The notes under the pieces: model-generated
Told to the model about the DNA's origin: nothing
Databases searched by the model: none
What the model saw: the letters and a program-made list of their open reading frames with translations, nothing else
Program-made: the position numbers and the translations under genes
Shown: positions 1 to 59,422 of the stretch, one piece after another
How positions within the stretch are numbered: position 1 is the first letter of the stretch
Layout: the number at the start of each line of letters is the position of its first letter
DNA from: a plasmid
Length of the DNA: 59,422 nt
Strand: one strand, 5' to 3'
Sequence record: NZ_LC586269.1

Positions 1-804
1 ATGCGTGATTTGATGGCGGAACTCAAGGAGCTGCGCCTGCACGGCATGGCCACGGCCTGGGCGGAGTTGACTGCGCAGGGTGAGTCGAACACAGCCTCGT
101 CCAAGTGGCTGCTCGAACACCTGCTGGAACAAGAGCACACAGATCGCGCCATGCGCTCGGTGAGCCACCAGATGAACATGGCCAAGCTGCCGATGCACCG
201 CGACCTGGCCGGCTTCGACTTCAGCGCCTCCAGCGCAGACGCTCGTTTGATCAGCGAACTGGCCAGTCTGGCCTTTACCGACACCGCGCAGAACGTGGTG
301 CTGATCGGTGGGCCTGGCACCGGTAAAACCCACCTGGCCACTGCGCTGGCCGTGTCCGGCATCACCCGGCACGGCAAGCGCGTGCGCTTCTACTCCACGG
401 TCGATCTGGTCAATCTGCTGGAGCGCGAAAAGCACGACGGCAAAGCCGGGCGGATCGCCCAAGCTCTGCTGCGCATGGATCTGGTCATCCTCGACGAACT
501 GGGTTATCTGCCCTTCAGCCAGGCCGGCGGTGCGTTGCTGTTTCACCTGCTATCCAAGCTGTACGAACACACCAGCGTGGTGATCACCACCAACCTGAGC
601 TTCGCCGAATGGTCGAGCGTGTTCGGCGACGCCAAGATGACCACCGCCCTGCTGGATCGGCTGACCCACCACTGCCACATCGTCGAAACCGGTAACGAGT
701 CCTATCGCCTGCAACACAGTAGCTTGGCGGCCCAGGCCAAGATCAAATCACGGGAGCGAAAGCGTAAGGGCGGCCAGGAACCGGAGGACGATGAGCCGTT
801 CTGA
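1..804 (+). CDS. istB: IS21-family helper ATPase IstB (AAA+; Walker [10 protein letters not shown], Walker B DELG)
   Basis: ORF track 267 aa; IstB-like motifs; follows partial istA at window end, suggesting a circular join. Confidence 0.9.
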
Positions 805-995
805 TTTCATGGCGACGACGGCCTGCTACATGGCTGCGTGTGGCAGGTCTTAAACAACTGAACTGGGCTAGCGAAGGAGTGGGGGCAACAGCAGCTGCGC
901 TGGTAGACTTATCCACAGTTGCTGGTAACAAAATCAGCAATCCGCCCTGGGTCAAATTTCAATCGGCAGGGTGGGTCAATTTTCCATCAGCGCCA
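1..995 (+). mobile_element. Right portion of IS21-family element (IS1326-like position next to orf5 of 3'-CS); multiple terminal repeats ctgggtcaaatttc / gggtcaattttcc at ~947-983
   Basis: istB plus repeats inversely matching gaaaactgacccag repeats at 57830-57877. Confidence 0.6.
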
Positions 996-1263
996 ACACA
1001 CTATGGAACCCCACCGCACCAACGTCATTATTTTTCCGAAGGTGCGCGAAGTCGCAGAGGCGGCCGAGCGAGCCTGACAGGCCCGAAAAGCCCGGCACGG
1101 GCGTCGGCGGCGATGACGGCGGCGGCATTATCCAGGGTTGATGATGGAAGTGGAGGATATCGACAACCTCTCGCGCAACCAAGACATCGCGGTCGGACTG
1201 CAAGTGATCTTGAAGCCACGGGCCCGTCCCACCCCGACATGGACCTCGATGCCCGAACGGACG

Positions 1264-1764
1264 TTAGATTTCGAGTTCTAGGCGTTCTGCGATGAAGGTT
1301 GGATCCCAGCCGGGATTGAAAGTGTCGACGTGGGTGAATCCGAGCCGCTCGTATAGGCCACGCAGGTTCGGGTGGCAGTCGAGCCGCAGCTTGGCGCACC
1401 CCTGCGTTCGCGCGGCATGGCGGCAAGCCTCGATCAGCGCGGAGCTGACACCCCGGCCCGCATGTGTCCGTCGCACCGCGAGCTTGTGCAGATATGCGGC
1501 CTCCCCCTTGAGGGCGTCGGGCCAGAACTCGGGATCCTCGGCCGACAAGGTGCAACAGCCGACGATGCCGTCGCTGCAACTCGCGACTAGGAGCTCGGAT
1601 CTCAGGACGAAGGTCTCCGCGAATGTCCGGTCGATCCGCGCGACGTCCCAGGCGGGCGTTCCCTTGGCGGACATCCACGCCGCAGCGTCGTGCATCAGCC
1701 GCACAACCTCGTCGATATCACCCGAGCAGGCGACCCGAACGTTCGGAGGCTCCTCGCTGTCCAT
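1264..1764 (-). CDS. GNAT family N-acetyltransferase (orf5 of class 1 integron 3'-CS)
   Basis: 166 aa; matches recalled 3'-CS orf5 sequence; position downstream of sul1. Confidence 0.85.
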   Translation of the reverse strand: MDSEEPPNVRVACSGDIDEVVRLMHDAAAWMSAKGTPAWDVARIDRTFAETFVLRSELLVASCSDGIVGCCTLSAEDPEFWPDALKGEAAYLHKLAVRRTHAGRGVSSALIEACRHAARTQGCAKLRLDCHPNLRGLYERLGFTHVDTFNPGWDPTFIAERLELEI

Positions 1765-1891
1765 TCGCTCCCCTGGCGCGGTATGAACCGCCGCCTCATA
1801 GTGCAGTTTGATCCTGACGAGCCCAGCATGTCTGCGCCCACCTTCGCGGAACCTGACCAGGGTCCGCTAGCGGGCGGCCGGAAGGTGAATG

Positions 1892-2731
1892 CTAGGCATG
1901 ATCTAACCCTCGGTCTCTGGCGTCGCGACTGCGAAATTTCGCGAGGGTTTCCGAGAAGGTGATTGCGCTTCGCAGATCTCCAGGCGCGTGGGTGCGGACG
2001 TAGTCAGCGCCATTGCCGATCGCGTGAAGTTCCGCCGCAAGGCTCGCTGGACCCAGATCCTTTACAGGAAGGCCAACGGTGGCGCCCAAGAAGGATTTCC
2101 GCGACACCGAGACCAATAGCGGAAGCCCCAACGCCGACTTCAGCTTTTGAAGGTTCGACAGCACGTGCAGCGATGTTTCCGGTGCGGGGCTCAAGAAAAA
2201 TCCCATCCCCGGATCGAGGATGAGCCGGTCGGCAGCGACCCCGCTCCGTCGCAAGGCGGAAACCCGCGCCTCGAAGAACCGCACAATCTCGTCGAGCGCG
2301 TCTTCGGGTCGAAGGTGACCGGTGCGGGTGGCGATGCCATCCCGCTGCGCTGAGTGCATAACCACCAGCCTGCAGTCCGCCTCAGCAATATCGGGATAGA
2401 GCGCAGGGTCAGGAAATCCTTGGATATCGTTCAGGTAGCCCACGCCGCGCTTGAGCGCATAGCGCTGGGTTTCCGGTTGGAAGCTGTCGATTGAAACACG
2501 GTGCATCTGATCGGACAGGGCGTCTAAGAGCGGCGCAATACGTCTGATCTCATCGGCCGGCGATACAGGCCTCGCGTCCGGATGGCTGGCGGCCGGTCCG
2601 ACATCCACGACGTCTGATCCGACTCGCAGCATTTCGATCGCCGCGGTGACAGCGCCGGCGGGGTCTAGCCGCCGGCTCTCATCGAAGAAGGAGTCCTCGG
2701 TGAGATTCAGAATGCCGAACACCGTCACCAT
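1892..2731 (-). CDS. sul1: Sulfonamide-resistant dihydropteroate synthase Sul1
   Basis: 279 aa from [10 protein letters not shown]...; ORF track 1892..2818 has a spurious upstream extension. Confidence 0.95.
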
Positions 2732-3072
2732 GGCGTCGGCCTCCGCAGCGACTTCCACGATGGGGATCGGGCGAGCAAAAAGGCAGCAATTATGAGCCCC
2801 ATACCTACAAAGCCCCACGCATCAAGCTTTTGCCCATGAAGCAACCAGGCAATGGCTGTAATTATGACGACGCCGAGTCCCGACCAGACTGCATAAGCAA
2901 CACCGACAGGGATGGATTTCAGAACCAGAGAAAGAAAATAAAATGCGATGCCATAACCGATTATGACAACGGCGGAAGGGGCAAGCTTAGTAAAGCCCTC
3001 GCTAGATTTTAATGCGGATGTTGCGATTACTTCGCCAACTATTGCGATAACAAGAAAAAGCCAGCCTTTCAT
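2725..3072 (-). CDS. qacEdelta1: QacEdelta1 SMR efflux protein (3'-CS)
   Basis: 115 aa [22 protein letters not shown]...; overlaps sul1 start as in 3'-CS. Confidence 0.95.
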
Positions 3073-3176
3073 GATATATCTCCCAATTTGTGTAGGGCTT
3101 ATTATGCACGCTTAAAAATAATAAAAGCAGACTTGACCTGATAGTTTGGCTGTGAGCAATTATGTGCTTAGTGCAT

Positions 3177-3235
3177 CTAACGCTTGAGTTAAGCCGCGCC
3201 GCGAAGCGGCGTCGGCTTGAACGAATTGTTAGACA
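3177..3235 (-). other. attC (59-be) of aadA1 cassette, copy 1, joined to 3'-CS
   Basis: Imperfect inverted-repeat element; core sites GTTAGAC / GTTAGAT on the cassette strand. Confidence 0.7.
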
Positions 3236-4027
3236 TTATTTGCCGACTACCTTGGTGATCTCGCCTTTCACGTAGTGAACAAATTCTTCCAACTGATCTG
3301 CGCGGGAGGCCAAGCGATCTTCTTCTTGTCCAAGATAAGCCTGTCTAGCTTCAAGTATGACGGGCTGATACTGGGCCGGCAGGCGCTCCATTGCCCAGTC
3401 GGCAGCGACATCCTTCGGCGCGATTTTGCCGGTTACTGCGCTGTACCAAATGCGGGACAACGTAAGCACTACATTTCGCTCATCGCCAGCCCAGTCGGGC
3501 GGCGAGTTCCATAGCGTTAAGGTTTCATTTAGCGCCTCAAATAGATCCTGTTCAGGAACCGGATCAAAGAGTTCCTCCGCCGCTGGACCTACCAAGGCAA
3601 CGCTATGTTCTCTTGCTTTTGTCAGCAAGATAGCCAGATCAATGTCGATCGTGGCTGGCTCGAAGATACCTGCAAGAATGTCATTGCGCTGCCATTCTCC
3701 AAATTGCAGTTCGCGCTTAGCTGGATAACGCCACGGAATGATGTCGTCGTGCACAACAATGGTGACTTCTACAGCGCGGAGAATCTCGCTCTCTCCAGGG
3801 GAAGCCGAAGTTTCCAAAAGGTCGTTGATCAAAGCTCGCCGCGTTGTTTCATCAAGCCTTACGGTCACCGTAACCAGCAAATCAATATCACTGTGTGGCT
3901 TCAGGCCGCCATCCACTGCGGAGCCGTACAAATGTACGGCCAGCAACGTCGGTTCGAGATGGCGCTCGATGACGCCAACTACCTCTGATAGTTGAGTCGA
4001 TACTTCGGCGATCACCGCTTCCCTCAT
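3236..4027 (-). CDS. aadA1: Aminoglycoside 3''-adenylyltransferase AadA1 (streptomycin/spectinomycin)
   Basis: 263 aa MREAVIAEVSTQLSEVVGVIERH...; identical to second copy at 4731..5522. Confidence 0.95.
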   Translation of the reverse strand: MREAVIAEVSTQLSEVVGVIERHLEPTLLAVHLYGSAVDGGLKPHSDIDLLVTVTVRLDETTRRALINDLLETSASPGESEILRAVEVTIVVHDDIIPWRYPAKRELQFGEWQRNDILAGIFEPATIDIDLAILLTKAREHSVALVGPAAEELFDPVPEQDLFEALNETLTLWNSPPDWAGDERNVVLTLSRIWYSAVTGKIAPKDVAADWAMERLPAQYQPVILEARQAYLGQEEDRLASRADQLEEFVHYVKGEITKVVGK

Positions 4028-4096
4028 GATGTTTAACGTTTGACATGAGGGGCGGCCAAGGACGATAGCCCTTGGACGTCCCCCTCGATGGAAGGG
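4028..4096 (-). other. attC of aac(6') cassette (aacA4-type 59-be, ...CCCTTCCATCGAGGGGGACGTCCAAGGGC...GTTAAAC)
   Basis: Palindromic 59-be between aac(6') stop and aadA1 start. Confidence 0.55.
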
Positions 4097-4651
4097 TTAG
4101 ACAGCACTGCGCGCTTGCTCGAACGCCTGACGTGTTTGAACCATGTATACGGCCGGTCCACCTGGGGTGTTTATGGTTCTTTGCGCCACAAAACCCGCCT
4201 TCTCGTAGCACCGGATTGCGCGTAAGTTGTTCGGCGACGGGTCCGTTTGGATCTTGGTTACCTCAGCGTCTTTGAACAGCATCTCAACGAGCGCGCGAAC
4301 GAGCTTGGTTCCCAAGCCCTTGCCCAGCTGCGATGGATTCGCCAGAGACTGGTCTATTCCGCGTACTCCTGGATCGGTTTCGTCTTCCCACCATCCGCCA
4401 CCGCTTCCGAGTGCAATGTACGACTGAGCGTACCCAATCGGTTCTTCATCCAGCATTGCGATGTAGGGAGTGACGGACTCTTTCGCCAGGGCGCTTGGTC
4501 GATATTGCTCCAGCACTTCAGCAAGTGTTGGACGTGTTTCTTCTCCGCCCCACCACTCAACGATGTGAGGCCGATTTAGCCAGTCATGGAGCATCGGAAG
4601 GTCGTGCTCGGTCATGAGGCGCAGCGTGACGAAGCTAATGGTAGTGGTCAT
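4097..4651 (-). CDS. aacA: Aminoglycoside 6'-N-acetyltransferase, AAC(6')-Ib/II family variant
   Basis: 184 aa; conserved AAC(6')-Ib/IIa blocks (HIVEWWGG, [28 protein letters not shown]); exact allele not assignable without a search. Confidence 0.85.
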
Positions 4652-4671
4652 GAGGACGGTCTTTGTGCTGC

Positions 4672-4730
4672 CTAACGCTTGAGTTAAGCCGCGCCGCGAA
4701 GCGGCGTCGGCTTGAACGAATTGTTAGACA
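4672..4730 (-). other. attC of aadA1 cassette, copy 2, joined to aac(6') cassette at core GTTAGGC
   Basis: Same 59-be as 3177-3235. Confidence 0.7.
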
Positions 4731-5522
4731 TTATTTGCCGACTACCTTGGTGATCTCGCCTTTCACGTAGTGAACAAATTCTTCCAACTGATCTGCGCGG
4801 GAGGCCAAGCGATCTTCTTCTTGTCCAAGATAAGCCTGTCTAGCTTCAAGTATGACGGGCTGATACTGGGCCGGCAGGCGCTCCATTGCCCAGTCGGCAG
4901 CGACATCCTTCGGCGCGATTTTGCCGGTTACTGCGCTGTACCAAATGCGGGACAACGTAAGCACTACATTTCGCTCATCGCCAGCCCAGTCGGGCGGCGA
5001 GTTCCATAGCGTTAAGGTTTCATTTAGCGCCTCAAATAGATCCTGTTCAGGAACCGGATCAAAGAGTTCCTCCGCCGCTGGACCTACCAAGGCAACGCTA
5101 TGTTCTCTTGCTTTTGTCAGCAAGATAGCCAGATCAATGTCGATCGTGGCTGGCTCGAAGATACCTGCAAGAATGTCATTGCGCTGCCATTCTCCAAATT
5201 GCAGTTCGCGCTTAGCTGGATAACGCCACGGAATGATGTCGTCGTGCACAACAATGGTGACTTCTACAGCGCGGAGAATCTCGCTCTCTCCAGGGGAAGC
5301 CGAAGTTTCCAAAAGGTCGTTGATCAAAGCTCGCCGCGTTGTTTCATCAAGCCTTACGGTCACCGTAACCAGCAAATCAATATCACTGTGTGGCTTCAGG
5401 CCGCCATCCACTGCGGAGCCGTACAAATGTACGGCCAGCAACGTCGGTTCGAGATGGCGCTCGATGACGCCAACTACCTCTGATAGTTGAGTCGATACTT
5501 CGGCGATCACCGCTTCCCTCAT
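4731..5522 (-). CDS. aadA1: AadA1, second identical copy
   Basis: 263 aa, identical protein and DNA to 3236..4027. Confidence 0.95.
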   Translation of the reverse strand: MREAVIAEVSTQLSEVVGVIERHLEPTLLAVHLYGSAVDGGLKPHSDIDLLVTVTVRLDETTRRALINDLLETSASPGESEILRAVEVTIVVHDDIIPWRYPAKRELQFGEWQRNDILAGIFEPATIDIDLAILLTKAREHSVALVGPAAEELFDPVPEQDLFEALNETLTLWNSPPDWAGDERNVVLTLSRIWYSAVTGKIAPKDVAADWAMERLPAQYQPVILEARQAYLGQEEDRLASRADQLEEFVHYVKGEITKVVGK

Positions 5523-5609
5523 GATGTTTAACGCCGAAGTTCAGCCGCCAGAACGGAGCGCAGCGGAGTGATGGTCGGCTGCAACTTCATGTTATGCCGC
5601 ATCTGCCTG
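5523..5609 (-). other. attC of blaVIM cassette
   Basis: Inverted-repeat element ending in GTTAAAC core upstream of aadA1. Confidence 0.55.
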
Positions 5610-7590
<1,981 letters not shown>

Positions 7591-7767
7591 GGCAGCGCAA
7601 GTCAATCCTGGCGGATTCACTACCCCTGCGCGAAGGCCATCGGTGCCGCATCGAACGGCCGGTTGCGGAAAGTCCTCCCTGCGTCCGCTGATGGCCGGCA
7701 GCAGCCCGTCGTTGCCTGATGGATCCAACCCCTCCGCTGCTATAGTGCAGTCGGCTTCTGACGTTCA

Positions 7768-7792
7768 GTGCAGCCGTCTTCTGAAAACGACA
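7768..7792 (-). repeat. IRi, 25-bp terminal inverted repeat of class 1 integron/Tn402 (TGTCGTTTTCAGAAGACGGCTGCAC)
   Basis: Exact 25-mer in reverse complement. Confidence 0.9.
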
Positions 7793-7796
7793 TCTG

Positions 7797-8027
7797 GTGT
7801 TCCTCATTCTCTGGTGGCTGCGCGGCCCGGTGCGCTTTCTTCTCGGCTTGGCTTCGTTCGCCAGTCTCATCACCCTACCGATCATGTGGCTTGGGCTGGA
7901 CTCGGCCAATAAGACCCACATCATGCTATCGGTCGCAGGCGTCGGCCTTGGTGCGTCGGCCCTCATGTGGTTTTATGACGCGCTTCTCATGAGGCTGGCA
8001 CCAGAACCAATCCTATTCAGCACCTAA
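7797..8027 (+). CDS. Hypothetical small membrane protein (possibly a remnant of a gene disrupted by integron insertion)
   Basis: 76 aa, two hydrophobic segments; starts 5 nt after IRi; followed by a terminator. Confidence 0.3.
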   Translation: MFLILWWLRGPVRFLLGLASFASLITLPIMWLGLDSANKTHIMLSVAGVGLGASALMWFYDALLMRLAPEPILFST

Positions 8028-8032
8028 ACGAA

Positions 8033-8059
8033 GGCCGGGCCACTCACCCGGCCTTTTTT
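8033..8059 (+). terminator. Rho-independent terminator (GGCCGGGCCACTCACCCGGCC + T6)
   Basis: GC hairpin followed by T-tract. Confidence 0.55.
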
Positions 8060-8178
8060 GTACGCTCATAGGGCAGAACAAACCAACGTTTTATCTATAC
8101 CGCAACAGGGTATTTAATTCCTATTTAATCTGCGCTAGAATGAGGCATGTTTAACCGAATCTGACGTTTTCCCTGCAA

Positions 8179-8835
8179 ATGCCAAAATACTATGCCTATC
8201 TCCGGGTTTCGCGTGACGGCCAAGACCCGGAAAACCAAAAATACGGTTTGCTCGAATACGCGAACGCCAAAGGCTTCGCGCCGCTACAGATCGAGGAAGA
8301 AATTGCCAGCAGAGCAAAGGACTGGCGCAAGCGCAAGCTCGGAGCAATCATCGAAAAGGCCGAGCGTGGCGACGTGCTACTGACGCCGGAGATTACGCGC
8401 ATTGCCGGTTCCGCCCTCGCCGCCTTGGAAATTCTCAAAGCGGCGAGCGAGCGCGGCCTAATCGTCCATGTGACCAAACAGAAGATCATCATGGACGGCA
8501 GCCTACAAAGCGACATCATGGCAACCGTGCTTGGCTTGGCTGCACAGATCGAGCGGCATTTCATTCAGGCACGTACCACCGAGGCGCTACAAGTCGCCAG
8601 AGAGCGCGGCAAGACGCTCGGGCGACCCAAGGGCAGCAAATCGAGCGCCTTGAAGCTGGACAGCCGTATTGATGAAGTACAGGCATACGTGAACCTTGGC
8701 TTGCCGCAAAGTCGCGCAGCCGAGTTGTTAGGCGTCAGCCCTCACACCTTGCGCCTGTTCATCAAACGCCGGAACATCAAACCCACAAACACTAGACCAA
8801 CCATCACCATGCCGGGGAGGGAACAACATGCCTAA
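8179..8835 (+). CDS. Serine recombinase (resolvase family; catalytic Ser in YAYLRVSRDGQ); its res region lies ~8060-8178
   Basis: 218 aa; N-terminal resolvase catalytic domain and C-terminal HTH; integron IRi ~390 bp upstream (res-hunter-type target). Confidence 0.8.
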   Translation: MPKYYAYLRVSRDGQDPENQKYGLLEYANAKGFAPLQIEEEIASRAKDWRKRKLGAIIEKAERGDVLLTPEITRIAGSALAALEILKAASERGLIVHVTKQKIIMDGSLQSDIMATVLGLAAQIERHFIQARTTEALQVARERGKTLGRPKGSKSSALKLDSRIDEVQAYVNLGLPQSRAAELLGVSPHTLRLFIKRRNIKPTNTRPTITMPGREQHA

Positions 8836-8838
8836 GAA

Positions 8839-8876
8839 GGAGTCGCCTCAGAAAACGGAAAATAAAGCACGCTAAG
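8839..8876 (+). repeat. 38-bp Tn21-subfamily terminal inverted repeat (IRmer; GGAGTCGCCTCAGAAAACGGAAAATAAAGCACGCTAAG)
   Basis: Near-exact match to the Tn21-family IR; immediately abuts the resolvase stop codon. Confidence 0.85.
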
Positions 8877-8892
8877 GCGTAGTTCCCTCGGG

Positions 8893-9327
8893 CTACACCG
8901 CGTCCGCACTGCGCGGTTCTTTCTTCCCTTGCAGTGACGCAATCAGCGGGCAGGAAACGTTCCCCTTCCGCGCATGGCAGGCGCACACCAAATCAGACAG
9001 CACGGCCTCCATGCGCGCCAGGTCAGCCATCCTCTCGCGCACGTCCTTGAGCTTGTGCTCGGCCAGGCTGCTGGCTTCCTCGCAATGGGTGCCATCCTCC
9101 AGCCGCAGCAGCTCGGCGATCTCATCCAGGCTGAAGCCCAACCGCTGGGCTGATTTCACGAAGCGCACCCGCGTTACATCCGTCTCGCCATAGCGGCGAA
9201 TGCTGCCGTAAGGCTTGTCCGGTTCCGGGAGCAAGCCCTTGCGCTGATAGAACCGGATGGTCTCCACATTGACCCCGGCCGTCCTGGCGAAAACGCCAAT
9301 GGTCAGGTTCTCCAAATTGTTTTCCAT
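8893..9327 (-). CDS. merR: Mercuric resistance transcriptional regulator MerR
   Basis: 144 aa; MerR HTH and Hg-binding cysteines. Confidence 0.95.
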
Positions 9328-9398
9328 ATCGCTTGACTCCGTACATAACTACGGAAGTAAGCTTAAGCTATCCAATTCAGATTCGAAAGGACAAACGT
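9328..9398. promoter_or_regulatory. mer operator/promoter (dyad TCCGTACATAACTACGGAAG between -35 TTGACT and -10 TAAGCT)
   Basis: Classic divergent merOP architecture between merR and merT. Confidence 0.65.
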
Positions 9399-9749
9399 AT
9401 GTCTGAACCTCAAAACGGGCGCGGCGCGCTCTTCACTGGCGGGCTGGCCGCCATCCTCGCCTCGGCTTGCTGCCTCGGGCCGCTGGTTCTGATCGCCTTG
9501 GGGTTCAGCGGCGCTTGGATCGGCAACTTGACGGTGTTGGAACCCTATCGCCCCATCTTTATCGGCGTGGCGCTGGTGGCGTTGTTCTTCGCCTGGCGGC
9601 GCATCTACCGGCCGTCAGCCGCCTGCAAACCGGGTGAGGTTTGCGCGATTCCCCAAGTGCGAGCTACTTACAAGCTCATTTTCTGGGGCGTGGCCGTGCT
9701 GGTTTTGGTCGCGCTCGGATTTCCCTACGTCGTGCCATTTTTCTATTGA
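9399..9749 (+). CDS. merT: Mercuric transport protein MerT
   Basis: 116 aa from MSEPQNGRGALFTGGLAAILASACCLGPLVL; track ORF over-extended upstream. Confidence 0.9.
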   Translation: MSEPQNGRGALFTGGLAAILASACCLGPLVLIALGFSGAWIGNLTVLEPYRPIFIGVALVALFFAWRRIYRPSAACKPGEVCAIPQVRATYKLIFWGVAVLVLVALGFPYVVPFFY

Positions 9750-9764
9750 TCACAGGAGTTCACC

Positions 9765-12352
<2,588 letters not shown>

Positions 12353-12400
12353 CGAAGCCTTGAATTTGTCAGGCTGAAATCTATGACCTTGGCAAGCATG

Positions 12401-12485
12401 TGTCAAAGAATGTGAAAGCGGACTCTATTCTGACGGCGCGGTGCGGCCTTGCCTGACATCCAGTTAGGGTATACCCTATCTGGAA
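12401..12485 (-). promoter_or_regulatory. res-site relic, inverted and ~70% similar to the res upstream of tnpR at 52.5 kb (shared ACTCTATTCTGACG ... CTGAC..CCAGTTAGGGTATACC)
   Basis: Manual comparison with 52500..52620. Confidence 0.4.
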
Positions 12486-12496
12486 CGCCGCAATCA

Positions 12497-12735
12497 GCGC
12501 CGAGGACCTGGTGGCGTGGATCCGTCCGGCGCGGCCGGCGAGCAGCTGGTGGATCCCGTCGACCTCGATCACGTCCAGGGGGAAGGCCATCGGCGCCGGC
12601 GGCGCCGAGGACCTGGTGCGGTGGATCCGTCCGGCGCGGCCGGCGAGCAGCTGGTGGATCCCGTCGACCTCGATCACGTCCAGGGGATGGCCATCGGCGC
12701 CGGCGGCGCCGAGCACCTGGTGCCGTGGACCCGCC
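12497..12735. repeat. Composite GC-rich repeat, locus A: ~2.3 tandem units of 105 bp
   Basis: Unit (GATGGCCATCGGCGCCGGCGGCGCCGAGGACCTGGTGCCGTGGATCCGTCCGGCGCGGCCGGCGAGCAGCTGGTGGATCCCGTCGACCTCGATCACGTCCAGGG) recurs at four other loci. Confidence 0.8.
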
Positions 12736-12754
12736 AGACGGGAGGGGAATAAAA

Positions 12755-12776
12755 AAGAGGGCGCAAGCGCCCTCTT
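12755..12776 (-). terminator. Hairpin AAGAGGGCGCAAGCGCCCTCTT; reads as a rho-independent terminator on the minus strand for the 13353..12797 operon
   Basis: Perfect stem with T-tract on the minus strand. Confidence 0.6.
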
Positions 12777-12796
12777 CTGGTTTCCCTCTAGTGTTA

Positions 12797-13081
12797 CTAG
12801 AAGGGAACCATATCGTCAGTCCTCAATGGAGCATCGTGCAATAACATCCCAAGCACGCTTTCAGGTACTACCTGACCTGCAAGCTCTTTCGAGCGTGCAC
12901 GCATGGCAGAACGATCCATGATGAACCGTGGATAGTATTGGAGGTTGCGGAAGCCTTGGGCTCGTGCCATCTCTTTCACTTCCTCTAACGAGGGTGCGAA
13001 GAACGTGCAGCCGAAGGTTCCCTCAACGCTGAAGGAGGTAAAGGAATACGCTGCAATGTGCTTCGTGTTCATCAGTTCCAC
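12797..13081 (-). CDS. Hypothetical protein (94 aa), second gene of a coupled pair
   Basis: ORF track; overlaps upstream gene by 10 nt; terminator downstream. Confidence 0.5.
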   Translation of the reverse strand: MELMNTKHIAAYSFTSFSVEGTFGCTFFAPSLEEVKEMARAQGFRNLQYYPRFIMDRSAMRARSKELAGQVVPESVLGMLLHDAPLRTDDMVPF

Positions 13082-13353
13082 TCCTTCACTTTATTGCTGA
13101 CGTTCAACCGTTGGTCATCCCGTATTTCCGCAATGATCTCTGGCTTCACGTCGATTCCCAGATCACGACATTTTCCAACGTAGTAGTCCAGGTCTCGGGG
13201 CATCACTTCATCCAGGTTGGTGTAGACCGGATAGTCTTCATCAGATTTCTTATCGAAGATAATGAGGAAGAAACTCTTAGTTGGATTATCCCAACCCATA
13301 ATAACTTCAAATTTCTTATTCCCAACTTCCGAAGAGAAAAGGTGCTGACTCAT
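13072..13353 (-). CDS. Hypothetical protein (93 aa), acidic; first gene of the pair; conserved promoter-like motif upstream
   Basis: ORF track; upstream motif shared with 13569..13946. Confidence 0.5.
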   Translation of the reverse strand: MSQHLFSSEVGNKKFEVIMGWDNPTKSFFLIIFDKKSDEDYPVYTNLDEVMPRDLDYYVGKCRDLGIDVKPEIIAEIRDDQRLNVSNKVKEWN

Positions 13354-13400
13354 GGTCGGATTCCTGCTTGATATTAAGATATGAGCGTTTCAGACAGTCA
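13354..13400 (-). promoter_or_regulatory. Conserved ~35-nt upstream motif (GCGCTATGACTGTCTGAAACGCTCATATCTTAATATC), copy 1
   Basis: Near-identical to the motif at 13947-13995 (GCACTATGACTGGCTGAAATGCTCATACTTTAAGATC). Confidence 0.5.
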
Positions 13401-13568
13401 TAGCGCCCTGCTACTGTCGACTGAAATACTAGGGCAGAAATCCAGATCAGTAAAGCTCTACACAATATATGCAATTTGTGCAGTCGAATACCCATCTTTG
13501 CATTGCGCGAAAGTGGGTTTTGCAAAAAAAAGAGGAGGTAGCAAAGCTACCTCCCCTCACTTACGACA

Positions 13569-13946
13569 TTAAGACCAGAGGTCTAATGTGTAAGTGCTCT
13601 TGTGATACTTAAGGATTTGGACCGCATCTACGAGTAGAAACGGTTGCTTCCCATAAGTATAGGCATAGATTCTCGTCTCATGAGTAGCGCCACGAGTGCG
13701 CAGGACGAAAAGAGTATTGTGGACGTCGGAATGAAAAATGGATACCCACTCTTCACCCGCGTCACCAGTAAGGCAAATGGGAGTCGGCTCTAGAGGCGTC
13801 TCCCGTCCACCTTGCGCTCTTACGTAGCGGGCTGCATCGATCAACGGAACGAGCGCGTCGTAATCATTGACCAACGTGACCAACCCACGGCTGACTCCAC
13901 CAAGCATGGCTTCGTCGAGGGAATATTGCTTGAGAACAGGTTTCAT
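13569..13946 (-). CDS. Hypothetical protein (125 aa) with the same upstream motif
   Basis: ORF track; motif copy 2 at 13947-13995. Confidence 0.5.
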   Translation of the reverse strand: MKPVLKQYSLDEAMLGGVSRGLVTLVNDYDALVPLIDAARYVRAQGGRETPLEPTPICLTGDAGEEWVSIFHSDVHNTLFVLRTRGATHETRIYAYTYGKQPFLLVDAVQILKYHKSTYTLDLWS

Positions 13947-14109
13947 ATGTCACCTTCAAGATCTTAAAGTATGAGCATTTCAGCCAGTCATAGTGCCCTT
14001 GGTACTGGCGCGTCAGATATTAGACGTCAATCCGCGTCGAGTCCACAGAACACGCGTTCCAGCGTGGTTTCAGTGGGTTCGCACTGCTACCTGGTTCTCG
14101 CTAATTAGG

Positions 14110-14396
14110 GGTGATCGCCTGCATGGCCTGGCCGGCGAGCAGCTGGTGGAGCCCGTTGACCTCGAGACGTCCTGCAGGTGGCCACCCGCACCTGGCCTAT
14201 CCGGGTCAAGGGCCGCGCGCCCGGCTCGTCGGAACGACTGCACCGTTCCGGCGAACGGACGCACGGGCGCAGCGCACCCTTGAACGCCTCTCCCCCTAAC
14301 AGCCTCCGCCGGGGAGTGTGGGGCAGCTCCTCCGCCCCGCGCTCCCGAGCCCTCGGCGGCAAGAGCGGGATGACAAGGGCAGAGCCCTTGGTGTGT
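14110..14396 (+). repeat. Composite repeat, locus B: one partial tandem unit, ~230-bp unique segment, terminal palindrome CAAGGGCAGAGCCCTTG
   Basis: Matches 50697..51098 and reverse complement of 25305..25520. Confidence 0.8.
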
Positions 14397-14524
14397 TGAG
14401 CGCTATATGAAAGGAGGCTCGAACTTTATTAAATCGACTCGTAGCTAATAAAAAAGGGTACTAAGTACCCTTTTCGAATTAACCAAAGTCTTTGATTCAA
14501 CGCATGGCTCTCTTGTTATAAGTG

Positions 14525-16342
14525 TCACTGCTGTATTACTGGTGCTCCGTCCTTTGCCGGATATATTCCGTCACACTTCTTATCGAAGAAGCCTCGGCAT
14601 CCAAAGAACGCGCTGGCTTCCTTACCCTTCTCCTTCTTCTCGATCAGCAGAAGTCCGCGTCCACATTTTGGACAAGGGTGAAGTGGTTCTATCTCGCGGA
14701 GCAGCTTCGCAATTTCGTCCTGCAACTGTTGATCGAAGCCCGCTATAACTGATCGATAATTCGCAGTACCCTTTGCTATTTCGTCCAACTTGCGTTCAAG
14801 TTCCCTGGTGAAATCCACGTCCATAAAGCTGAACCGGTTCAGAAGCACCTGGACCAGTTTCTCGCCACGGTCAGTAGGCTCCAAGAACTTCGTCCCCTTC
14901 TTCAATTGGACATAGCGCCGGGTCTTGGAAATGTTTTCCATAATTGCGGCAAACGACGAAGGCCTTCCGATCCCGCGGCTCTCCAGTTCCTTCACCAACG
15001 AGGCCTCGGTGAAGCGGCGTGCTGCTTTCGTCTTTGTCGTGACGACCTCACCGGAAGTCGCGGTTAGGGATGCGCCTGTCTCCAGCGGCGGAATCGCCCC
15101 TGTCGTGTGCGATACTTCGTCTGGTTTGTCCTCGGCGTCATCCTCGGCCAGGATTGTCTTGTAACCGGGGCTGACCAGCTCGCTATGCTCACCAGTGACA
15201 GCCACTGTCCCATCCAATCCCTCGGGCTTTAACTTGACCTTGGTGACCTTGAACACTGCATCCGCCATCTGACAGGCGACCGTCCGCTTCCAGATCAGTT
15301 GATACAGCTTGCGCTGGGCTTCGTCTTCTCCTGCCTCGAGCCGTGTAATGTCGGTGGGATGGATCCCCTTGTGTGCCTCCTGAGCGTCGGCTTTCGCCTT
15401 CCAGGTCCTGGGTTCGTCAGACAGCGGGAGATTCTGAGCGGCACAATAATCCCGAACGGCCACCAGCATATCGTCGGTGAGGTTCGGGTTGTCGGTACGC
15501 ATATAAGTGATGTGCCCCGCCTCGTACAACTTCTGCGCCGCCTCCATACAGGCCTTCGACCGAAGATTGAGCGCGTTACTAGCGGCCTGTTGAAGCGTAG
15601 ATGTGATGAACGGTTTGAACGGCGAGGACCTGGACTCACCAACGGAGTGCTCGAGGACTGTAAACTGCCGAGCGTTCGCAATACGCTCCGCAGTGGCCAG
15701 GTCGGTGCATTTCTCATCAGGTGCCCAGTCAGCGGACCAACCGCCCTGGAAGGCGAAGCGTGCCGAGTGATGCGTAACCGCAGTGTGGGCGCGGATGAGA
15801 TTTTCGCGTTCCACAACGAGTAACACCGCGACGCTCTGCACTCGACCGGCCGAGTAGTCGTACGTTGCCATCAGTTCCTGGACGATCGGGCTGATGTAGT
15901 AGCCAACGATCCTGTCGAGGATCCTGCGGGCCTCTTGAGCGGCGACCAATCTCACATTGATCTTTCGAGGTTCTGCGACCGCGCGAAGAATCTCCTTCTT
16001 CGAGATCTCCCCGAAGGTGATGCGCTTTGGATCCTGCAGGCCGAGGACTTGCTGGAGGTGCCAGGCGATCGCCTCCCCTTCCCTATCGTCGTCGGATCCC
16101 AGGTAGACCGCTCCGCCTGAGCTTAGCGCTCGCCTGGCTGCGTTCTTCAGGACTTCGGATACTTTCTTGCCCTCCCCTATGAATACATAGTCAGGGCGGT
16201 ATTCAGGACCTGCGACCCCCATTTCATGTTCCGGGAGATCCCGAATATGGCCGAAAGAGGCCTTGACCTCCCAGCCCGGCCCAAGATAGCCCTCGAAGGT
16301 CTTCGCCTTTGCCGGTGACTCTACGATCAGAAGATTGCCCAT
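14525..16342 (-). CDS. topB: Type IA DNA topoisomerase (Topo III-like) with C-terminal zinc ribbon
   Basis: 605 aa; TOPRIM start MGNLLIVESPAKAKT, GxDDDREGE, CPKCG...C zinc ribbon at C-terminus. Confidence 0.9.
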   Translation of the reverse strand: MGNLLIVESPAKAKTFEGYLGPGWEVKASFGHIRDLPEHEMGVAGPEYRPDYVFIGEGKKVSEVLKNAARRALSSGGAVYLGSDDDREGEAIAWHLQQVLGLQDPKRITFGEISKKEILRAVAEPRKINVRLVAAQEARRILDRIVGYYISPIVQELMATYDYSAGRVQSVAVLLVVERENLIRAHTAVTHHSARFAFQGGWSADWAPDEKCTDLATAERIANARQFTVLEHSVGESRSSPFKPFITSTLQQAASNALNLRSKACMEAAQKLYEAGHITYMRTDNPNLTDDMLVAVRDYCAAQNLPLSDEPRTWKAKADAQEAHKGIHPTDITRLEAGEDEAQRKLYQLIWKRTVACQMADAVFKVTKVKLKPEGLDGTVAVTGEHSELVSPGYKTILAEDDAEDKPDEVSHTTGAIPPLETGASLTATSGEVVTTKTKAARRFTEASLVKELESRGIGRPSSFAAIMENISKTRRYVQLKKGTKFLEPTDRGEKLVQVLLNRFSFMDVDFTRELERKLDEIAKGTANYRSVIAGFDQQLQDEIAKLLREIEPLHPCPKCGRGLLLIEKKEKGKEASAFFGCRGFFDKKCDGIYPAKDGAPVIQQ

Positions 16343-16350
16343 TGCTCACC

Positions 16351-16962
16351 TCACCCGACTTTCGCCGCGGTAGTGATCGCCGCGATCTGCTTACGTTGCT
16401 GGTGGTAGTGCTTGATCACTTCATCGAGTCGGGTCATGCATTGCCATATCGGCTTGGCCGCCTTCTTCTCACGCTTCTTGTACTCGCCGTAGTCGATGAA
16501 GCCGGACAGGTACATCTGGCGAAGCGCCTGAGAAATCTCATCGACGAGGACAATCGATCGGACGAAGCGATTGACCAGGGGCCAGGAGTGGCGACCGTCT
16601 ACCACCAACTCATAGGTCTGCTCTTGAGGCGCGCCGAACTCGATGCTCTTGAGCAGAGGATCGGCCATGCGTTCGTCGACCTCATCCCTGATAGTTTTCA
16701 GGGTTTCGGTCAACTTGGCCTCGTAGCTTTCGATGATTTCCCGCAGGCCTGGAATGACCTTTTTGGCCAGTGTTTTGGCGACCAAATGCTCAGGCTTCTT
16801 CGTCGTGCTGAACGATTCGACGGAGAACAGGCTATCGACAACCACCCGCCCGGAGATCCTGCGCGAGGAGGTTTCCCATATCCCAACCACGAACTTGTCG
16901 TGAACCGTAATGACGGTGTTGGCAGCTTTCTTGTTACCAGGAGCGTTCTTCTTTTCCATCAC
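16351..16962 (-). CDS. Hypothetical protein (203 aa) in the par-topB operon
   Basis: ORF track; operon position. Confidence 0.55.
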   Translation of the reverse strand: MMEKKNAPGNKKAANTVITVHDKFVVGIWETSSRRISGRVVVDSLFSVESFSTTKKPEHLVAKTLAKKVIPGLREIIESYEAKLTETLKTIRDEVDERMADPLLKSIEFGAPQEQTYELVVDGRHSWPLVNRFVRSIVLVDEISQALRQMYLSGFIDYGEYKKREKKAAKPIWQCMTRLDEVIKHYHQQRKQIAAITTAAKVG

Positions 16963-17435
16963 TTAATACCCGCAGCTACTCCTCTTAGGGCCAGGATCTT
17001 GCTGGGAGGCAGCGAGCGAATCTGGTCCTTGAGGAAGGCGACCGCAAAACGAAAATTTCGGCTAACAGTTGTCCCTTGGGTCTGGTCGATACCCAAGGGA
17101 ATGTCTGTGCCGCGTGAGTGGTGCTTCACTATGTCCGAAGCGAGTTGTTGCGCATCGACCGACTCGCCTGCCAGGCACCATTCGATTGCGTCGTCGAACA
17201 CATCGAACAGCGTCGGCTTGCCAGCCGCGACCGCTATCTGGTGAGCGTTGTAGGCGGGTAGACCATCGGCCGGGTTGTCCGTTGGACTACCCGGGCACAA
17301 GGCGTCTTCCCAGCGGATACGATAGAGCGTGCGCCCGTCGTGCTGGAATGGAACGTAGTCGGATAGCGTTGCGATTCTGGCAATTGGCATGGGGGTTATT
17401 TCACTTTTCCGCAAGTTCATCCAGGGCTTGAGCAA
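16959..17435 (-). CDS. Hypothetical protein (~150 aa; start uncertain)
   Basis: ORF track; overlaps parB end. Confidence 0.45.
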   Translation of the reverse strand: MLKPWMNLRKSEITPMPIARIATLSDYVPFQHDGRTLYRIRWEDALCPGSPTDNPADGLPAYNAHQIAVAAGKPTLFDVFDDAIEWCLAGESVDAQQLASDIVKHHSRGTDIPLGIDQTQGTTVSRNFRFAVAFLKDQIRSLPPSKILALRGVAAGIK

Positions 17436-18423
17436 GCGCCTCGATCAGCGCGCTCAGATCACCCTGACCCGGTTCGATGTTCAGCAGTACGGCCAGGGCT
17501 TGGGCTCTCTTCGGGGTCAACATGAGAGAGGCGCTGCCGTTGGTTTCAGAATCTGAAACCACTGGGCCCGAAGAGGTGGCAGCCGTATTGGCGCTGTCAC
17601 TCGTTGAAGCGCTACCCGTGGTTGCCGCTCCATCCTCGCTGGAGGGCTGCTGGGTGGTGCCGGTTTCAGAATCTGAAACTGACCCCTGCCCTGCCCCCGG
17701 CGCCGGCGGCTCCGATTTCTTTTTTTCACGCGGCAGCAGCGCCTTGATGGCCGTCTGGATGCTTTCCCCTTTCTCCAGGCGCTTGCTCAGTTTCTTCAGG
17801 GTATCCGGCCCCATCTTGTCGAGCTTTTCCAGGTCGTAGATGATGTTGACGTCCCGGAATTCATCTAGCTTCGCAAACTCCTGTGCCTCGGGGCTCAGCT
17901 TGAAAACCTTCATATAGCGGCTCAGGCGCGACTTGTCCTTGATGCCGTGTACCGCAAGGATTTCCTCAGTGGTGAATCCGAATTCCTCCTTGTCCCGCTT
18001 GATCGAGCATGCGGTTTGCCAAACGGTCAGCCCCTGGCCGAGGACGTTGCCCGTCACATGGTCCATTCGCCGTTCGCGAACGCCACCTTTACTGATGATG
18101 CACGGCAGCAGCTGCACATCATCCGGAGCGTCTTCGGTCGCCCTCCAGCGGCATTCTCCCTCGATGATCTTGTGCTTCCCTGTTTCGTCTGCTGGTTCCA
18201 CCCAAAGAGCTTTTCGGATTCCGTAGTGGCGGCCCTCCTCGAGGGGGATCAGCGCACTCCTGCGGATGCCGGCGATGTGGGCGAGAGTTCTTTCGGCCTC
18301 CCAGTCATCACGGTCTTGCATCGGGTCCGGGTAGAGGTCGGAGCGGTGGATCAGCACGATCCGTTCACGTGGTTCGTTGTCCGACGATTTGCTGTTCAAC
18401 AGTTCGGCGATGGCATCACTCAT
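17401..18423 (-). CDS. parB: ParB-family partition protein; two copies of the TTTCAGAATCTGAAA palindrome lie inside its coding sequence
   Basis: 340 aa; ParB/Srx N-domain; overlaps parA by 4 nt. Confidence 0.8.
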   Translation of the reverse strand: MSDAIAELLNSKSSDNEPRERIVLIHRSDLYPDPMQDRDDWEAERTLAHIAGIRRSALIPLEEGRHYGIRKALWVEPADETGKHKIIEGECRWRATEDAPDDVQLLPCIISKGGVRERRMDHVTGNVLGQGLTVWQTACSIKRDKEEFGFTTEEILAVHGIKDKSRLSRYMKVFKLSPEAQEFAKLDEFRDVNIIYDLEKLDKMGPDTLKKLSKRLEKGESIQTAIKALLPREKKKSEPPAPGAGQGSVSDSETGTTQQPSSEDGAATTGSASTSDSANTAATSSGPVVSDSETNGSASLMLTPKRAQALAVLLNIEPGQGDLSALIEALAQALDELAEK

Positions 18424-19229
18424 TGCTTGGACTCCAACAGTTTCTTGCAGAAGGCTTCGACTTCGGCCAGGGCGTCTCGAGCCGAGTCATTGTCCGGCTC
18501 AATCCACTTGCCCTGGCTGAAAGCCTTCTTGATCGGATTGCGGTACGCGATTACCCCGAGCAGCGCTCGTTCCTGGTACTTCTCGACCAGCTCGTTGTAG
18601 ATAACCCGTTCTGTCGTTGCTTCGGGCACCTTCTTCCCGAGATAGCTCACCAGCTTCGGTACTCGGTTGATGAGGAATCCTTCCCAGGACAGGTCCGGGT
18701 TCATGCGGTTGCGAATGACCTTCAGAATCTTCGCCAGCTCATGAAGGGAGGTGATCGCGTTGTTGTCGAGGTCGATCGGAGAGTAGACCCGGTGCGAAGC
18801 GATCAGCGCGGCCAGCACGATGTTTCCGTTGCCGGCTGGTGTGTCGATCAACACGTAGTCATAGGACTCGAAGTCGGGAACGTTCTGTTTGAGGTTCTCC
18901 TCCAGCTGGTTCAGAACCATGAGGCTGGCAGAGCGGTTTACCGCTGACATATCCGAGTGCCCCTGGATCAGGTGGATTCGATCCGAGATAGGGCTCACCA
19001 CGATCTTGCGCTGTTCGTCGGGGTCAACGAACAGATCCGTAACATTGCTGTACTGCGAGTACCGAACATCTGCCCCCTGGAAGTTGTTGGTCAGGCTGGC
19101 AATGTTGTCCAGGTCGACCAGAAGAACCTTCTTCTGGAGCTGGCCTGCGATGTAGCAGGCCAGCCCGGTCAGACTGGTGGTCTTGCCGACGCCGCCTTTG
19201 GGCGTCATTACGGAGTAGATAGTTGGCAT
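18420..19229 (-). CDS. parA: ParA/Soj partition ATPase (deviant Walker A KGGVGKTT)
   Basis: 269 aa MPTIYSVMTPKGGVGKTTSLTGLA. Confidence 0.92.
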   Translation of the reverse strand: MPTIYSVMTPKGGVGKTTSLTGLACYIAGQLQKKVLLVDLDNIASLTNNFQGADVRYSQYSNVTDLFVDPDEQRKIVVSPISDRIHLIQGHSDMSAVNRSASLMVLNQLEENLKQNVPDFESYDYVLIDTPAGNGNIVLAALIASHRVYSPIDLDNNAITSLHELAKILKVIRNRMNPDLSWEGFLINRVPKLVSYLGKKVPEATTERVIYNELVEKYQERALLGVIAYRNPIKKAFSQGKWIEPDNDSARDALAEVEAFCKKLLESKQ

Positions 19230-19231
19230 AG

Positions 19232-21340
19232 TCAGATTCCGTCTACGTTGTCGAGAGAGGACAGGTCCACGTCTTGGCCCTGGCCGCTAGGTGATTTCTT
19301 CTCTTGCTTCATCATCTTGTTCTTCTTCTCGCCAGAAGAAGCGAACAAATTGTTTGCAGCCGCGTCGATCATGGCTTGTTGCTCCGGGGTGAGCCCGGCC
19401 GGACCGTCATCTGCTTGCTGGAGTTGTTCTGCAGCGACTGGGATATCGTCGACGCCTGCGAATGGGTCTTCCTCCTGGTCAAACGGAATCGTGTCATCCG
19501 GTTGCTGGTCAAGCTCTGCGAATGGGTCATCGCCGATCATGTCCTCAGGGCTCGGCTCTATCGGTGCTGGAACGGCTGGAACAGTAGAGGAGGGGACGGC
19601 AGCCGGGGAACCCTGGGGGTCCTTCTGGCTCTGCTGTAGAGCAACGTAATGGCTGAGTGGGTACGCATGCTTGTAGGGCACCCAGCAGCTGTACATGACC
19701 GTGCTCAGTACGTTAGGGCGAATAAGCACGGCAACCCGAGGGGGGAGGGCAAGGATGACGTTAGTGGAAATGAAGTTTTCCTCTTGCTGGCCAATACTGC
19801 GCTCGCCTGTCCACTCTTCAGCACCGCCTTCATTTCGCTCAACGCGTTCCATCTTAGTCACGCTTTTCTGCGTAACGCCGGTATTATCCGACAACCACTC
19901 AGCCGTTTTATATTCCGCCGCGCGATGACCGATTGTAATTTGCGTATTTGTCTCGATACCGTTCTTAATTGACTCGGCATTTAATGTTTTGTCGGTCAAG
20001 TTAAGCGGGTCTTCGATTGACTGATAGGCTAATGTCATCAAAAGTTTCTTCGACAGAACAGTGGCCAACGAGTTGGCTAAAGTGTCTGTCATCATAAATC
20101 GTGCTTCGTCAATAGTTAGTTTAACGAAGTTTGGAAGTTGGACGCGTCGAACAGTTTGAATAATTTCTTCAAGCATGCAGTTCGCCGCCTTGCGAACAAC
20201 AGTATCTTGCAGGTCGGATTTTATATAAACGACACTGCCGGCGAGAAGTTCCTTTTCAATATTTAACCCCTCGCCTTCGGGTTCTAGGGCGTCGATAAAG
20301 CGCATTTCCATAAGTGGCGATTCGATGTTCCCCGCATACGTGAATACGAGGTTCTTTTCCGACTCACTGAGCGAGTTTGGGGGATACTGGATGAGTTCTG
20401 CCAAATGAGAAAGACTGCCGTCCCAATGGGGCATGAGCATATCCAAGACGCGGCGGGCATTCTTCTTATAGTGATCCGCATCGGTGCCGGTGTCGTTCAG
20501 TCCCAGTACCTTGGTGATGCGCTCGCGGCGCTCGCGAAGGGTGCCGTTCTTGAAGGGGTGGTAGCCCGTTTCGCGCCCCCCTGTGAGGTCACACACCACT
20601 ATCGGAGCCCTGCCGTTTCGGACGCAAGACTCGCTCATGATATGAACGATATTGTCATCGGGTTTCTGGTCAATGAACCATGCCCCCCAGCCCCGCCAAA
20701 TTGCTTGGTCTAGCTCGACGCCGAGGAACACGCCTTTACCGGTTTGAGAAGGGCCGAGCGCCTTGACGTGAGTTTTCACATACACCGAAAGCGGCGTGTA
20801 GAGCGGAGCGTTGTTCTCGTCTAGCGCGAAGAAAAACTCGTCGTCCTTGTAATGGTCGCTGGGCAAAAAATCCTTTGCCTTCAGACTGGCGGTTACCGTG
20901 CGAATGTCACTCAGCGCGTCCCCTGACTGCATCACTCCCCAGTTTCGCCAGGCGGCGGAAATCCTGGGGCGCACCACCCTGAGGATCAGCATCTTGACGA
21001 AGAAGGGTAGGGCGAAGAAAGGAACAGCTATCCACCACAGATCTCGCAGGCTGTTGAGCAGTATGTCAAACCAGATAAGCCAATATTCCTGGCCACCGTC
21101 ATAGCCGAACTGATAGACGGCTACGACAAACAAAGTAAGGGCAAAAACGGGCAGGGCGGTCATAAACACGATGATTGCGGCGCGCCTTACCCAAGTCGCA
21201 ACAATCGTCAGGCCGCTTGCATCAGTGTCGTGGTGGATAGCTCCACCTACTGACAGTGCCAGCATAAGGCCTAAAAAAAGGGAGACGAGCATCGGCGCCC
21301 AAGGGTCCGTCTGCTCCATCACGATTCTCAAAAATTCCAT
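19232..21340 (-). CDS. Type IV coupling protein-like ATPase (VirD4/TraD family): N-terminal TM helices, P-loop-like GPSQTGKG, Walker B LTIDEA, acidic C-terminal tail
   Basis: Track ORF 19232..21388; ATG with RBS at 21340 preferred; the P-loop is non-canonical. Confidence 0.6.
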   Translation of the reverse strand: MEFLRIVMEQTDPWAPMLVSLFLGLMLALSVGGAIHHDTDASGLTIVATWVRRAAIIVFMTALPVFALTLFVVAVYQFGYDGGQEYWLIWFDILLNSLRDLWWIAVPFFALPFFVKMLILRVVRPRISAAWRNWGVMQSGDALSDIRTVTASLKAKDFLPSDHYKDDEFFFALDENNAPLYTPLSVYVKTHVKALGPSQTGKGVFLGVELDQAIWRGWGAWFIDQKPDDNIVHIMSESCVRNGRAPIVVCDLTGGRETGYHPFKNGTLRERRERITKVLGLNDTGTDADHYKKNARRVLDMLMPHWDGSLSHLAELIQYPPNSLSESEKNLVFTYAGNIESPLMEMRFIDALEPEGEGLNIEKELLAGSVVYIKSDLQDTVVRKAANCMLEEIIQTVRRVQLPNFVKLTIDEARFMMTDTLANSLATVLSKKLLMTLAYQSIEDPLNLTDKTLNAESIKNGIETNTQITIGHRAAEYKTAEWLSDNTGVTQKSVTKMERVERNEGGAEEWTGERSIGQQEENFISTNVILALPPRVAVLIRPNVLSTVMYSCWVPYKHAYPLSHYVALQQSQKDPQGSPAAVPSSTVPAVPAPIEPSPEDMIGDDPFAELDQQPDDTIPFDQEEDPFAGVDDIPVAAEQLQQADDGPAGLTPEQQAMIDAAANNLFASSGEKKNKMMKQEKKSPSGQGQDVDLSSLDNVDGI

Positions 21341-21426
21341 AGAACACCCTCTACCTTCGTGCCCAAAAAACCTTCCGCGAAGCTTCAATCATCCACCGCC
21401 AGGAGGGAAGGGCGGCGCGTCCAAAA

Positions 21427-21705
21427 TTTCAGAATCTGAAATTTCCTACGGCCTTCCCTCCTAGCTCCAGAGTTTCAGAATCTGAAATTTGCGTATCAGC
21501 GCGTTCGCGCTTTCCCGCGGTTTCAGATTCTGAAATGGCCATGTGGCTGTCGCCTGGGGCGGTCGGCCAAATGGCTCCGGCTCTGCCGCTCTGCTGGGAC
21601 GCGATGAGAGTTTCAGAATCTGAAACTCCCGTGCGCCCCTGTCGTACCACCCCTTTGTCTTGTTCGAGTCGCCTGGGGAGGTGGCAAAAGTTTCAGAATC
21701 TGAAA
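21427..21705. promoter_or_regulatory. Five copies of 15-bp palindrome TTTCAGAATCTGAAA (21427, 21473, 21521, 21611, 21691): centromere-like parS candidate; two more copies at 17544 and 17664 inside parB
   Basis: Perfect palindromes with 40-90 bp spacing upstream of the T4CP-parAB operon. Confidence 0.6.
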
Positions 21706-21756
21706 CTTTTAGGCCACTCGCTAACCCTATGCGTCCTCTATGTTTAAGTCAAGGGG

Positions 21757-23140
21757 TTGTGCTACGATAAAATCATAGAGAAAAGCATAGAGAAAGAGCA
21801 TGAAAAAGCCCAAAGCAAAGAGCCAGGAGCGCCCCGACCAGGTGGTCGGGGTGACGCCAGCGTCTGCTGGCATCATGGCTCCGAAACGCATGCGTTTCTT
21901 TGCCGAAGAGCGCGCCGCTGCATGCAGCGTCGTGCCTGCCCTTTACGGGACAGGCATACACCCCCGGAGGAGCGCTCCGGGGGTGTGCAGGACTCCACGA
22001 CGCATGCGTCGTTCCGCCCTCTTTTTCTGCCTGCGCCCTGGACGGGCTTGTCCGAAAAATTCACCCGCGCGCCCGTCCACTCTCTTCGAGAGCGGACCCC
22101 CCAGCTTCCTGGGATTGCGCAACGCTTCGCCGCGGTCCTTCGTCCCTTGCTCAGCTGCTCCACCCCGGAACCCGGGGGGTCCGCTCTCGCCGACTTCAGC
22201 CCTGGCGGGCTTCAGTAGTCGAGCGCAGACGGGCGCGCGCTGCACGTCGCCTGATGCTTCGCACTCCAGGTCCCGGCCTGGACGGCCGTCCCTGGAGCAG
22301 ACCGGCATTCGGCCCTGGGGGGCCTCGGTGCCTTGCGAGCCGCGTGGGCGCGTCTCGCATCTGTCAGGCTTCTGTTTGTTTCGGCCCACCTCGCTGACGC
22401 GAACTGGGCCGCGCGCTGCCGGAACAGCTTTTGGCTGTTCCGGAGAGCGGGGCGCCTGCCGACCTCCGCTCGACGGCTCCGCCATCGCTGCGCATCGCAT
22501 TGCCCTCGCCGACCCATTCGGGCGGCTGGGCTCGCTCGCTTGCTCGGCGAAGCGTCGTCACCTGGGCCGAGTTGCTGGGCGCCCCCCGAAACAGCTTCTG
22601 GCTGTTTCGGAAAAGCCGGAACAGCTTTTGGCTGTTCCGAAGAGCAGGGGAGCTTGCCGACCTCCGCTCGACGACTCCGCCATCGCCGCGCATCGCATTG
22701 CCCTCGCCGACCCGTTCGGGCGGCTGGGCTCGCTCGCTTGCTCGGCGAAGCGTCGTCACCTGGGCCGAGTTGCCGGGCTCCCCCCGAAACAGCTTCTGGC
22801 TGTTTCGGAAAAGCTGGGCGCCGACTTTGCCTCGCTCGACGGCTTCGCCCTGCGCTTCACTTCGCATCGTCTGCGCCGGCCTTTACAGGCGGCTGACTCG
22901 CTCGCTCGCTTGGTCAAGCGTCGTTCCCTACACTGCGTGCCGGGGCGCCCAATCGAAACAGCTTGTGGCTGTTTCGAAAGAGCCGGAGAGCTTCGCCGCC
23001 CTGTGCAGCTATCGGCGACAAAAGCTCGTCGTAATCAAACACCTGTACCCGACTGCCCTGCGGAAACAGCTCGCGGCTGTTTCCGAGGGCCGGAACAGCT
23101 TCTGGCTGTTCGGAGTCGGGAGATGAGTAAGGAGCGAGAG
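21757..23140. repeat. 1.4-kb GC-rich noncoding region with ~7 palindromic iterons (CGRAACAGCTNNTGGCTGTTYCG) and two ~170-bp direct repeats (22440-22610, 22640-22800); candidate oriT or oriV
   Basis: Repeats seen directly; ORFs called here are frame artefacts. Confidence 0.6.
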
Positions 23141-23141
23141 A

Positions 23142-23900
23142 TTGACTGAGCGTCTAATGGACGGTTGGACCGGGTCCCGAGGTAAGGAGCGGAGCCGGGA
23201 AAAAATCAAAGAGGTCGTGCGGTGGCTCGCCCTCTTTGACTTCTCCAACCAATCGCTGTTGGCCAAGGCCTACGGCGCTGAGGTCAGAGGTCAGACTGTG
23301 TTCTTCAGACGCCTTGAGGAGTCTCGCCTAGTCGTTGTTACGAAGGCGCCGGGTCTCGACTGGAAAATCTACTCGCTGAGCCAGAGCGGGATGGAGATGG
23401 CAAGGGTGCTGCTGCCGCACCTGGATCTCAAGCGACGGCGAACGCCGTCGTGGATCCAGCTGGTCCATGCATTCTCCATCCAGGGGGCGATCATGGCGCG
23501 ACGGGATGAGATCAGCGGCTTCATGCCAGAAAAAGAGCTTTCCAAGATGAAGGCCAACCATTTGCCGGATGCTGTTCTCGAATACAAGAATGGGAAGAAG
23601 GTCGCTTTGGAAGTGGAGTTGAACCATAAAAGCGTTGGTCGGATTTACAATATCTTCCTGTCGCACCTCAAGAACATCCATAAAGGTCACTACGATCAGG
23701 TTCTCTATCTGTTTTCAAGCGAGCAGCTCAAGAACAACTACGAAGAGAAGTACAAGGTAAATATCTGGCCGATGTACATTATTAGCGAGCGAGGAAAGCT
23801 TGTTCTCAGCCCTGAACACCGTGGTGGATTCGATGCTGCCAAGATGGTTCATCCCACTGATAAGTTCAGGTTCATCTGCGAGGAGCTGTATTCATTATGA
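23142..23900 (+). CDS. Winged-helix plus PD-(D/E)xK-like nuclease-fold protein (252 aa); candidate DNA-processing protein
   Basis: Motif ...PDAVLEY...KKVALEVELNHK; iterons end 30 bp upstream; stop overlaps start of the VirB11-like gene (ATGA). Confidence 0.45.
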   Translation: MTERLMDGWTGSRGKERSREKIKEVVRWLALFDFSNQSLLAKAYGAEVRGQTVFFRRLEESRLVVVTKAPGLDWKIYSLSQSGMEMARVLLPHLDLKRRRTPSWIQLVHAFSIQGAIMARRDEISGFMPEKELSKMKANHLPDAVLEYKNGKKVALEVELNHKSVGRIYNIFLSHLKNIHKGHYDQVLYLFSSEQLKNNYEEKYKVNIWPMYIISERGKLVLSPEHRGGFDAAKMVHPTDKFRFICEELYSL

Positions 23901-24934
23901 GCCTAACTGAAACTGTATTTGGTCCAGTTCCCAGCGATCCGAAGTCTTTACGTTCGTGGGAGTCGGTAATCCTCTATGCGAAACCGTTCCTTAAGTATTA
24001 CTCCGATCCTGAAGTTACAGAGATCATGATCAATGGCTGGGACTCGATCTTCATCGAGAAGAACAGCCGAATGATTCGAGTCGAGGAGAAATTCGCTAGC
24101 GAGTCTGACCTCCAGCGGTTCATCACCCAATGCGCTAACGCGCTCAACCTGGTGGATCCTCACAAGGACCCCGAGACGAACGCGCGGTTGCCCGATGCAT
24201 CCCGCATCTGTGCAACCATGCCGGCCATCACTCCATTTGGCGCGACGGTGACTCTTCGGAAGGCTCCAACTCGTTTGCTCACCCTGGAGGACCTGGTTTC
24301 CTACGGGGCCATGAGTGCGGAGATGGCCGATTTCATTGGCGAGCAGGTTTCGAAGAGGGTCAACTTCCTGTGCAGCGGAAACACGGGCTCAGGAAAAACG
24401 ACCTTGCTTCGGGCTGTCTCCAAGTTTCTCGACCCCTCTACTCGGATCATTACCGCGGAAGACACGATGGAACTGCACCTCCGCGCGACCCTTCCCAACT
24501 GCATTTCGATGGAGGCCTCGAAACAGTCTGATGGGGTCCCGAAGGAGCTTTCCGATCTGATCCGCATCTCGCTTCGGCAGCGTCCTGACAGCCTCTGGGT
24601 AGGGGAGCTACGTGATGCCAAAGCGGTCAATGCATGGGTCACTGCGATGAACACCGGCCTGGATGGTTGCGCCTCAACCATCCACTCCAACGGCCCGGGC
24701 GACTCCATCCACCGCTGCCAGTACCTGATGGCTTCAGCGGGCGTGATGGATTACGACCTGGTGGGCAAGATTCTCATGGGCGACCTGCACATGCTGATCC
24801 ATGCCAGCCGTAACCACCGGCTGTATGGGAGAAAGATCACGCACGTCTGCCTTATCCAGAACGGCAAGATCGTCCCGGTCTTCGAGTACAACATAGAGAA
24901 GGGAGAACACATCTACCTCAAGCCGAGCTGCTGA
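23897..24934 (+). CDS. virB11: VirB11/TrbB-family secretion ATPase (Walker A GNTGSGKTT)
   Basis: 345 aa; P-loop, Asp box and His box arrangement. Confidence 0.85.
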   Translation: MSLTETVFGPVPSDPKSLRSWESVILYAKPFLKYYSDPEVTEIMINGWDSIFIEKNSRMIRVEEKFASESDLQRFITQCANALNLVDPHKDPETNARLPDASRICATMPAITPFGATVTLRKAPTRLLTLEDLVSYGAMSAEMADFIGEQVSKRVNFLCSGNTGSGKTTLLRAVSKFLDPSTRIITAEDTMELHLRATLPNCISMEASKQSDGVPKELSDLIRISLRQRPDSLWVGELRDAKAVNAWVTAMNTGLDGCASTIHSNGPGDSIHRCQYLMASAGVMDYDLVGKILMGDLHMLIHASRNHRLYGRKITHVCLIQNGKIVPVFEYNIEKGEHIYLKPSC

Positions 24935-25002
24935 TTGTGCGCCCGGCCGGGCGCGCTTCCTTGCTGAACCTGCCACAAGCATCAACCTGAGAGGTACACG
25001 CC

Positions 25003-25248
25003 ATGCAAAACGTTGAGAACACCGTATTTCATTCTCGAGCAACCGAGGAAGATCGGGCAGCGCTCATCGAACTCGCTGAATGGATGGAAAAGCACCAGGG
25101 TCTGCTTCTATCCGGGCTTACCCGGGGGATAGGGCTTGGCGTTACCCCTCCTGTTGCAGAGTTCATAGCCTCTCATATCGGAGGCAATGCAGGCTTAACT
25201 GTGAGGGCAAATCTCTACCCTGTTCCGGTGAAGGGGTATTCGAGGTAG
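25003..25248 (+). CDS. Hypothetical protein (81 aa)
   Basis: ORF track only. Confidence 0.35.
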
Positions 25249-25304
25249 ATCAATTCCGCACGTTGTGCGGCCAAGGGGAATGATTCCCCTTGGAACCCCC
25301 ATAT

Positions 25305-26050
25305 CTCAACACCAAGGGCTCTGCCCTTGTCATCCCGCTCTTGCCGCCGAGGGCTCGGGAGCGCGGGGCGGAAGAACTGCCCCACACTCCCCGGCAGAGG
25401 CTGTCCAGGGGAGGGGGCTCAAGCGTACGCTCCGCCCGTGCGTCCGTTCGCCGGAACGGTGCAGCCGTTCCGACGAGCCGGGCGCGCGGCGCTTGACCCG
25501 GATAGGCCAGTCGAAGAGCACAGAGTGCGTGACCTGGTGCCGCGGATCCGTCCGGCGCGGCCGGCGAGCAGCTGGTGGAGCCCGTCGACCTCGATCACAT
25601 CCAGGGGATGGCCACCGGCGCCAAGGACCTGGTGCCGCGGATCCGTCTGGCGCGGCCGGCGAGCAGCTGGTGGAGCCCATCGACCTCGATCACGTCCAGG
25701 GGATGGCCATCGGCGCCGGCGGCGCCGAGGACCTGGTGCCGTGGATCCGTCCGGCCTGGCCGGCGAGCAGCTGGTGGAGCACGTCGCCCTCGATCACGCC
25801 CAGGGGATGGCCATCGGCGCCGGCGGCGCCGAGCACCTGGTGGCGTGGATCCGTCCGGCGTGGCCGGCGAGCAGTTGGTGGAGCGCGTCGACCTCGATCA
25901 CTTCCAGGGGATGGCCACCGGCGCCGGCGGCGCCAAGGACCTGGTGCCGCGGATCCGTCTGGCGCGGCCGGCGAGCAGCTGGTGGAGCCCGTCGACCTCG
26001 ATCACGTCCAGGGGATGGCCATCGGCGCCGGCGGCGCCGAGGACCTGGTG
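25305..26050 (-). repeat. Composite repeat, locus C (inverted): palindrome, ~230-bp unique part and ~5 tandem units of 96/105 bp
   Basis: Tandem periodicity measured between GGATCCGT landmarks (96 and 105 bp). Confidence 0.85.
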
Positions 26051-26195
26051 TATTAGAAGGGGAGGGGGGCTATCAGAATAGATAGTTTTTAACTTCGAAA
26101 GGAGTTGTCGCCTTGTCGTAGCGGCACTGTGCCGCTATAAAAATGCCTTTACTCAGGCGCCCATCTCCTACTGGAGACCCTGCCGGCGTCAGATC

Positions 26196-26453
26196 TTACC
26201 TCTGCAACATGCGCTCGAGTTCAGCCTTCAGGCTCTCGGTGTCCGTCACTTTGGAACTGTCGAAGGCAGCGGCTCGCTCCACGGCGATCTCAAGCAGCGC
26301 GGTTATTACCTTACTCATCGACACCTTTCCGAAAAAGGTGTCCCGGTCTATCGCTTCGACGAAGAGTCGGTTGGTCTCGTCCTGCACGTTTTGGGGAATC
26401 GTTACCCCTACGGCCGGGGTTAGTCGGCGCTTCTTTTTCTGCTTTATGACCAT
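26196..26453 (-). CDS. Small basic DNA-binding protein, probable ribbon-helix-helix repressor, divergent from the T4SS operon
   Basis: 85 aa; KKKRRL...VGVTIPQNVQDETNRLF. Confidence 0.45.
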   Translation of the reverse strand: MVIKQKKKRRLTPAVGVTIPQNVQDETNRLFVEAIDRDTFFGKVSMSKVITALLEIAVERAAAFDSSKVTDTESLKAELERMLQR

Positions 26454-26532
26454 GCGTTTCTAACGATCTGAAGTGACGTTTTGCATTGATTGTATCCCAA
26501 GTGCGTTGGTGCATTTTGCCGGGACAATTAAA

Positions 26533-26593
26533 TCGGTGTTGCAACACCGGTGTCCTTACACTATATTTCGCCGTAATCGTGGTGTAGCTACAC
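26533..26593. promoter_or_regulatory. Two perfect palindromes in the divergent promoter region: CGGTGTTGCAACACCG (26533-26548) and GGTGTAGCTACACC (26580-26593)
   Basis: Seen directly between the RHH gene and the first transfer gene. Confidence 0.55.
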
Positions 26594-26646
26594 CTTGTAT
26601 GGCGCATGAGCGCTGACTTAGAGCCTCCAGGGGTAGAGAAGAACAT

Positions 26647-26970
26647 ATGCAACTGTTGACGACAAAAGAGTTGGCTCTGCTGGTGGGGGCACAGCCTGGT
26701 TACAGGGTAGTCCTGACCGAAACGGAAGAAAGCGGTAATCGCTGGTGGGGGATGCGCATCGACCTTCCTCAGGGTAAGAGCTACCAGATCATCACTACCA
26801 GGTTGCCTAAAAAGCCAAAGCTCTGGCGGCACGTCGATAACGCAATTCTATTCGTTGAGGAGTATTGCCCTGAGGCCATCGGGAGCAACTCCGTATCTCT
26901 AGAGTTTCGTTCGCGCCTGACCGGTGCGACTGGAGATGGAAATGCAAGAAATGCAGCACCCGCAGCTTAA
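26647..26970 (+). CDS. Hypothetical protein (107 aa), first gene of the mpf operon
   Basis: ORF track. Confidence 0.4.
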   Translation: MQLLTTKELALLVGAQPGYRVVLTETEESGNRWWGMRIDLPQGKSYQIITTRLPKKPKLWRHVDNAILFVEEYCPEAIGSNSVSLEFRSRLTGATGDGNARNAAPAA

Positions 26971-27352
26971 CCCTGATCTCGAGAACAAAGCCGCCTTCGT
27001 CCAGCGGCGGGAGTCGTTTGGCATCCCTACCAAAATATGGGTAGGGGTCGTGGGTATGGGGCTCATCGCGCTTTTCGGCTCTCTCTACATTTTCGGGATT
27101 TGGCTCGGCCTTTTGGTCGGGACAGTCATGTGCCTCGTGATCACCATCCCGGTATTCATGATCCACAAGGAAGACCCGGACGCCTGGGTTTTTTGGCTGC
27201 AGAGCCTGACAGCCCCTGATTTCTTGGATCCTCTCAAGTTCGATCATGCGGTGTACACGAGCTGGTTGGGGGGGCGTAAGCGCCGAATTCTGCTGTTGTC
27301 CTGGAACGATAACGATCCGGTTATCGGTTCTGCTTTCACTGAAAAGGAGTGA
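26924..27352 (+). CDS. Small inner-membrane protein with two TM helices (VirB3-like candidate; start uncertain)
   Basis: Hydrophobic segments IWVGVVGMGLIALFGSLYIFGIWLGLLVGTVMCLVITIPVF. Confidence 0.45.
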   Translation: MRLEMEMQEMQHPQLNPDLENKAAFVQRRESFGIPTKIWVGVVGMGLIALFGSLYIFGIWLGLLVGTVMCLVITIPVFMIHKEDPDAWVFWLQSLTAPDFLDPLKFDHAVYTSWLGGRKRRILLLSWNDNDPVIGSAFTEKE

Positions 27353-27356
27353 TCTG

Positions 27357-27692
27357 ATGAAAGTGTCTCGCTTGAAAAACTGGCTCTTCTGTATGGCGGC
27401 CATCCTCGCCATCAGTCCTGGGGCGCAGGCTCTGAACAACGATGTGGATCTTGGCTCGCCGAACGACGGCCCGCTGCAGAAAATCGGCGCACTGATGCAG
27501 CAGATAGTCGACTTCCTGGGTGGCCCTGGAGTTCTTCTGGTGGCTGTCCTCGGGTTCGTCCTGGCCTACTTCATGTGGGTGGTCATTCCCAAGTCCGCCG
27601 GGCCGGCAATTGGTCTTGTTGGGCGTGCGCTGACTGGCGCGGTTGTGATGTTCAACATCGCCCTTCTGTTCTCCTGGATTCAGGGGATCTAA
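27357..27692 (+). CDS. virB2: VirB2/TrbC-like pilin precursor (signal peptide ending AQA plus two hydrophobic helices)
   Basis: 111 aa from MKVSRLKNW...; immediately upstream of VirB4. Confidence 0.6.
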   Translation: MKVSRLKNWLFCMAAILAISPGAQALNNDVDLGSPNDGPLQKIGALMQQIVDFLGGPGVLLVAVLGFVLAYFMWVVIPKSAGPAIGLVGRALTGAVVMFNIALLFSWIQGI

Positions 27693-27694
27693 CC

Positions 27695-30247
27695 ATGGGG
27701 CGCTATCAGGGGGAGCCAAAGCGGGTCGAGCCGTTGAACAGCAAGCTGTACTCGGCGGGTGTGTGGAAGGAATTCTGCCTGACCTACGCGGGTTCGCTGT
27801 TGAGCGGTATCGAGATGGGTGGGACCGACCCGACAGCCCTGGGAGAACATGATCGGCGATTGTTCTCCAGTGTTCAGCGCGCCCTTTACCAGAGCCTCCA
27901 CCCATCCCTCAGCCTCTGCCAATACTACTTTCACTTCGAGGGTAAAGAGGTTGCATTGCGCGAGCGGGACGACCCGCGGAGTGACCTGCTTTCGAAGCGG
28001 CGCGCCCGCTTCCTGAATTCACAGCGGCTGAATGACTCCCGTCTGTTCTGGTTGTTGGAGTGCCCGGCGGAGGAGCATGTAAACAACCTGCTCAGCGTCG
28101 GGATGCTGAAGCATTTGTTTCAGGCGCCCTTCGAGGCGGAAAGCCGCCTGCTATTGATGCAGCGGTTCCGGAACCATGATGCATGGATCGCGGAAGAGCG
28201 GCAGTTGCAGCGGCAGGCCGACCTTCTCGAGGCGAGCCTGAAAGATCTGTCCAGCCGGGCGGAGCTGGTGTCGCCTCGATCCTCCACCATGAATCTCCAG
28301 TCTCTATGGGCGCTTCACCGAGCCCTGGTGAACATGAACCCATCACTGCTCGACAGTGCGGTGCATGAGGAGGTGCCGGTCGAGAACTGGGACGCACTTC
28401 TTTCCAACGGGGGCATCGAGCCGGTCGAGATCGACGGCATGACGTGCCTGAAGTTCCACGGTCCCCGTCCGGTCTACGCGCGGGTCGCGAGCATCATCGC
28501 CTATGGCGGTCGTTACGTTCCGGAGGGAATCTGGATCCAGACTCAGCGCTCCCCGCTGATGCAGAAAGGCAACTACCTGGTAGTCAACCGCTGGGTGCCG
28601 TACAGCAAGGCGGGGTTGTCAATGCTGCTGCGGAACAAGGCCAACGAACTGGCCCGGCAGAACATGAAGCTGTCTGCGATTCTCACCGGTGAGAACCCGA
28701 ATAGCGGTATGGAGGAAAAGCTCAAAAACAGCGATCACCTCCGCAAGAAGGTCAAAGAACTTGATGATGCGGCGAACACCCCGGATCGCTGGGGTTCGTA
28801 TAACTCGCATGTTGTGGTGTGGAACGAGAATCCGCTTGAGCTCAAGAGCGCGTGTGCAGAGATGCACACCGCTTTGACCGAGAGCAGCCTCACGGCCGTA
28901 TGGGAGTCGGCCGGGCTGATAGAGCTATTCCCGACCCTACTTCCCGGCTACGCGAAGAAGTCGATGCGTGCGGTGGAGTTCACGAGCAGCCAGGCCGGTG
29001 CGACGTCTATCGCATTCAAGTCGCAGAAGGGGGTGACCTCCTGGGGCCCGGCTAAGGAGGAGCCCACCTACATTCTCCAGACCCGAGACAACTGCGCGTT
29101 CGGATACTCGGAGTTTCTGGCGGACAAGGGCCTTGTTATCGCAACTGGCCCCACTCGATCCGGCAAGACGTTCGCGAAGAATTCTATCGCGAGCCACTTC
29201 ATGAAGTTCGGAGGGCTGTACCAGGATATTGGTGTTGATGCTGGTGCCGAGGCGATGGCCGCTTTCTTCGGATCTGATGCGGGTGTATTCCGCATCACGG
29301 ACCCTGCGACGAGTCACGGTTTCAACGCGTTCTTCTCGGCTGATCCGGCTTTGAAGGAGAAAGACGGGTTATTCGTAGGGCATCTACTGCACCTGTTGCG
29401 GATCATGTTCGAACTCAACGAGTCGGCGGATCTGCGTTCGATCGATAAGGATGAACAGGCTGATCTCGATAGGGCGATCCGTGACATCCTGCGGGTTGAT
29501 GAGGCCAGCATGCGGACCCTCTCGGGCCTGTATAGCCACTTCCCGAAAAGCCTTAAGCAGAAGCTGGAGCGCTGGGTGCGCCCGGGAATATACGGCAACC
29601 TGTTCGACAACGAGATTGATGGGTTGGGCACCTTTGGTAGGCGGATGGGTATCTACAACTTGAGCGGCCTGAAGGACGACCATAGGCTCGCAGCGCTCGC
29701 CCAGACCGAAATCTTTTTCAGGGTGACCAGGCTATTCGAAGATCCGAAGCTGGTAGATCGCATCAAACAGCTGCAGATCGATGAGTGTCAGTACTTCCTG
29801 GACGTTCCAGGAGCAGTGCAGTTCCTGCTTGCAAAGGTCCGAACCTGGAACAAGTGGAACGCCGGAATCACACTGTGGACACAGAGCCCTCAGCACTACG
29901 CGGCCATACCCGACTGGCAGATGCTACGCGGTGCAGCTACCACGTTCCTGTTCGGGGCAGAGCCAAAAATGTCGACCGAGATGAGATCTCATTACAAGAC
30001 GGTCTTCGGAGCGAGCGACGGAATCGTTGACGGCATTGAGTCCCTACGGCCGCAGCGCGAGATGCTCATCTGGCAACCCGAGGCGGATATAGCCCAGGTG
30101 GTCCAGCTGAATGTCGAGCCAGAGCAATATGTCGTCTCGACCAGCTCTCCCAGTGAACAGCCAGTGATCCGAGAGATGTTCGCCAAATATCCTGGAGACG
30201 TAGACAGGGCTATCGCTGAAGCGGTGAAGGCCTTGAGACTCGCCTAG
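27695..30247 (+). CDS. virB4: VirB4/TrbE-family conjugative ATPase (Walker A GPTRSGKT)
   Basis: 851 aa from MGRYQGEP; track ORF 27575..30247 over-extended. Confidence 0.9.
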   Translation: MGRYQGEPKRVEPLNSKLYSAGVWKEFCLTYAGSLLSGIEMGGTDPTALGEHDRRLFSSVQRALYQSLHPSLSLCQYYFHFEGKEVALRERDDPRSDLLSKRRARFLNSQRLNDSRLFWLLECPAEEHVNNLLSVGMLKHLFQAPFEAESRLLLMQRFRNHDAWIAEERQLQRQADLLEASLKDLSSRAELVSPRSSTMNLQSLWALHRALVNMNPSLLDSAVHEEVPVENWDALLSNGGIEPVEIDGMTCLKFHGPRPVYARVASIIAYGGRYVPEGIWIQTQRSPLMQKGNYLVVNRWVPYSKAGLSMLLRNKANELARQNMKLSAILTGENPNSGMEEKLKNSDHLRKKVKELDDAANTPDRWGSYNSHVVVWNENPLELKSACAEMHTALTESSLTAVWESAGLIELFPTLLPGYAKKSMRAVEFTSSQAGATSIAFKSQKGVTSWGPAKEEPTYILQTRDNCAFGYSEFLADKGLVIATGPTRSGKTFAKNSIASHFMKFGGLYQDIGVDAGAEAMAAFFGSDAGVFRITDPATSHGFNAFFSADPALKEKDGLFVGHLLHLLRIMFELNESADLRSIDKDEQADLDRAIRDILRVDEASMRTLSGLYSHFPKSLKQKLERWVRPGIYGNLFDNEIDGLGTFGRRMGIYNLSGLKDDHRLAALAQTEIFFRVTRLFEDPKLVDRIKQLQIDECQYFLDVPGAVQFLLAKVRTWNKWNAGITLWTQSPQHYAAIPDWQMLRGAATTFLFGAEPKMSTEMRSHYKTVFGASDGIVDGIESLRPQREMLIWQPEADIAQVVQLNVEPEQYVVSTSSPSEQPVIREMFAKYPGDVDRAIAEAVKALRLA

Positions 30248-30265
30248 ACATAAGAGGGAATTTTT

Positions 30266-31117
30266 ATGAAGCGCAAGTTTAAGCCTCTGGCGATAGCTGT
30301 ATTCCTAGCAATGGCAACCATGTCTAGTAGTAGTGTGGTTAATGCATGGGGTTTTCCTGTTGCAGACATTGCTAACCTCACTCAGATGGTTGAGGGCTAT
30401 ATCCAGGACCTGAAGAACTACGATGAATACATTCAGACAACGATCCTGAACCAAGAGCAGCTTGCGGAGGCTCTCCGGCTTTATAAGCAGACTCTCGTTG
30501 CATATGACGAGGTATTGCGTCAAATGGAGTCGCTGAAGCGCAAGCTGAGTCCCAGGGACTGGAATGCGCTGTTTGCCAGCTATAAGGACATTCTCGATCT
30601 ATATCCTACCCAAACTCAGCGCAGCGATGCTGAGTGGGAAAGAATCAACGCGAAAGTAGATCAGGTCTATGCTCGAGGTCAGAAAATGGTCGAGCTTCAG
30701 TCGATCGTTGACGCTATTCCATTCAAAGGCAATGGGCGAGAAACAGTTGCGAGCGACTTGAATCGTGCGATTACTCGTTCAGATCTTGCAGTGTCTCAAT
30801 CGAACACTGTAGAGAAGTTCAATCAAAAGCTGAAGGACAACATGGAGGACCTCACGTATCTGGATGAGAACCGCCTTTCTCTTGGTGATGAGGATAATTT
30901 ACGAACGCTGCAATTTCTTGCGGAACAGAACCAAAAGGCACTAGAGCTTCAGGTTGAAAGTATGGCCCAGAGTAACAGTCGCATGTTGTTCTCTAACCAA
31001 CTAGCATCGCATGTCTTTTCTAAGGACAAGGAAAATCAGGAAGCATCCTTGAAAGAGCTAGAAGAGAAGAGAAAACAGAAAATCAAGGTTGATAATTCTC
31101 CTTTGGCAAACTGGTAA
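30266..31117 (+). CDS. virB5: VirB5/TrbJ-like secreted coiled-coil protein
   Basis: 283 aa; signal peptide; position after VirB4. Confidence 0.55.
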   Translation: MKRKFKPLAIAVFLAMATMSSSSVVNAWGFPVADIANLTQMVEGYIQDLKNYDEYIQTTILNQEQLAEALRLYKQTLVAYDEVLRQMESLKRKLSPRDWNALFASYKDILDLYPTQTQRSDAEWERINAKVDQVYARGQKMVELQSIVDAIPFKGNGRETVASDLNRAITRSDLAVSQSNTVEKFNQKLKDNMEDLTYLDENRLSLGDEDNLRTLQFLAEQNQKALELQVESMAQSNSRMLFSNQLASHVFSKDKENQEASLKELEEKRKQKIKVDNSPLANW

Positions 31118-31127
31118 GAGTTTAGAT

Positions 31128-31658
31128 ATGAAAAAGTTTCCACTGATTTTCGTAATGTTGCTGTCCACTAGCGCTTTTGCTGTTGAGAGATATATAGATA
31201 AGGCGCAAGAAGGCTATGATATGAAGAGGGCAGAGTATTTTAAGACTGCTCGATCTAGCTGCTCTCATCTGAAGACTGTTGGGGACAGGCGTACTTGTGA
31301 GAGAAAAATAACCGACAAAGCGGATGAGAAATACCCTCCTAGAGGGAGTTCGGCTTACTCGAAGAAAAACTATTCCGGAATGAGCAAGGAACAAGCTGTG
31401 GCGAAGCTTGTCGAGCTAAAGAGTATCTACGAGAAAGCCCATGGTGGATCTAAAGCGTATCCAGGAGAACTGACAAAGAATGCTGTGGAGGCAGAAGCCA
31501 GTTGGATTCAGAAAAATATCTTTGGGAGACGCACTTTAAGTAGTTCTCTTTCTTTTTACTTGCCATGTGAAAAGCAGTTGCCCGGTAGTCCTATAAGAAA
31601 ATACTGTGAAATTGGTGGGGACAAAGTTTTAGAAGGATCCATTTACTCTACCGAGTAA
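31128..31658 (+). CDS. Secreted protein between VirB5 and VirB6 homologues (positional candidate for entry exclusion)
   Basis: Signal peptide MKKFPLIFVMLLSTSAFA; low GC. Confidence 0.35.
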   Translation: MKKFPLIFVMLLSTSAFAVERYIDKAQEGYDMKRAEYFKTARSSCSHLKTVGDRRTCERKITDKADEKYPPRGSSAYSKKNYSGMSKEQAVAKLVELKSIYEKAHGGSKAYPGELTKNAVEAEASWIQKNIFGRRTLSSSLSFYLPCEKQLPGSPIRKYCEIGGDKVLEGSIYSTE

Positions 31659-31659
31659 T

Positions 31660-32835
31660 ATGGTTGAGGGCATTCTAATGGCGACAATGTGGCTTGTGGT
31701 AGTTATGTGCGCACTGATGTTCGGTGCGTCGGGCTACCTGTTCTCGCGCTGGAGATACGCTCGCTTGCTAGCAGCGAGCGGGGTGTCCCTGGCCAGTCTG
31801 CCGGTCATGAAGGCAAGCCGTGCGGGAACTAGCGGGCGGTGGTGGCAGCGTAGGTGGGTGAGGATCGGTGGCCAATCGCTTGCCTGGGCCGCACTGTTCT
31901 TCTCACCTCTGCTACTGATGATTCCTGCTACGGCGGATGCGGCGCTGTCGGAGACGTTCCGAAGTGTTTTCGCCGGTGAAGTCAGCCGGTTCGTGGTGGG
32001 CATCATGGGGGATTACACGAACCCGGTGAATCAATGGTCCAGGATGCTGTTGGGGTTCTGTTTCTTCGTCCTGATTGTCTCCGAGGCAACGATATTCGTC
32101 TTGGATGGGCTTAATACACTGCGCTTGGTGGCCGCTTTTGTATCGTTGTCTATAACGGTGGCTTTTTGGCTTGGATACGACTATGGCACGAGCGCAATGT
32201 GGGGCGTCGGAGTCGCTATATCTCAGGGGATGCAGTCGTTCCTAGTAGGCAATACTGACAACTTTTTCTTCATACAGTGGGTAAAGATCGCTTTTGATAA
32301 CGTCAAGCTCGAGGATATGGGGCTGTGGGACGGCATAAAGTATTGGCAGTATTCCACTGCCTGGGAGTTCATTGCTTTTCTGCTTGAGGCTGTCTACTGG
32401 CTGGCTTCCATGTGGTCTGAGCTTGGCTATGGTTTGGCAAAGATCGTTGGGGTTGTATTTATCCCGTTTTATATGCTTGAGAGTACGCGTCCGCTCTTCG
32501 ATGGTTGGCTTAGGTTCTTCGTGGGGTTCATCATTCTGAATGTCATCCTGAAGGCGACGATGGTCCTTTCTGCGCTGTTGGTGAGATTCACCCTTTACGA
32601 CCTGGGCATGAACTTCAACGGAGCATGGGGCGAGCCAACGGAGGTTGTCCCGTTTGCGAAGGAACAACTGTATTTGTTGGCGGATTCTGCTGCTGCTCTT
32701 TTTGTCGCGGTACTTTTCGTACTTTCCAGCTTTGTATTCGCATCGATACTAGCTTCAGGGGCTGGGAGCATGTCTGGCGCATTAGGAAAAGCTGCAAACA
32801 TGGTATCCAGAGGGGTTACCAAGAAGTTCTTCTAA
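31660..32835 (+). CDS. virB6: VirB6/TrbL-like polytopic inner-membrane protein
   Basis: 391 aa with multiple TM segments. Confidence 0.7.
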   Translation: MVEGILMATMWLVVVMCALMFGASGYLFSRWRYARLLAASGVSLASLPVMKASRAGTSGRWWQRRWVRIGGQSLAWAALFFSPLLLMIPATADAALSETFRSVFAGEVSRFVVGIMGDYTNPVNQWSRMLLGFCFFVLIVSEATIFVLDGLNTLRLVAAFVSLSITVAFWLGYDYGTSAMWGVGVAISQGMQSFLVGNTDNFFFIQWVKIAFDNVKLEDMGLWDGIKYWQYSTAWEFIAFLLEAVYWLASMWSELGYGLAKIVGVVFIPFYMLESTRPLFDGWLRFFVGFIILNVILKATMVLSALLVRFTLYDLGMNFNGAWGEPTEVVPFAKEQLYLLADSAAALFVAVLFVLSSFVFASILASGAGSMSGALGKAANMVSRGVTKKFF

Positions 32836-32847
32836 GAGGGTAAATTT

Positions 32848-33636
32848 ATGGTTGGCATAGTTGACAACACGGGGATCGCTCGCGCTGAAAAAAGCGATCA
32901 GCCTCGGCGAGACACTAAACTTCAGGTGACTATCAATTGGCTTCTGGTGGCGATTCTTGTTCTTGTGGTTGCCATCGTTGTGCTTTCGGTTTCTCTCTCG
33001 TCGATGGCCGAAAAGGCCTCTCGCAATCTTGAAATCGCTTACGTGAAGCTGTACCCGAATGGGAACAGGGAAATCTCGTACTTCAAACGTCAGCCCTATC
33101 AAGAGTATCTGCCCGCGACGGTTGATGCGTTGCTGAAAGACTTCATCAGAGTGCGTTTCGGTGTGTTCCCACCGACCATTACGAGGGACTACGGCCAGGT
33201 GGGGATGCTCGTTTCTAATGCGCTGTATCAGCGCTTTGTCGATGAAGAGAAGAACGGCGGCTTCGATGCAGTCAAGAAGGCAGCTGCTATCGCTGCGAAA
33301 GAAGCGACAGAGGACCGCATCTCAATAGCTGATATCTGGATCGACCATTACGACACTGTGCCGGCTGTTTTTTCCAACAAATCGTCGGAAGTTGTGCGGA
33401 CCAATATCTACTACACCAAAGTCTCGACGAGCCCGCAGGGGTTCGAGAAGAGCAGGAGTGCCAAGATCGCGCGACTACAGTGGCGCCTGGTGGATAAGAA
33501 AGAACTCGAGGAATTGGCCTCGAAGAACACCAAGATCCTCGACGTCAATCCGATTGGACTTGAAATCGTGGACTACGAAGAAATCGACGATCCGGCAGGG
33601 ATCAAGGCGAAGCGCAGCGAGGTTCAACCCCAATGA
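32848..33636 (+). CDS. virB8: VirB8-like bitopic protein
   Basis: 262 aa; single TM after N-terminal cytoplasmic region. Confidence 0.65.
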   Translation: MVGIVDNTGIARAEKSDQPRRDTKLQVTINWLLVAILVLVVAIVVLSVSLSSMAEKASRNLEIAYVKLYPNGNREISYFKRQPYQEYLPATVDALLKDFIRVRFGVFPPTITRDYGQVGMLVSNALYQRFVDEEKNGGFDAVKKAAAIAAKEATEDRISIADIWIDHYDTVPAVFSNKSSEVVRTNIYYTKVSTSPQGFEKSRSAKIARLQWRLVDKKELEELASKNTKILDVNPIGLEIVDYEEIDDPAGIKAKRSEVQPQ

Positions 33637-44022: not shown

Positions 44023-44530
44023 CCTTAATCAGTCCGCTTTAAAAAGAATCAGAAGAGGGGGTGTCGCTTCGCTCCACCCGATAATGCCTCGGCAAGCCGA
44101 GAGGCTATCTATATGCAGGGGTTCCCCCTGCAGAAAAGCAGGAAATGCCGCCCCGTCTTCGCGCTACGCGCGCGGGGTCCCCCAAGCGAGCCTGCCTCTT
44201 CCGTGGCAACGCTCGCTGGGCTAAAGGGATGAACATTCCTCGGAGTTCTGTCGGTACAGCAAGTGCTCCACTGCCGCTGCAGTGGTCACTCCCGCTGTGC
44301 GCACGGTCGCTACGCTCCTAGTAATCAGTGAAGGGGGTGGGGAGCGCTGGTTTCCCACTCTACGCGCCCCTACGGTGCCGACAGCGCCTGTCGTAAGGCC
44401 AGCCCATAGGGGCGGGGGCGGGAGTCTTCGTCTCCGCTGGTGGGGCCTTCCAGGGGCATTGCCGGCAATGCCCTGGTGATCCTGATCCTTTCCCTCTCCT
44501 GTTGTTCTGTGCCGCGCTCGCTGCGCGCCT

Positions 44531-44745
44531 TTTCGCACGCCCTTCAAGTTGGCCGGGCCCGGCCGACCGGCAAGGGGCGCTGCGCTGGAAATCCTCACCC
44601 GTTCCCCTCGCTGCGCTCGGCGCCTGCGGCTTCCGGTTTCCCCCTGGCCAGTCGCCCTCTTGGGCCAGGCCTCTCCGGGCTCACGGCGAAAAGATCACTC
44701 AGCGAAGCAAACACCACCACAGCAACATCACCAGGAGACCCCTGA
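44531..44745 (+). promoter_or_regulatory. Conserved ~215-bp leader, copy 1, upstream of the DUF3560 gene
   Basis: ~80% nucleotide identity to 47994..48212 but no shared reading frame, so conservation is at the DNA/RNA level. Confidence 0.55.
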
Positions 44746-45652
44746 CATGCATCACGAAGAGCAAAAGCAACAGCCAGAGCAAGAGCCGGCTCAAGAAGCA
44801 TCTAGCAAAGCAACCCGGGCAGGGCAGGAAGTGAGCCCCGAGCAAGTTGGCCGCGAGTTGAACTGGTACGAACAGAAGCTCGCCGATCGGAGGGAACGCC
44901 TCCAGGAACGTGCCGCGAAGATCTCAGACGAGAGTGGCGTGCTCTACCAGCGAGCGAAGACCATGGCCAGCGCTATCCCTTTCGGGCAACCGATCCTGGT
45001 AGGGCATCACAGTGAAGGTCGGGACCGTCGCTACCGCGACCGGATCCACAGCACTTACGGCAAGGCGTTCGCGTTGCAGGACAAGGCGAAGCATTACGAG
45101 CAGAAGGCCGCGGCCGTGGGGACCGGGGGAATCTCGAGCGACGACCCGGACGCCATCGAGAAGCTCCAGGCCGAGTTGCAGCAGCTGGAGGTGAACCAGC
45201 AATGCATGAAGGTCGCCAACCAGGTGATCCGGAAGCACAAGACCCTCGAGGCTCGACACGCCGCCTTGGTTGCGCAGGGTTTCAGCGAGAGCCTGGCCAG
45301 CCAGATCCTGACGCCCGACTGCTTCGGCGGCATCGGCTTCGCTTCCTACGCCCTGTCGAACAACAACGCCAATATCCGGCGGATACGTCAGCGCATCGAG
45401 GACCTGCAGAAGCGCCGGGAAGCCTCCGACGTGGAGGTTGAGGCGGATGGCTACACGTACCGGGAGGACGTCGATGAGAACCGGGTGATGTTCATCTTCC
45501 CGGGCAAGCCGGATGAGCCAACCCGGCAGTTGCTGCGACAGAACGCGTTCAAGTGGAGTCCACGCCGGGGCGCTTGGGTACGCCAGTTGAACAACGCCGG
45601 CCGTTGGGCTGCCCGCCAAGTCCGCAAGTCACTGGGCGAGGCCCTCGAATAG
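44746..45652 (+). CDS. DUF3560-like plasmid protein (start at MHHEEQKQQ)
   Basis: Motifs VGHHSEGRDRRYRDR ... FKWSPRRGAWVR; track ORF 44549.. over-extended into the leader. Confidence 0.55.
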
Positions 45653-45699
45653 CTACCGGCCATGCCCCGGCCCTTGCCGGGGCTTCGGTCTCAACTAGT

Positions 45700-45842
45700 C
45701 GCCGTCGCCGAGGCCTGATGGCGCGGATCAGTCCGGCGCGGCCGGCGAGCACCTGGTAGAGCAGTCGACCTCGATCACGCCCAGGGGATGGCCACCGACG
45801 TCGGCGGCGCCGAGCACCTGGTGCCGTGGATCCGTCCGGGGC
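45700..45842 (+). repeat. Composite repeat, locus D (1.3 tandem units only)
   Basis: Same 105-bp unit. Confidence 0.7.
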
Positions 45843-45876
45843 CTATCTACTCGACAAACGGTCGGATATTGATTTC

Positions 45877-45910
45877 ATAATAATAAGAATAATGCTATTC
45901 TTATTATTAT
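45877..45910. promoter_or_regulatory. AT-rich perfect inverted repeat ATAATAATAAGAATAA-TGC-TATTCTTATTATTAT: kfrA operator candidate
   Basis: 25 bp upstream of kfrA start. Confidence 0.5.
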
Positions 45911-45934
45911 CTTATCCCCACTTCCGGAGGGCTT

Positions 45935-47017
45935 ATGTCGGAACATGAAGGTAACGACCAGGTCGCAGACGTTCGGGCTCGTGTTTTCCGGGAGGCCGAT
46001 CGCCTCTATGAAGAACTGGGGCGTGAGCGCTTCCCGCAGGTGGAAGCGGTGCGCCGGGCTGCCCGGGCGGACATGAACACGGTCACACGGGTCATGAAAG
46101 AATGGCGGCATCTGCAAACCGCCAAACCTGAGCCGGTCCACCTGGAACTGCCGCCTGAACTGCACAGGGAGGCACTTACCCTGGGCTCCGCCTTGTGGAG
46201 TGCTGCCACGGAAATGGCCAATGCGAGCCTGCGAAAGGCCGAGGCAGACTGGGACCAGGAGAGGGCGGATGCTGAATCGACCCGGATAGAACTGTCGCAG
46301 TTGTACGAAGAGCAGCAAGGAGACCTGGAGCGGCTGCGCGAGGACAAACAGGCCTTACAGCAGGCGTTCGAGGAGCAGGTTCTAGTGATCGATGGGCTGC
46401 GCCAGAGTTTGGCCCAGCAGACGTCCCGCGCAGAGTCGGCCGAGGCCAGGACCGAGGAAATCACTCGCCGCGTCGAGGACCAGAAAATCGAGCTGCAACG
46501 CGCCCGGGACGAGTTGTCCGAGGTGCGGAACGAGCTGGTTTCGGCCCGTAAGATCCATCAGACCGAACTGGACCAGATCAAGGCTGTGGCCGCCCAGGAG
46601 ATCGACAAGGCCAAGGCGGAACTCGCTGAGGCGAAGGGCAGGGCGGAGGCCCAGCGCGACGATCTGGCAGCCCGTGTCGAGGACCTACAGCATCGTCTTG
46701 ATACGGCGATGAAGGACCTCTATCGCTTGCAGGCAGCAGAAGAGGCCGCGAGTGAACAGCGCAAGCGCGCTGCGACCGAGGCTCATGCTCAGGCGGAACG
46801 CTTCACCCGGGTACAGGGCGAACGTGACGCCGCCCGCAAAGAAGCCCAGGTGGCTGGACTACGAGCCGCGCGCGCCGAAGGTGAACTTGATAGTCTTCGG
46901 GAGAGCAACGCTCAGCTGCTAGACCGCCTCGGTAGCGCCGCAGTCCAACAGCCCGCGAAGATCAAGGCCAAGACGCCCCGCAAGCCCGCCAAGGGCGATT
47001 CCGAGAGCAAGGAGTAA
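45935..47017 (+). CDS. kfrA: KfrA-like protein (N-terminal DNA-binding domain plus long Ala/Glu-rich coiled coil)
   Basis: 360 aa. Confidence 0.7.
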   Translation: MSEHEGNDQVADVRARVFREADRLYEELGRERFPQVEAVRRAARADMNTVTRVMKEWRHLQTAKPEPVHLELPPELHREALTLGSALWSAATEMANASLRKAEADWDQERADAESTRIELSQLYEEQQGDLERLREDKQALQQAFEEQVLVIDGLRQSLAQQTSRAESAEARTEEITRRVEDQKIELQRARDELSEVRNELVSARKIHQTELDQIKAVAAQEIDKAKAELAEAKGRAEAQRDDLAARVEDLQHRLDTAMKDLYRLQAAEEAASEQRKRAATEAHAQAERFTRVQGERDAARKEAQVAGLRAARAEGELDSLRESNAQLLDRLGSAAVQQPAKIKAKTPRKPAKGDSESKE

Positions 47018-47021
47018 CGCT

Positions 47022-47438
47022 ATGAGCATTTCGAACAATGTTGTGTCGAGATCGATCCTGCAGGCTGCTCGCTTCATTGATGAGTGGCAGGAGGCTGATC
47101 TCGATCACCTGACCGAAAGCCAGATCCGAGCTGCTGTTGCATTCGCCGTCAGGCTTCACGAAGGCTTTCAAGAAAGCGTGCTACAGCGGCTCGTGAACGA
47201 GTCCTGTCACGACGAGTATCTCGAGTACAAAGGATGGGAGGAGGCGTTGCTCAATGCGGACGGTCGCGTTGCGAGCAATCCGTTTGCCGAGTTTGGTTGG
47301 TGGCATCGTATCGCTAACGTAATGCTGTCCACCGCTGACAACAACGTCGGCAGTTCCGGCGGTTCCTGGGGCGGTAACACTCATTATCGCCTCATGGATA
47401 TATTCAAAAGAAATTTCCAACAGTGGTATGAAGATTAA
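47022..47438 (+). CDS. Hypothetical protein (138 aa)
   Basis: ORF track. Confidence 0.4.
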   Translation: MSISNNVVSRSILQAARFIDEWQEADLDHLTESQIRAAVAFAVRLHEGFQESVLQRLVNESCHDEYLEYKGWEEALLNADGRVASNPFAEFGWWHRIANVMLSTADNNVGSSGGSWGGNTHYRLMDIFKRNFQQWYED

Positions 47439-47760
47439 TTGTAATATATTGCGGAGTTGTCCTGTGGATGTGAAAGTTGATTCGTATGTCGTCGATTTTG
47501 AATACAAGATTATTGCTGGAACCCAAGAGTATCTTGGAAAGAGTCGGGCGGCTTTCCCGGCTGCCGTAGTTCCAGTGAGTCTTTCCGACGAAGGAGCCCG
47601 CAAGAGGATCGCCGAAATCATTAATGGAAAGATGATCGAGATTCTGCCGCAAGTCATCGCTGATAATAATATTGACGTTGACTCTATCTCCGGCAGGGTC
47701 TCTTTTAATGTCGGAAACCTCAAGACCACACGGGTGAGCACCGTCGTTTCTTTGGGATAG
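47428..47760 (+). CDS. Hypothetical protein (110 aa), lower GC
   Basis: ORF track. Confidence 0.4.
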   Translation: MKINCNILRSCPVDVKVDSYVVDFEYKIIAGTQEYLGKSRAAFPAAVVPVSLSDEGARKRIAEIINGKMIEILPQVIADNNIDVDSISGRVSFNVGNLKTTRVSTVVSLG

Positions 47761-47993
47761 GTAGCCGAGGCCTGCGGCCCGGGCTGTCGTGCTACGCATC
47801 GAGCCGCCGGCGGCGTCTCGCCCCTTCGGGCTTCCATCCTTCCCTCCCTGCGGTCGGCTCTCGCTTCCGCTCCCACCAGGCTCTGCCTGGCACTCGCTGC
47901 GCGCTCCGCGCGCCCGGGCTTGCGCCCGCGTTGTCCCTTTCCAGCCCCTCCGGTGAGCGTCGCGGCCGAACTTCGGCGCTTCCCTGGATGCCC

Positions 47994-48212
47994 TTTCGCA
48001 CGCCCTAAACGTTGACCTGGCCCGGCCGGCCAGCAAGGGTCGCTGCGCTAGAAATCCTCACCCGTTCCCCTCGCTGCGCTCGGCGCATGCGGCTTCCGGT
48101 TTCTCCCCTTGCCGCCCGACCTCTACGGCCAGGCCCACTCCGGGCTCACGGCGAAAGGTCACTCAGCGAAGCAAGTTCAACCACCACAGCAACATCCCAG
48201 GAGAAAACCGAA
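47994..48212 (+). promoter_or_regulatory. Conserved leader, copy 2, upstream of the ParB-nuclease gene
   Basis: Paralogue of 44531..44745. Confidence 0.55.
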
Positions 48213-50186
48213 ATGAACAACAACACTCAGAAGCAACAGCAAAAGCCGGCTCAAGGAGCATCTAGCAAAGCAAGGGGGAAGGCCAAGAGCGCTGCCGCGT
48301 CGAAACTGCCGGGCGGGGTGTGGAAAGAGATTCCGCTCAAGAAGCTCCGTCTGTGGGCGAAGAACGTGCGGGTATCTGCCGCCAGTGCCGAGGCCGGGGA
48401 TGCCCTGGAAGCGAGCCTGCAATCCCAGGGGCTGCTCCAGAACCTCGTCGTCATCGAGGCCGAGGATGGTTTCTACGACGTTGCCGCCGGCGGTCGCCGC
48501 TTGGCGAAGCTGCATGCCCTGGTCGAGAAGAAGAAGCTCAGCGCCGACACCCTCATCATGTGCCAGATCGTGGACGAGAGCACCGGGCTTACTGCGAGCC
48601 TGTCCGAGAACGTCCAGCGCGAAGCCATGCACCCGGCCGACGAGTTCATCGCGTTCCAGGAACTGTCCAACGCCGGCATTCCTGTTGCTGATATCGCCGC
48701 AAGCTTCGGCGTCACCCCGGTGGTGGTGAAGCAACGCCTCAAGCTGGCCAACCTCTCCCCAAGGCTGATCCAGGCCTACCGCGATGGAGAGGCGAACATG
48801 GAGCAGTTGCAGGCCCTGGCCATCTGCGACAACCACGAAATTCAGGAAGCGGCATTCTTCGACGTACAGTCGTGGATGCGTCAACCCTACGAACTGCGCC
48901 GGGCGGTGACCAAGGGAGAAACCCTGGTGCGCCATGAACCCCTGGCGAGATTCGTCGGACTGGAAGCCTATGAGCAAGCCGGCGGCGCAGTACGCCGCGA
49001 CCTGTTCGGCAACGCGGAGGACTCCTACATCACGGACCTGCCGCTCCTCGACAAGCTCGCTATCGAGAAGCTGGAGCCTATCGCCGAGCCGATCCGGGCG
49101 GAGGGCTGGGGGTGGGTTGAAGTCATGCCCCGCTTCAACGCCTCAGAACTGTACAACTTCGGACGGATTCACCCTCTGCCCGTCGAGTTGACCCCGGAAC
49201 AACAGGCCGAGCGTGCCAGTCTCAAGGCCGCTCTCGATCAGTTGGAAACCGAGATCGAAAACGCCGTCGAGGCCGAGGATTTCGACACCATCGAGCGCCT
49301 GGAGCAGGAGCAAGGGGAAGCTGAAGATCGTCTCCACGCCCTGGAGAGCGGAGCGGTAAGGTCCTACGACCCGGAGGCGATGACCAAGGCGGGATGCATC
49401 ATCAGTGTTGGGCGCTCCGGAGACGTGGACGTCTGGCGTGCCCTGGTCAAGCCCGAAGACAGGGCTGCCGTCGAAGGGGCCGAGAACCAGGGGACGGACG
49501 GCCAGAGCACCGACGACGCACCGAAGGAAAAAACGGCGCGCCTGTCGGACCGCATGGGCCGCCAGTTGACCGCTCACAAGACCGCAGCCCTGCAAGTCGA
49601 ACTGGCCCGAAATTCAAAAGTGGCCCTGGTTGCAGTGGTCCACAAGCTGGCCATCCAGATCATCCACAGCGACCACTCCCCGCGCTTCGCCGTACCGGTC
49701 GGCGTCAGCGTCTCACAGCGCGGCGGCCTGACCGAATACGCTTCCGACCTCAAGGACTCGGCCGTCCTCCAGGCACTCGAAGACATGCGTGGGCAGTGGC
49801 GGGAGCGACTGCCGAGCGAACCCCGCGAACTGTTCGCCGCCCTCCTCGATCTGTCGATGGCTGACCTCAACGACCTGCTCGCCTTCTGCGTTGCCACCGG
49901 CGTCGACGTCGTGAGCGACAAGGGCACCGATGGCCAGAGCGGTGCGGACGTCCTGGCCCAAACCCTCGAACTGGATATGCGCAACTGGTGGAAGCCGACC
50001 GCCGACGCCTATTTCCGTGAGGTGCCCAAGGGGTTGACCCTGGAAGCCATGCAGACCATCGCACCGGCAGAAGTGGCCCGCCTCTCCACCCTCAAGAAGA
50101 ACGACCTGGCCAACGAGGCCGGACGCCTGGCCGAAGGGTCGAACTGGCTGCCGGCGATCCTCGCTAGCCACGAGCCGAAGGCGTAA
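48213..50186 (+). CDS. ParB/Srx-domain (ParB-like nuclease) protein, 657 aa, leading-region type
   Basis: ParB N-domain ...LLQNLVVIEAEDGFYDVAAGGRRLAKLHAL...; track ORF 48012.. over-extended. Confidence 0.7.
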   Translation: MNNNTQKQQQKPAQGASSKARGKAKSAAASKLPGGVWKEIPLKKLRLWAKNVRVSAASAEAGDALEASLQSQGLLQNLVVIEAEDGFYDVAAGGRRLAKLHALVEKKKLSADTLIMCQIVDESTGLTASLSENVQREAMHPADEFIAFQELSNAGIPVADIAASFGVTPVVVKQRLKLANLSPRLIQAYRDGEANMEQLQALAICDNHEIQEAAFFDVQSWMRQPYELRRAVTKGETLVRHEPLARFVGLEAYEQAGGAVRRDLFGNAEDSYITDLPLLDKLAIEKLEPIAEPIRAEGWGWVEVMPRFNASELYNFGRIHPLPVELTPEQQAERASLKAALDQLETEIENAVEAEDFDTIERLEQEQGEAEDRLHALESGAVRSYDPEAMTKAGCIISVGRSGDVDVWRALVKPEDRAAVEGAENQGTDGQSTDDAPKEKTARLSDRMGRQLTAHKTAALQVELARNSKVALVAVVHKLAIQIIHSDHSPRFAVPVGVSVSQRGGLTEYASDLKDSAVLQALEDMRGQWRERLPSEPRELFAALLDLSMADLNDLLAFCVATGVDVVSDKGTDGQSGADVLAQTLELDMRNWWKPTADAYFREVPKGLTLEAMQTIAPAEVARLSTLKKNDLANEAGRLAEGSNWLPAILASHEPKA

Positions 50187-50195
50187 GGGGGTCAC

Positions 50196-50540
50196 ATGAA
50201 AAAGCGTGGAGCGCCACTGATGTGGCGCTACTCGCTCCGTTGGTGCCTGCCGCATAGACCCTGCCCAGGCCGACGAGAGCTGATGGTCAAATACACCGTG
50301 CCCGGGGCGCCTATCCCCACCAAGATTCGCGAGTTATGGAAGGAGTACCAGGGCCAGGGATACGGCGTCTGCATCGACTTCCCCCCCTCCAAGGCCGTCC
50401 AGCGCTGGAGTGCTGAGCGCAAAGCCGAGGCTCGCCGGCGAAAGATGGTGAAGCGGATCGAGAAGACCGCCCCACTCTTCGCCCAGGAACTGATCGCCCG
50501 CGAGTTCCAGGAGCGAGGCGCCTACTTCAACGGCGAGTAG
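50196..50540 (+). CDS. Hypothetical protein (start uncertain)
   Basis: ORF track. Confidence 0.3.
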   Translation: MKKRGAPLMWRYSLRWCLPHRPCPGRRELMVKYTVPGAPIPTKIRELWKEYQGQGYGVCIDFPPSKAVQRWSAERKAEARRRKMVKRIEKTAPLFAQELIAREFQERGAYFNGE

Positions 50541-50696
50541 TCCCCCAGGCCCGCACCCGCGGGCCTTTTCTATGGCCGCGCGAGAGCCACGCCCTGCGCG
50601 GAACAAGCCCAACGTCGAACTTCGTTCGACTAGCCCTTGCCCCTTCGGGGTCGCTTACGCGATTCCTTGCCCTCCCCCAAACCGCTAGGTGCGATC

Positions 50697-51098
50697 GTCG
50701 AGCACCTGGTGCCGCGGATCCGTCCGGCACTGCCGGCGAGCAGCTGGTGGAGCCCGTCGACCTCGAGACGTCCTGCAGGTGGCCATCGGCGCCGGCGGCG
50801 CCGAGCACCTGGTGCGGTGGATCCGTCCGGTACGGCCGGCGCGCAGTTGGTGGAGCCCGCCGACCTCGAGACGTCCTGCAGGTGGCCATCAGCGCCGGCG
50901 TTTCCGGGTCAAGCGCCGCGCGCCCGGCTCGTCGGAACGGCTGCATCGTTCCGGCGAACGGACGCACGGGCAGAGCGCACGCTTGATCCCCCTCCCCTGG
51001 ACAGCCTCCGCCGGGGAGTGTGGGGCAGCTCTTCCGCCCCGCGCTCCCGAGCCCTCGGCGGCAAGAGCGGGATGACAAGGGCAGAGCCCTTGGTGTTA
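50697..51098 (+). repeat. Composite repeat, locus F: 2 tandem units, unique part and palindrome
   Basis: Matches loci B and C. Confidence 0.85.
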
Positions 51099-51188
51099 CC
51101 ATCCCCGAACCGCGCCAGGGGCAGGGATGGGAAGGATTCCCCAAGTGGCTCTGCCCTTTGGCGCCGGTCTTCTTAGGAGGGATAGCCG

Positions 51189-51539
51189 ATGATCTTCTTT
51201 CGCAACAAATCGCTGTTCCACGACGTTGAGCGCGAAATGTTGGCCACCATCAAAAAGCAGGCGGGCATGAACTACGTGCTGTATCGCCTTTTCGATATCG
51301 CGTCGAAGGTTGGCGCAGTGGGAGTCTTTACCCTGCTTCTATGTTGGATGCTGCTTGAATTCATCCTGCAGGGGTTCTTGGGGGCTGGCCCAACAATCAC
51401 AAAGCAGTATGGTGACCTGTTGGCACCCATTATCGTGGGGCTTGGAGTTCTCGGCGTCGTTGCCCAAATCTTCTATCAGGTCCAGCTCGACAAGCTGTTA
51501 CCCCTGGTGCGGGACGCAGCGCGCAGCGTCAGTCACTGA
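51189..51539 (+). CDS. Small membrane protein (116 aa)
   Basis: ORF track; hydrophobic segments. Confidence 0.4.
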
Positions 51540-51551
51540 GCGCGTTCAAGA

Positions 51552-51578
51552 CAAAAAAGGCGCCTAGGCGCCTTTTTT
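51552..51578. terminator. Bidirectional rho-independent terminator A6-GGCGCCTAGGCGCC-T6
   Basis: Perfect palindrome flanked by A and T tracts. Confidence 0.7.
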
Positions 51579-51810
51579 GTTTCAGTAGGATGGGGCTCAG
51601 CCGCTGGCTTTCATGATGAAGCTCACCAGCCCAGCCCAGCCGCCTGGATACTTCTCGTCTGCAACGATCCGCACCAGGTCCTCGGCGAGCCCTTCCATTC
51701 CTTCTTTGCTGTTGCCGAATGTGCGGATGTACCGCTCGGCCAGATCGTTCAGTTCGTAGCGGAGATCCTGCAGCTCTTCGCGGTTGACTTCTTGCATGCG
51801 CGCCTTCCTC

Positions 51811-52431
51811 TCATTCCGGCGTTGCCTGGTTACGAATCTTGATGACCGTTGTCGGCGAGCACTGTGCCAGTCGAGCGGTGGCTCGAATACCTAGTCCAGC
51901 AGATAGGAGTTCGCGAACCCTCTTGTGCAGCTGCTGGTCAACGCCGCGGCCTCGGTAGGCCCCCGCCTCCTTGGCTTTACGAATCCCCTGTGCCTGGCGG
52001 GTTCGTCGCTGTTCGTAGTCCTTGCGGGCAATAGCCGCCATCATCTCGACCATCAGTTCGTTGATCGCAGCAAGCATGCGGCTGGTGAACTGGTCCCCTT
52101 GGGTTGGCTTCATTCCAAGGTGGCTGGTGGGCAGGTCCAGGGCGACGATTCGGAGCCCGATGGAGTCGATTGCCCCGCGCAGAGTCTTCCACTCCCCTTC
52201 TGGCAACCGAGTCAGGCGATCGATGCTCTCCACCAGCAGCACGTCTCCCTCCCTCGCGTCCTTGAGCAACCTCTTCAGCGCCGGTCGATCGGCCTTGGCG
52301 CCGCTCACGTTGTCGACATACTCCGCAGCGATGACCTTACCGTGCTCGAGGGCGAAAGAATCCAGTTCTGCCCTCGCCCGGGTTGCATCCTGTTCTGCGG
52401 TCGAAGCACGCAGATATGCTCGAACGAACAT
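51811..52431 (-). CDS. Serine recombinase (resolvase/invertase family), divergent from tnpR
   Basis: 206 aa; catalytic Ser in YLRASTAEQ. Confidence 0.8.
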   Translation of the reverse strand: MFVRAYLRASTAEQDATRARAELDSFALEHGKVIAAEYVDNVSGAKADRPALKRLLKDAREGDVLLVESIDRLTRLPEGEWKTLRGAIDSIGLRIVALDLPTSHLGMKPTQGDQFTSRMLAAINELMVEMMAAIARKDYEQRRTRQAQGIRKAKEAGAYRGRGVDQQLHKRVRELLSAGLGIRATARLAQCSPTTVIKIRNQATPE

Positions 52432-52479
52432 GTTGGTGTTCCATTATGAGTGTCCGCTAAAGTGTGTGCCATTTTAGGT

Positions 52480-52660
52480 GTTCACTTCAACGGAGGAGAG
52501 AATTTTCCCGACGTCCTAGGGTGTGCCTAGTGAGGTATACCCTAACTTGGCGTCAGACCATCCGGCGCTAAATCGTCAGAATAGAGTTGCCTTCCGAATT
52601 GATTGACATACGCCGTCAAGGGTCATAGATTTCTTCCTGACACATTTCCCTCAGGAGGAT
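52480..52660 (+). promoter_or_regulatory. res site region of the Tn21-family transposon (includes TTAGGGTATACC motifs and tnpR promoter)
   Basis: Position upstream of tnpR; related inverted relic at 12401-12485. Confidence 0.5.
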
Positions 52661-52663
52661 ACC

Positions 52664-53224
52664 TTGCACGGTCAGCGCATCGGTTACGTCCGCGTCAGCA
52701 GCTTCGACCAGAACCCAGAACGGCAGCTCGAACAGATCCAGGTGGATAAAGTGTTCACCGACAAGGCGTCGGGCAAGGACACACGGCGGCCCGAACTGGA
52801 ACGGCTGCTCGCCTTCGTGCGCGAAGGCGACACGGTCGTGGTGCACAGCATGGATCGTCTGGCGCGCAACCTCGACGACCTGCGCCGCCTGGTGCAGGGC
52901 CTCACCCAGCGCGGCGTACGCATCGAGTTCCTTAAGGAGCATTTGACCTTCACCGGCGAGGACTCGCCGATGGCGAACCTGATGCTGTCGGTAATGGGCG
53001 CGTTCGCCGAGTTCGAACGCGCCTTGATCCGCGAGCGGCAGCGCGAGGGCATCGCGCTCGCCAAGCAGCGCGGGGCCTACCGTGGCAGGAAGAAATCCCT
53101 GTCGTCTGAGCGTATTGCCGAACTGCGCCAACGTGTCGAGGCTGGCGAGCAAAAGACCAAGCTGGCTCGTGAATTCGGAATCAGTCGCGAAACCCTGTAT
53201 CAATACTTGAGAACGGATCAGTAA
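52664..53224 (+). CDS. tnpR: Tn21/Tn501-family resolvase TnpR
   Basis: 186 aa; very close to the recalled Tn21 TnpR. Confidence 0.95.
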
Positions 53225-53226
53225 AT

Positions 53227-59422: not shown

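Follow-up and report, generated by a model that had tools for sequence, protein, structure and literature searches.

Two independent non-coding elements, a minisatellite and a folded element shared with Pf phages, at five loci of a Pseudomonas aeruginosa resistance plasmid

The minus-strand origin, ori(-), of Ff phages (M13/f1) and the ssoA, ssoT, ssoU and ssoW origins of rolling-circle plasmids are folded, multi-hairpin, non-coding elements of ~150–300 nt. Plasmids also carry repeated non-coding DNA, such as the IncN CUP elements, which are dispersed regulatory and recombinogenic repeats, and the tandem centromere array sopC of F. The Frpo/ssi elements of the F plasmid, promoters on single-stranded DNA in leading regions, are folded single-strand elements, several per plasmid, located near ssb and anti-defence genes (PMC11541004). 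Among Pseudomonas replicons, a conserved structured non-coding module, REx-C, is exchanged and has been proposed to act through antisense RNA (Bardaji et al. 2017, PMC5304414). The literature regards PA0719 of Pf phages (orf110 of Pf1) as encoding a protein whose function is unknown and which has a 'conserved N-terminus, divergent C-terminus' (PMC12328805).

The window analyzed here is the whole stretch of 59,422 nucleotides in record NZ_LC586269.1, from an IncpPA7790-type resistance plasmid of P. aeruginosa. Its five repeat-bearing loci (L1–L5) were recovered by TRF and blastn at the positions given in a preliminary description, which had treated them as one composite family. Instead, the loci consist of two independent non-coding elements lying side by side, minisatellite A and folded element B (Table 1), which are not one family because they are unrelated in sequence and differently distributed. 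No description of either was found in Rfam or in the searchable literature. On balance, we lean towards a joint reading in which B is a single-strand initiation site of the ssi/sso type and A is probably a neutral or selfish plasmid minisatellite. Assignments of the composite to a MITE, a REP, an iteron array or a REx-C module were considered and rejected.

Table 1. Components of the five loci and the rep gene (window coordinates).
Feature	Position	Strand	Remarks
L1 array, 2.26 units (105 + 104 + 27 bp)	12498..12733	+	TRF period 105, blastn register
L2 partial unit, 0.65 unit (unit positions ~31-99), subtype 'B' CCTCGAGACGTCCTGCAGG	14125..14192	+	Abuts 5' end of element B
Element B copy 1 (at L2)	14194..14399	+	Model R1 196.8 bits, E = 8e-49; alignment A1, covariation
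Element B copy 2 (at L3)	25275..25508	-	R1 198.1 bits at 25304-25500
L3 array, 5.0 units (92 + 4x104 + 16 bp)	25531..26050	+	Inverted relative to adjacent element B
rep gene (RepA-RA2 family), context only	42946..43827	+	Reference point for orientation of element B
L4, 1.3 units	45706..45839	+	Between DUF3560-gene terminator and kfrA promoter/operator
L5, 2.0 units (103 + 102 bp), subtype 'B'	50696..50900	+	3' of ParB-like gene and terminator-like hairpin 50547-50566
Element B copy 3 (at L5)	50897..51101	+	R1 197.8 bits

The A unit is GC-rich and has periods of 102–105 bp, mostly 104. Start-to-start spacings of 105 and 104 (L1), 95, 104, 104 and 104 (L3) and 103 (L5) show that the units are not in frame, contrary to the earlier claim of exactly 105 or 96 bp and multiples of three. 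Blastn register places every unit at all five loci on the + strand, so that at 25305–26050, described previously as inverted, only the adjacent B segment is inverted. The repeat is not a chance assembly, since a 30-base unit pattern has four matches against none expected. Each unit contains ten 6-bp palindromes compared with 3.6 ± 1.8 in shuffled sequences (6 of 2000 reach ten) and an average of 2.1 in GC-rich 104-bp windows taken elsewhere on the plasmid, bearing out the palindrome density noted before. Open reading frames of 263, 252 and 168 aa do cross L3, in all three + frames, although none had been reported; these are artefacts of GC-richness, because each successive 104-bp unit shifts the frame, and the A units are non-coding, as first proposed. 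No fold signal was found in the units with either RNA or DNA parameters (z = +0.3 to +1.3), no promoter or terminator was seen in them, and the absence of intrinsic terminators inside the loci speaks against the terminator role suggested earlier.

Sister plasmids have the repeats at the same five sites, i.e., the loci are orthologous and fixed, and A copy number at orthologous sites ranges from 0.2 to 9.3. L1 has 2.3 copies in the window, 4.3 in pPA7790 and 9.2 in pMS14403A; L3 has 5.0, 4.8 and 7.7, respectively; and L5 has 2.0 in the window and 0.9 in both relatives. At the pCR1 site, ~20 nt of A are kept as compared with 1.2 units in p1011-KPC2, with the direct repeat CCAGGTCYTCAGCGCC at the bounds. 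A would grow and shrink through slippage or unequal recombination between terminal direct repeats, and could collapse to a ~20-nt remnant. The junctional placement noted in the preliminary description holds: three of about seven synteny breaks between sister plasmids, which are breakpoints in gene content, abut the loci. In the ancestral backbone L1 adjoins the resolvase/res region, and in the window a large accessory segment is inserted ~18 bp from the 5' edge of its array. A would supply portable homology where modules meet.

A was seen only in plasmids of P. aeruginosa and P. paraeruginosa, in two P. aeruginosa plasmid lineages, with zero matches in 185,579 species-representative genomes, IMG/VR and JGI metagenomes. 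Its units are 80–95% conserved between two plasmid families; such conservation, together with a threefold excess of palindromes, is unexpected for junk DNA and may reflect protein binding. The several dispersed copies at intergenic junctions would suit a non-autonomous, MITE-like mobile element or a chromosomal REP-type repeat. This highly improbable reading is already contradicted by the lack of terminal inverted repeats and target duplications at every locus boundary, the identical sites in sister plasmids, the empty genome search and the arrays themselves, which start near unit position 1–8 and end variably. Of the 'MITE/VNTR-like' label, the VNTR half stands for the tandem part and the MITE half does not.

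Two functional readings of A were weighed. The units could form an array of protein-binding sites, centromere-like or for a global regulator, with ParB, KfrA or some other plasmid protein as the binder. A period of 104 bp corresponds to about ten helical turns, which would keep sites in phase; the palindrome excess, the blocks CCTGGTG, GGATCCGTCCGGC, GCTGGTGG, CCTCGA and TGGCC conserved in two plasmid families, the shared orientation of the five arrays, and their proximity to cis-acting sites (res, the kfrA operator, iteron-like repeats and element B) all point the same way. However, no one palindrome is invariant, copy number varies from 0.2 to 9 at one site with no visible effect, the two A loci of the p1011 family are oppositely oriented, and no candidate binder was found, leaving this reading possible but rather unlikely. 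Far less probable are Chi-like recombination hotspots, a reading prompted post hoc by the E. coli Chi octamer GCTGGTGG, which every unit has on the same strand. Of the window's 25 GCTGGTGG sites, eight fall in A units, all on the + strand, Chi activity depends on orientation, and the reported Pseudomonas Chi, GCTGGCGC, occurs 0 times on the plasmid against 7–14 expected. Yet Pseudomonas RecBCD, whose Chi is GCTGGCGC, reportedly does not recognize the E. coli octamer (PMC5959072), which moreover varies among arrays (CCTGGTGG, GTTGGTGG, GCTGGTGA); and background enrichment of GCTGGTGG is expected because CTG-GTG is a favoured codon pair. As no evidence for a sequence-specific function was found, we treat the A units as probably neutral or selfish.

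Element B is present on the plasmid in exactly three copies, scoring 197–198 bits each with covariance model R1, which finds none at L4. The preliminary description correctly recognized a segment shared by three loci and ending in the hairpin CAAGGGCAGAGCCCTTG, but the segment, found at 14194–14394, 25308–25508 and 50897–51098, is ~201 bp rather than 230 bp, and its copies are 92–96% identical; B itself spans ~197 nt. Copy 1 converges on topB with nothing downstream, copy 2 has an extra 3' hairpin, CCAAGGGGAATCATTCCCCTTGG (25275–25300), likewise present after B in Pf prophages (compared with Pf-type locus L025), and copy 3 is followed by a hydrophobic ORF of 116 aa (51189–51539). The fold of copy 3 has z = -3.4 with RNA and -3.5 with DNA parameters, and 0 of 200 shuffled sequences were as stable.

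On one defined strand, B forms four or five hairpins. Across 47 pairs, 98.1% of alignment cells are paired, and 22 pairs show compensatory double changes compared with 8.5 ± 1.8 in shuffles (0 of 500) and 3–9 in slid controls. Because both strands fold about equally well as single sequences, the strand assignment rests on comparative data: G-U cells (~90) far outnumber A-C cells (~10), which fixes the folded strand. Of the earlier structured-RNA suggestion, it is borne out that B is a conserved folded nucleic-acid element; the A units show no structure signal. B is not coding, given that apical segments of 24, 25 and 26 nt (135, 90 and 25 instances) break the frame and that 89 of 237 instances lack an open sense frame.

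The ~200-bp segment, called unique in the preliminary description, belongs to a large family that is widespread in Pseudomonadaceae. B is ~90% identical to positions 6886–7082 of Pf1 and to Pf4/Pf5-type prophages, where it lies within the region annotated as orf110/PA0719, directly upstream of the ssDNA-binding-protein gene. Taken literally, a place inside an annotated ORF speaks against the preliminary reading, but this ORF shows no conservation as a coding sequence. At least 120 IMG/VR contigs of 6–15 kb contain the core pattern, with a Zot gene in the two B-bearing contigs examined, and species-representative genomes contain 114 B stretches, almost all in Pseudomonadaceae. In 2-kb Rep_1 rolling-circle plasmids B directly follows rep; in P. 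syringae-type (PFP) plasmids and pA506 it lies between ssb and stbB, and it is found in P. syringae and P. fluorescens plasmids. In every setting the folded strand is the one that becomes single-stranded: in inoviruses it is the coding, packaged strand, which Zot shares in all 14 tblastn hits as well as in L013 and L025, and in four of four Rep_1 miniplasmids it carries the single CTTGATA nick-type heptamer.

B accompanies three unrelated rolling-circle initiators, Rep_1, G2P and the PA0727 type (an initiator per PMC4863604, with no Pfam hit), and also occurs in theta/conjugative plasmids. This distribution fits a step that uses host enzymes alone, an initiator-independent principle described previously (PMC5714925), and B is most likely a single-strand origin (ssi/sso) that depends on the host and corresponds to a minus-strand origin. 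When its strand is exposed, as the displaced plus strand of rolling-circle replicons, as packaged phage DNA or as the lagging-strand template of a theta plasmid, the fold would form a target for host priming by RNA polymerase, primase or PriA, from which complementary-strand synthesis would start. In the window as in pPA7790, the copies around rep are oriented +, + and -. On the plasmid analyzed here they sit symmetrically with respect to the rep/antipode axis; with bidirectional replication starting at the rep region, each of the three would lie on the lagging-strand template. This symmetry argument draws on three copies, and cumulative GC skew, which would put the origin near 23 kb and not at rep, counts against it. 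In pA506, B is found on the sense strand of ssb/traL, to the left of a probable oriT-nikA; by analogy with R64-type plasmids it would be on the non-transferred strand, which makes it doubtful that B acts in the conjugation recipient.

The proximity to Pf phages raises the possibility that B is or includes a Pf virion packaging signal and that plasmids travel in Pf filaments as natural phagemids. The Ff packaging signal is a long imperfect hairpin on the packaged strand. B hairpin 1, long (~80 nt), imperfect and on the packaged strand, resembles it; the ~90% identity to Pf1 and Pf4, the Pf-like 3' sequence at L3 and the single-stranded circles produced by Rep_1 miniplasmids agree. This is nonetheless improbable: B is conserved across inoviruses whose Zot proteins are just 24–48% identical and whose initiators are unrelated, and in the P. 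syringae and P. fluorescens plasmids, a span that a host factor fits better than phage capsid proteins, and one plasmid copy lies on the opposite strand.

B could also work as RNA, as a cis leader or a processing/stability element for ssDNA-binding-protein and partition genes, or as a small RNA. An RNA-level function is possible because in Pf4 the B region falls within the phage operon with the highest transcription, PA0717–0719 being the top-expressed transcript in biofilms (PMC12328805); G-U pairs are frequent, B is sense-oriented both in Pf phages, where it precedes g5p, and in PFP plasmids, between ssb and stbB, and some variants (L010, L041, L046) terminate in a GC hairpin with a run of T after it. 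Against this, no conserved promoter precedes B, as flanks diverge directly 5' of GGTCAAG and none was found in the window; two of the three plasmid copies converge on neighbouring genes with no downstream gene; in Rep_1 miniplasmids B follows rep rather than preceding a gene; and the feature common to B-bearing replicons is a single-stranded DNA stage. We regard an RNA role as a minority possibility.

That B is an additional REx-C replication-control module (antisense RNA/incompatibility) is refuted by position and sequence. Blastn matches in PFP plasmids and pA506 and the listing of pPA7790 among REx-C plasmids (PMC5304414) had suggested it, but the pPA7790 REx-C lies elsewhere, at c46,674-46,481 (supplement of PMC5304414). 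The upstream control region of rep in the window, placed by synteny with pPA7790, is this REx-C and is unrelated to B; the PFP and pA506 matches are located in the ssb–stbB interval rather than ahead of rep, and the B model has no match in the pA506 rep region.

Overall, the preliminary observation is partly confirmed and its interpretation partly supported. Compared with known systems, A may parallel IncN CUP and F sopC as repeated non-coding DNA at backbone module junctions, in arrays of palindrome-bearing units, although the 104-bp unit has yielded no promoter, operator or binding protein, its copy number is highly unstable, and A is confined to two P. aeruginosa plasmid lineages. B resembles REx-C as a structured module shared among Pseudomonas replicons and differs from it in sequence, position and proposed mechanism. 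Pf gene PA0719 is the same DNA as B, and its conservation is explained by B base pairing with frame-breaking length variation. B shares folding, multiplicity and neighbourhood with Frpo/ssi, and relatives of this plasmid carry acr genes. Frpo stems, however, contain -35/-10 hexamers and are located on the template (T) strand of downstream genes, whereas B lies on its neighbours' sense strand and its stem has only the conserved TTGA(C) at the base of hairpin 1, with no sigma-70-like -35/-10 pair, and so is unlike Frpo. Sequence similarity to the described sso/ori(-) that could be compared is absent, and B differs from these also in its three copies on a large theta/conjugative plasmid and in that its activity is predicted. 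In anatomy B matches Ff ori(-) and sso: all lie on the strand of the single-stranded stage, are orientation-specific and initiator-independent, have a limited host range, and occur in both phages and plasmids.

We found the GC-rich tandem units at five loci of the window (L1-L5), each recovered alike by Tandem Repeats Finder, a repeat finder and sensitive blastn, in agreement with the preliminary description. That description regarded the loci as a single composite family built on in-frame 105-bp or 96-bp units. In fact, the tandem unit and the 200-bp segment that accompanies it at three loci have no detectable similarity (Smith-Waterman scores were no better than those of shuffles) and differ in distribution, and the unit periods are 102-105 bp, mostly 104. 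At L3, the reported inversion holds for the 200-bp segment only; the units are on the + strand there, as at every locus, and are thus inverted relative to the adjacent segment. The density of palindromes was confirmed: each 104-bp unit has ten 6-bp palindromes, whereas shuffles have 3.6 +/- 1.8 and other GC-rich windows average 2.1.

Features of the window and of compared replicons
Feature	Sequence	Position	Strand	Details	Unit copies (window / pPA7790 / pMS14403A)
L1	window	12498-12733	+	units of 105 + 104 + 27 bp	2.3 / 4.3 / 9.2
L2	window	partial unit 14125-14192, then 200-bp segment 14194-14394	unit +		
L3	window	200-bp segment 25308-25508, then units 25531-26050	segment reversed, units +	units of 92 + 4x104 + 16 bp	5.0 / 4.8 / 7.7
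L4	window	45706-45839	+	1.3 units	1.3 / 1.3 / 0.9
L5	window	units 50696-50900, then segment 50897-51098	units +	units of 103 + 102 bp	2.0 / 0.9 / 0.9
rep gene	window	42946-43827		RepA-RA2 family	
Resolvase gene	window	51811-52431			
41-nt inverted repeat	window	8839-8879 and 56186-56226		95% identity	
113-nt inverted repeat	window	12363-12475 and 52534-52646		72% identity	
300-bp repeat	window	3177-3476 and 4672-4971		100% identical, 1495 bp apart	
263-aa ORFs	window	3236-4027 and 4731-5522			
attI/AAC_AAD_leader	window	6419-6487		Rfam, 79.6 bits	
910-aa ORF	window	38984-41716			
156-bp tandem repeat	window	39972-41043		78-bp sub-period, 6.9 copies, 95% identity	
449-aa ORF	window	21800-23149			
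198-bp tandem duplication	window	22418-22814		2.0 copies, 95% identity	
12-bp repeat	window	21769-21809		3.5 copies	
DUF3560/ParB-like shared stretches	window	44518-44644 and 47981-48107; also 44690-44813 and 48154-48273			
REx-C	pPA7790	c46,674-46,481			
TTCGTCACTTCGGGGACCG sites	L002 (pPA7790)	38942, 39619, 39672			
TTCGTCACTTCGGGGACCG sites	L003 (pMS14403A)	34468			
TTCGTCACTTCGGGGACCG sites	L006 (p1011-KPC2 lineage)	398/561/1103			
TTCGTCACTTCGGGGACCG sites	L009	2415/2956/3119			
TTCGTCACTTCGGGGACCG sites	L007 (p1011-KPC2 lineage)	337/405/946			
Hairpin-rich region	L006; L007; L008 (p1011-KPC2 lineage)	4400-5050; 3150-3450; 3510-3700			
Element copies	L012 (plasmid Drgb7)	2932-3082 and 5829-6023	+ and -	48 and 41 bits	
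orf110	Pf1 NC_001331	6815-7147			
PA0719	AY324828	3370-3747			
orf110/PA0719	L025 (inovirus/Pf-type locus)	6725-6967			

Among the P. aeruginosa plasmids of about 50 kb that match the window, pPA7790 (NZ_CP015000; 97.5% identity over 92% of a 24-kb query) and pMS14403A are the closest; this lineage has been named IncpPA7790 (PMC10311859). The rep gene and REx-C, the control region upstream of rep that was mapped in pPA7790 (supplement of PMC5304414), were placed in the window by synteny with pPA7790. A transposon/integron block appears to sit within the res region, with the plasmid resolvase gene on one side and L1 on the other. The 113-nt inverted repeat brackets the accessory region, and the 41-nt inverted repeat resembles Tn21-family terminal repeats. 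The 300-bp repeat covers two 263-aa ORFs of identical length; a gene cassette has apparently been duplicated here, in a class 1 integron array downstream of the attI/AAC_AAD_leader match. The 156-bp tandem repeat is in-frame coding sequence, variable in copy number among plasmids, inside the 910-aa ORF, which is named YadA-like in sister plasmids. The 198-bp duplication lies inside the 449-aa ORF, which has no Pfam match and adjoins T4CP/VirB11-like genes; the divergent promoter region near this ORF, where the 12-bp repeat is found, may be the oriT area. A 127-nt stretch (87% identity) and Gln/Lys-rich short repeats are common to the DUF3560 gene and the large ParB-like gene in their 5' parts, which suggests a shared N-terminal module or upstream region.

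The units behave as a VNTR, as had been proposed: they are head-to-tail copies, and their number is polymorphic at orthologous loci of sister plasmids. Each array consists of n full units and a partial unit of 16-32 nt. Unit identity in the window is 89-99% within arrays and 77-93% between arrays. In the second P. aeruginosa lineage carrying units, one site holds 1.2 units in p1011-KPC2 and NZ_CP068679 but only a remnant of ~20 nt in pCR1, and the difference is bounded by the direct repeat CCAGGTCYTCAGCGCC; arrays thus expand and collapse by recombination or slippage between terminal repeats. Three of the approximately seven synteny breaks between sister plasmids abut the loci: beside the end of L1, 438 bp lack a pPA7790 counterpart; at the 5' edge of L5, pPA7790 alone has a 2.3-kb segment; and a small ORF has been replaced beside the L3 element. 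The large accessory segment of the window is inserted ~18 bp from L1. Given this placement and the changes in copy number, the units are regarded as a minisatellite that provides homology for recombination.

A protein-coding tandem repeat was rejected, and the units are non-coding as previously suggested, because periods of 104, 103 and 95 bp, none a multiple of 3, dominate and the + frames are open only through GC content. Contrary to the preliminary description, long ORFs do span a locus, L3, where each of the three + frames has one; the 73% GC content produces them artificially, since the frame rotates with each 104-bp unit. In sister plasmids, the annotation pipeline calls "hypothetical proteins" inside such arrays. 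A MITE-like origin was not upheld, as the boundaries carry neither terminal inverted repeats nor target-site duplications and the sites are fixed in sister plasmids. Nor do the loci contain an intrinsic terminator, the basis of another suggested role, or a sigma-70 promoter, and the units give no fold signal on either strand (z = +0.3 to +1.3). Identity with a known REP/BIME family is opposed by zero matches in species-representative genomes (one genome per species, exact pattern only).

The main alternative is that the units serve as protein-binding sites. The palindrome excess, the period of roughly ten helical turns and the uniform orientation of the units on this plasmid are not accounted for by the minisatellite reading and would fit this alternative. 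Unit identity between the two plasmid lineages is ~80-90%, with no outstanding invariant motif. The arrays adjoin cis-acting DNA, namely the res/resolvase region (L1), the folded element (L2, L3 and L5) and the kfrA operator (L4). Iterons, short Rep-binding repeats of ~17-22 bp next to rep, were considered and rejected: the unit is 104 bp long and the nearest array lies 1.9 kb from rep. The iterons of the p1011 family are 12-bp sites (PMC8532800).

In the p1011 lineage, the array adjoins iteron-like 19-bp inverted repeats. Both P. aeruginosa plasmid lineages have inverted pairs of the 19-bp sequence TTCGTCACTTCGGGGACCG, which is nearly identical to the 'iterons' of pMOS94 (PMC6614342) and is absent from the window. 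A TTCGTCACTTCGGGGACCG pair in the p1011 lineage brackets a minisatellite unit beside an AT-rich stretch that may be an origin. After the array, the p1011-KPC2 lineage has a conserved, hairpin-rich non-coding region of ~650 bp with no match to R1, the covariance model built here from the element alignment; it could be a different cis-acting element, ssi or oriT-like.

The E. coli Chi octamer is present once per 104-bp unit; the octamer reported for Pseudomonas is a different one, GCTGGCGC, the Chi site of Pseudomonas syringae RecBCD (PMC5959072). Neither strand of the 59-kb window contains GCTGGCGC, of which 7-14 copies are expected, and pPA7790, pMS14403A and pR31-KPC have 0, 1 and 1 copies (3-12 expected in each). 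For the 7-mer GCTGGCG, too, there is a two- to five-fold depletion. It appears that the host Chi, or another target containing GCTGGCGC, is being avoided.

The distributions of the two components were compared starting from a distant blastn search of L5 against 72,556 plasmids, which gave 177 records. IncpPA7790 plasmids carry both. Units only are found in a second P. aeruginosa lineage that includes p1011-KPC2, pR31-KPC and, in degenerate form, P. paraeruginosa pCR1; R1 has no match in this p1011 lineage. Segment-only replicons include P. syringae-group PFP plasmids and P. fluorescens pA506. The units are absent from 120 inovirus loci and from PFP plasmids, and two exact patterns, which diverged relatives would escape, had 0 matches in species-representative genomes, viral contigs and metagenomes; among the sequences searched, the units are confined to P. 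aeruginosa-group plasmids.

The 200-bp segment, a folded element of ~197 nt, is distributed more broadly. An exact core pattern, GCCGCGCNCCCGGCTCG...GAACGGANGCACGGGC, matches at least 120 IMG/VR contigs of 6-15 kb, and the two that were inspected both have a Zot gene, one of them also an integrase. The same pattern matches 114 stretches in species-representative genomes, nearly all Pseudomonadaceae, including further 2.1-2.7 kb contigs and plasmids. In a 2150-bp P. veronii plasmid the element lies just after the rep gene, and a 7-kb "plasmid" carrying it encodes Zot and a G2P-type initiator and is the replicative form of a filamentous phage. The element is ~90% identical to Pf1 6886-7082, within the annotated "orf110", and to Pf4/Pf5-type prophages, within "PA0719"; in both, the gene for the gene 5 ssDNA-binding protein is immediately downstream. 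The L3 copy also keeps a 3' hairpin that follows the element in Pf prophages, and these sequence similarities are consistent with exchange, in either direction, between Pf-like phages and the plasmid lineage.

For structural analysis of the element, we aligned 31 sequences, mutually <93% identical, from inoviruses, pPSR1, pA506, pPVG23, pPA7790 and the three window copies. In the RNAalifold prediction, a long imperfect hairpin of ~80 nt precedes three or four shorter ones; the fold has 47 pairs, with 98.1% of cells paired. Compensatory double changes occur at 22 pairs, compared with 8.5 +/- 1.8 in shuffles (0/500 reach 22) and with 3-9 pairs when partners were slid by 1-3 columns. The alignment contains ~90 G-U cells and ~10 A-C cells, with U-G at three pairs in 20/31, 16/31 and 24/31 sequences; thus, the folded strand is the one called +. 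Scanned with R1, the window has exactly three copies, each scoring 197-198 bits. None of the 4227 covariance models of Rfam reaches its gathering score at the loci, where matches are at chance level only (E = 0.7-4.4).

The fold bears on the annotation of Pf phages, since the ORF called PA0719 or orf110 is largely a translation of this element. Neither has a Pfam family; the neighbouring PA0718 is PflM/DUF5447. The length of the apical segment varies among 256 element instances (24 nt in 135, 25 nt in 90 and 26 nt in 25), and 89 of 237 instances lack any sense frame that stays open across the element. PA0719 is classed as "unknown" in the Pf literature, with a conserved N-terminus and a divergent C-terminus, and its start-codon mutants are unaffected in RF synthesis (PMC12328805, PMC7549136). 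These observations fit a non-coding element under structural constraint, and the divergent C-terminus is in keeping with hairpin loops whose changes in length shift the frame. What keeps this "gene" strongly conserved at the nucleotide level may therefore be a folded nucleic acid and not a protein, and its annotation probably needs revision.

In inoviruses, the element is on the Zot strand in 14/14 tblastn matches, and it is on the phage-gene strand in two inovirus/Pf-type loci (L013 and L025), Pf1 and a Pf4-type prophage. The phage-gene strand of inoviruses is the packaged strand. Four Rep_1 (PF01446, pC194/pUB110-type) miniplasmids have the element after rep, with both on one strand; each has exactly one nick heptamer CTTGATA (pC194/phiX174-type), just upstream of rep and also on that strand (4/4), which places the element on the displaced plus strand. 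Thus, the strand with the element is the one made single-stranded, as the viral or the nicked plus strand. It co-occurs with three unrelated rolling-circle initiators: Rep_1 and G2P, identified by Pfam, and a PA0727-type protein, which has no Pfam match and is a reported initiator (PMC4863604). Theta plasmids carry it as well, and its presence is independent of the replicon's initiator protein.

The replicons with the element share a single-stranded DNA stage. Because making single-stranded DNA double-stranded is the only step of replication for which host enzymes suffice (PMC5714925), and because the initiators are unrelated and the single-stranded stage common, we infer from sequence comparison that the element is a putative single-strand initiation site (ssi), i.e., a minus-strand origin. 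Extensive conserved intrastrand base pairing, a property of the ssi class, is found in the element. Priming there might use RNA polymerase, primase or PriA. Two copies are on the + strand (14.2 and 50.9 kb) and one is on the - strand (25.3 kb), rep being at 43-44 kb, and pPA7790 has the same symmetry about rep; were replication bidirectional from the rep region, all three would be on the lagging-strand template, which, for three copies only, lends weak support to the ssi assignment. GC skew is dominated by gene orientation and was set aside as a guide to replication direction.

A far more speculative proposal, which we consider very improbable, is that the element doubles as a Pf packaging and minus-origin module, making IncpPA7790 plasmids and the 2-kb Rep_1 miniplasmids natural phagemids. 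If so, Pf virions, abundant both in biofilms of P. aeruginosa and in the lungs in cystic fibrosis, could package the plasmids in single-stranded form and spread them, and the adjacent minisatellite would give homology for exchanging the module.

As a putative ssi, the element is a testable candidate for the Pf complementary-strand origin, for which we found no earlier mapping. A module of ~200 nt at about 75-90% identity is common to filamentous phages, rolling-circle miniplasmids, plant-pathogen virulence plasmids and clinical carbapenemase plasmids of Pseudomonas, which points to a host-specific ssDNA-processing step that could limit or enable host range. R1 could annotate it in hundreds of genomes where it is now unannotated or called a hypothetical protein. 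The 104-bp minisatellite offers a ready typing marker for IncpPA7790 and p1011-KPC2-type plasmids and is likely to give rise to misassemblies, false ORF calls and recombination between plasmids that share a cell. We found neither component described in open-access papers and preprints on the 104-bp repeat, the p1011-KPC2 and pPA7790 backbones, Pf origins, PA0719 or Pseudomonas sso, nor in Rfam at gathering and permissive thresholds.

Comparison of the element with REx-C, SaL4/5 and Frpo spoke against each. REx-C does not correspond to the 200-bp segment: the PFP and pA506 homologs are not before rep (in pPSR1 and pA506 they lie between ssb and stbB/traL), and the REx-C region of the window is unrelated. 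SaL4/5 of the RepJ origin is not a relative, as R1 has no match in the pA506 rep region. Frpo-type ssDNA promoters (PMC11541004) have -35/-10 hexamers in the stem and lie on the template strand of downstream genes, whereas the element has no sigma-70-like -35/-10 pair in its stem and lies on the sense strand of adjacent genes. The functional class to which we assign it by inference (ssi, sso or ori(-)) is long known, and the element would be a new sequence family in that class. In Drgb7, another RepA-RA2 plasmid, two diverged copies on opposite strands flank repB/repA, a layout reminiscent of the paired ssiA/ssiB of RSF1010 origins.

What the first reader, a model, noticed from the sequence alone, without database searches (positions are those of the whole stretch)
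17544..21705. Seven copies of palindrome TTTCAGAATCTGAAA: five intergenic and two embedded in parB coding sequence
Perfect 15-bp palindromes (one TTTCAGATTCTGAAA variant) cluster at 21427-21705 upstream of the T4CP-parA-parB-topB operon. Two more lie within parB at 17544 and 17664, each encoding VSDSET. This fits a ParB-binding centromere, and also autoregulation. Placement inside parB is unusual.
Basis: seen in the sequence. Interest (0 to 1): 0.55.

Follow-up and report, generated by a model that had tools for sequence, protein, structure and literature searches.

The report
Plasmid ParB binding sites, two inside parB
Seven copies of a 15-17 bp palindrome on a Pseudomonas aeruginosa resistance plasmid are very probably the docking sites of the plasmid's own, previously unrecognised ParB-type segregation and regulator protein; two of them lie inside the parB gene and dictate a short stretch of its amino-acid sequence, which is a neat but not unprecedented arrangement.

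Summary
There are seven exact TTTCAGA[A/T]TCTGAAA sites: five at 21427-21705 upstream of a T4CP-parA-parB-orf-orf-topoisomerase operon, and two in the 340-aa ORF, each encoding VSDSET. Chance expects 0.08 (two mismatches allowed), and no further copy of the site appears at up to 3 mismatches.

The "variant" is the same palindrome with its unpaired central base flipped.

The 340-aa ORF misses Pfam thresholds but belongs to the ParB/KorB/Noc family by profile and predicted structure. Both in-gene sites lie in its disordered linker.

About 15 relatives (ParB 42-54% identical) keep the architecture, with 2-6 sites just upstream of the T4CP gene and usually one in the parB linker. Their site is TTTCCGAWTCGGAAA. 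The in-gene copy follows each lineage's intergenic version through paired synonymous Ser-codon changes, and even through flank-driven amino-acid changes (V..T, L..S, G..P).

In closely related plasmids the sites are invariant while the spacers vary (0/70 vs 50/204 positions).

Two other candidate binders are missing from plasmids that keep the sites.

The best reading is a ParB centromere and auto-operator. Binding itself is inferred, not shown. It is a new member of a known kind, of moderate interest.

The parts
21427..21441 (.). Palindrome site 1 (aTTTCAGAATCTGAAAt), the site nearest the T4CP start codon at 21340
   Evidence: Invariant in plasmids that are 92-96% identical.
21473..21487 (.). 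Palindrome site 2 (gTTTCAGAATCTGAAAt)
21521..21535 (.). Palindrome site 3 (gTTTCAGATTCTGAAAt), the same site with its central base flipped
21611..21625 (.). Palindrome site 4, a perfect 17-mer GTTTCAGAATCTGAAAC
21691..21705 (.). Palindrome site 5, a perfect 17-mer whose palindrome extends to AAAAGTTTCAGAaTCTGAAACTTTT. The central base is A in some close relatives and T in others.
17664..17678 (.). In-gene site A (GTTTCAGATTCTGAAAC on the coding strand), encoding V249-S-D-S-E-T254 in the ParB linker
   Evidence: It lies inside the predicted disordered segment 233-295.
17544..17558 (.). In-gene site B, encoding V289-S-D-S-E-T294. This is the copy that aligns with the single in-gene site of the relatives.
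17401..18423 (-). parB: a 340-aa ParB/KorB-family protein. It has an N-terminal ParB_N-like domain with GECRWR, then an HTH, a disordered linker and a C-terminal helical domain.
18420..19229 (-). parA: a 269-aa Walker-type ParA/MinD-class ATPase with no N-terminal HTH. It is the only ParA annotated on these plasmids.
   Evidence: PF13614, PF01656
19232..21340 (-). Type IV coupling protein gene, the first gene of the operon
   Evidence: PF12696
14525..17390 (-). Distal operon genes: orf143 (16959-17390), orf202 (16351-16959) and a type IA topoisomerase (14525-16342)
   Evidence: The gene order is conserved in all relatives.
21710..21830 (.). A+T-rich segment with CTCTATG/CATAGAG repeats, lying just before the array in the T4CP direction. 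It is 100% conserved among close relatives. It contains a weak promoter-like TTGACT-17-TAGGGT on the minus strand (21724-21752).
   Evidence: The promoter assignment is my own reading; the consensus scan found none.

Best explanation
The palindromes are the specific DNA-binding sites of the 340-aa ParB/KorB-family protein encoded in the same operon, and so are analogous to parS and to a KorB operator.

**Inferred mechanism**
- Dimers of this ParB bind each 15-17 bp palindrome through their helix-turn-helix domains.
- The five-site array and the two in-gene sites lie about 3.8 kb apart and bracket the T4CP and parA genes. Together they nucleate a ParB-DNA complex.
- With the adjacent small ParA ATPase, this complex serves as the plasmid's centromere.
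- The array lies between the probable promoter region and the T4CP start codon, so the same complex should also repress the T4CP-parA-parB operon (autoregulation).

**The in-gene copies**
They are genuine sites kept by selection on the DNA. The conserved peptide [V/L/I/G]-S-[D/E]-S-E-[T/S/P] in an otherwise unalignable linker is a by-product of that selection.

**Shown here:** the sites exist, they are conserved, they co-vary between gene and intergenic region, and the protein belongs to the ParB family.

**Inferred only:** who binds the sites, the partition role, the repression, and any CTP-dependent spreading.
For: **1. Not chance.** Seven sites are found against 0.08 expected.

**2. Protein identity.**
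- A profile of the family hits Caulobacter ParB at E = 4.8e-8, and also Noc and Myxococcus ParB.
- The AlphaFold model (pLDDT 73) matches ParB, KorB (8qa9, TM-score 0.72 normalised to the target) and Noc with probability 1.0.
- Of 17 family members, 10 match PF02195 and 8 match PF08535.

**3. Conserved architecture.** About 15 non-redundant relatives with ParB 42-54% identical carry 2-6 palindromes ending 17-86 bp before the T4CP start codon. All but one with the relevant region available also carry one copy in the parB linker.

**4. Co-variation.**
- The relatives use TTTCCGAWTCGGAAA. The in-gene copy matches each lineage's intergenic version through paired synonymous changes, TCA to TCC and TCT to TCG.
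- Flank changes also track: G..C lineages encode V..T and C..G lineages encode L..S. In one further relative (L033), whose upstream array is not on the contig, the in-gene site is GGTTCCGATTCGGAACC and encodes GSDSEP.
- The two Ser codons in the motif are fixed (TCC in 13 sequences and TCG in 13). Most other conserved Ser columns use 3-5 codons; one is fixed as AGC.

**5. The peptide is dispensable.** The P. silvicola plasmid and the pKPC_UVA01-type ParBs lack both the in-gene site and the peptide.

**6. Close relatives.** Among plasmids 92-96% identical, 0 of 70 site positions vary against 50 of 204 spacer positions (p = 1e-7). Only the central base flips.

**7. Half-site resemblance.** GTTTCA and [G/C]TTTCC resemble parS (TGTTTCAC-GTGAAACA) and the Noc site NBS (TATTTCCC-GGGAAATA), as given in PMC7383237.

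**8. Other binders excluded.** The TrfB/KorA-like gene is absent from the window. The complete 35-kb plasmid pPGS17-1 has 4+1 sites but neither that gene nor the 657-aa second ParB-like protein.

**9. Link to ParA.** The N-terminal 18 residues of ParB are present only where parA sits in the operon.
Against: - There is no binding, stability or expression data.
- The consensus scans found no sigma-70 promoter in the Pseudomonas loci, so the position of the array relative to the promoter is inferred.
- The nucleotide-binding motifs are degenerate. GERRxR reads GECRWR in the Pseudomonas-clade proteins aligned (GESRWR in the Enterobacterales relatives), and the ENxxR box reads G-N-V-L-G in the window protein. 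CTP-clamp behaviour is therefore doubtful.
- Enterobacterales relatives keep a three-site array upstream of T4CP-parB but have no parA in the operon. They carry a separate ParA plus a small ORF elsewhere. Partition is therefore not the function conserved across the whole family.
- The core A/T to C/G switch is probably a single evolutionary event, so the co-variation rests on few independent changes.
- orf143 and orf202 are inherited with the sites in every lineage and have no known fold. They cannot be formally excluded as the binder.
Confidence: 0.72

Rival explanations
1. The ParB-like protein and its sites are mainly a transcriptional or conjugation control module for the coupling-protein operon. 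On this reading, the array represses T4CP expression or marks DNA for the transfer machinery, as KorB does at tra promoters, or as StbA/stbDR and VirC1/VirC2-overdrive do. Partition would be secondary or absent.
For: - The conserved core across the family is T4CP-ParB-orfX-orfY with the array directly upstream of T4CP.
- pKPC_UVA01-type plasmids have no parA in the operon. They carry a separate ParA plus an 83-aa ORF elsewhere.
- The array lies in the 1.8-kb non-coding region between the T4CP operon and the relaxase/T4SS operon.
- Two relatives have an extra near-site next to the relaxase gene start.
Against: - In the window and in all Pseudomonas relatives, a parA sits between T4CP and parB. 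It is the only ParA on the plasmid.
- ParB there has an extra conserved N-terminal peptide of the kind that in other ParBs contacts ParA (the role is my inference).
- This reading is compatible with the best explanation rather than exclusive of it.
Confidence: 0.15
2. The sites are bound by another plasmid protein: orf143 or orf202 of the same operon, or the 657-aa second ParB-like protein at 48213-50186. The 340-aa ParB would not be the binder.
For: - orf143 and orf202 occur with the sites in every lineage, including pKPC_UVA01, and their function is unknown.
- The 657-aa protein has canonical GGRR and ENVQR motifs and a ParB HTH.
Against: - The 657-aa protein and the KorA-like protein are absent from pPGS17-1, which still has 4+1 sites. 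The KorA-like gene is also absent from the window.
- orf143 and orf202 show no similarity to any DNA-binding family.
- The 340-aa protein has a ParB-type HTH, and the half-sites resemble parS and NBS.
Confidence: 0.07
3. The palindromes act as RNA hairpins in the operon transcript. Five would lie in the leader and two in the parB coding region, affecting mRNA stability, processing or translation.
For: All seven probably lie in one transcription unit. Each would form a 7-8 bp stem with a 1-3 nt loop, as can be read directly from the sequence.
Against: - The base identity of most of the 15 positions is conserved across about 50% protein divergence, not merely the pairing.
- The observed arm changes are strictly symmetric Watson-Crick swaps.
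- The central base flips freely, so orientation does not matter.
- No Rfam family matches.
- The sites resemble ParB-family DNA half-sites.
Confidence: 0.04
4. The repeat is a chance or selfish element, such as a REP- or MITE-like palindrome, with no function.
For: None beyond the sites being short palindromic repeats.
Against: - Seven copies are found against 0.08 expected.
- The sites are confined to one locus in complete plasmids.
- Position, number and sequence are conserved across distant relatives, and spacers vary while sites do not.
Confidence: 0.01

Closest known systems
RK2/RP4 (IncP-1) IncC-KorB with OB operators
   Same: - A small ParA-type ATPase is paired with an HTH protein of the ParB fold.
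- The binding sites are odd-length palindromes beginning with TTT. From memory, OB is TTTAGC(G/C)GCTAAA.
- A site lies at the promoter of the protein's own operon, so one protein serves both partition and repression.
- The predicted structure matches KorB 8qa9, and the Pfam KorB domain is found in 8 of 17 family members.
   Different: - KorB has 12 operators spread over the plasmid (reference list in PMC11790492) and works with KorA. Here all sites lie in one locus and the window has no KorA homologue.
- As far as I know, no OB site lies inside korB.
- This operon starts with the coupling-protein gene.
Chromosomal ParB (Spo0J)/parS, including the parS inside spo0J of Bacillus subtilis
   Same: - The binding site is palindromic with a GTTTCA-type half-site; the parS consensus is TGTTTCAC-GTGAAACA (PMC7383237).
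- A binding site lies inside the ParB gene itself, toward its 3' part (Lin & Grossman 1998, from memory).
- Multiple sites cluster near the parAB operon.
   Different: - parS is a 16-bp even palindrome. Here the GTTTCA arms are 5 bp apart rather than 2.
- ParB is about 20% identical and below Pfam thresholds.
- The GERRxR and ENxxR motifs are degenerate.
- The system is plasmid-borne and fused to a conjugation gene.
ParB/Noc specificity switch (parS versus NBS)
   Same: The window lineage and its relatives differ by an A-to-C change after TTTC in the half-site (TTTCA versus TTTCC). parS and NBS differ in the same way at the same position (PMC7383237).
   Different: Here the switch happened within one plasmid ParB subfamily, and the protein's own coding sequence had to follow it. 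The residues responsible are unknown. R166, R169, K172 and R190 are candidates only.
Type Ib plasmid partition loci (for example TP228 parFGH and pB171 par2), from memory
   Same: A small ParA without an HTH is paired with a centromere made of repeated sites upstream of the operon. That centromere doubles as the operator for autoregulation by the centromere-binding protein.
   Different: In those systems the centromere-binding protein is a small ribbon-helix-helix protein. Here it is a protein of the ParB fold with an HTH.
R388 StbA/StbB with stbDR repeats, and Ti-plasmid VirC1/VirC2 with overdrive (from memory)
   Same: A ParA-like ATPase and a DNA-binding protein act on repeats near the transfer genes, linking plasmid positioning with conjugation.
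   Different: The DNA-binding proteins are unrelated. No evidence here shows that the array affects transfer.

Membership tests
ParB/KorB/Noc protein family (the 340-aa ORF) | N-terminal ParB_N fold followed by a helix-turn-helix DNA-binding domain | tested here: met
   - The window protein alone is below the Pfam cut-offs (PF08535 E = 0.005, PF02195 E = 0.011).
- The family profile hits Caulobacter ParB at 4.8e-8, and also Noc and Myxococcus ParB.
- Foldseek gives probability 1.0 to ParB, KorB and Noc, with TM-score up to 0.72 normalised to the target.
- Of 17 homologues, 10 match PF02195 and 8 match PF08535.
ParB/KorB/Noc protein family (the 340-aa ORF) | CTP-binding motifs GERRxRA and ENxxR | tested here: inconclusive
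   The first motif is G-E-C-R-W-R-A in all aligned members of the Pseudomonas clade (G-E-S-R-W-R in the Enterobacterales relatives). The second is T-A-E-N-G-A-R in most relatives but V-T-G-N-V-L-G in the window protein. Nucleotide binding cannot be judged from sequence.
ParB/KorB/Noc protein family (the 340-aa ORF) | CTP-dependent clamping and sliding from the loading site | not testable with these tools
   This needs biochemistry: CTP binding and hydrolysis assays, cross-linking and single-molecule work.
ParABS plasmid partition system | A Walker-type ParA ATPase gene immediately upstream of the centromere-binding protein gene | tested here: met
   parA at 18420-19229 matches PF13614 at 1e-25 and PF01656 at 1e-15. 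It overlaps the parB start by 4 bp. It is the only ParA annotated on related plasmids.
ParABS plasmid partition system | A cis-acting centromere made of repeated binding sites for the ParB, close to the operon | tested here: inconclusive
   The repeated, conserved and co-varying palindromes at the operon are shown. Occupancy by ParB and centromere activity are not testable here.
ParABS plasmid partition system | ParB carries an N-terminal peptide that contacts and activates ParA | tested here: inconclusive
   A conserved N-terminal 18-residue segment (xSISELLxAGRxDxxTGE) is present in every lineage with parA in the operon. It is missing in the two parA-less Enterobacterales lineages. This is a correlation only.
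KorB-type global regulon (IncP-1) | Operators dispersed at many promoters around the plasmid | tested here: not met
   All 7 sites in the 59-kb window lie in the par locus, even at 3 mismatches. All 5 sites in the complete plasmid pPGS17-1 lie there too at up to 2 mismatches.
KorB-type global regulon (IncP-1) | A KorA/TrfB co-repressor partner | tested here: not met
   tblastn with the TrfB-related protein of NZ_CP027175.1 finds nothing in the window or in pPGS17-1.
Canonical chromosomal parS | A 16-bp even palindrome, TGTTNCACGTGAAACA | tested here: not met
   The site is a 15/17-bp odd palindrome, GTTTCA-N5-TGAAAC. It shares the half-site with parS but the spacing differs.

The most novel reading that the evidence does not exclude
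This rare ParB subfamily began as a DNA-binding module coupled to the coupling protein. The conserved core is T4CP-ParB-orfX-orfY with a palindrome array upstream, as in pKPC_UVA01-type plasmids, which keep a separate par system.

In the Pseudomonas clade it was then converted into a centromere-binding protein. Three things were gained together: a parA gene inserted into the operon, an N-terminal ParA-contact peptide, and a binding site written into its own disordered linker.

On this reading, the ParB-site complex physically links plasmid segregation with hand-over to the conjugation machinery. The in-gene site ties a ParB specificity to its own centromere, so that recombination cannot separate them.
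Probability: 0.2. Interest if true: 0.7.

Novelty: new member of a known kind. Interest (0 to 1): 0.48.

Why it matters
- **Practical value.** These IncP-11-type plasmids carry resistance transposons in clinical P. aeruginosa. Their maintenance functions are annotated as 'hypothetical', and typing tools call them non-mobilizable. Naming the ParB and its sites gives a concrete handle for stability, incompatibility and curing experiments.
- **A clean natural experiment.** The in-gene site is a DNA-binding site that constrains a protein's sequence. When specificity changed (TTTCA to TTTCC, plus flank swaps), the coding sequence followed, through paired synonymous changes and even amino-acid changes.
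- **Direct testability.** Serine has six codons, so the site can be destroyed without touching the protein. This makes the role of an in-gene centromere site directly testable.

Tried and rejected
- **Promoter scans.** Consensus sigma-70 scans of the array region found no promoter in the window or in two Pseudomonas relatives. Only the Enterobacterales relative gave promoter-like hits just upstream of its array. The promoter position is therefore unproven.
- **The 449-aa ORF at 21800-23149.** It looked like a divergent gene but is spurious. Its translation is rich in R, P, A, S and C, it contains internal DNA repeats, and annotation pipelines leave the region empty.
- **Coordinate error.** I first assumed the window was colinear with NZ_CP027175.1 throughout, and took wrong coordinates for the second ParB-like and KorA-like genes (error). 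This was corrected.
- **Rfam.** A search of 17000-24000 found nothing.
- **Literature.** Searches for a description of these sites, or of parS inside spo0J, in the held library found nothing usable. The pMOS94-lineage paper does not mention them, and I did not verify that the window belongs to that lineage.
- **orf143 and orf202.** PDB sequence searches gave only noise.
- **Specificity residues.** Comparing the two specificity groups gave 40 candidate positions, too many to assign.

Full report
**1. The observation**

The pattern TTTCAGAATCTGAAA, or its central-base flip, occurs seven times in the 59,422-bp window, at 17544, 17664, 21427, 21473, 21521, 21611 and 21691. Allowing up to 2 mismatches, dinucleotide-preserving shuffles give 0.08 matches, and none of 100 shuffles reaches the observed count. 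Relaxing to 3 mismatches adds only one unrelated hit at 2917.

The 15-mer is two 7-bp arms around a single unpaired base. The 'variant' at 21521 is therefore the same site in the opposite orientation. Four of the seven sites extend to a perfect 17-mer, GTTTCAGAWTCTGAAAC.

Both in-gene copies read GTT TCA GAT TCT GAA AC on the coding (minus) strand. They encode VSDSET at residues 249-254 and 289-294 of the 340-aa ORF 17401-18423.

**2. Context**

Over positions 16300-22000 the window is 100% identical to part of P. aeruginosa plasmid NZ_CP027175.1. It is 92% identical to RP1-1 (LC700336), the archetype IncP-11 plasmid.

The genes T4CP (19232-21340), parA (18420-19229), the 340-aa ORF, orf143, orf202 and a type IA topoisomerase (14525-16342) overlap or lie at most 10 bp apart on the minus strand.

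The five intergenic sites sit 86-365 bp upstream of the T4CP start. They lie at one end of a roughly 1.8-kb stretch (21341-23141) that holds no credible gene. The 449-aa ORF there translates to low-complexity junk with internal repeats, and annotation pipelines leave it empty in relatives. On the far side begins the operon of a 252-aa putative relaxase and the T4SS.

**3. Is the ORF a ParB?**

Pfam does not call it at its thresholds. The only hits are weak: KorB domain at E = 0.005 and ParB_N at E = 0.011. RefSeq annotates it as hypothetical.

Four other lines of evidence agree that it is a genuine but divergent ParB/KorB/Noc-family protein.
- phmmer finds Caulobacter ParB at 2e-4.
- A profile of 17 homologues raises this to 4.8e-8 and adds Noc and Myxococcus ParB.
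- Of the 17 homologues, 10 match PF02195 and 8 match PF08535.
- An AlphaFold model (mean pLDDT 73) matches ParB, RK2 KorB (8qa9, TM-score 0.72 normalised to the target, rmsd 3.6) and Noc with probability 1.0.

The model's only disordered segment is residues 233-295. Both in-gene palindromes lie in it.

The nucleotide-binding motifs are degenerate. GERRxR reads GECRWR in every aligned member of the Pseudomonas clade, and GESRWR in the Enterobacterales relatives. The ENxxR box is kept in most relatives but reads G-N-V-L-G in the window protein. CTP-clamp behaviour should therefore not be assumed.

The subfamily is rare. Only 16 clusters score E <= 1e-30 among 1.84 billion representatives.

**4. 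Comparative evidence**

This is the core of the case.

*Conserved architecture.* I fetched about 15 non-redundant loci encoding homologues 42-54% identical. They come from Pseudomonas plasmids and metagenomes. Wherever the contig reaches far enough, the order relaxase, non-coding region, T4CP, parA, parB, orf, orf, topoisomerase recurs. The palindrome layout is also the same: 2-6 sites ending 17-86 bp before the T4CP start, and one site in the parB linker.

*Co-variation of the core.* In these relatives the site is TTTCCGAWTCGGAAA, not TTTCAGAWTCTGAAA. The in-gene copy has changed with it, because the two serine codons are TCC and TCG instead of TCA and TCT. These are synonymous changes on both arms that keep the peptide and the palindrome.

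*Co-variation of the flanks.*
- Lineages whose intergenic sites read G-TTTCCG...CGGAAA-C encode V-S-E-S-E-T.
- Lineages with C-...-G flanks encode L-S-[D/E]-S-E-S.
- One further lineage has GGTTCCGATTCGGAACC in the gene and encodes G-S-D-S-E-P. Its upstream array is not on the contig.

*D/E alternation.* The D/E alternation in the motif is simply the free central base, GAT versus GAA.

*Codon usage.* Across 16 aligned genes the two motif serines use a single codon each outside the IncP-11 group (13 sequences each). Most other conserved serine columns use 3-5 codons; one is fixed as AGC.

*Peptide dispensable.* The peptide is not needed by the protein. The P. silvicola plasmid has five upstream sites but neither the in-gene site nor the motif.

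*Close relatives.* Among plasmids 92-96% identical, no non-central site position varies (0 of 70), while 50 of 204 spacer columns do (Fisher p = 1e-7). One central base flips. Both in-gene sites are kept while the linker around them changes.

*Caution.* The core A/T to C/G switch is probably one evolutionary event. The deep codon-level conservation is stronger evidence than the number of switches.

**5. A more distant branch**

ParB homologues about 35% identical occur in roughly 100 Enterobacterales plasmids of the pKPC_UVA01 type.
- The operon there is T4CP-ParB-orf-orf with no parA.
- The ParB lacks the first 18 residues and has a short linker without an in-gene site.
- Three palindromes GTTTAC-N5-GTAAAC, 46 bp apart, sit directly upstream of the T4CP gene.
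- The geometry matches GTTTCA-N5-TGAAAC.
- pKPC_UVA01 carries a separate small ParA followed by an 83-aa ORF elsewhere.

So the conserved core is ParB plus an array upstream of T4CP. Three features co-occur only in the Pseudomonas clade: parA in the operon, the N-terminal peptide and the in-gene site.

**6. Who binds?**

The TrfB/KorA-like protein of NZ_CP027175.1 has no homologue in the window.

The window also has a second, 657-aa ParB-like protein (48213-50186) with canonical GGRR and ENVQR motifs. However, the complete 35-kb plasmid pPGS17-1 has exactly 4+1 sites, all at the par locus, and no homologue of either protein.

orf143 and orf202 are inherited with the sites everywhere and have no recognisable fold. 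They remain formal but unlikely candidates.

The ParB-type HTH points to the 340-aa ParB. So does the resemblance of the half-sites to parS (TGTTTCAC-GTGAAACA) and NBS (TATTTCCC-GGGAAATA), as given in PMC7383237.

**7. How it most likely works**

All of this section is inferred.
- ParB dimers bind the palindromes.
- The upstream array and the in-gene sites, about 3.8 kb apart in every lineage, bracket T4CP and parA. Together they nucleate a ParB-DNA complex.
- With the small ParA, which has no HTH of its own and so cannot autoregulate as type Ia ParAs do (established knowledge), this complex acts as the centromere.
- In several relatives the array ends only 17-21 bp before the T4CP start codon. 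The promoter must therefore lie within or upstream of the array, and bound ParB should repress the operon.
- The consensus scan finds no promoter in the Pseudomonas loci. It does find promoter-like hexamers just upstream of the array in pKPC_UVA01.
- In the window I see only a weak TTGACT-17-TAGGGT at 21724-21752 on the minus strand.

An RNA-hairpin role is unlikely for four reasons. Base identity is conserved, not just pairing. The changes are strictly symmetric. Orientation is free. Rfam finds nothing.

**8. Comparison with known systems**

The closest analogue is IncC-KorB of IncP-1 plasmids. It shares a small ParA, an HTH protein of the ParB fold, odd-length TTT-initial palindromes, and dual partition and repression roles (KorB background from PMC11790492, and from memory). 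This system fails two KorB-regulon features. Its sites are confined to one locus, and there is no KorA partner.

A binding site inside the ParB gene is known from B. subtilis spo0J (Lin & Grossman 1998, from memory). It is therefore not unprecedented.

The A-to-C difference between lineages sits at the same half-site position that separates parS from NBS.

I found no description of these sites in the searchable literature.

**9. Verdict**

It is a new member of a known kind: a ParB/KorB-type protein with its cognate palindromic sites. Three features stand out.
- The in-gene site dictates a peptide in the protein's own linker.
- That peptide has tracked changes in site specificity.
- The operon is fused to the coupling-protein gene, and some relatives lack parA.

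Interest is moderate.

Noticed in passing
window 21341-23141 (especially 22418-23123): This roughly 1.8-kb stretch between the T4CP operon and the relaxase/T4SS operon has no credible gene. It holds seven copies of a second, unrelated palindrome (CCGRAACAGCTTYTGGCTGTTYCGG), a 198-bp tandem duplication (22418-22814) and long inverted repeats (22087-22113 with 22163-22189). Relatives have an equivalent region with lineage-specific palindromes recurring every 195-210 bp (L008 GCTACCAGCSAAAAGCTGGTAGC; L028 AGCCCCCTTAGGGGGC). It may be oriT or another cis-acting region. No binder is known.
   Followed up: partly
window 21710-21830: This A+T-rich segment carries 12-bp repeats (AAAAGCATAGAG, 3.5 copies, with CTCTATG/CATAGAG motifs). 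It is 100% conserved among plasmids whose neighbouring spacers vary. Relatives carry TCTATTG/CAATAG repeats and ATGCGCATA...TATGCGCAT palindromes at the same place. It is probably the promoter or regulator region for the divergent operons.
   Followed up: partly
window 21800-23149 (+): This 449-aa ORF, the longest in the region, is almost certainly not a gene. Its translation is rich in R, P, A, S and C, it contains a repeated block of about 55 residues caused by DNA repeats, and it is not annotated in related RefSeq records.
   Followed up: yes
window 48213-50186 (+): This is a second ParB-like protein of 657 aa. It has canonical GGRR and ENVQR nucleotide-binding motifs and a ParB HTH, and it is not next to any ParA. 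It is absent from the related plasmid pPGS17-1. Its function and DNA target are unknown.
   Followed up: partly
L028/L029/L030 (pKPC_UVA01 NZ_CP009465.1; pTHO-017-3 AP022556.1): About 100 Enterobacterales plasmids, including the KPC plasmid pKPC_UVA01, carry a T4CP-ParB-orf-orf module about 35% identical to this one, without parA. Three GTTTAC-N5-GTAAAC palindromes 46 bp apart lie upstream of T4CP. These plasmids have a separate small ParA plus an 83-aa ORF elsewhere.
   Followed up: partly
window 23142-23900 (+) and plasmid typing: MOB-suite types the P. aeruginosa plasmids of this family as non-mobilizable, although they encode a full T4SS, a coupling protein and a 252-aa protein annotated as relaxase in RP1-1. 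The homologous module in pKPC_UVA01 is typed MOBC. A preprint reports RP1-1 as self-transmissible. The typing looks like a false negative.
   Followed up: no
window 17401-18423 (-), residues 88-93 and 124-129: The ParB has Cys in place of the first Arg of GERRxR. This holds in every aligned member of the Pseudomonas clade; the Enterobacterales relatives have Ser. The IncP-11 group has also lost the Glu and Arg of the ENxxR box, which most relatives keep. Nucleotide dependence may differ from canonical ParB.
   Followed up: partly
L008 5689-5709; L002 5691-5705; L022 9036-9050: Some relatives have extra imperfect sites. One lies next to the relaxase gene start, and one is a hybrid TTTCTG/CGGAAA site inside the topoisomerase gene. 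The window has no counterpart even at 3 mismatches.
   Followed up: no
L012/L013 (P. silvicola plasmid p2, CP093282.1): The same parB locus appears twice in this 84.9-kb record, so the record may be a dimeric assembly or hold a large duplication. Among the relatives with parA in the operon, it is the only one lacking the in-gene site and the peptide motif.
   Followed up: no
window versus NZ_CP027175.1: The window is not colinear with its best database match outside the par and transfer backbone. The resolvase and the 657-aa ParB-like gene lie at 48-52 kb in the window, followed by Tn3-family transposase sequence. NZ_CP027175.1 carries a TrfB-like gene and RadC that the window lacks. The accessory regions have been rearranged.
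   Followed up: no

What the first reader, a model, noticed from the sequence alone, without database searches (positions are those of the whole stretch)
23142..24934. Full MPF-T type IV secretion set plus coupling protein but no recognisable HUH relaxase; a winged-helix/PD-(D/E)xK-like protein next to the iteron region is the best candidate
The window encodes VirB1, 2, 4, 5, 6, 7, 8, 9, 10 homologues, a VirB11-like ATPase and a T4CP-like ATPase, with ssb, topB and parAB. No ORF shows relaxase motifs such as HxDxxxxHxH. If the window is a complete circle, DNA processing must use something non-canonical. The 252-aa protein at 23142 has a winged-helix-like N-terminus and a PD-(D/E)xK-like motif (D...ALEVELNHK). 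It sits 30 bp downstream of the last palindromic iteron of the 1.4-kb repeat region, and its stop overlaps the start of the VirB11-like ATPase gene. Restriction-endonuclease-fold relaxases are rare and poorly described, so this is a strong candidate for a novel nickase or relaxase.
Basis: partly seen in the sequence, partly recalled or inferred. Interest (0 to 1): 0.8.

Follow-up and report, generated by a model that had tools for sequence, protein, structure and literature searches.

The report
MOBC-type relaxase and its transfer origin

Summary
ORF 23142-23900 (252 aa) has a winged-helix N-terminus and a PD-(D/E)xK core (D143, E157, E159, K163). Its stop overlaps the start of a VirB11-like ATPase gene. 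It lies 29 bp after the last of seven hairpin repeats. None of 50 ORFs scanned on this circular IncP-11 plasmid carries a Pfam domain of another relaxase family.

The protein matches NCBIfam 'MobC family replication-relaxation protein' (E=5e-19). 68 of 69 of its profile relatives match that model too. The 98%-identical orthologue in plasmid RP1-1 is annotated 'rlx', and RP1-1 is reported self-transmissible. MOBscan already called a MOBC relaxase on this backbone, in pP33-2.

The 'iterons' are not replication iterons. RepP-11A is at 42946-43827, and by analogy with RP1-1 oriV should lie next to it. The upstream region holds a ~140-nt covarying inverted repeat. It starts at an invariant 15-mer and aligns with the CloDF13 region that contains the published nic sequence. 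That alignment predicts nicking at 22097/22098 on the minus strand.

By-products: MOB-suite, Pfam and oriTfinder2 miss this relaxase, so at least 40 P. aeruginosa plasmids, carbapenemase (KPC) carriers among them, are labelled non-mobilizable. A conserved TTTTG-loop hairpin array remains unexplained.

The parts
23142..23900 (+). MOBC-family relaxase gene (252 aa): N-terminal winged helix (about residues 12-95) and a PD-(D/E)xK nuclease core with H109, Q114, D143, E157, E159, K163
23897..24934 (+). VirB11/TrbB-like secretion ATPase gene; its start overlaps the relaxase stop (ATGA), which suggests translational coupling
   Evidence: The same gene pair is found in all relatives examined.
19232..21388 (-). 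Type IV coupling protein gene, transcribed divergently from the relaxase operon
   Evidence: Pfam TraG-D_C. NCBIfam SXT_TraD, E=6e-11. Annotated 'cpl' in RP1-1.
22057..22071 (+). Invariant 15-mer AAATTCACCCGCGCG at the left foot of the large inverted repeat
   Evidence: One exact copy on the + strand upstream of the relaxase gene in 12 of 12 evaluable fetched loci, two of them near-identical relatives, and one in the window. One mismatch in pKPC_UVA01. AAATTCACCCG in CloDF13.
22067..22206 (.). Large imperfect inverted repeat (~140 nt); candidate oriT core
   Evidence: z=-3.6 as ssDNA. 94.9% of cells paired. 20 of 50 pairs carry compensatory changes, reached by 0 of 500 shuffles, and slid controls give at most 7.
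22093..22102 (-). Predicted nic core. The + strand reads CGGAC|CCCCC and aligns with CloDF13 CCGAC|CACCC, the complement of the published nic 5'-GGGTG/GTCGGG-3'. Predicted cut on the minus strand between the complements of 22098 and 22097.
   Evidence: Nic sequence quoted in PMC5935869. It is unique in CloDF13 at 9752-9762. Alignment A7 has invariant C.GACC..CC. This is an inference by homology.
22418..23123 (+). Possible binding sites for the relaxase's winged-helix domain.
   Evidence: The family-wide motif AAC-NN-C-TTTTG-G-N'N'-GTT has a covarying stem and is always on the + strand between the large repeat and the gene.
21424..21707 (.). Five GTTTCAGAATCTGAAAC palindromes next to the coupling-protein gene start; probable operators or centromere sites of the KorB-domain protein
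   Evidence: Covarying versions sit at the same place in relatives. The function is inferred.
17401..19229 (-). KorB-domain protein gene (17401-18423) and ParA gene (18420-19229), in one operon with the coupling protein gene
   Evidence: Synteny.
26924..37160 (+). Divergent MPF-T-like mating-pair genes: VirB2-like, VirB4, VirB6-like, VirB8, VirB9, VirB10 and an SLT lytic transglycosylase
   Evidence: RP1-1 carries tivB annotations for these genes.
42946..43827 (+). RepP-11A replication initiator. It shows that vegetative replication is encoded elsewhere and places the plasmid in IncP-11.
   Evidence: 96% identity to the RP1-1 RepP-11A that supports a mini-replicon.

Best explanation
The 252-aa protein is the conjugative relaxase of an IncP-11 Pseudomonas aeruginosa plasmid, and it belongs to the MOBC family.

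Proposed mechanism (inferred unless marked otherwise):
- Its N-terminal winged helix binds oriT in the 1.75-kb intergenic region between the coupling-protein operon and the relaxase-VirB11-T4SS operon. The hairpin repeats at 22418-23123 are the likely binding sites.
- Its restriction-endonuclease-like core (D143, E157, E159, K163; BamHI-like D-E-E metal site) nicks one strand inside the left arm of the ~140-nt inverted repeat. The predicted cut is at 22097/22098 on the minus strand.
- The nicked strand is handed to the adjacent coupling protein and exported by the MPF-T-like secretion system. The coupling-protein/partition side enters the recipient first, and the relaxase/T4SS operon enters last.

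Shown here: homology of the protein, its fold and catalytic residues, conserved synteny, conservation and covariation of the DNA element, and its alignment with the CloDF13 nic region.

Shown in the literature: the near-identical backbone RP1-1 transfers itself.
For: Protein:
- NF041423 MobC_subf, E=5e-19.
- 494 profile relatives. In a sample of 69 sequences (the window protein plus 68 relatives), 68 hit NF041423 and 19 hit Pfam Replic_Relax.
- hhalign probability 97.1% (E=6e-11) to a PGAP-named MobC.
- D143, E157, E159 and K163 align with D152, E170, E172 and K176 of the pTEF1 protein taken as the pAD1 TraX homologue.
- The N-terminus matches MarR winged-helix structures.

Context:
- The order coupling protein (-), 1-1.7-kb gap, relaxase-VirB11 (+) is conserved in P. 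canadensis, P. syringae, Marinobacter and pKPC_UVA01. MOB-suite types two of these as MOBC.
- No other relaxase domain was found in the 50 ORFs scanned on the circular plasmid.

DNA:
- The 15-mer is invariant in 12 of 12 evaluable loci, although the proteins of the ten distant ones are only about 48% identical.
- The inverted repeat covaries.
- CloDF13 has the same motif plus a large repeat. Its published nic sequence sits at the aligned position.

Literature:
- RP1-1 is self-transmissible and its orthologue is annotated 'rlx'.
- The MOBC family is defined by a winged helix plus a restriction-endonuclease fold.
Against: - No experiment exists on this protein or this DNA.
- The NF041423 score (68.5 bits) is far below the curated cut-off (200), and Pfam Replic_Relax does not hit the protein itself.
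- Direct profile comparison with the single pTEF1 TraX-like sequence is weak (E=0.02, probability 2.4%).
- The tyrosine reported as essential in TraX (Y181) aligns near Y169, a position that is Y in only 44 of 69 relatives and F in 18.
- Both arms of the inverted repeat carry the nic-like sequence, so the strand and arm assignment rests only on position relative to the 15-mer.
- pP33-2 failed to transfer in mating, but it has lost part of its T4SS.
Confidence: 0.85

Rival explanations
1. The protein is mainly a DNA-binding regulator (MarR-like repressor) of the relaxase-VirB11-T4SS operon that acts at the hairpin repeats, and DNA processing is done by something else or by a co-resident element.
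For: The N-terminal domain resembles MarR repressors. The last hairpin lies 29 bp before the start codon, a position that suits an operator. Several tools call the plasmid family non-mobilizable.
Against: The nuclease residues H109, D143, E157, E159 and K163 are invariant or nearly so across 69 divergent relatives, which is not expected for a pure repressor. No alternative relaxase is present. RP1-1 transfers from a PAO1-derived donor on its own. Autoregulation and nicking are not mutually exclusive.
Confidence: 0.07
2. The protein is a replication initiator ('replication-relaxation' family) of a second replicon, and the repeat region is its iteron origin, as the reader's word 'iteron' implies.
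For: The family name (Pfam Replic_Relax). The repeats are numerous and directly oriented. IncP-10 and IncP-11 plasmids are often multi-replicon.
Against: A RepP-11A gene plus its neighbouring oriV is sufficient for replication in RP1-1, and the window has that Rep at 42946-43827. The repeat region is 63-70% G+C, without an AT-rich stretch or a promoter-like site. The conserved core aligns with a mapped transfer nic region, not with an oriV. The gene is coupled to virB11 and faces the coupling-protein gene in every relative.
Confidence: 0.04
3. The protein is a stand-alone restriction-type or defence nuclease, or a toxin, carried in the transfer region and unrelated to DNA transfer.
Confidence: 0.03

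Closest known systems
MobC of plasmid CloDF13 (MOBC family, Gram-negative branch; NCBIfam NF041423)
   Same: Same size class (~240-250 aa). Same winged helix plus PD-(D/E)xK architecture and the same catalytic D/E/E/K. It is encoded next to a coupling protein. The upstream DNA shows the same AAATTCACCCG motif followed by a large inverted repeat, and the mapped CloDF13 nic sequence (5'-GGGTG/GTCGGG-3') aligns with the window's 22093-22102.
   Different: CloDF13 is a small mobilizable ColE1-type plasmid without its own T4SS. Here the relaxase is the first gene of a complete MPF-T-like operon on a plasmid of the self-transmissible RP1-1 (IncP-11) type. The protein scores only 68.5 bits against the family model (cut-off 200) and is about 21% identical to a PGAP-named MobC. 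The array of TTTTG-loop hairpins was not found in CloDF13.
TraX of Enterococcus faecalis plasmid pAD1 (MOBC prototype; Francia et al. 2013, as cited in PMC12857230 and PMC6736028)
   Same: Winged-helix N-terminus. BamHI-like D-E-E active site: window D143/E157/E159 align with D152/E170/E172 of the pTEF1 protein taken as the TraX homologue. The gene is adjacent to a TraM-recognition-domain coupling protein. The bind site, made of direct repeats, is separate from the nic site.
   Different: Only about 17% identity, and the direct profile comparison is weak. The host is Gram-positive with an MPF-FATA system. The TraX Y181 position is not conserved in the window's clade. The repeats here are hairpins spread over 700 bp, not five short direct repeats.
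Orthologue 'rlx' of IncP-11 archetype RP1-1 (LC700336, BDG78233.1) and the MOBC call on pP33-2
   Same: 98% identical protein with the same neighbours and the same seven hairpins. RP1-1 is reported self-transmissible. pP33-2, on the same backbone, was typed MOBC by MOBscan.
   Different: Nothing of substance. The window differs in its accessory transposon and integron load (a VIM-type metallo-beta-lactamase, two aadA cassettes, a mer operon, IS21).
pKPC_UVA01-type plasmids of Enterobacterales
   Same: Same module: ParB, coupling protein (-), ~1.1-kb gap, relaxase and VirB11 (+), VirB4. MOB-suite types the relaxase as MOBC. The gap holds AAATTCCCCCGCGCG at the foot of a large inverted repeat.
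   Different: 36% protein identity. The inverted repeat is longer (~290 bp) and the small repeats are different.

Membership tests
MOBC relaxases (MobC_CloDF13 / TraX_pAD1; Pfam PF13814, NCBIfam NF041423) | Significant sequence homology to family models or to named members | tested here: met
   NF041423, E=5e-19 over residues 13-203. hhalign 97.1%, E=6e-11, to the Vibrio 'MobC family replication-relaxation protein'. 68 of 69 profile relatives hit NF041423 and 19 of 69 hit PF13814.
MOBC relaxases (MobC_CloDF13 / TraX_pAD1; Pfam PF13814, NCBIfam NF041423) | Score above the curated family thresholds (automatic assignment) | tested here: not met
   68.5 bits against a cut-off of 200 for NF041423. 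No PF13814 hit even at E<=1. MOB-suite labels all 40 close plasmids non-mobilizable. This reflects the reach of the models. It does not outweigh the homology evidence above.
MOBC relaxases (MobC_CloDF13 / TraX_pAD1; Pfam PF13814, NCBIfam NF041423) | N-terminal winged helix-turn-helix DNA-binding domain | tested here: met
   Profile positions 15-105 match MarR/ZitR/AdcR structures, best E=2.5e-5. The model has helices 12-30, 37-44 and 48-60 and strands 64-68 and 75-79, at modest pLDDT of 45-66.
MOBC relaxases (MobC_CloDF13 / TraX_pAD1; Pfam PF13814, NCBIfam NF041423) | PD-(D/E)xK fold with a D-E-E(-K) metal-binding active site | tested here: met
MOBC relaxases (MobC_CloDF13 / TraX_pAD1; Pfam PF13814, NCBIfam NF041423) | Tyrosine equivalent to TraX Y181 (reported essential for pAD1 transfer) | tested here: inconclusive
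   Y181 of the pTEF1 protein aligns one residue from window Y169. That column is Y in 44 of 69 sequences and F in 18. The best-conserved Tyr in this clade (Y200, 67 of 69) is Leu in the pTEF1 TraX-like and Vibrio MobC proteins.
MOBC relaxases (MobC_CloDF13 / TraX_pAD1; Pfam PF13814, NCBIfam NF041423) | Encoded next to a coupling protein and to a cognate oriT with a large inverted repeat that contains nic | tested here: met
   A divergent coupling-protein gene lies 1.75 kb away. A covarying 140-nt inverted repeat is present. It aligns with the CloDF13 nic region. Whether the DNA works as an oriT was not tested.
MOBC relaxases (MobC_CloDF13 / TraX_pAD1; Pfam PF13814, NCBIfam NF041423) | Site- and strand-specific nicking of oriT, and requirement for transfer | not testable with these tools
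   The only support is indirect: RP1-1, whose orthologue is 98% identical, is self-transmissible (bioRxiv 10.1101/2024.09.03.610885, Supplemental Text S1).
HUH relaxases (MOBF/P/Q/V/B) and MOBH, MOBT | An ORF with a Relaxase, TrwC, MobA_MobL, Mob_Pre, TraI_2 or Rep_trans domain (HxDxxxxHxH-type motifs) | tested here: not met
   None was found in the 50 ORFs scanned against Pfam, at E<=0.01 for 40 backbone ORFs and E<=1e-4 for 10 accessory ORFs. The repeat-spanning ORF also had no hit. Ten ORFs were also run against NCBIfam. The MOBscan and CONJScan HMMs themselves were not available.
Iteron-type replication origin | Directly repeated Rep-binding sites next to the rep gene, with an AT-rich region; sufficient for replication | tested here: not met
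   The Rep gene is 20 kb away, at 42946-43827. The RP1-1 oriV was mapped next to that gene. The repeat region is 63-70% G+C.

The most novel reading that the evidence does not exclude
The clade-wide, strand-specific array of hairpins (AAC-NN-C-TTTTG-G-N'N'-GTT; 1-7 copies, covarying stem, conserved loop) between the nic region and the relaxase gene could be a so far undescribed oriT component. It might be read as extruded or single-stranded hairpins, either as the loading platform for a MOBC relaxase or as a signal on the transferred strand. With no tyrosine conserved across the family, this self-transmissible Gram-negative system could show how MOBC relaxases pilot and rejoin DNA without a stable covalent intermediate.
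Probability: 0.2. Interest if true: 0.55.

Novelty: new member of a known kind. Interest (0 to 1): 0.3.

Why it matters
For relaxase biology this is a divergent member of a known family, so the claim of a novel nickase falls.

The practical point is classification. Pfam, MOB-suite (as recorded in PLSDB) and oriTfinder2 fail to see this relaxase. All 40 closely related P. aeruginosa plasmids, carbapenemase (KPC) carriers among them, are recorded as non-mobilizable. A 2025 survey concluded the same for its 'clade II' KPC plasmids. Yet the archetype RP1-1 is reported to transfer by itself. Lowering the MOBC thresholds or adding this clade to the models would correct mobility predictions for these resistance plasmids.

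The predicted oriT and nic (22057-22206) give a concrete target for mobilisation tests. No MOBC relaxase has a solved structure: the family profile found no PDB relative beyond MarR-like domains.

Tried and rejected
- The 449-aa ORF 21800-23149 that spans the repeats and ends at the relaxase start. Its translation is Arg/Pro/Ala/Cys-rich without any family hit. PGAP and the RP1-1 authors call different small ORFs there. I treated it as non-coding.
- The pMOS94, pAMBL and pPE52IMP plasmid lineages. They are unrelated backbones with MOBF11 or MOBP11 relaxases.
- Rfam search of 21300-23200. Only chance-level hits.
- Sigma-70 promoter scan of the intergenic region. No sites.
- Recovering MobC itself from the CloDF13 record. 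The old sequence gives broken reading frames and PLSDB lists no mobC there. I used a PGAP-named Vibrio MobC instead.
- The Francia et al. 2013 paper (PMC3746933) is not held. Its content is taken second-hand from PMC6736028 and PMC12857230.
- Direct hhalign against the single pTEF1 TraX-like sequence was too weak to stand alone.
- The 15-mer was not found in the Vibrio MobC locus. In CloDF13 it matches only as AAATTCACCCG plus context. The CloDF13 link therefore rests on motif, inverted repeat, nic position and orientation together, not on the count of pattern matches.
Full report
**What is there.** The window is a complete circular plasmid. An IS21-type istA frame runs off the end and finishes at bases 6-8, overlapping the istB start at base 1. 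ORF 42946-43827 is 96% identical to RepP-11A of RP1-1, the IncP-11 archetype, whose Rep plus adjacent oriV supports a mini-replicon. About 40 P. aeruginosa plasmids in PLSDB share the 21-26 kb segment at 80-99% identity, and MOB-suite types all of them 'non-mobilizable'. Bases 1-12476 and about 52500-59422 hold resistance and transposition genes: IstB, Sul1, two AadA cassettes, a VIM-type metallo-beta-lactamase, IntI1, resolvases, the mer operon and a Tn3-family transposase.

**The observation.**
- ORF 23142-23900 (TTG start, 252 aa, AGGAG 7 nt upstream) overlaps the ATG of a 345-aa T2SSE/TrbB/VirB11-type ATPase gene by ATGA.
- Pfam scans covered 40 backbone ORFs and 10 accessory ORFs. They found a type IA topoisomerase, ParA, a KorB-domain protein, a coupling protein, VirB2-, VirB8-, VirB9- and VirB10-like proteins, SLT, SSB and ParB. 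They found no relaxase domain of any HUH, MOBH or MOBT family. The repeat-spanning ORF had no hit either.
- VirB4 is seen only by NCBIfam, at 94.6 bits. The transfer system is a divergent MPF-T type.

**What the protein is.**
- Pfam gives nothing. NCBIfam gives 'MobC family replication-relaxation protein' (NF041423) at E=5e-19 over residues 13-203, below the curated cut-off.
- A profile of 16 homologues finds 494 cluster representatives at E<=1e-3. In a spread sample of 69 sequences (the window protein plus 68 relatives), 68 hit NF041423 and 19 hit Pfam Replic_Relax, the MOBC family model.
- The clade profile aligns to a PGAP-named Vibrio MobC with 97.1% hhalign probability.
- Across the 69 sequences, H109 and D143 are invariant. 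K21, Q114, P142, E157, E159, K163, Y200 and W209 are nearly so.
- D143, E157, E159 and K163 align with D152, E170, E172 and K176 of the replication-relaxation protein of pTEF1, which I take as the homologue of pAD1 TraX. This is the 'DEE', BamHI-like site described for TraX (PMC6736028).
- The N-terminal part of the family profile hits MarR-type winged-helix structures at E=2.5e-5.
- This architecture, a winged helix plus a restriction-endonuclease fold, is the one that defines MOBC relaxases (PMC12857230; PMC5714925).

**Context.**
- The arrangement is KorB/ParB, ParA and coupling protein on one strand, then a 1.0-1.75-kb gene-free gap, then relaxase and VirB11 on the other strand. It recurs in plasmids of P. 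canadensis, P. syringae and Marinobacter (47-50% protein identity) and in pKPC_UVA01 of Enterobacterales (36%). MOB-suite types the P. canadensis plasmid and pKPC_UVA01 as MOBC.
- The 98%-identical gene of RP1-1 is annotated 'rlx: relaxase'. RP1-1 transferred from PAO1808 to PAO1 in filter matings.
- The relaxase assignment is therefore well supported, but it is not new.

**The repeat region.** The gap 21389-23141 holds three kinds of element.

1. *Palindromes.* Five GTTTCAGAATCTGAAAC palindromes lie at 21424-21707 beside the coupling-protein gene. Relatives have covarying palindromes at the same place. They are probably operators or centromere sites of the KorB-domain protein. This is an inference.

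2. *The large inverted repeat.*
   - A ~140-nt imperfect inverted repeat lies at 22067-22206. Its left foot overlaps a 15-mer, AAATTCACCCGCGCG.
   - The 15-mer occurs exactly once, on the same strand and upstream of the relaxase gene, in all 12 evaluable fetched loci. Two of those are near-identical relatives. In the other ten the proteins are only about 48% identical.
   - In nine diverse sequences, 94.9% of cells pair and 20 of 50 pairs show compensatory changes. No shuffle out of 500 reaches this, and slid controls give at most 7.
   - pKPC_UVA01 has AAATTCCCCCGCGCG at the foot of a larger repeat.
   - CloDF13 has AAATTCACCCG followed by a ~135-nt inverted repeat, about 530 nt upstream of its mob genes and on their strand.
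   - The CloDF13 nic reported by Nunez and de la Cruz, 5'-GGGTG/GTCGGG-3' (quoted in PMC5935869), occurs once in CloDF13. It is the complement of the left arm of that repeat.
   - In the alignment it falls on the invariant block C.GACC..CC, which is window 22093-22102.
   - By homology the window's nic is on the minus strand, between the complements of 22098 and 22097.
   - The coupling-protein/partition side would then enter the recipient first, and the relaxase/T4SS operon last.
   - Because the element is an inverted repeat, the other arm carries the same sequence on the plus strand. The choice of arm is an inference.

They prove to be a clade-wide motif, AAC-NN-C-TTTTG-G-N'N'-GTT. It occurs in 1-7 copies, always on the plus strand and always between the large repeat and the gene. 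The inner stem covaries (AG/CT, GA/TC, GG/CC, AC/GT), and outside the window's own variant copies the loop is conserved. In pAD1, TraX binds five direct repeats 70-120 bp from nic. By analogy these hairpins are the best candidates for the winged-helix binding sites, but nothing here tests that, and the conserved asymmetric loop is unexplained.

The region is 63-70% G+C without an AT-rich stretch. It is 20 kb from the Rep gene. It is not a replication origin.

**Open points.** The TraX tyrosine reported as essential (Y181) aligns next to window Y169, a column that is often Phe. The best-conserved tyrosine of this clade (Y200) is Leu in the pTEF1 TraX-like and Vibrio MobC proteins. This fits published reports that no stable covalent intermediate was seen for MobC or TraX, but it does not resolve the mechanism.

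**Verdict.** It is wrong that this is novel, and wrong that the repeats are iterons. It is a divergent member of the MOBC family with a CloDF13-like oriT. The useful residue is threefold: a predicted oriT and nic for IncP-11-type plasmids, an unexplained hairpin array, and a systematic mislabelling of these resistance plasmids as non-mobilizable.

Noticed in passing
window 47022-47438 (+): A 138-aa protein matches the anti-CRISPR AcrF3 (Cas3 inhibitor) family, Pfam PF21401, E=4e-55. It lies in the plasmid maintenance region, next to a KfrA-like gene.
   Followed up: no
window 38984-41716 (+): A 910-aa YadA-like trimeric autotransporter adhesin (stalk, head and anchor domains) is encoded just after ssb in the transfer backbone. 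It is annotated 'trbM' in RP1-1 and could be a mating adhesin.
   Followed up: no
window 22418-23123; L004, L006-L008, L010-L014: Hairpin motif AAC-NN-C-TTTTG-G-N'N'-GTT. The stem covaries and the non-palindromic loop is conserved. It occurs in 1-7 copies, always on the strand of the relaxase gene and always between the large inverted repeat and the gene. It was absent from the exact-pattern search in Marinobacter and CloDF13. Its function is unknown.
   Followed up: partly
window 21424-21707; L004 4526-4659; L005 5019-5118; L006 4618-4712; L017 2952-3062: Clusters of 3-5 copies of a 17-19-bp palindrome (GTTTCAGAATCTGAAAC here) lie next to the coupling-protein gene start. The sequence changes from plasmid to plasmid while the palindrome is kept. 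These are probably KorB/ParB-type operators or centromere sites.
   Followed up: partly
window 59422/1 junction: The record is opened inside an IS21-like element. The istA stop (bases 6-8) overlaps the istB ATG (bases 1-3), which shows that the window is a circular molecule.
   Followed up: yes
window 3236-4027 (-) and 4731-5522 (-): Two aadA-type adenylyltransferase ORFs of equal length (263 aa) lie 1.5 kb apart in the integron region, next to a metallo-beta-lactamase ORF. This suggests a duplicated cassette.
   Followed up: no
L013 and L014 (CP093282, Pseudomonas silvicola plasmid p2): One 84.9-kb plasmid carries two copies of the whole oriT-like region plus relaxase gene, with identical repeat arrays including a 30-bp unit repeated 5-8 times.
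   Followed up: no
window 27575-30247 (+) and neighbouring T4SS genes: The mating-pair genes are unusually divergent. The VirB4-like ATPase has no Pfam hit at E<=0.01 and only 94.6 bits to TIGR00929 (cut-off 643). The VirB6-, VirB5- and VirB3-like ORFs have no family hit at all.
   Followed up: partly
window 25265-26085 (+): A stretch of 70-74% G+C just after the VirB11-like gene carries overlapping 252-263-aa ORFs with no family match. Related plasmids annotate different small ORFs there or none. Its coding status is unclear.
   Followed up: no
L002 (NC_002119, CloDF13 in PLSDB): The reference CloDF13 record is itself typed 'non-mobilizable' by MOB-suite and lacks a mobC annotation. Its mob region translates into broken frames, so the family prototype is poorly represented in this resource.
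   Followed up: partly

Follow-up and report, generated by a model that had tools for sequence, protein, structure and literature searches.

Single-strand promoters drive the first minutes of plasmid establishment, with its anti-restriction, anti-CRISPR and SOS-control functions. Experiments have demonstrated them in E. coli plasmids of the IncF and IncI groups (PMC12672017; PMC13478746; bioRxiv 10.64898/2026.01.09.698686), and Frpo-like sequences are predicted in many other conjugative elements (Samuel et al., PMC11541004). The class 1 elements of F and ColIb-P9 (Frpo, ssiD and ssi1-3) are template-strand hairpins in the leading region that rebuild a -35 and a -10 box, a principle that would also apply to the leaders described here; complementary-strand synthesis silences them (Masai and Arai 1997, cited in PMC11541004). 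Class 2 promoters lie 5' of ardB/klcA and ardA in F (ssp2) and pESBL (PMC12672017; bioRxiv 10.64898/2026.01.09.698686; PMC13478746). RNA-seq and 5' RACE have confirmed promoters of classes 2 and 3 (PMC12672017), and those of F and IncI have been published as unrelated. In F, ssp2 is also validated as a replication roadblock, and Frpo transcripts serve as primers for DNA synthesis (bioRxiv 10.64898/2026.01.09.698686).

The stretch analysed here (the window) is the 59,422-nt plasmid record NZ_LC586269.1, with positions given on one strand, 5' to 3'. The plasmid is of IncP-11 type, comes from Pseudomonas aeruginosa and is carbapenemase-bearing. An earlier note, made from the sequence alone, had pointed to two similar leaders upstream of different genes, leader A (44531-44745) and leader B (47994-48212), and had put their identity at about 80%. 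The likeness is real, with 189 of 222 columns identical (85.1%) in a global alignment that has 10 gap columns. Because the gaps are of 1, 1, 1, 4 and 1 nt, no reading frame is kept across the two leaders, as had been claimed. Two strings quoted as shared are indeed carried by both leaders but not letter for letter, the first differing by one mismatch (TGCGCTGG vs TGCGCTAG) and the second by one indel and one mismatch (GAAAAGATCAC vs GAAAGGTCAC). The similarity begins 5' of the quoted bounds, at about 44513 in A and 47975 in B, and extends in frame into coding sequence, to about 44815 and 48275, where the peptide PAQ(E/G)ASSKA is common to the two proteins; the noted resemblance of the first codons reflects some 22 codons of each gene that belong to the repeat. 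Within the window, a repeat scan, nhmmer (E 8e-76 and 8e-80) and a covariance model return A and B as the sole copies. The repeat is far beyond chance, and a search of other plasmids, which the note had proposed, gave leader homologues in 216 PLSDB plasmids. The genes concerned are as follows.

44733..44749, plus strand: Shine-Dalgarno AGGAG (44733-44737) and ATG (44747-44749) of the DUF3560 gene, read from the sequence
44747..45652, plus strand: DUF3560 gene, ORF from ATG (Pfam E 1e-36), first ~22 codons (to ~44815) in the repeat
45935..47017, plus strand: kfrA-like gene (KfrA_N, E 5e-14), between the two leader-headed units
48199..48215, plus strand: Shine-Dalgarno AGGAG (48199-48203) and ATG (48213-48215) of the ParB-like gene, read from the sequence
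48213..50186, plus strand: ParB-like gene, 657 aa (ParB_N sub-threshold, HTH_ParB), first ~21 codons shared with the DUF3560 gene

The earlier calls of DUF3560 and kfrA are borne out by these matches. The 657-aa protein had been called a ParB-like nuclease: 'ParB-like' agrees with HTH_ParB and with RefSeq relatives annotated 'ParB/RepB/Spo0J family', whereas 'nuclease' is not sustained by a ParB_N score of only 22.5 bits, which falls short of the 26.3-bit cut-off. The window showed no ssb gene. In close relatives of the plasmid, acrE1, acrF3 and acrF lie between the two leader copies.

Structure prediction for each leader strand, as the note had suggested, gave long imperfect hairpins on the minus strand, the template strand of the downstream genes.

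44500..44727, minus strand (template): hairpin A, long imperfect stem-loop 5' of the DUF3560 gene, from the DNA fold
47964..48182, minus strand (template): hairpin B, 5' of the ParB-like gene, from the DNA fold and arm complementarity
44567..44651, minus strand: apical core of hairpin A (covariance model R1, 70.8 bits, E 4e-18; covariation in P1, P2 and P4)
48030..48115, minus strand: apical core of hairpin B (covariance model R1, 68.3 bits, E 2e-17)
44579..44585, minus strand: GCGCAGC mini-hairpin with a GNA triloop, branching from the side of the core (GCTGCGC on the plus strand), from the alignment

Each leader thus has a long template-strand stem-loop immediately 5' of its operon, an imperfect hairpin of about 220 nt that is capped by a conserved apical core of about 85 nt and stops 20-30 nt 5' of the ribosome-binding site. 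The minus-strand DNA fold of A reaches -63.9 kcal/mol (z -2.58, equalled or bettered by 3 of 200 shuffles), against -51.5 kcal/mol (z -0.76) for the plus strand; the values for B are -58.0 kcal/mol (z -2.53; 1 of 200) and -44.8 kcal/mol (z -0.82). Arm complementarity in B stands out from shuffles (z 5.6). When only Watson-Crick pairs are counted, that of A is not significant (score 21 vs 20 ± 3 in shuffles), and the fold of A rests on wobble pairs and on homology to copy B.

The core of hairpin A consists of P1 (CAGGGG/CCCCTTG), P2 (GAAA/TTTC) and one variable hairpin, together with the invariant blocks ACCGGAAGCCGCA and GAACGGGTGAGGAT. Two GCGNAGC motifs with N free lie on the minus strand. 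One occupies columns 82-88 of alignment A2, where G, C, G, A, G and C are near-invariant and N is C in 14, T in 14, A in 13 and G in 1; the second, GC-GCA-GC, caps the variable hairpin in both window copies. Mini-hairpin DNA is a physico-chemical motif that also occurs in phage origins, and we know of no role described for it within single-strand promoters. Its signature is present on the minus strand of the core, where N varies while G, A and the closing C:G do not; d(GCGNAGC) is a hyper-stable DNA mini-hairpin (PMC13037366; motif also in PMC3201870).

The apical core turned up in 216 PLSDB plasmids and in at least 120 contigs from proteobacterial genomes. Carriers of the capped hairpin include PromA broad-host-range plasmids, Xanthomonas plasmids and elements of Burkholderia, Ralstonia and Bordetella. 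The arms are wholly different between lineages, yet they always pair; for 46 of the 109 elements, z exceeds 4. Within the core, 92.8% of cells are paired vs 81.1% in shuffles, and 81 cells are changed on both sides vs 22.4; these values were attained by none of 500 shuffles, and slid controls were 23-50% paired. In the long class, the hairpin always ends just 5' of a ribosome-binding site and start codon; in three Xanthomonas elements (L033, L098 and L103) the ribosome-binding site and ATG are inside the stem. A second, 'short' class carries the same core in other contexts and in opposite orientation, including places without a gene downstream, and the core alone therefore does not define a promoter.

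The structure is strand-specific across this family. Of 109 distinct elements, 104 fold more stably as the minus strand, with a mean difference of 7.6 kcal/mol; G·T oppositions in 48 long-stem elements number 251 on the minus strand vs 61 on the plus strand (about 4:1), and the core alignment has 24 G·U against 2 A·C. Covariation, the wobble excess and the GCGNAGC mini-hairpins point to structure in the template DNA strand rather than in mRNA. Part of the G·T excess could come from biased mutation of a frequently single-stranded strand.

The closest described relatives are on F. Model R1 matches F at 52,694-52,786 with 43.9 bits (E 3.5e-10), in the range of clearly homologous Xanthomonas copies (44-45.5 bits), and nhmmer matches the family to the same hairpin (E 0.0014). 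This hairpin (52,640-52,840 of NC_002483) belongs to a leading region whose genes share its strand, heads the operon running from DUF1281 to a DNA methylase, and ends at the ribosome-binding site and ATG. Judged from position and gene order only, it is most likely the published class 3 promoter 'ssp3' (PMC12672017). Like the leaders, it carries the apical core atop a long hairpin, with TCCTCACCCGGTC and CTGCGGCTTC in place, and has TTGNNN at the core base on the non-template arm (TTGCAT-N15-TAACGT; CAACGT at 16 nt in window copy B). Its arms are unlike those of the leaders (plain BLAST gives 13-nt blocks only, E 0.27), its -10 box is better than those of the window copies, and its hosts are Enterobacteriaceae, with the element present in 4,495 PLSDB plasmids at 95% identity or more.

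The class 2 elements of F and pESBL are likewise long, GC-rich hairpins and are colinear with the leaders through CAAGGG-ACGCTTCGCC, TCACCCGGTCC and GCTGCGGCTTCC, followed by CCCTG; the core blocks of F ssp2 (CAAGGGTACGCTTCGCC, TCACCCGGTCC and GCTGCGGCTTCC) stand in the same order as in the leaders. The F hairpin 5' of yfgB, taken as ssp2, has TTGCAT-N15-TAAGAT on the non-template arm and a bulged template arm. It differs from the leaders in carrying a ~115-nt insertion in place of the short variable hairpin and in its P2 region, and R1 therefore scores it at only 14.4 bits (E 0.19). The leaders are thus related in sequence and structure to the F and pESBL elements. No sequence or core likeness was seen to class 1 Frpo/ssi elements: R1 has no match at the F Frpo loci, and the best BLAST hit between F 57.8-66.5 kb and the two leaders has E 0.26. 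The leaders are not homologous to Frpo itself. The earlier proposal of single-strand promoter hairpins agrees with each computational test applied and is supported by the fold, the covariation, the homology to F and the boxes described below.

The boxes lie at the base of the core and in the arm that would substitute for the non-template strand.

44568..44573, minus strand: -35-like box TTGCCG of hairpin A, stem-paired, non-template-substitute arm, mean P(unpaired) 0.17
44546..44551, minus strand: -10-like hexamer CAACTT of hairpin A, 16 nt past the -35 box, partly unpaired, P(unpaired) 0.53
48031..48036, minus strand: -35-like box TTGCTG of hairpin B, fully paired, P(unpaired) 0.04
48009..48014, minus strand: -10-like hexamer CAACGT of hairpin B, spacer 16, P(unpaired) 0.40
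44678..44686, plus strand: predicted transcription start region of the DUF3560 mRNA, from template-arm pairing 5-10 nt past the -10-like hexamer

In the folds, the -35 boxes are paired and the -10-like hexamers half unpaired. TTGNNN is retained at the -35 position family-wide, even where the remainder of P1 covaries. CAACTT of hairpin A is homologous to TACCGT of PromA and other relatives, and in the family consensus structure this position falls within an 8-nt internal loop. Among 29 de-duplicated long elements, nAnnnT occurs 15-18 nt past TTGNNN on the non-template arm in 16 (3.4 expected) and on the sense arm in only two; for TAnnnT the counts are nine (0.7 expected) and none. The window boxes themselves are weak, the -35 boxes matching TTGACA at 3 of 6 positions and the -10-like hexamers lacking the first T and matching only at A(-11) and T(-7). 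Because of this poor match, the window promoters would be weak or need structure or a factor. No sigma-70-type duplex-DNA promoter was found in 43800-48300.

We consider it likely that each leader would act as a single-strand promoter of the ssp2/ssp3 type. The plasmid would enter the recipient as ssDNA, and the minus strand, template for the DUF3560, kfrA and ParB-like genes, would fold into the ~220-nt hairpin, nucleated and capped by its stable core of ~85 nt. The stem would rebuild a duplex -35 box immediately below the core, with the -10-like hexamer 16 nt lower in the mismatched, partly open non-template-substitute arm. Starting within the stem (about 44680 and 48148), host sigma-70 RNA polymerase could then transcribe outward along the single-stranded DNA; the mRNA would lack the 5' arm, and its ribosome-binding site would therefore be free. 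Once the complementary strand is made, the hairpin would be flattened and the promoter silenced. The hairpin may also, as in F, slow the synthesis of that strand or provide a primer.

Such roles on incoming ssDNA, as priming signals (ssi/primosome assembly) or synthesis-pausing barriers with the genes transcribed from elsewhere, would draw on the same evidence of structure, strand and conservation. They gain from the weakness of the window boxes, from cores at sites without a gene downstream, and from F, where ssp2 is a roadblock to conversion and Frpo transcripts prime (bioRxiv 10.64898/2026.01.09.698686). As the sole function we regard them as unlikely, given that the long-class hairpin always ends just 5' of a ribosome-binding site and start codon, that TTGNNN is kept though its pairing partners change, that enrichment of the -10-like hexamers is confined to one arm, and that the F relatives are proven promoters; the roles are not exclusive with promoter activity. 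For any recognition by PriA, DnaG or a plasmid primase, the occurrence of the elements in plasmids with different primases or none speaks for a host factor.

Position immediately 5' of a start codon, and the stems spanning the ribosome-binding site and ATG in the three Xanthomonas elements, would also suit structured mRNA 5' untranslated regions exerting translational or attenuation control, with promoters further upstream. We think this quite improbable: the sense-strand fold equals shuffles (z -0.8), the wobble pairs are on the antisense strand (4:1 and 24:2), and no upstream promoter was found in 43800-48300. An Rfam 15 scan of 40000-53000 gave only one match, at 43809-43997, outside the leaders and at chance level (E 0.38). 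To our knowledge, moreover, GCTNCGC on the sense strand corresponds to no known stable RNA loop. A structured antisense or small RNA transcribed from the minus strand would account equally well for strand asymmetry and covariation, but we find it very improbable. Within 43800-48300 the minus strand showed no promoter-like site, a terminator-like hairpin (44791-44772) would halt minus-strand transcripts before leader A, Rfam is again silent, the stability of GCGNAGC is DNA-specific and the F relatives act as DNA. We give as little weight to a duplex-DNA operator shared by a plasmid repressor (KorA, KorB or KfrA), or to a duplicated gene 5' end. Two copies do head two operons in one regulon-like region, with the first ~22 codons duplicated too; beyond this, nothing spoke for the shared repressor operator that the earlier note had offered as an alternative. 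Such an operator needs neither covarying arms 100 nt apart nor strand-specific wobbles, no obvious palindromic operator of the plasmid lies in the leaders, and the element is common to plasmids with unrelated regulators. Simple duplication of a coding 5' end is contradicted by a non-coding part that is as well conserved as the coding part, with the frame broken.

Returning to the single-strand promoter, we believe that the hairpin mechanism is probably at work in Pseudomonas resistance plasmids and in many environmental plasmids. The window would contribute two candidate elements in a carbapenemase-bearing plasmid whose close relatives have anti-CRISPR genes between the copies. Model R1 is a searchable signature by which unannotated plasmids could be scanned for operons expressed early and for the strand they transfer, the family provides natural covariation data on what a ssDNA promoter requires, and the capped hairpin is a concrete target for blocking plasmid establishment. 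More tentatively, and with rather less confidence than in the promoter itself, we suggest that the core may be a deeply conserved new ssDNA module linking class 2 and class 3 promoters with hundreds of alpha-, beta- and gammaproteobacterial plasmids and integrative elements, its invariant unpaired ACCGGAAGCCGCA and GAACGGGTGAGGAT possibly being where a conserved host protein docks to make weak promoters work. RNA polymerase alpha/sigma, SSB and UvrD are candidates for such docking.

In annotated plasmids, every long-class copy precedes leading-region genes that share its strand and point toward oriT/relaxase; ardC, ssb, DUF3560, methylases and kleA are found downstream. Among relatives with a recognised relaxase (PromA/MOBP, MOBF), the element does lie in the leading region and the transferred strand serves as template. 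No relaxase was recognised in NZ_LC586269.1; its plasmid type has no recognised relaxase or oriT, and its MOB-suite call is non-mobilizable. A sub-threshold MobC/replication-relaxation match at 23142-23900 adjoins an IR-rich region; if this is the relaxase gene and enters last, the minus strand would be the transferred strand. If oriT is at 22.4-23.1 kb, the leader copies would be 15-30 kb away in backbone terms.

Over 222 aligned columns, the leader preceding the DUF3560 gene (leader A, 44531-44745) and that preceding the ParB-like gene (leader B, 47994-48212) are 85.1% identical, somewhat closer than the roughly 80% estimated in the earlier note, and ten gap columns break all reading frames, as expected from the claim that frames are not conserved between them. 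The likeness sets in at about 44513 and 47975, extends over both ribosome-binding sites and persists in frame for ~22 codons, thereby extending the resemblance already recognized in the first codons to a peptide, PAQ(E/G)ASSKA. The DUF3560 label of the gene behind leader A holds (Pfam E 1e-36); the 657-aa protein behind leader B is ParB-like only by a sub-threshold ParB_N match. A KfrA-like gene sits between the two. The window contains only these two copies, and RP1-1 and pBR164 carry a third, ahead of yet another gene. The N-terminal ~22 codons (44747-44815 and 48213-48275) specify a Q/N/K-rich stretch followed by PAQxASSKA, and recur in the third RP1-1 protein and in ArdC-type proteins of PromA plasmids (records L003, from 3043, and L001, from 7673). 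Because these proteins have the codons in common, we believe that hairpin, 5' leader and N-terminal codons travel together as a cassette; the encoded peptide might itself serve translation efficiency or export.

A search of other plasmids for the leader, as the earlier note had advised, revealed homologues in 216 PLSDB plasmids, including 120 from Xanthomonas and 33 from Pseudomonas; other carriers include PromA plasmids (pSB102 and pTer331, for instance), Ralstonia, Denitratisoma, Nitrosomonas and Burkholderia. Conservation is highest in an apical core of ~85 nt, which an exact-pattern scan with ATCCTCRCCCGKTC...TGCGGCYTCCGG found in at least 120 contigs of alpha-, beta- and gammaproteobacteria. 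In the sense orientation the elements are laid out as follows:

5' arm of 60-100 nt, (G)TCAAGGG, GCTNCGC, GAA-ATCCTCACCCGTTC
then a variable hairpin, TGCGGCTTCCGG-TTTC, CCCTTGAC and the 3' arm
then, in the 'long' class (core on a long hairpin ahead of a gene), a ribosome-binding site and start codon

The arms always pair, though those of different lineages show no sequence relationship (among the lineages are the window/PromA type, L009/L022, Xanthomonas L033/L098/L103, Burkholderia L036/L094/L097/L102, L101 and L111/L126), and arm complementarity exceeds a z of 4 in 46 of 109 distinct elements. A downstream Shine-Dalgarno sequence plus ORF was scored for 18/46 long elements and 14/46 reversed controls, by a rule that is too strict for weak ribosome-binding sites and admits spurious ORFs in GC-rich DNA; we give this uninformative comparison no weight. 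An Rfam scan of 40-53 kb gave no match at the leaders, and in the searchable literature we found no description of the core strings, or of ssDNA promoters in Pseudomonas or PromA plasmids. The string ATCCTCACCCG is similar to the IncP nick-region motif, ATCCTG/CCCGG; we dropped it as a nick site, because the core is multi-copy per plasmid, in both orientations, and on MOBF and MOBP plasmids alike.

Folding predictions for ssDNA, also suggested in the earlier note, gave a long imperfect hairpin on the minus strand of both leaders, which is the template strand of the downstream genes:

Leader A, minus strand: -63.9 kcal/mol, z -2.58
Leader A, plus strand: -51.5 kcal/mol, z -0.76
Leader B, minus strand: -58.0 kcal/mol, z -2.53
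Leader B, plus strand: -44.8 kcal/mol, z -0.82

The same preference runs through the family, the strand complementary to the mRNA being the more stable in 104 of the 109 distinct elements, with a mean gain of 7.6 kcal/mol. When only Watson-Crick pairs are scored, arm complementarity is marked in copy B (z 5.6) and not significant in copy A, whose stem depends on wobble pairs. Scoring that allows wobble is confounded by base composition, the shuffle means differing between the two schemes, and we therefore counted mismatch types instead: arm oppositions in 48 long-stem elements are G·T in 251 cases when read on the minus strand and in 61 when read on the plus strand. Within the core (42 aligned sequences), 92.8% of cells are paired, compared with 81.1% in shuffles and 23-50% with slid partners, and 81 cells are changed on both sides (22.4 expected), values matched in 0 of 500 shuffles; minus-strand wobble pairs total 24, compared with 2 oppositions that would wobble on the plus strand. 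The minus-strand core contains GCGNAGC, in which N is equally often C, T or A and the remaining six positions are nearly invariant; we know of no stable loop formed by its complement. GCGNAGC is an extraordinarily stable DNA mini-hairpin (PMC13037366), and d(GNA) loops are closed by C:G (PMC3201870). Stability bias, wobble asymmetry, covariation and the GCGNAGC motif together argue that the folded molecule is the template strand, most simply as DNA.

We then compared the core with the F plasmid (NC_002483), using a covariance model of the core, R1, that was built without any F sequence and searched with filters off:

Window copy A: 70.8 bits
Window copy B: 68.3 bits
F plasmid, 52,694-52,786: 43.9 bits (E 3.5e-10)

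R1 gave no match at the Frpo loci of F. Full-length-homologous Xanthomonas copies score 44-45.5 bits, about equal to the F match, for which nhmmer gives E 0.0014. The F hairpin at 52.7 kb that is capped by this match ends at GAGAGGAG-N7-ATG and heads the only operon containing the DNA methylase. Wen et al. (PMC12672017) describe three ssDNA promoter classes in pESBL and F, defined by RNA-seq and 5' RACE: class 1 is Frpo/ssi, class 2 lies ahead of klcA and ardA, and class 3 ahead of the M.EcoGIX methylase operon. We infer that the 52.7-kb hairpin is the class 3 'ssp3', equating the two by position rather than by published coordinates. In F ssp2, upstream of yfgB/ardB, the core blocks stand in the same order around an insertion of ~115 nt, and R1 gives only 14.4 bits. 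With plain BLAST, the F leading region and the two F hairpins that bear the core matched the leaders only in blocks of 11-17 nt (E 0.1 or worse), so a profile or covariance model is required to establish the link to F; the missing BLAST link may be why classes 2 and 3 have been treated in print as unrelated and as restricted to IncF/IncI. The capping core is common to Proteobacteria and, with class 3 assigned as described, would link published classes 2 and 3; the searchable literature yielded no earlier account of this.

When the template is single-stranded, the complement of the 5' arm takes the place of the 'non-template' strand in the promoter duplex. The boxes found on it are:

F ssp2: -35 TTGCAT, spacer 15 nt, -10-like TAAGAT
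F 52.7-kb hairpin: -35 TTGCAT, spacer 15 nt, -10-like TAACGT
pSB102: -35 TTGGCC, spacer 16 nt, -10-like TACCGT
Window A: -35 TTGCCG, spacer 16 nt, -10-like CAACTT
Window B: -35 TTGCTG, spacer 16 nt, -10-like CAACGT

At the base of the core stands the -35 box, which is kept as TTGNNN where the adjoining stem bases covary (CAATTG/CAATTG in homologue-bearing record L128, CAATGG/CCATTG in L017). Predicted folds show this box as paired, at P(unpaired) 0.02-0.17, and the -10-like hexamer as half open (0.40-0.53). A consensus structure derived from twelve window-type hairpins places the A and last T of the hexamer in an 8-nt internal loop. The pattern nAnnnT occurs 15-18 nt past the -35 box in 16 of 29 de-duplicated long elements (3.4 expected from shuffles; sense arm only 2), and TAnnnT at the same spacing in 9 of 29 (0.7 expected; sense arm 0). 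A scan of 43.8-48.3 kb for duplex-type sigma-70 promoters found none. The boxes of the window leaders are weak. Transcription is predicted to start near 44680 and 48148, which would yield mRNA leaders of ~65 nt; as these would lack the 5' arm, the ribosome-binding sites would be free. The earlier note had named the leaders as candidates for single-strand promoters. Weak boxes notwithstanding, this reading is supported by the minus-strand hairpins, the covariation across the family, the R1 match in F and the promoter geometry, and we regard it as fairly probable that leaders A and B are single-strand promoters of a type recently defined in F and pESBL.

Among annotated relatives, every long-class copy precedes typical leading-region genes and shares their strand (ardC-type, ssb, DUF3560, kleA, methylase and primase genes are among them). 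On plasmids with a recognised relaxase, PromA (mobC-traS) and a Denitratisoma MOBF plasmid (T4CP-mobF), those genes point towards oriT and the relaxase operon. Since the relaxase gene usually enters last (PMC11541004), the template strand would be the one transferred in both. Pfam identified no relaxase in the window plasmid. NCBIfam gave a sub-threshold match (E 5e-19) between ORF 23142-23900 and the MobC 'replication-relaxation' family; immediately upstream of this ORF, at 22418-23123, the hairpin CCGGAACAGCTTTTGGCTGTTCCGG is repeated seven times. The ORF and the repeats are a candidate atypical relaxase and oriT, in a plasmid type that is non-mobilizable according to MOB-suite. If 22418-23123 is oriT and the relaxase-last rule holds, this would hint that the minus strand is transferred. 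F ssp2 stalls complementary-strand synthesis (bioRxiv 10.64898/2026.01.09.698686), and the hairpins of the window may do so too.

A second, 'short' class carries this core in different contexts and in the opposite orientation, with examples close to the presumed pSB102 oriT and on Bordetella/Achromobacter chromosomes:

L003: 6676-6759 and 11074-11157
L004: 6335-6431 and 21137-21233
L007: 24936-25026
many Bordetella/Achromobacter loci, e.g. in L013, L018 and L019

These copies have their own upstream hairpin module, with CTTCCAGCCAAA conserved after TTGAC, and no adjacent start codon; they are often oriented opposite to leading-region genes, and one pSB102 copy lies within the presumed oriT region. 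The existence of this class suggests that the core is a more general single-strand module and that promoter function belongs to the long-hairpin class. Three core-related hairpins also occur in the window:

14203-14286, plus strand
50906-50989, plus strand
25416-25499, minus strand

What they have in common with the promoter core is the P1 stem (TCAAGGG...CCCTTGA) and the GCGCAGC mini-hairpin; their interior is different. All are weak R1 matches (E 0.004-0.06), each adjoins a 104-bp repeat, and their folding strand is opposite to that of leaders A and B. A weak core-like match upstream of sopA in F, TCCTCGCCAGTTC...GGCTGCGGC (49,569-49,611, L129 1570-1612; nhmmer E 0.76), is probably due to chance.

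The window represents an IncP-11-type plasmid of Pseudomonas aeruginosa that has RP1-1 (LC700336) and pBR164 as close relatives; genes for type IV secretion, a coupling protein and a topoisomerase are present, along with ParA and KorB-like genes. In relatives, acrE1, acrF3, acrF, an SOS-response peptidase and radC lie between leader copies, all on the leaders' strand. The load includes a class 1 integron bearing a metallo-beta-lactamase and an identical pair of aadA genes, together with sul1, mer genes and a Tn3-family transposase. Its segments and the repeat family are:

1892-7590, 10009-11940, 53227-56193: accessory load (intI1, metallo-beta-lactamase-fold gene, sul1, merA, Tn3-family transposase)
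12467-12802, 14095-14196, 25493-26130, 45705-45839, 50696-50900: ~104-bp repeats

The aadA cassettes (3236-4027 and 4731-5522) are 100% identical, and the load has entered between the resolvase and the 104-bp backbone repeats. The repeats are intergenic, six in tandem at 25.5-26.1 kb and others right after the DUF3560 gene and the ParB-like operon; centromere, iteron-like or regulator sites are candidate roles. The palindrome TTTCAGAATCTGAAA, present five times at 17529-17698 and 21412-21707, ahead of and inside the coupling-protein/parA/korB-like operon, is probably the operator of a plasmid global regulator. Similarly, the AT-rich palindrome TTTCATAATAATAAGAATAATGCTATTCTTATTATTATC at 45875-45925, directly upstream of kfrA, is probably the KfrA autoregulatory operator and promoter. 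At 39816-41051, in-frame tandem repeats of 78/156 bp lie inside a gene for a 910-aa YadA-like adhesin that adjoins the type IV secretion genes.
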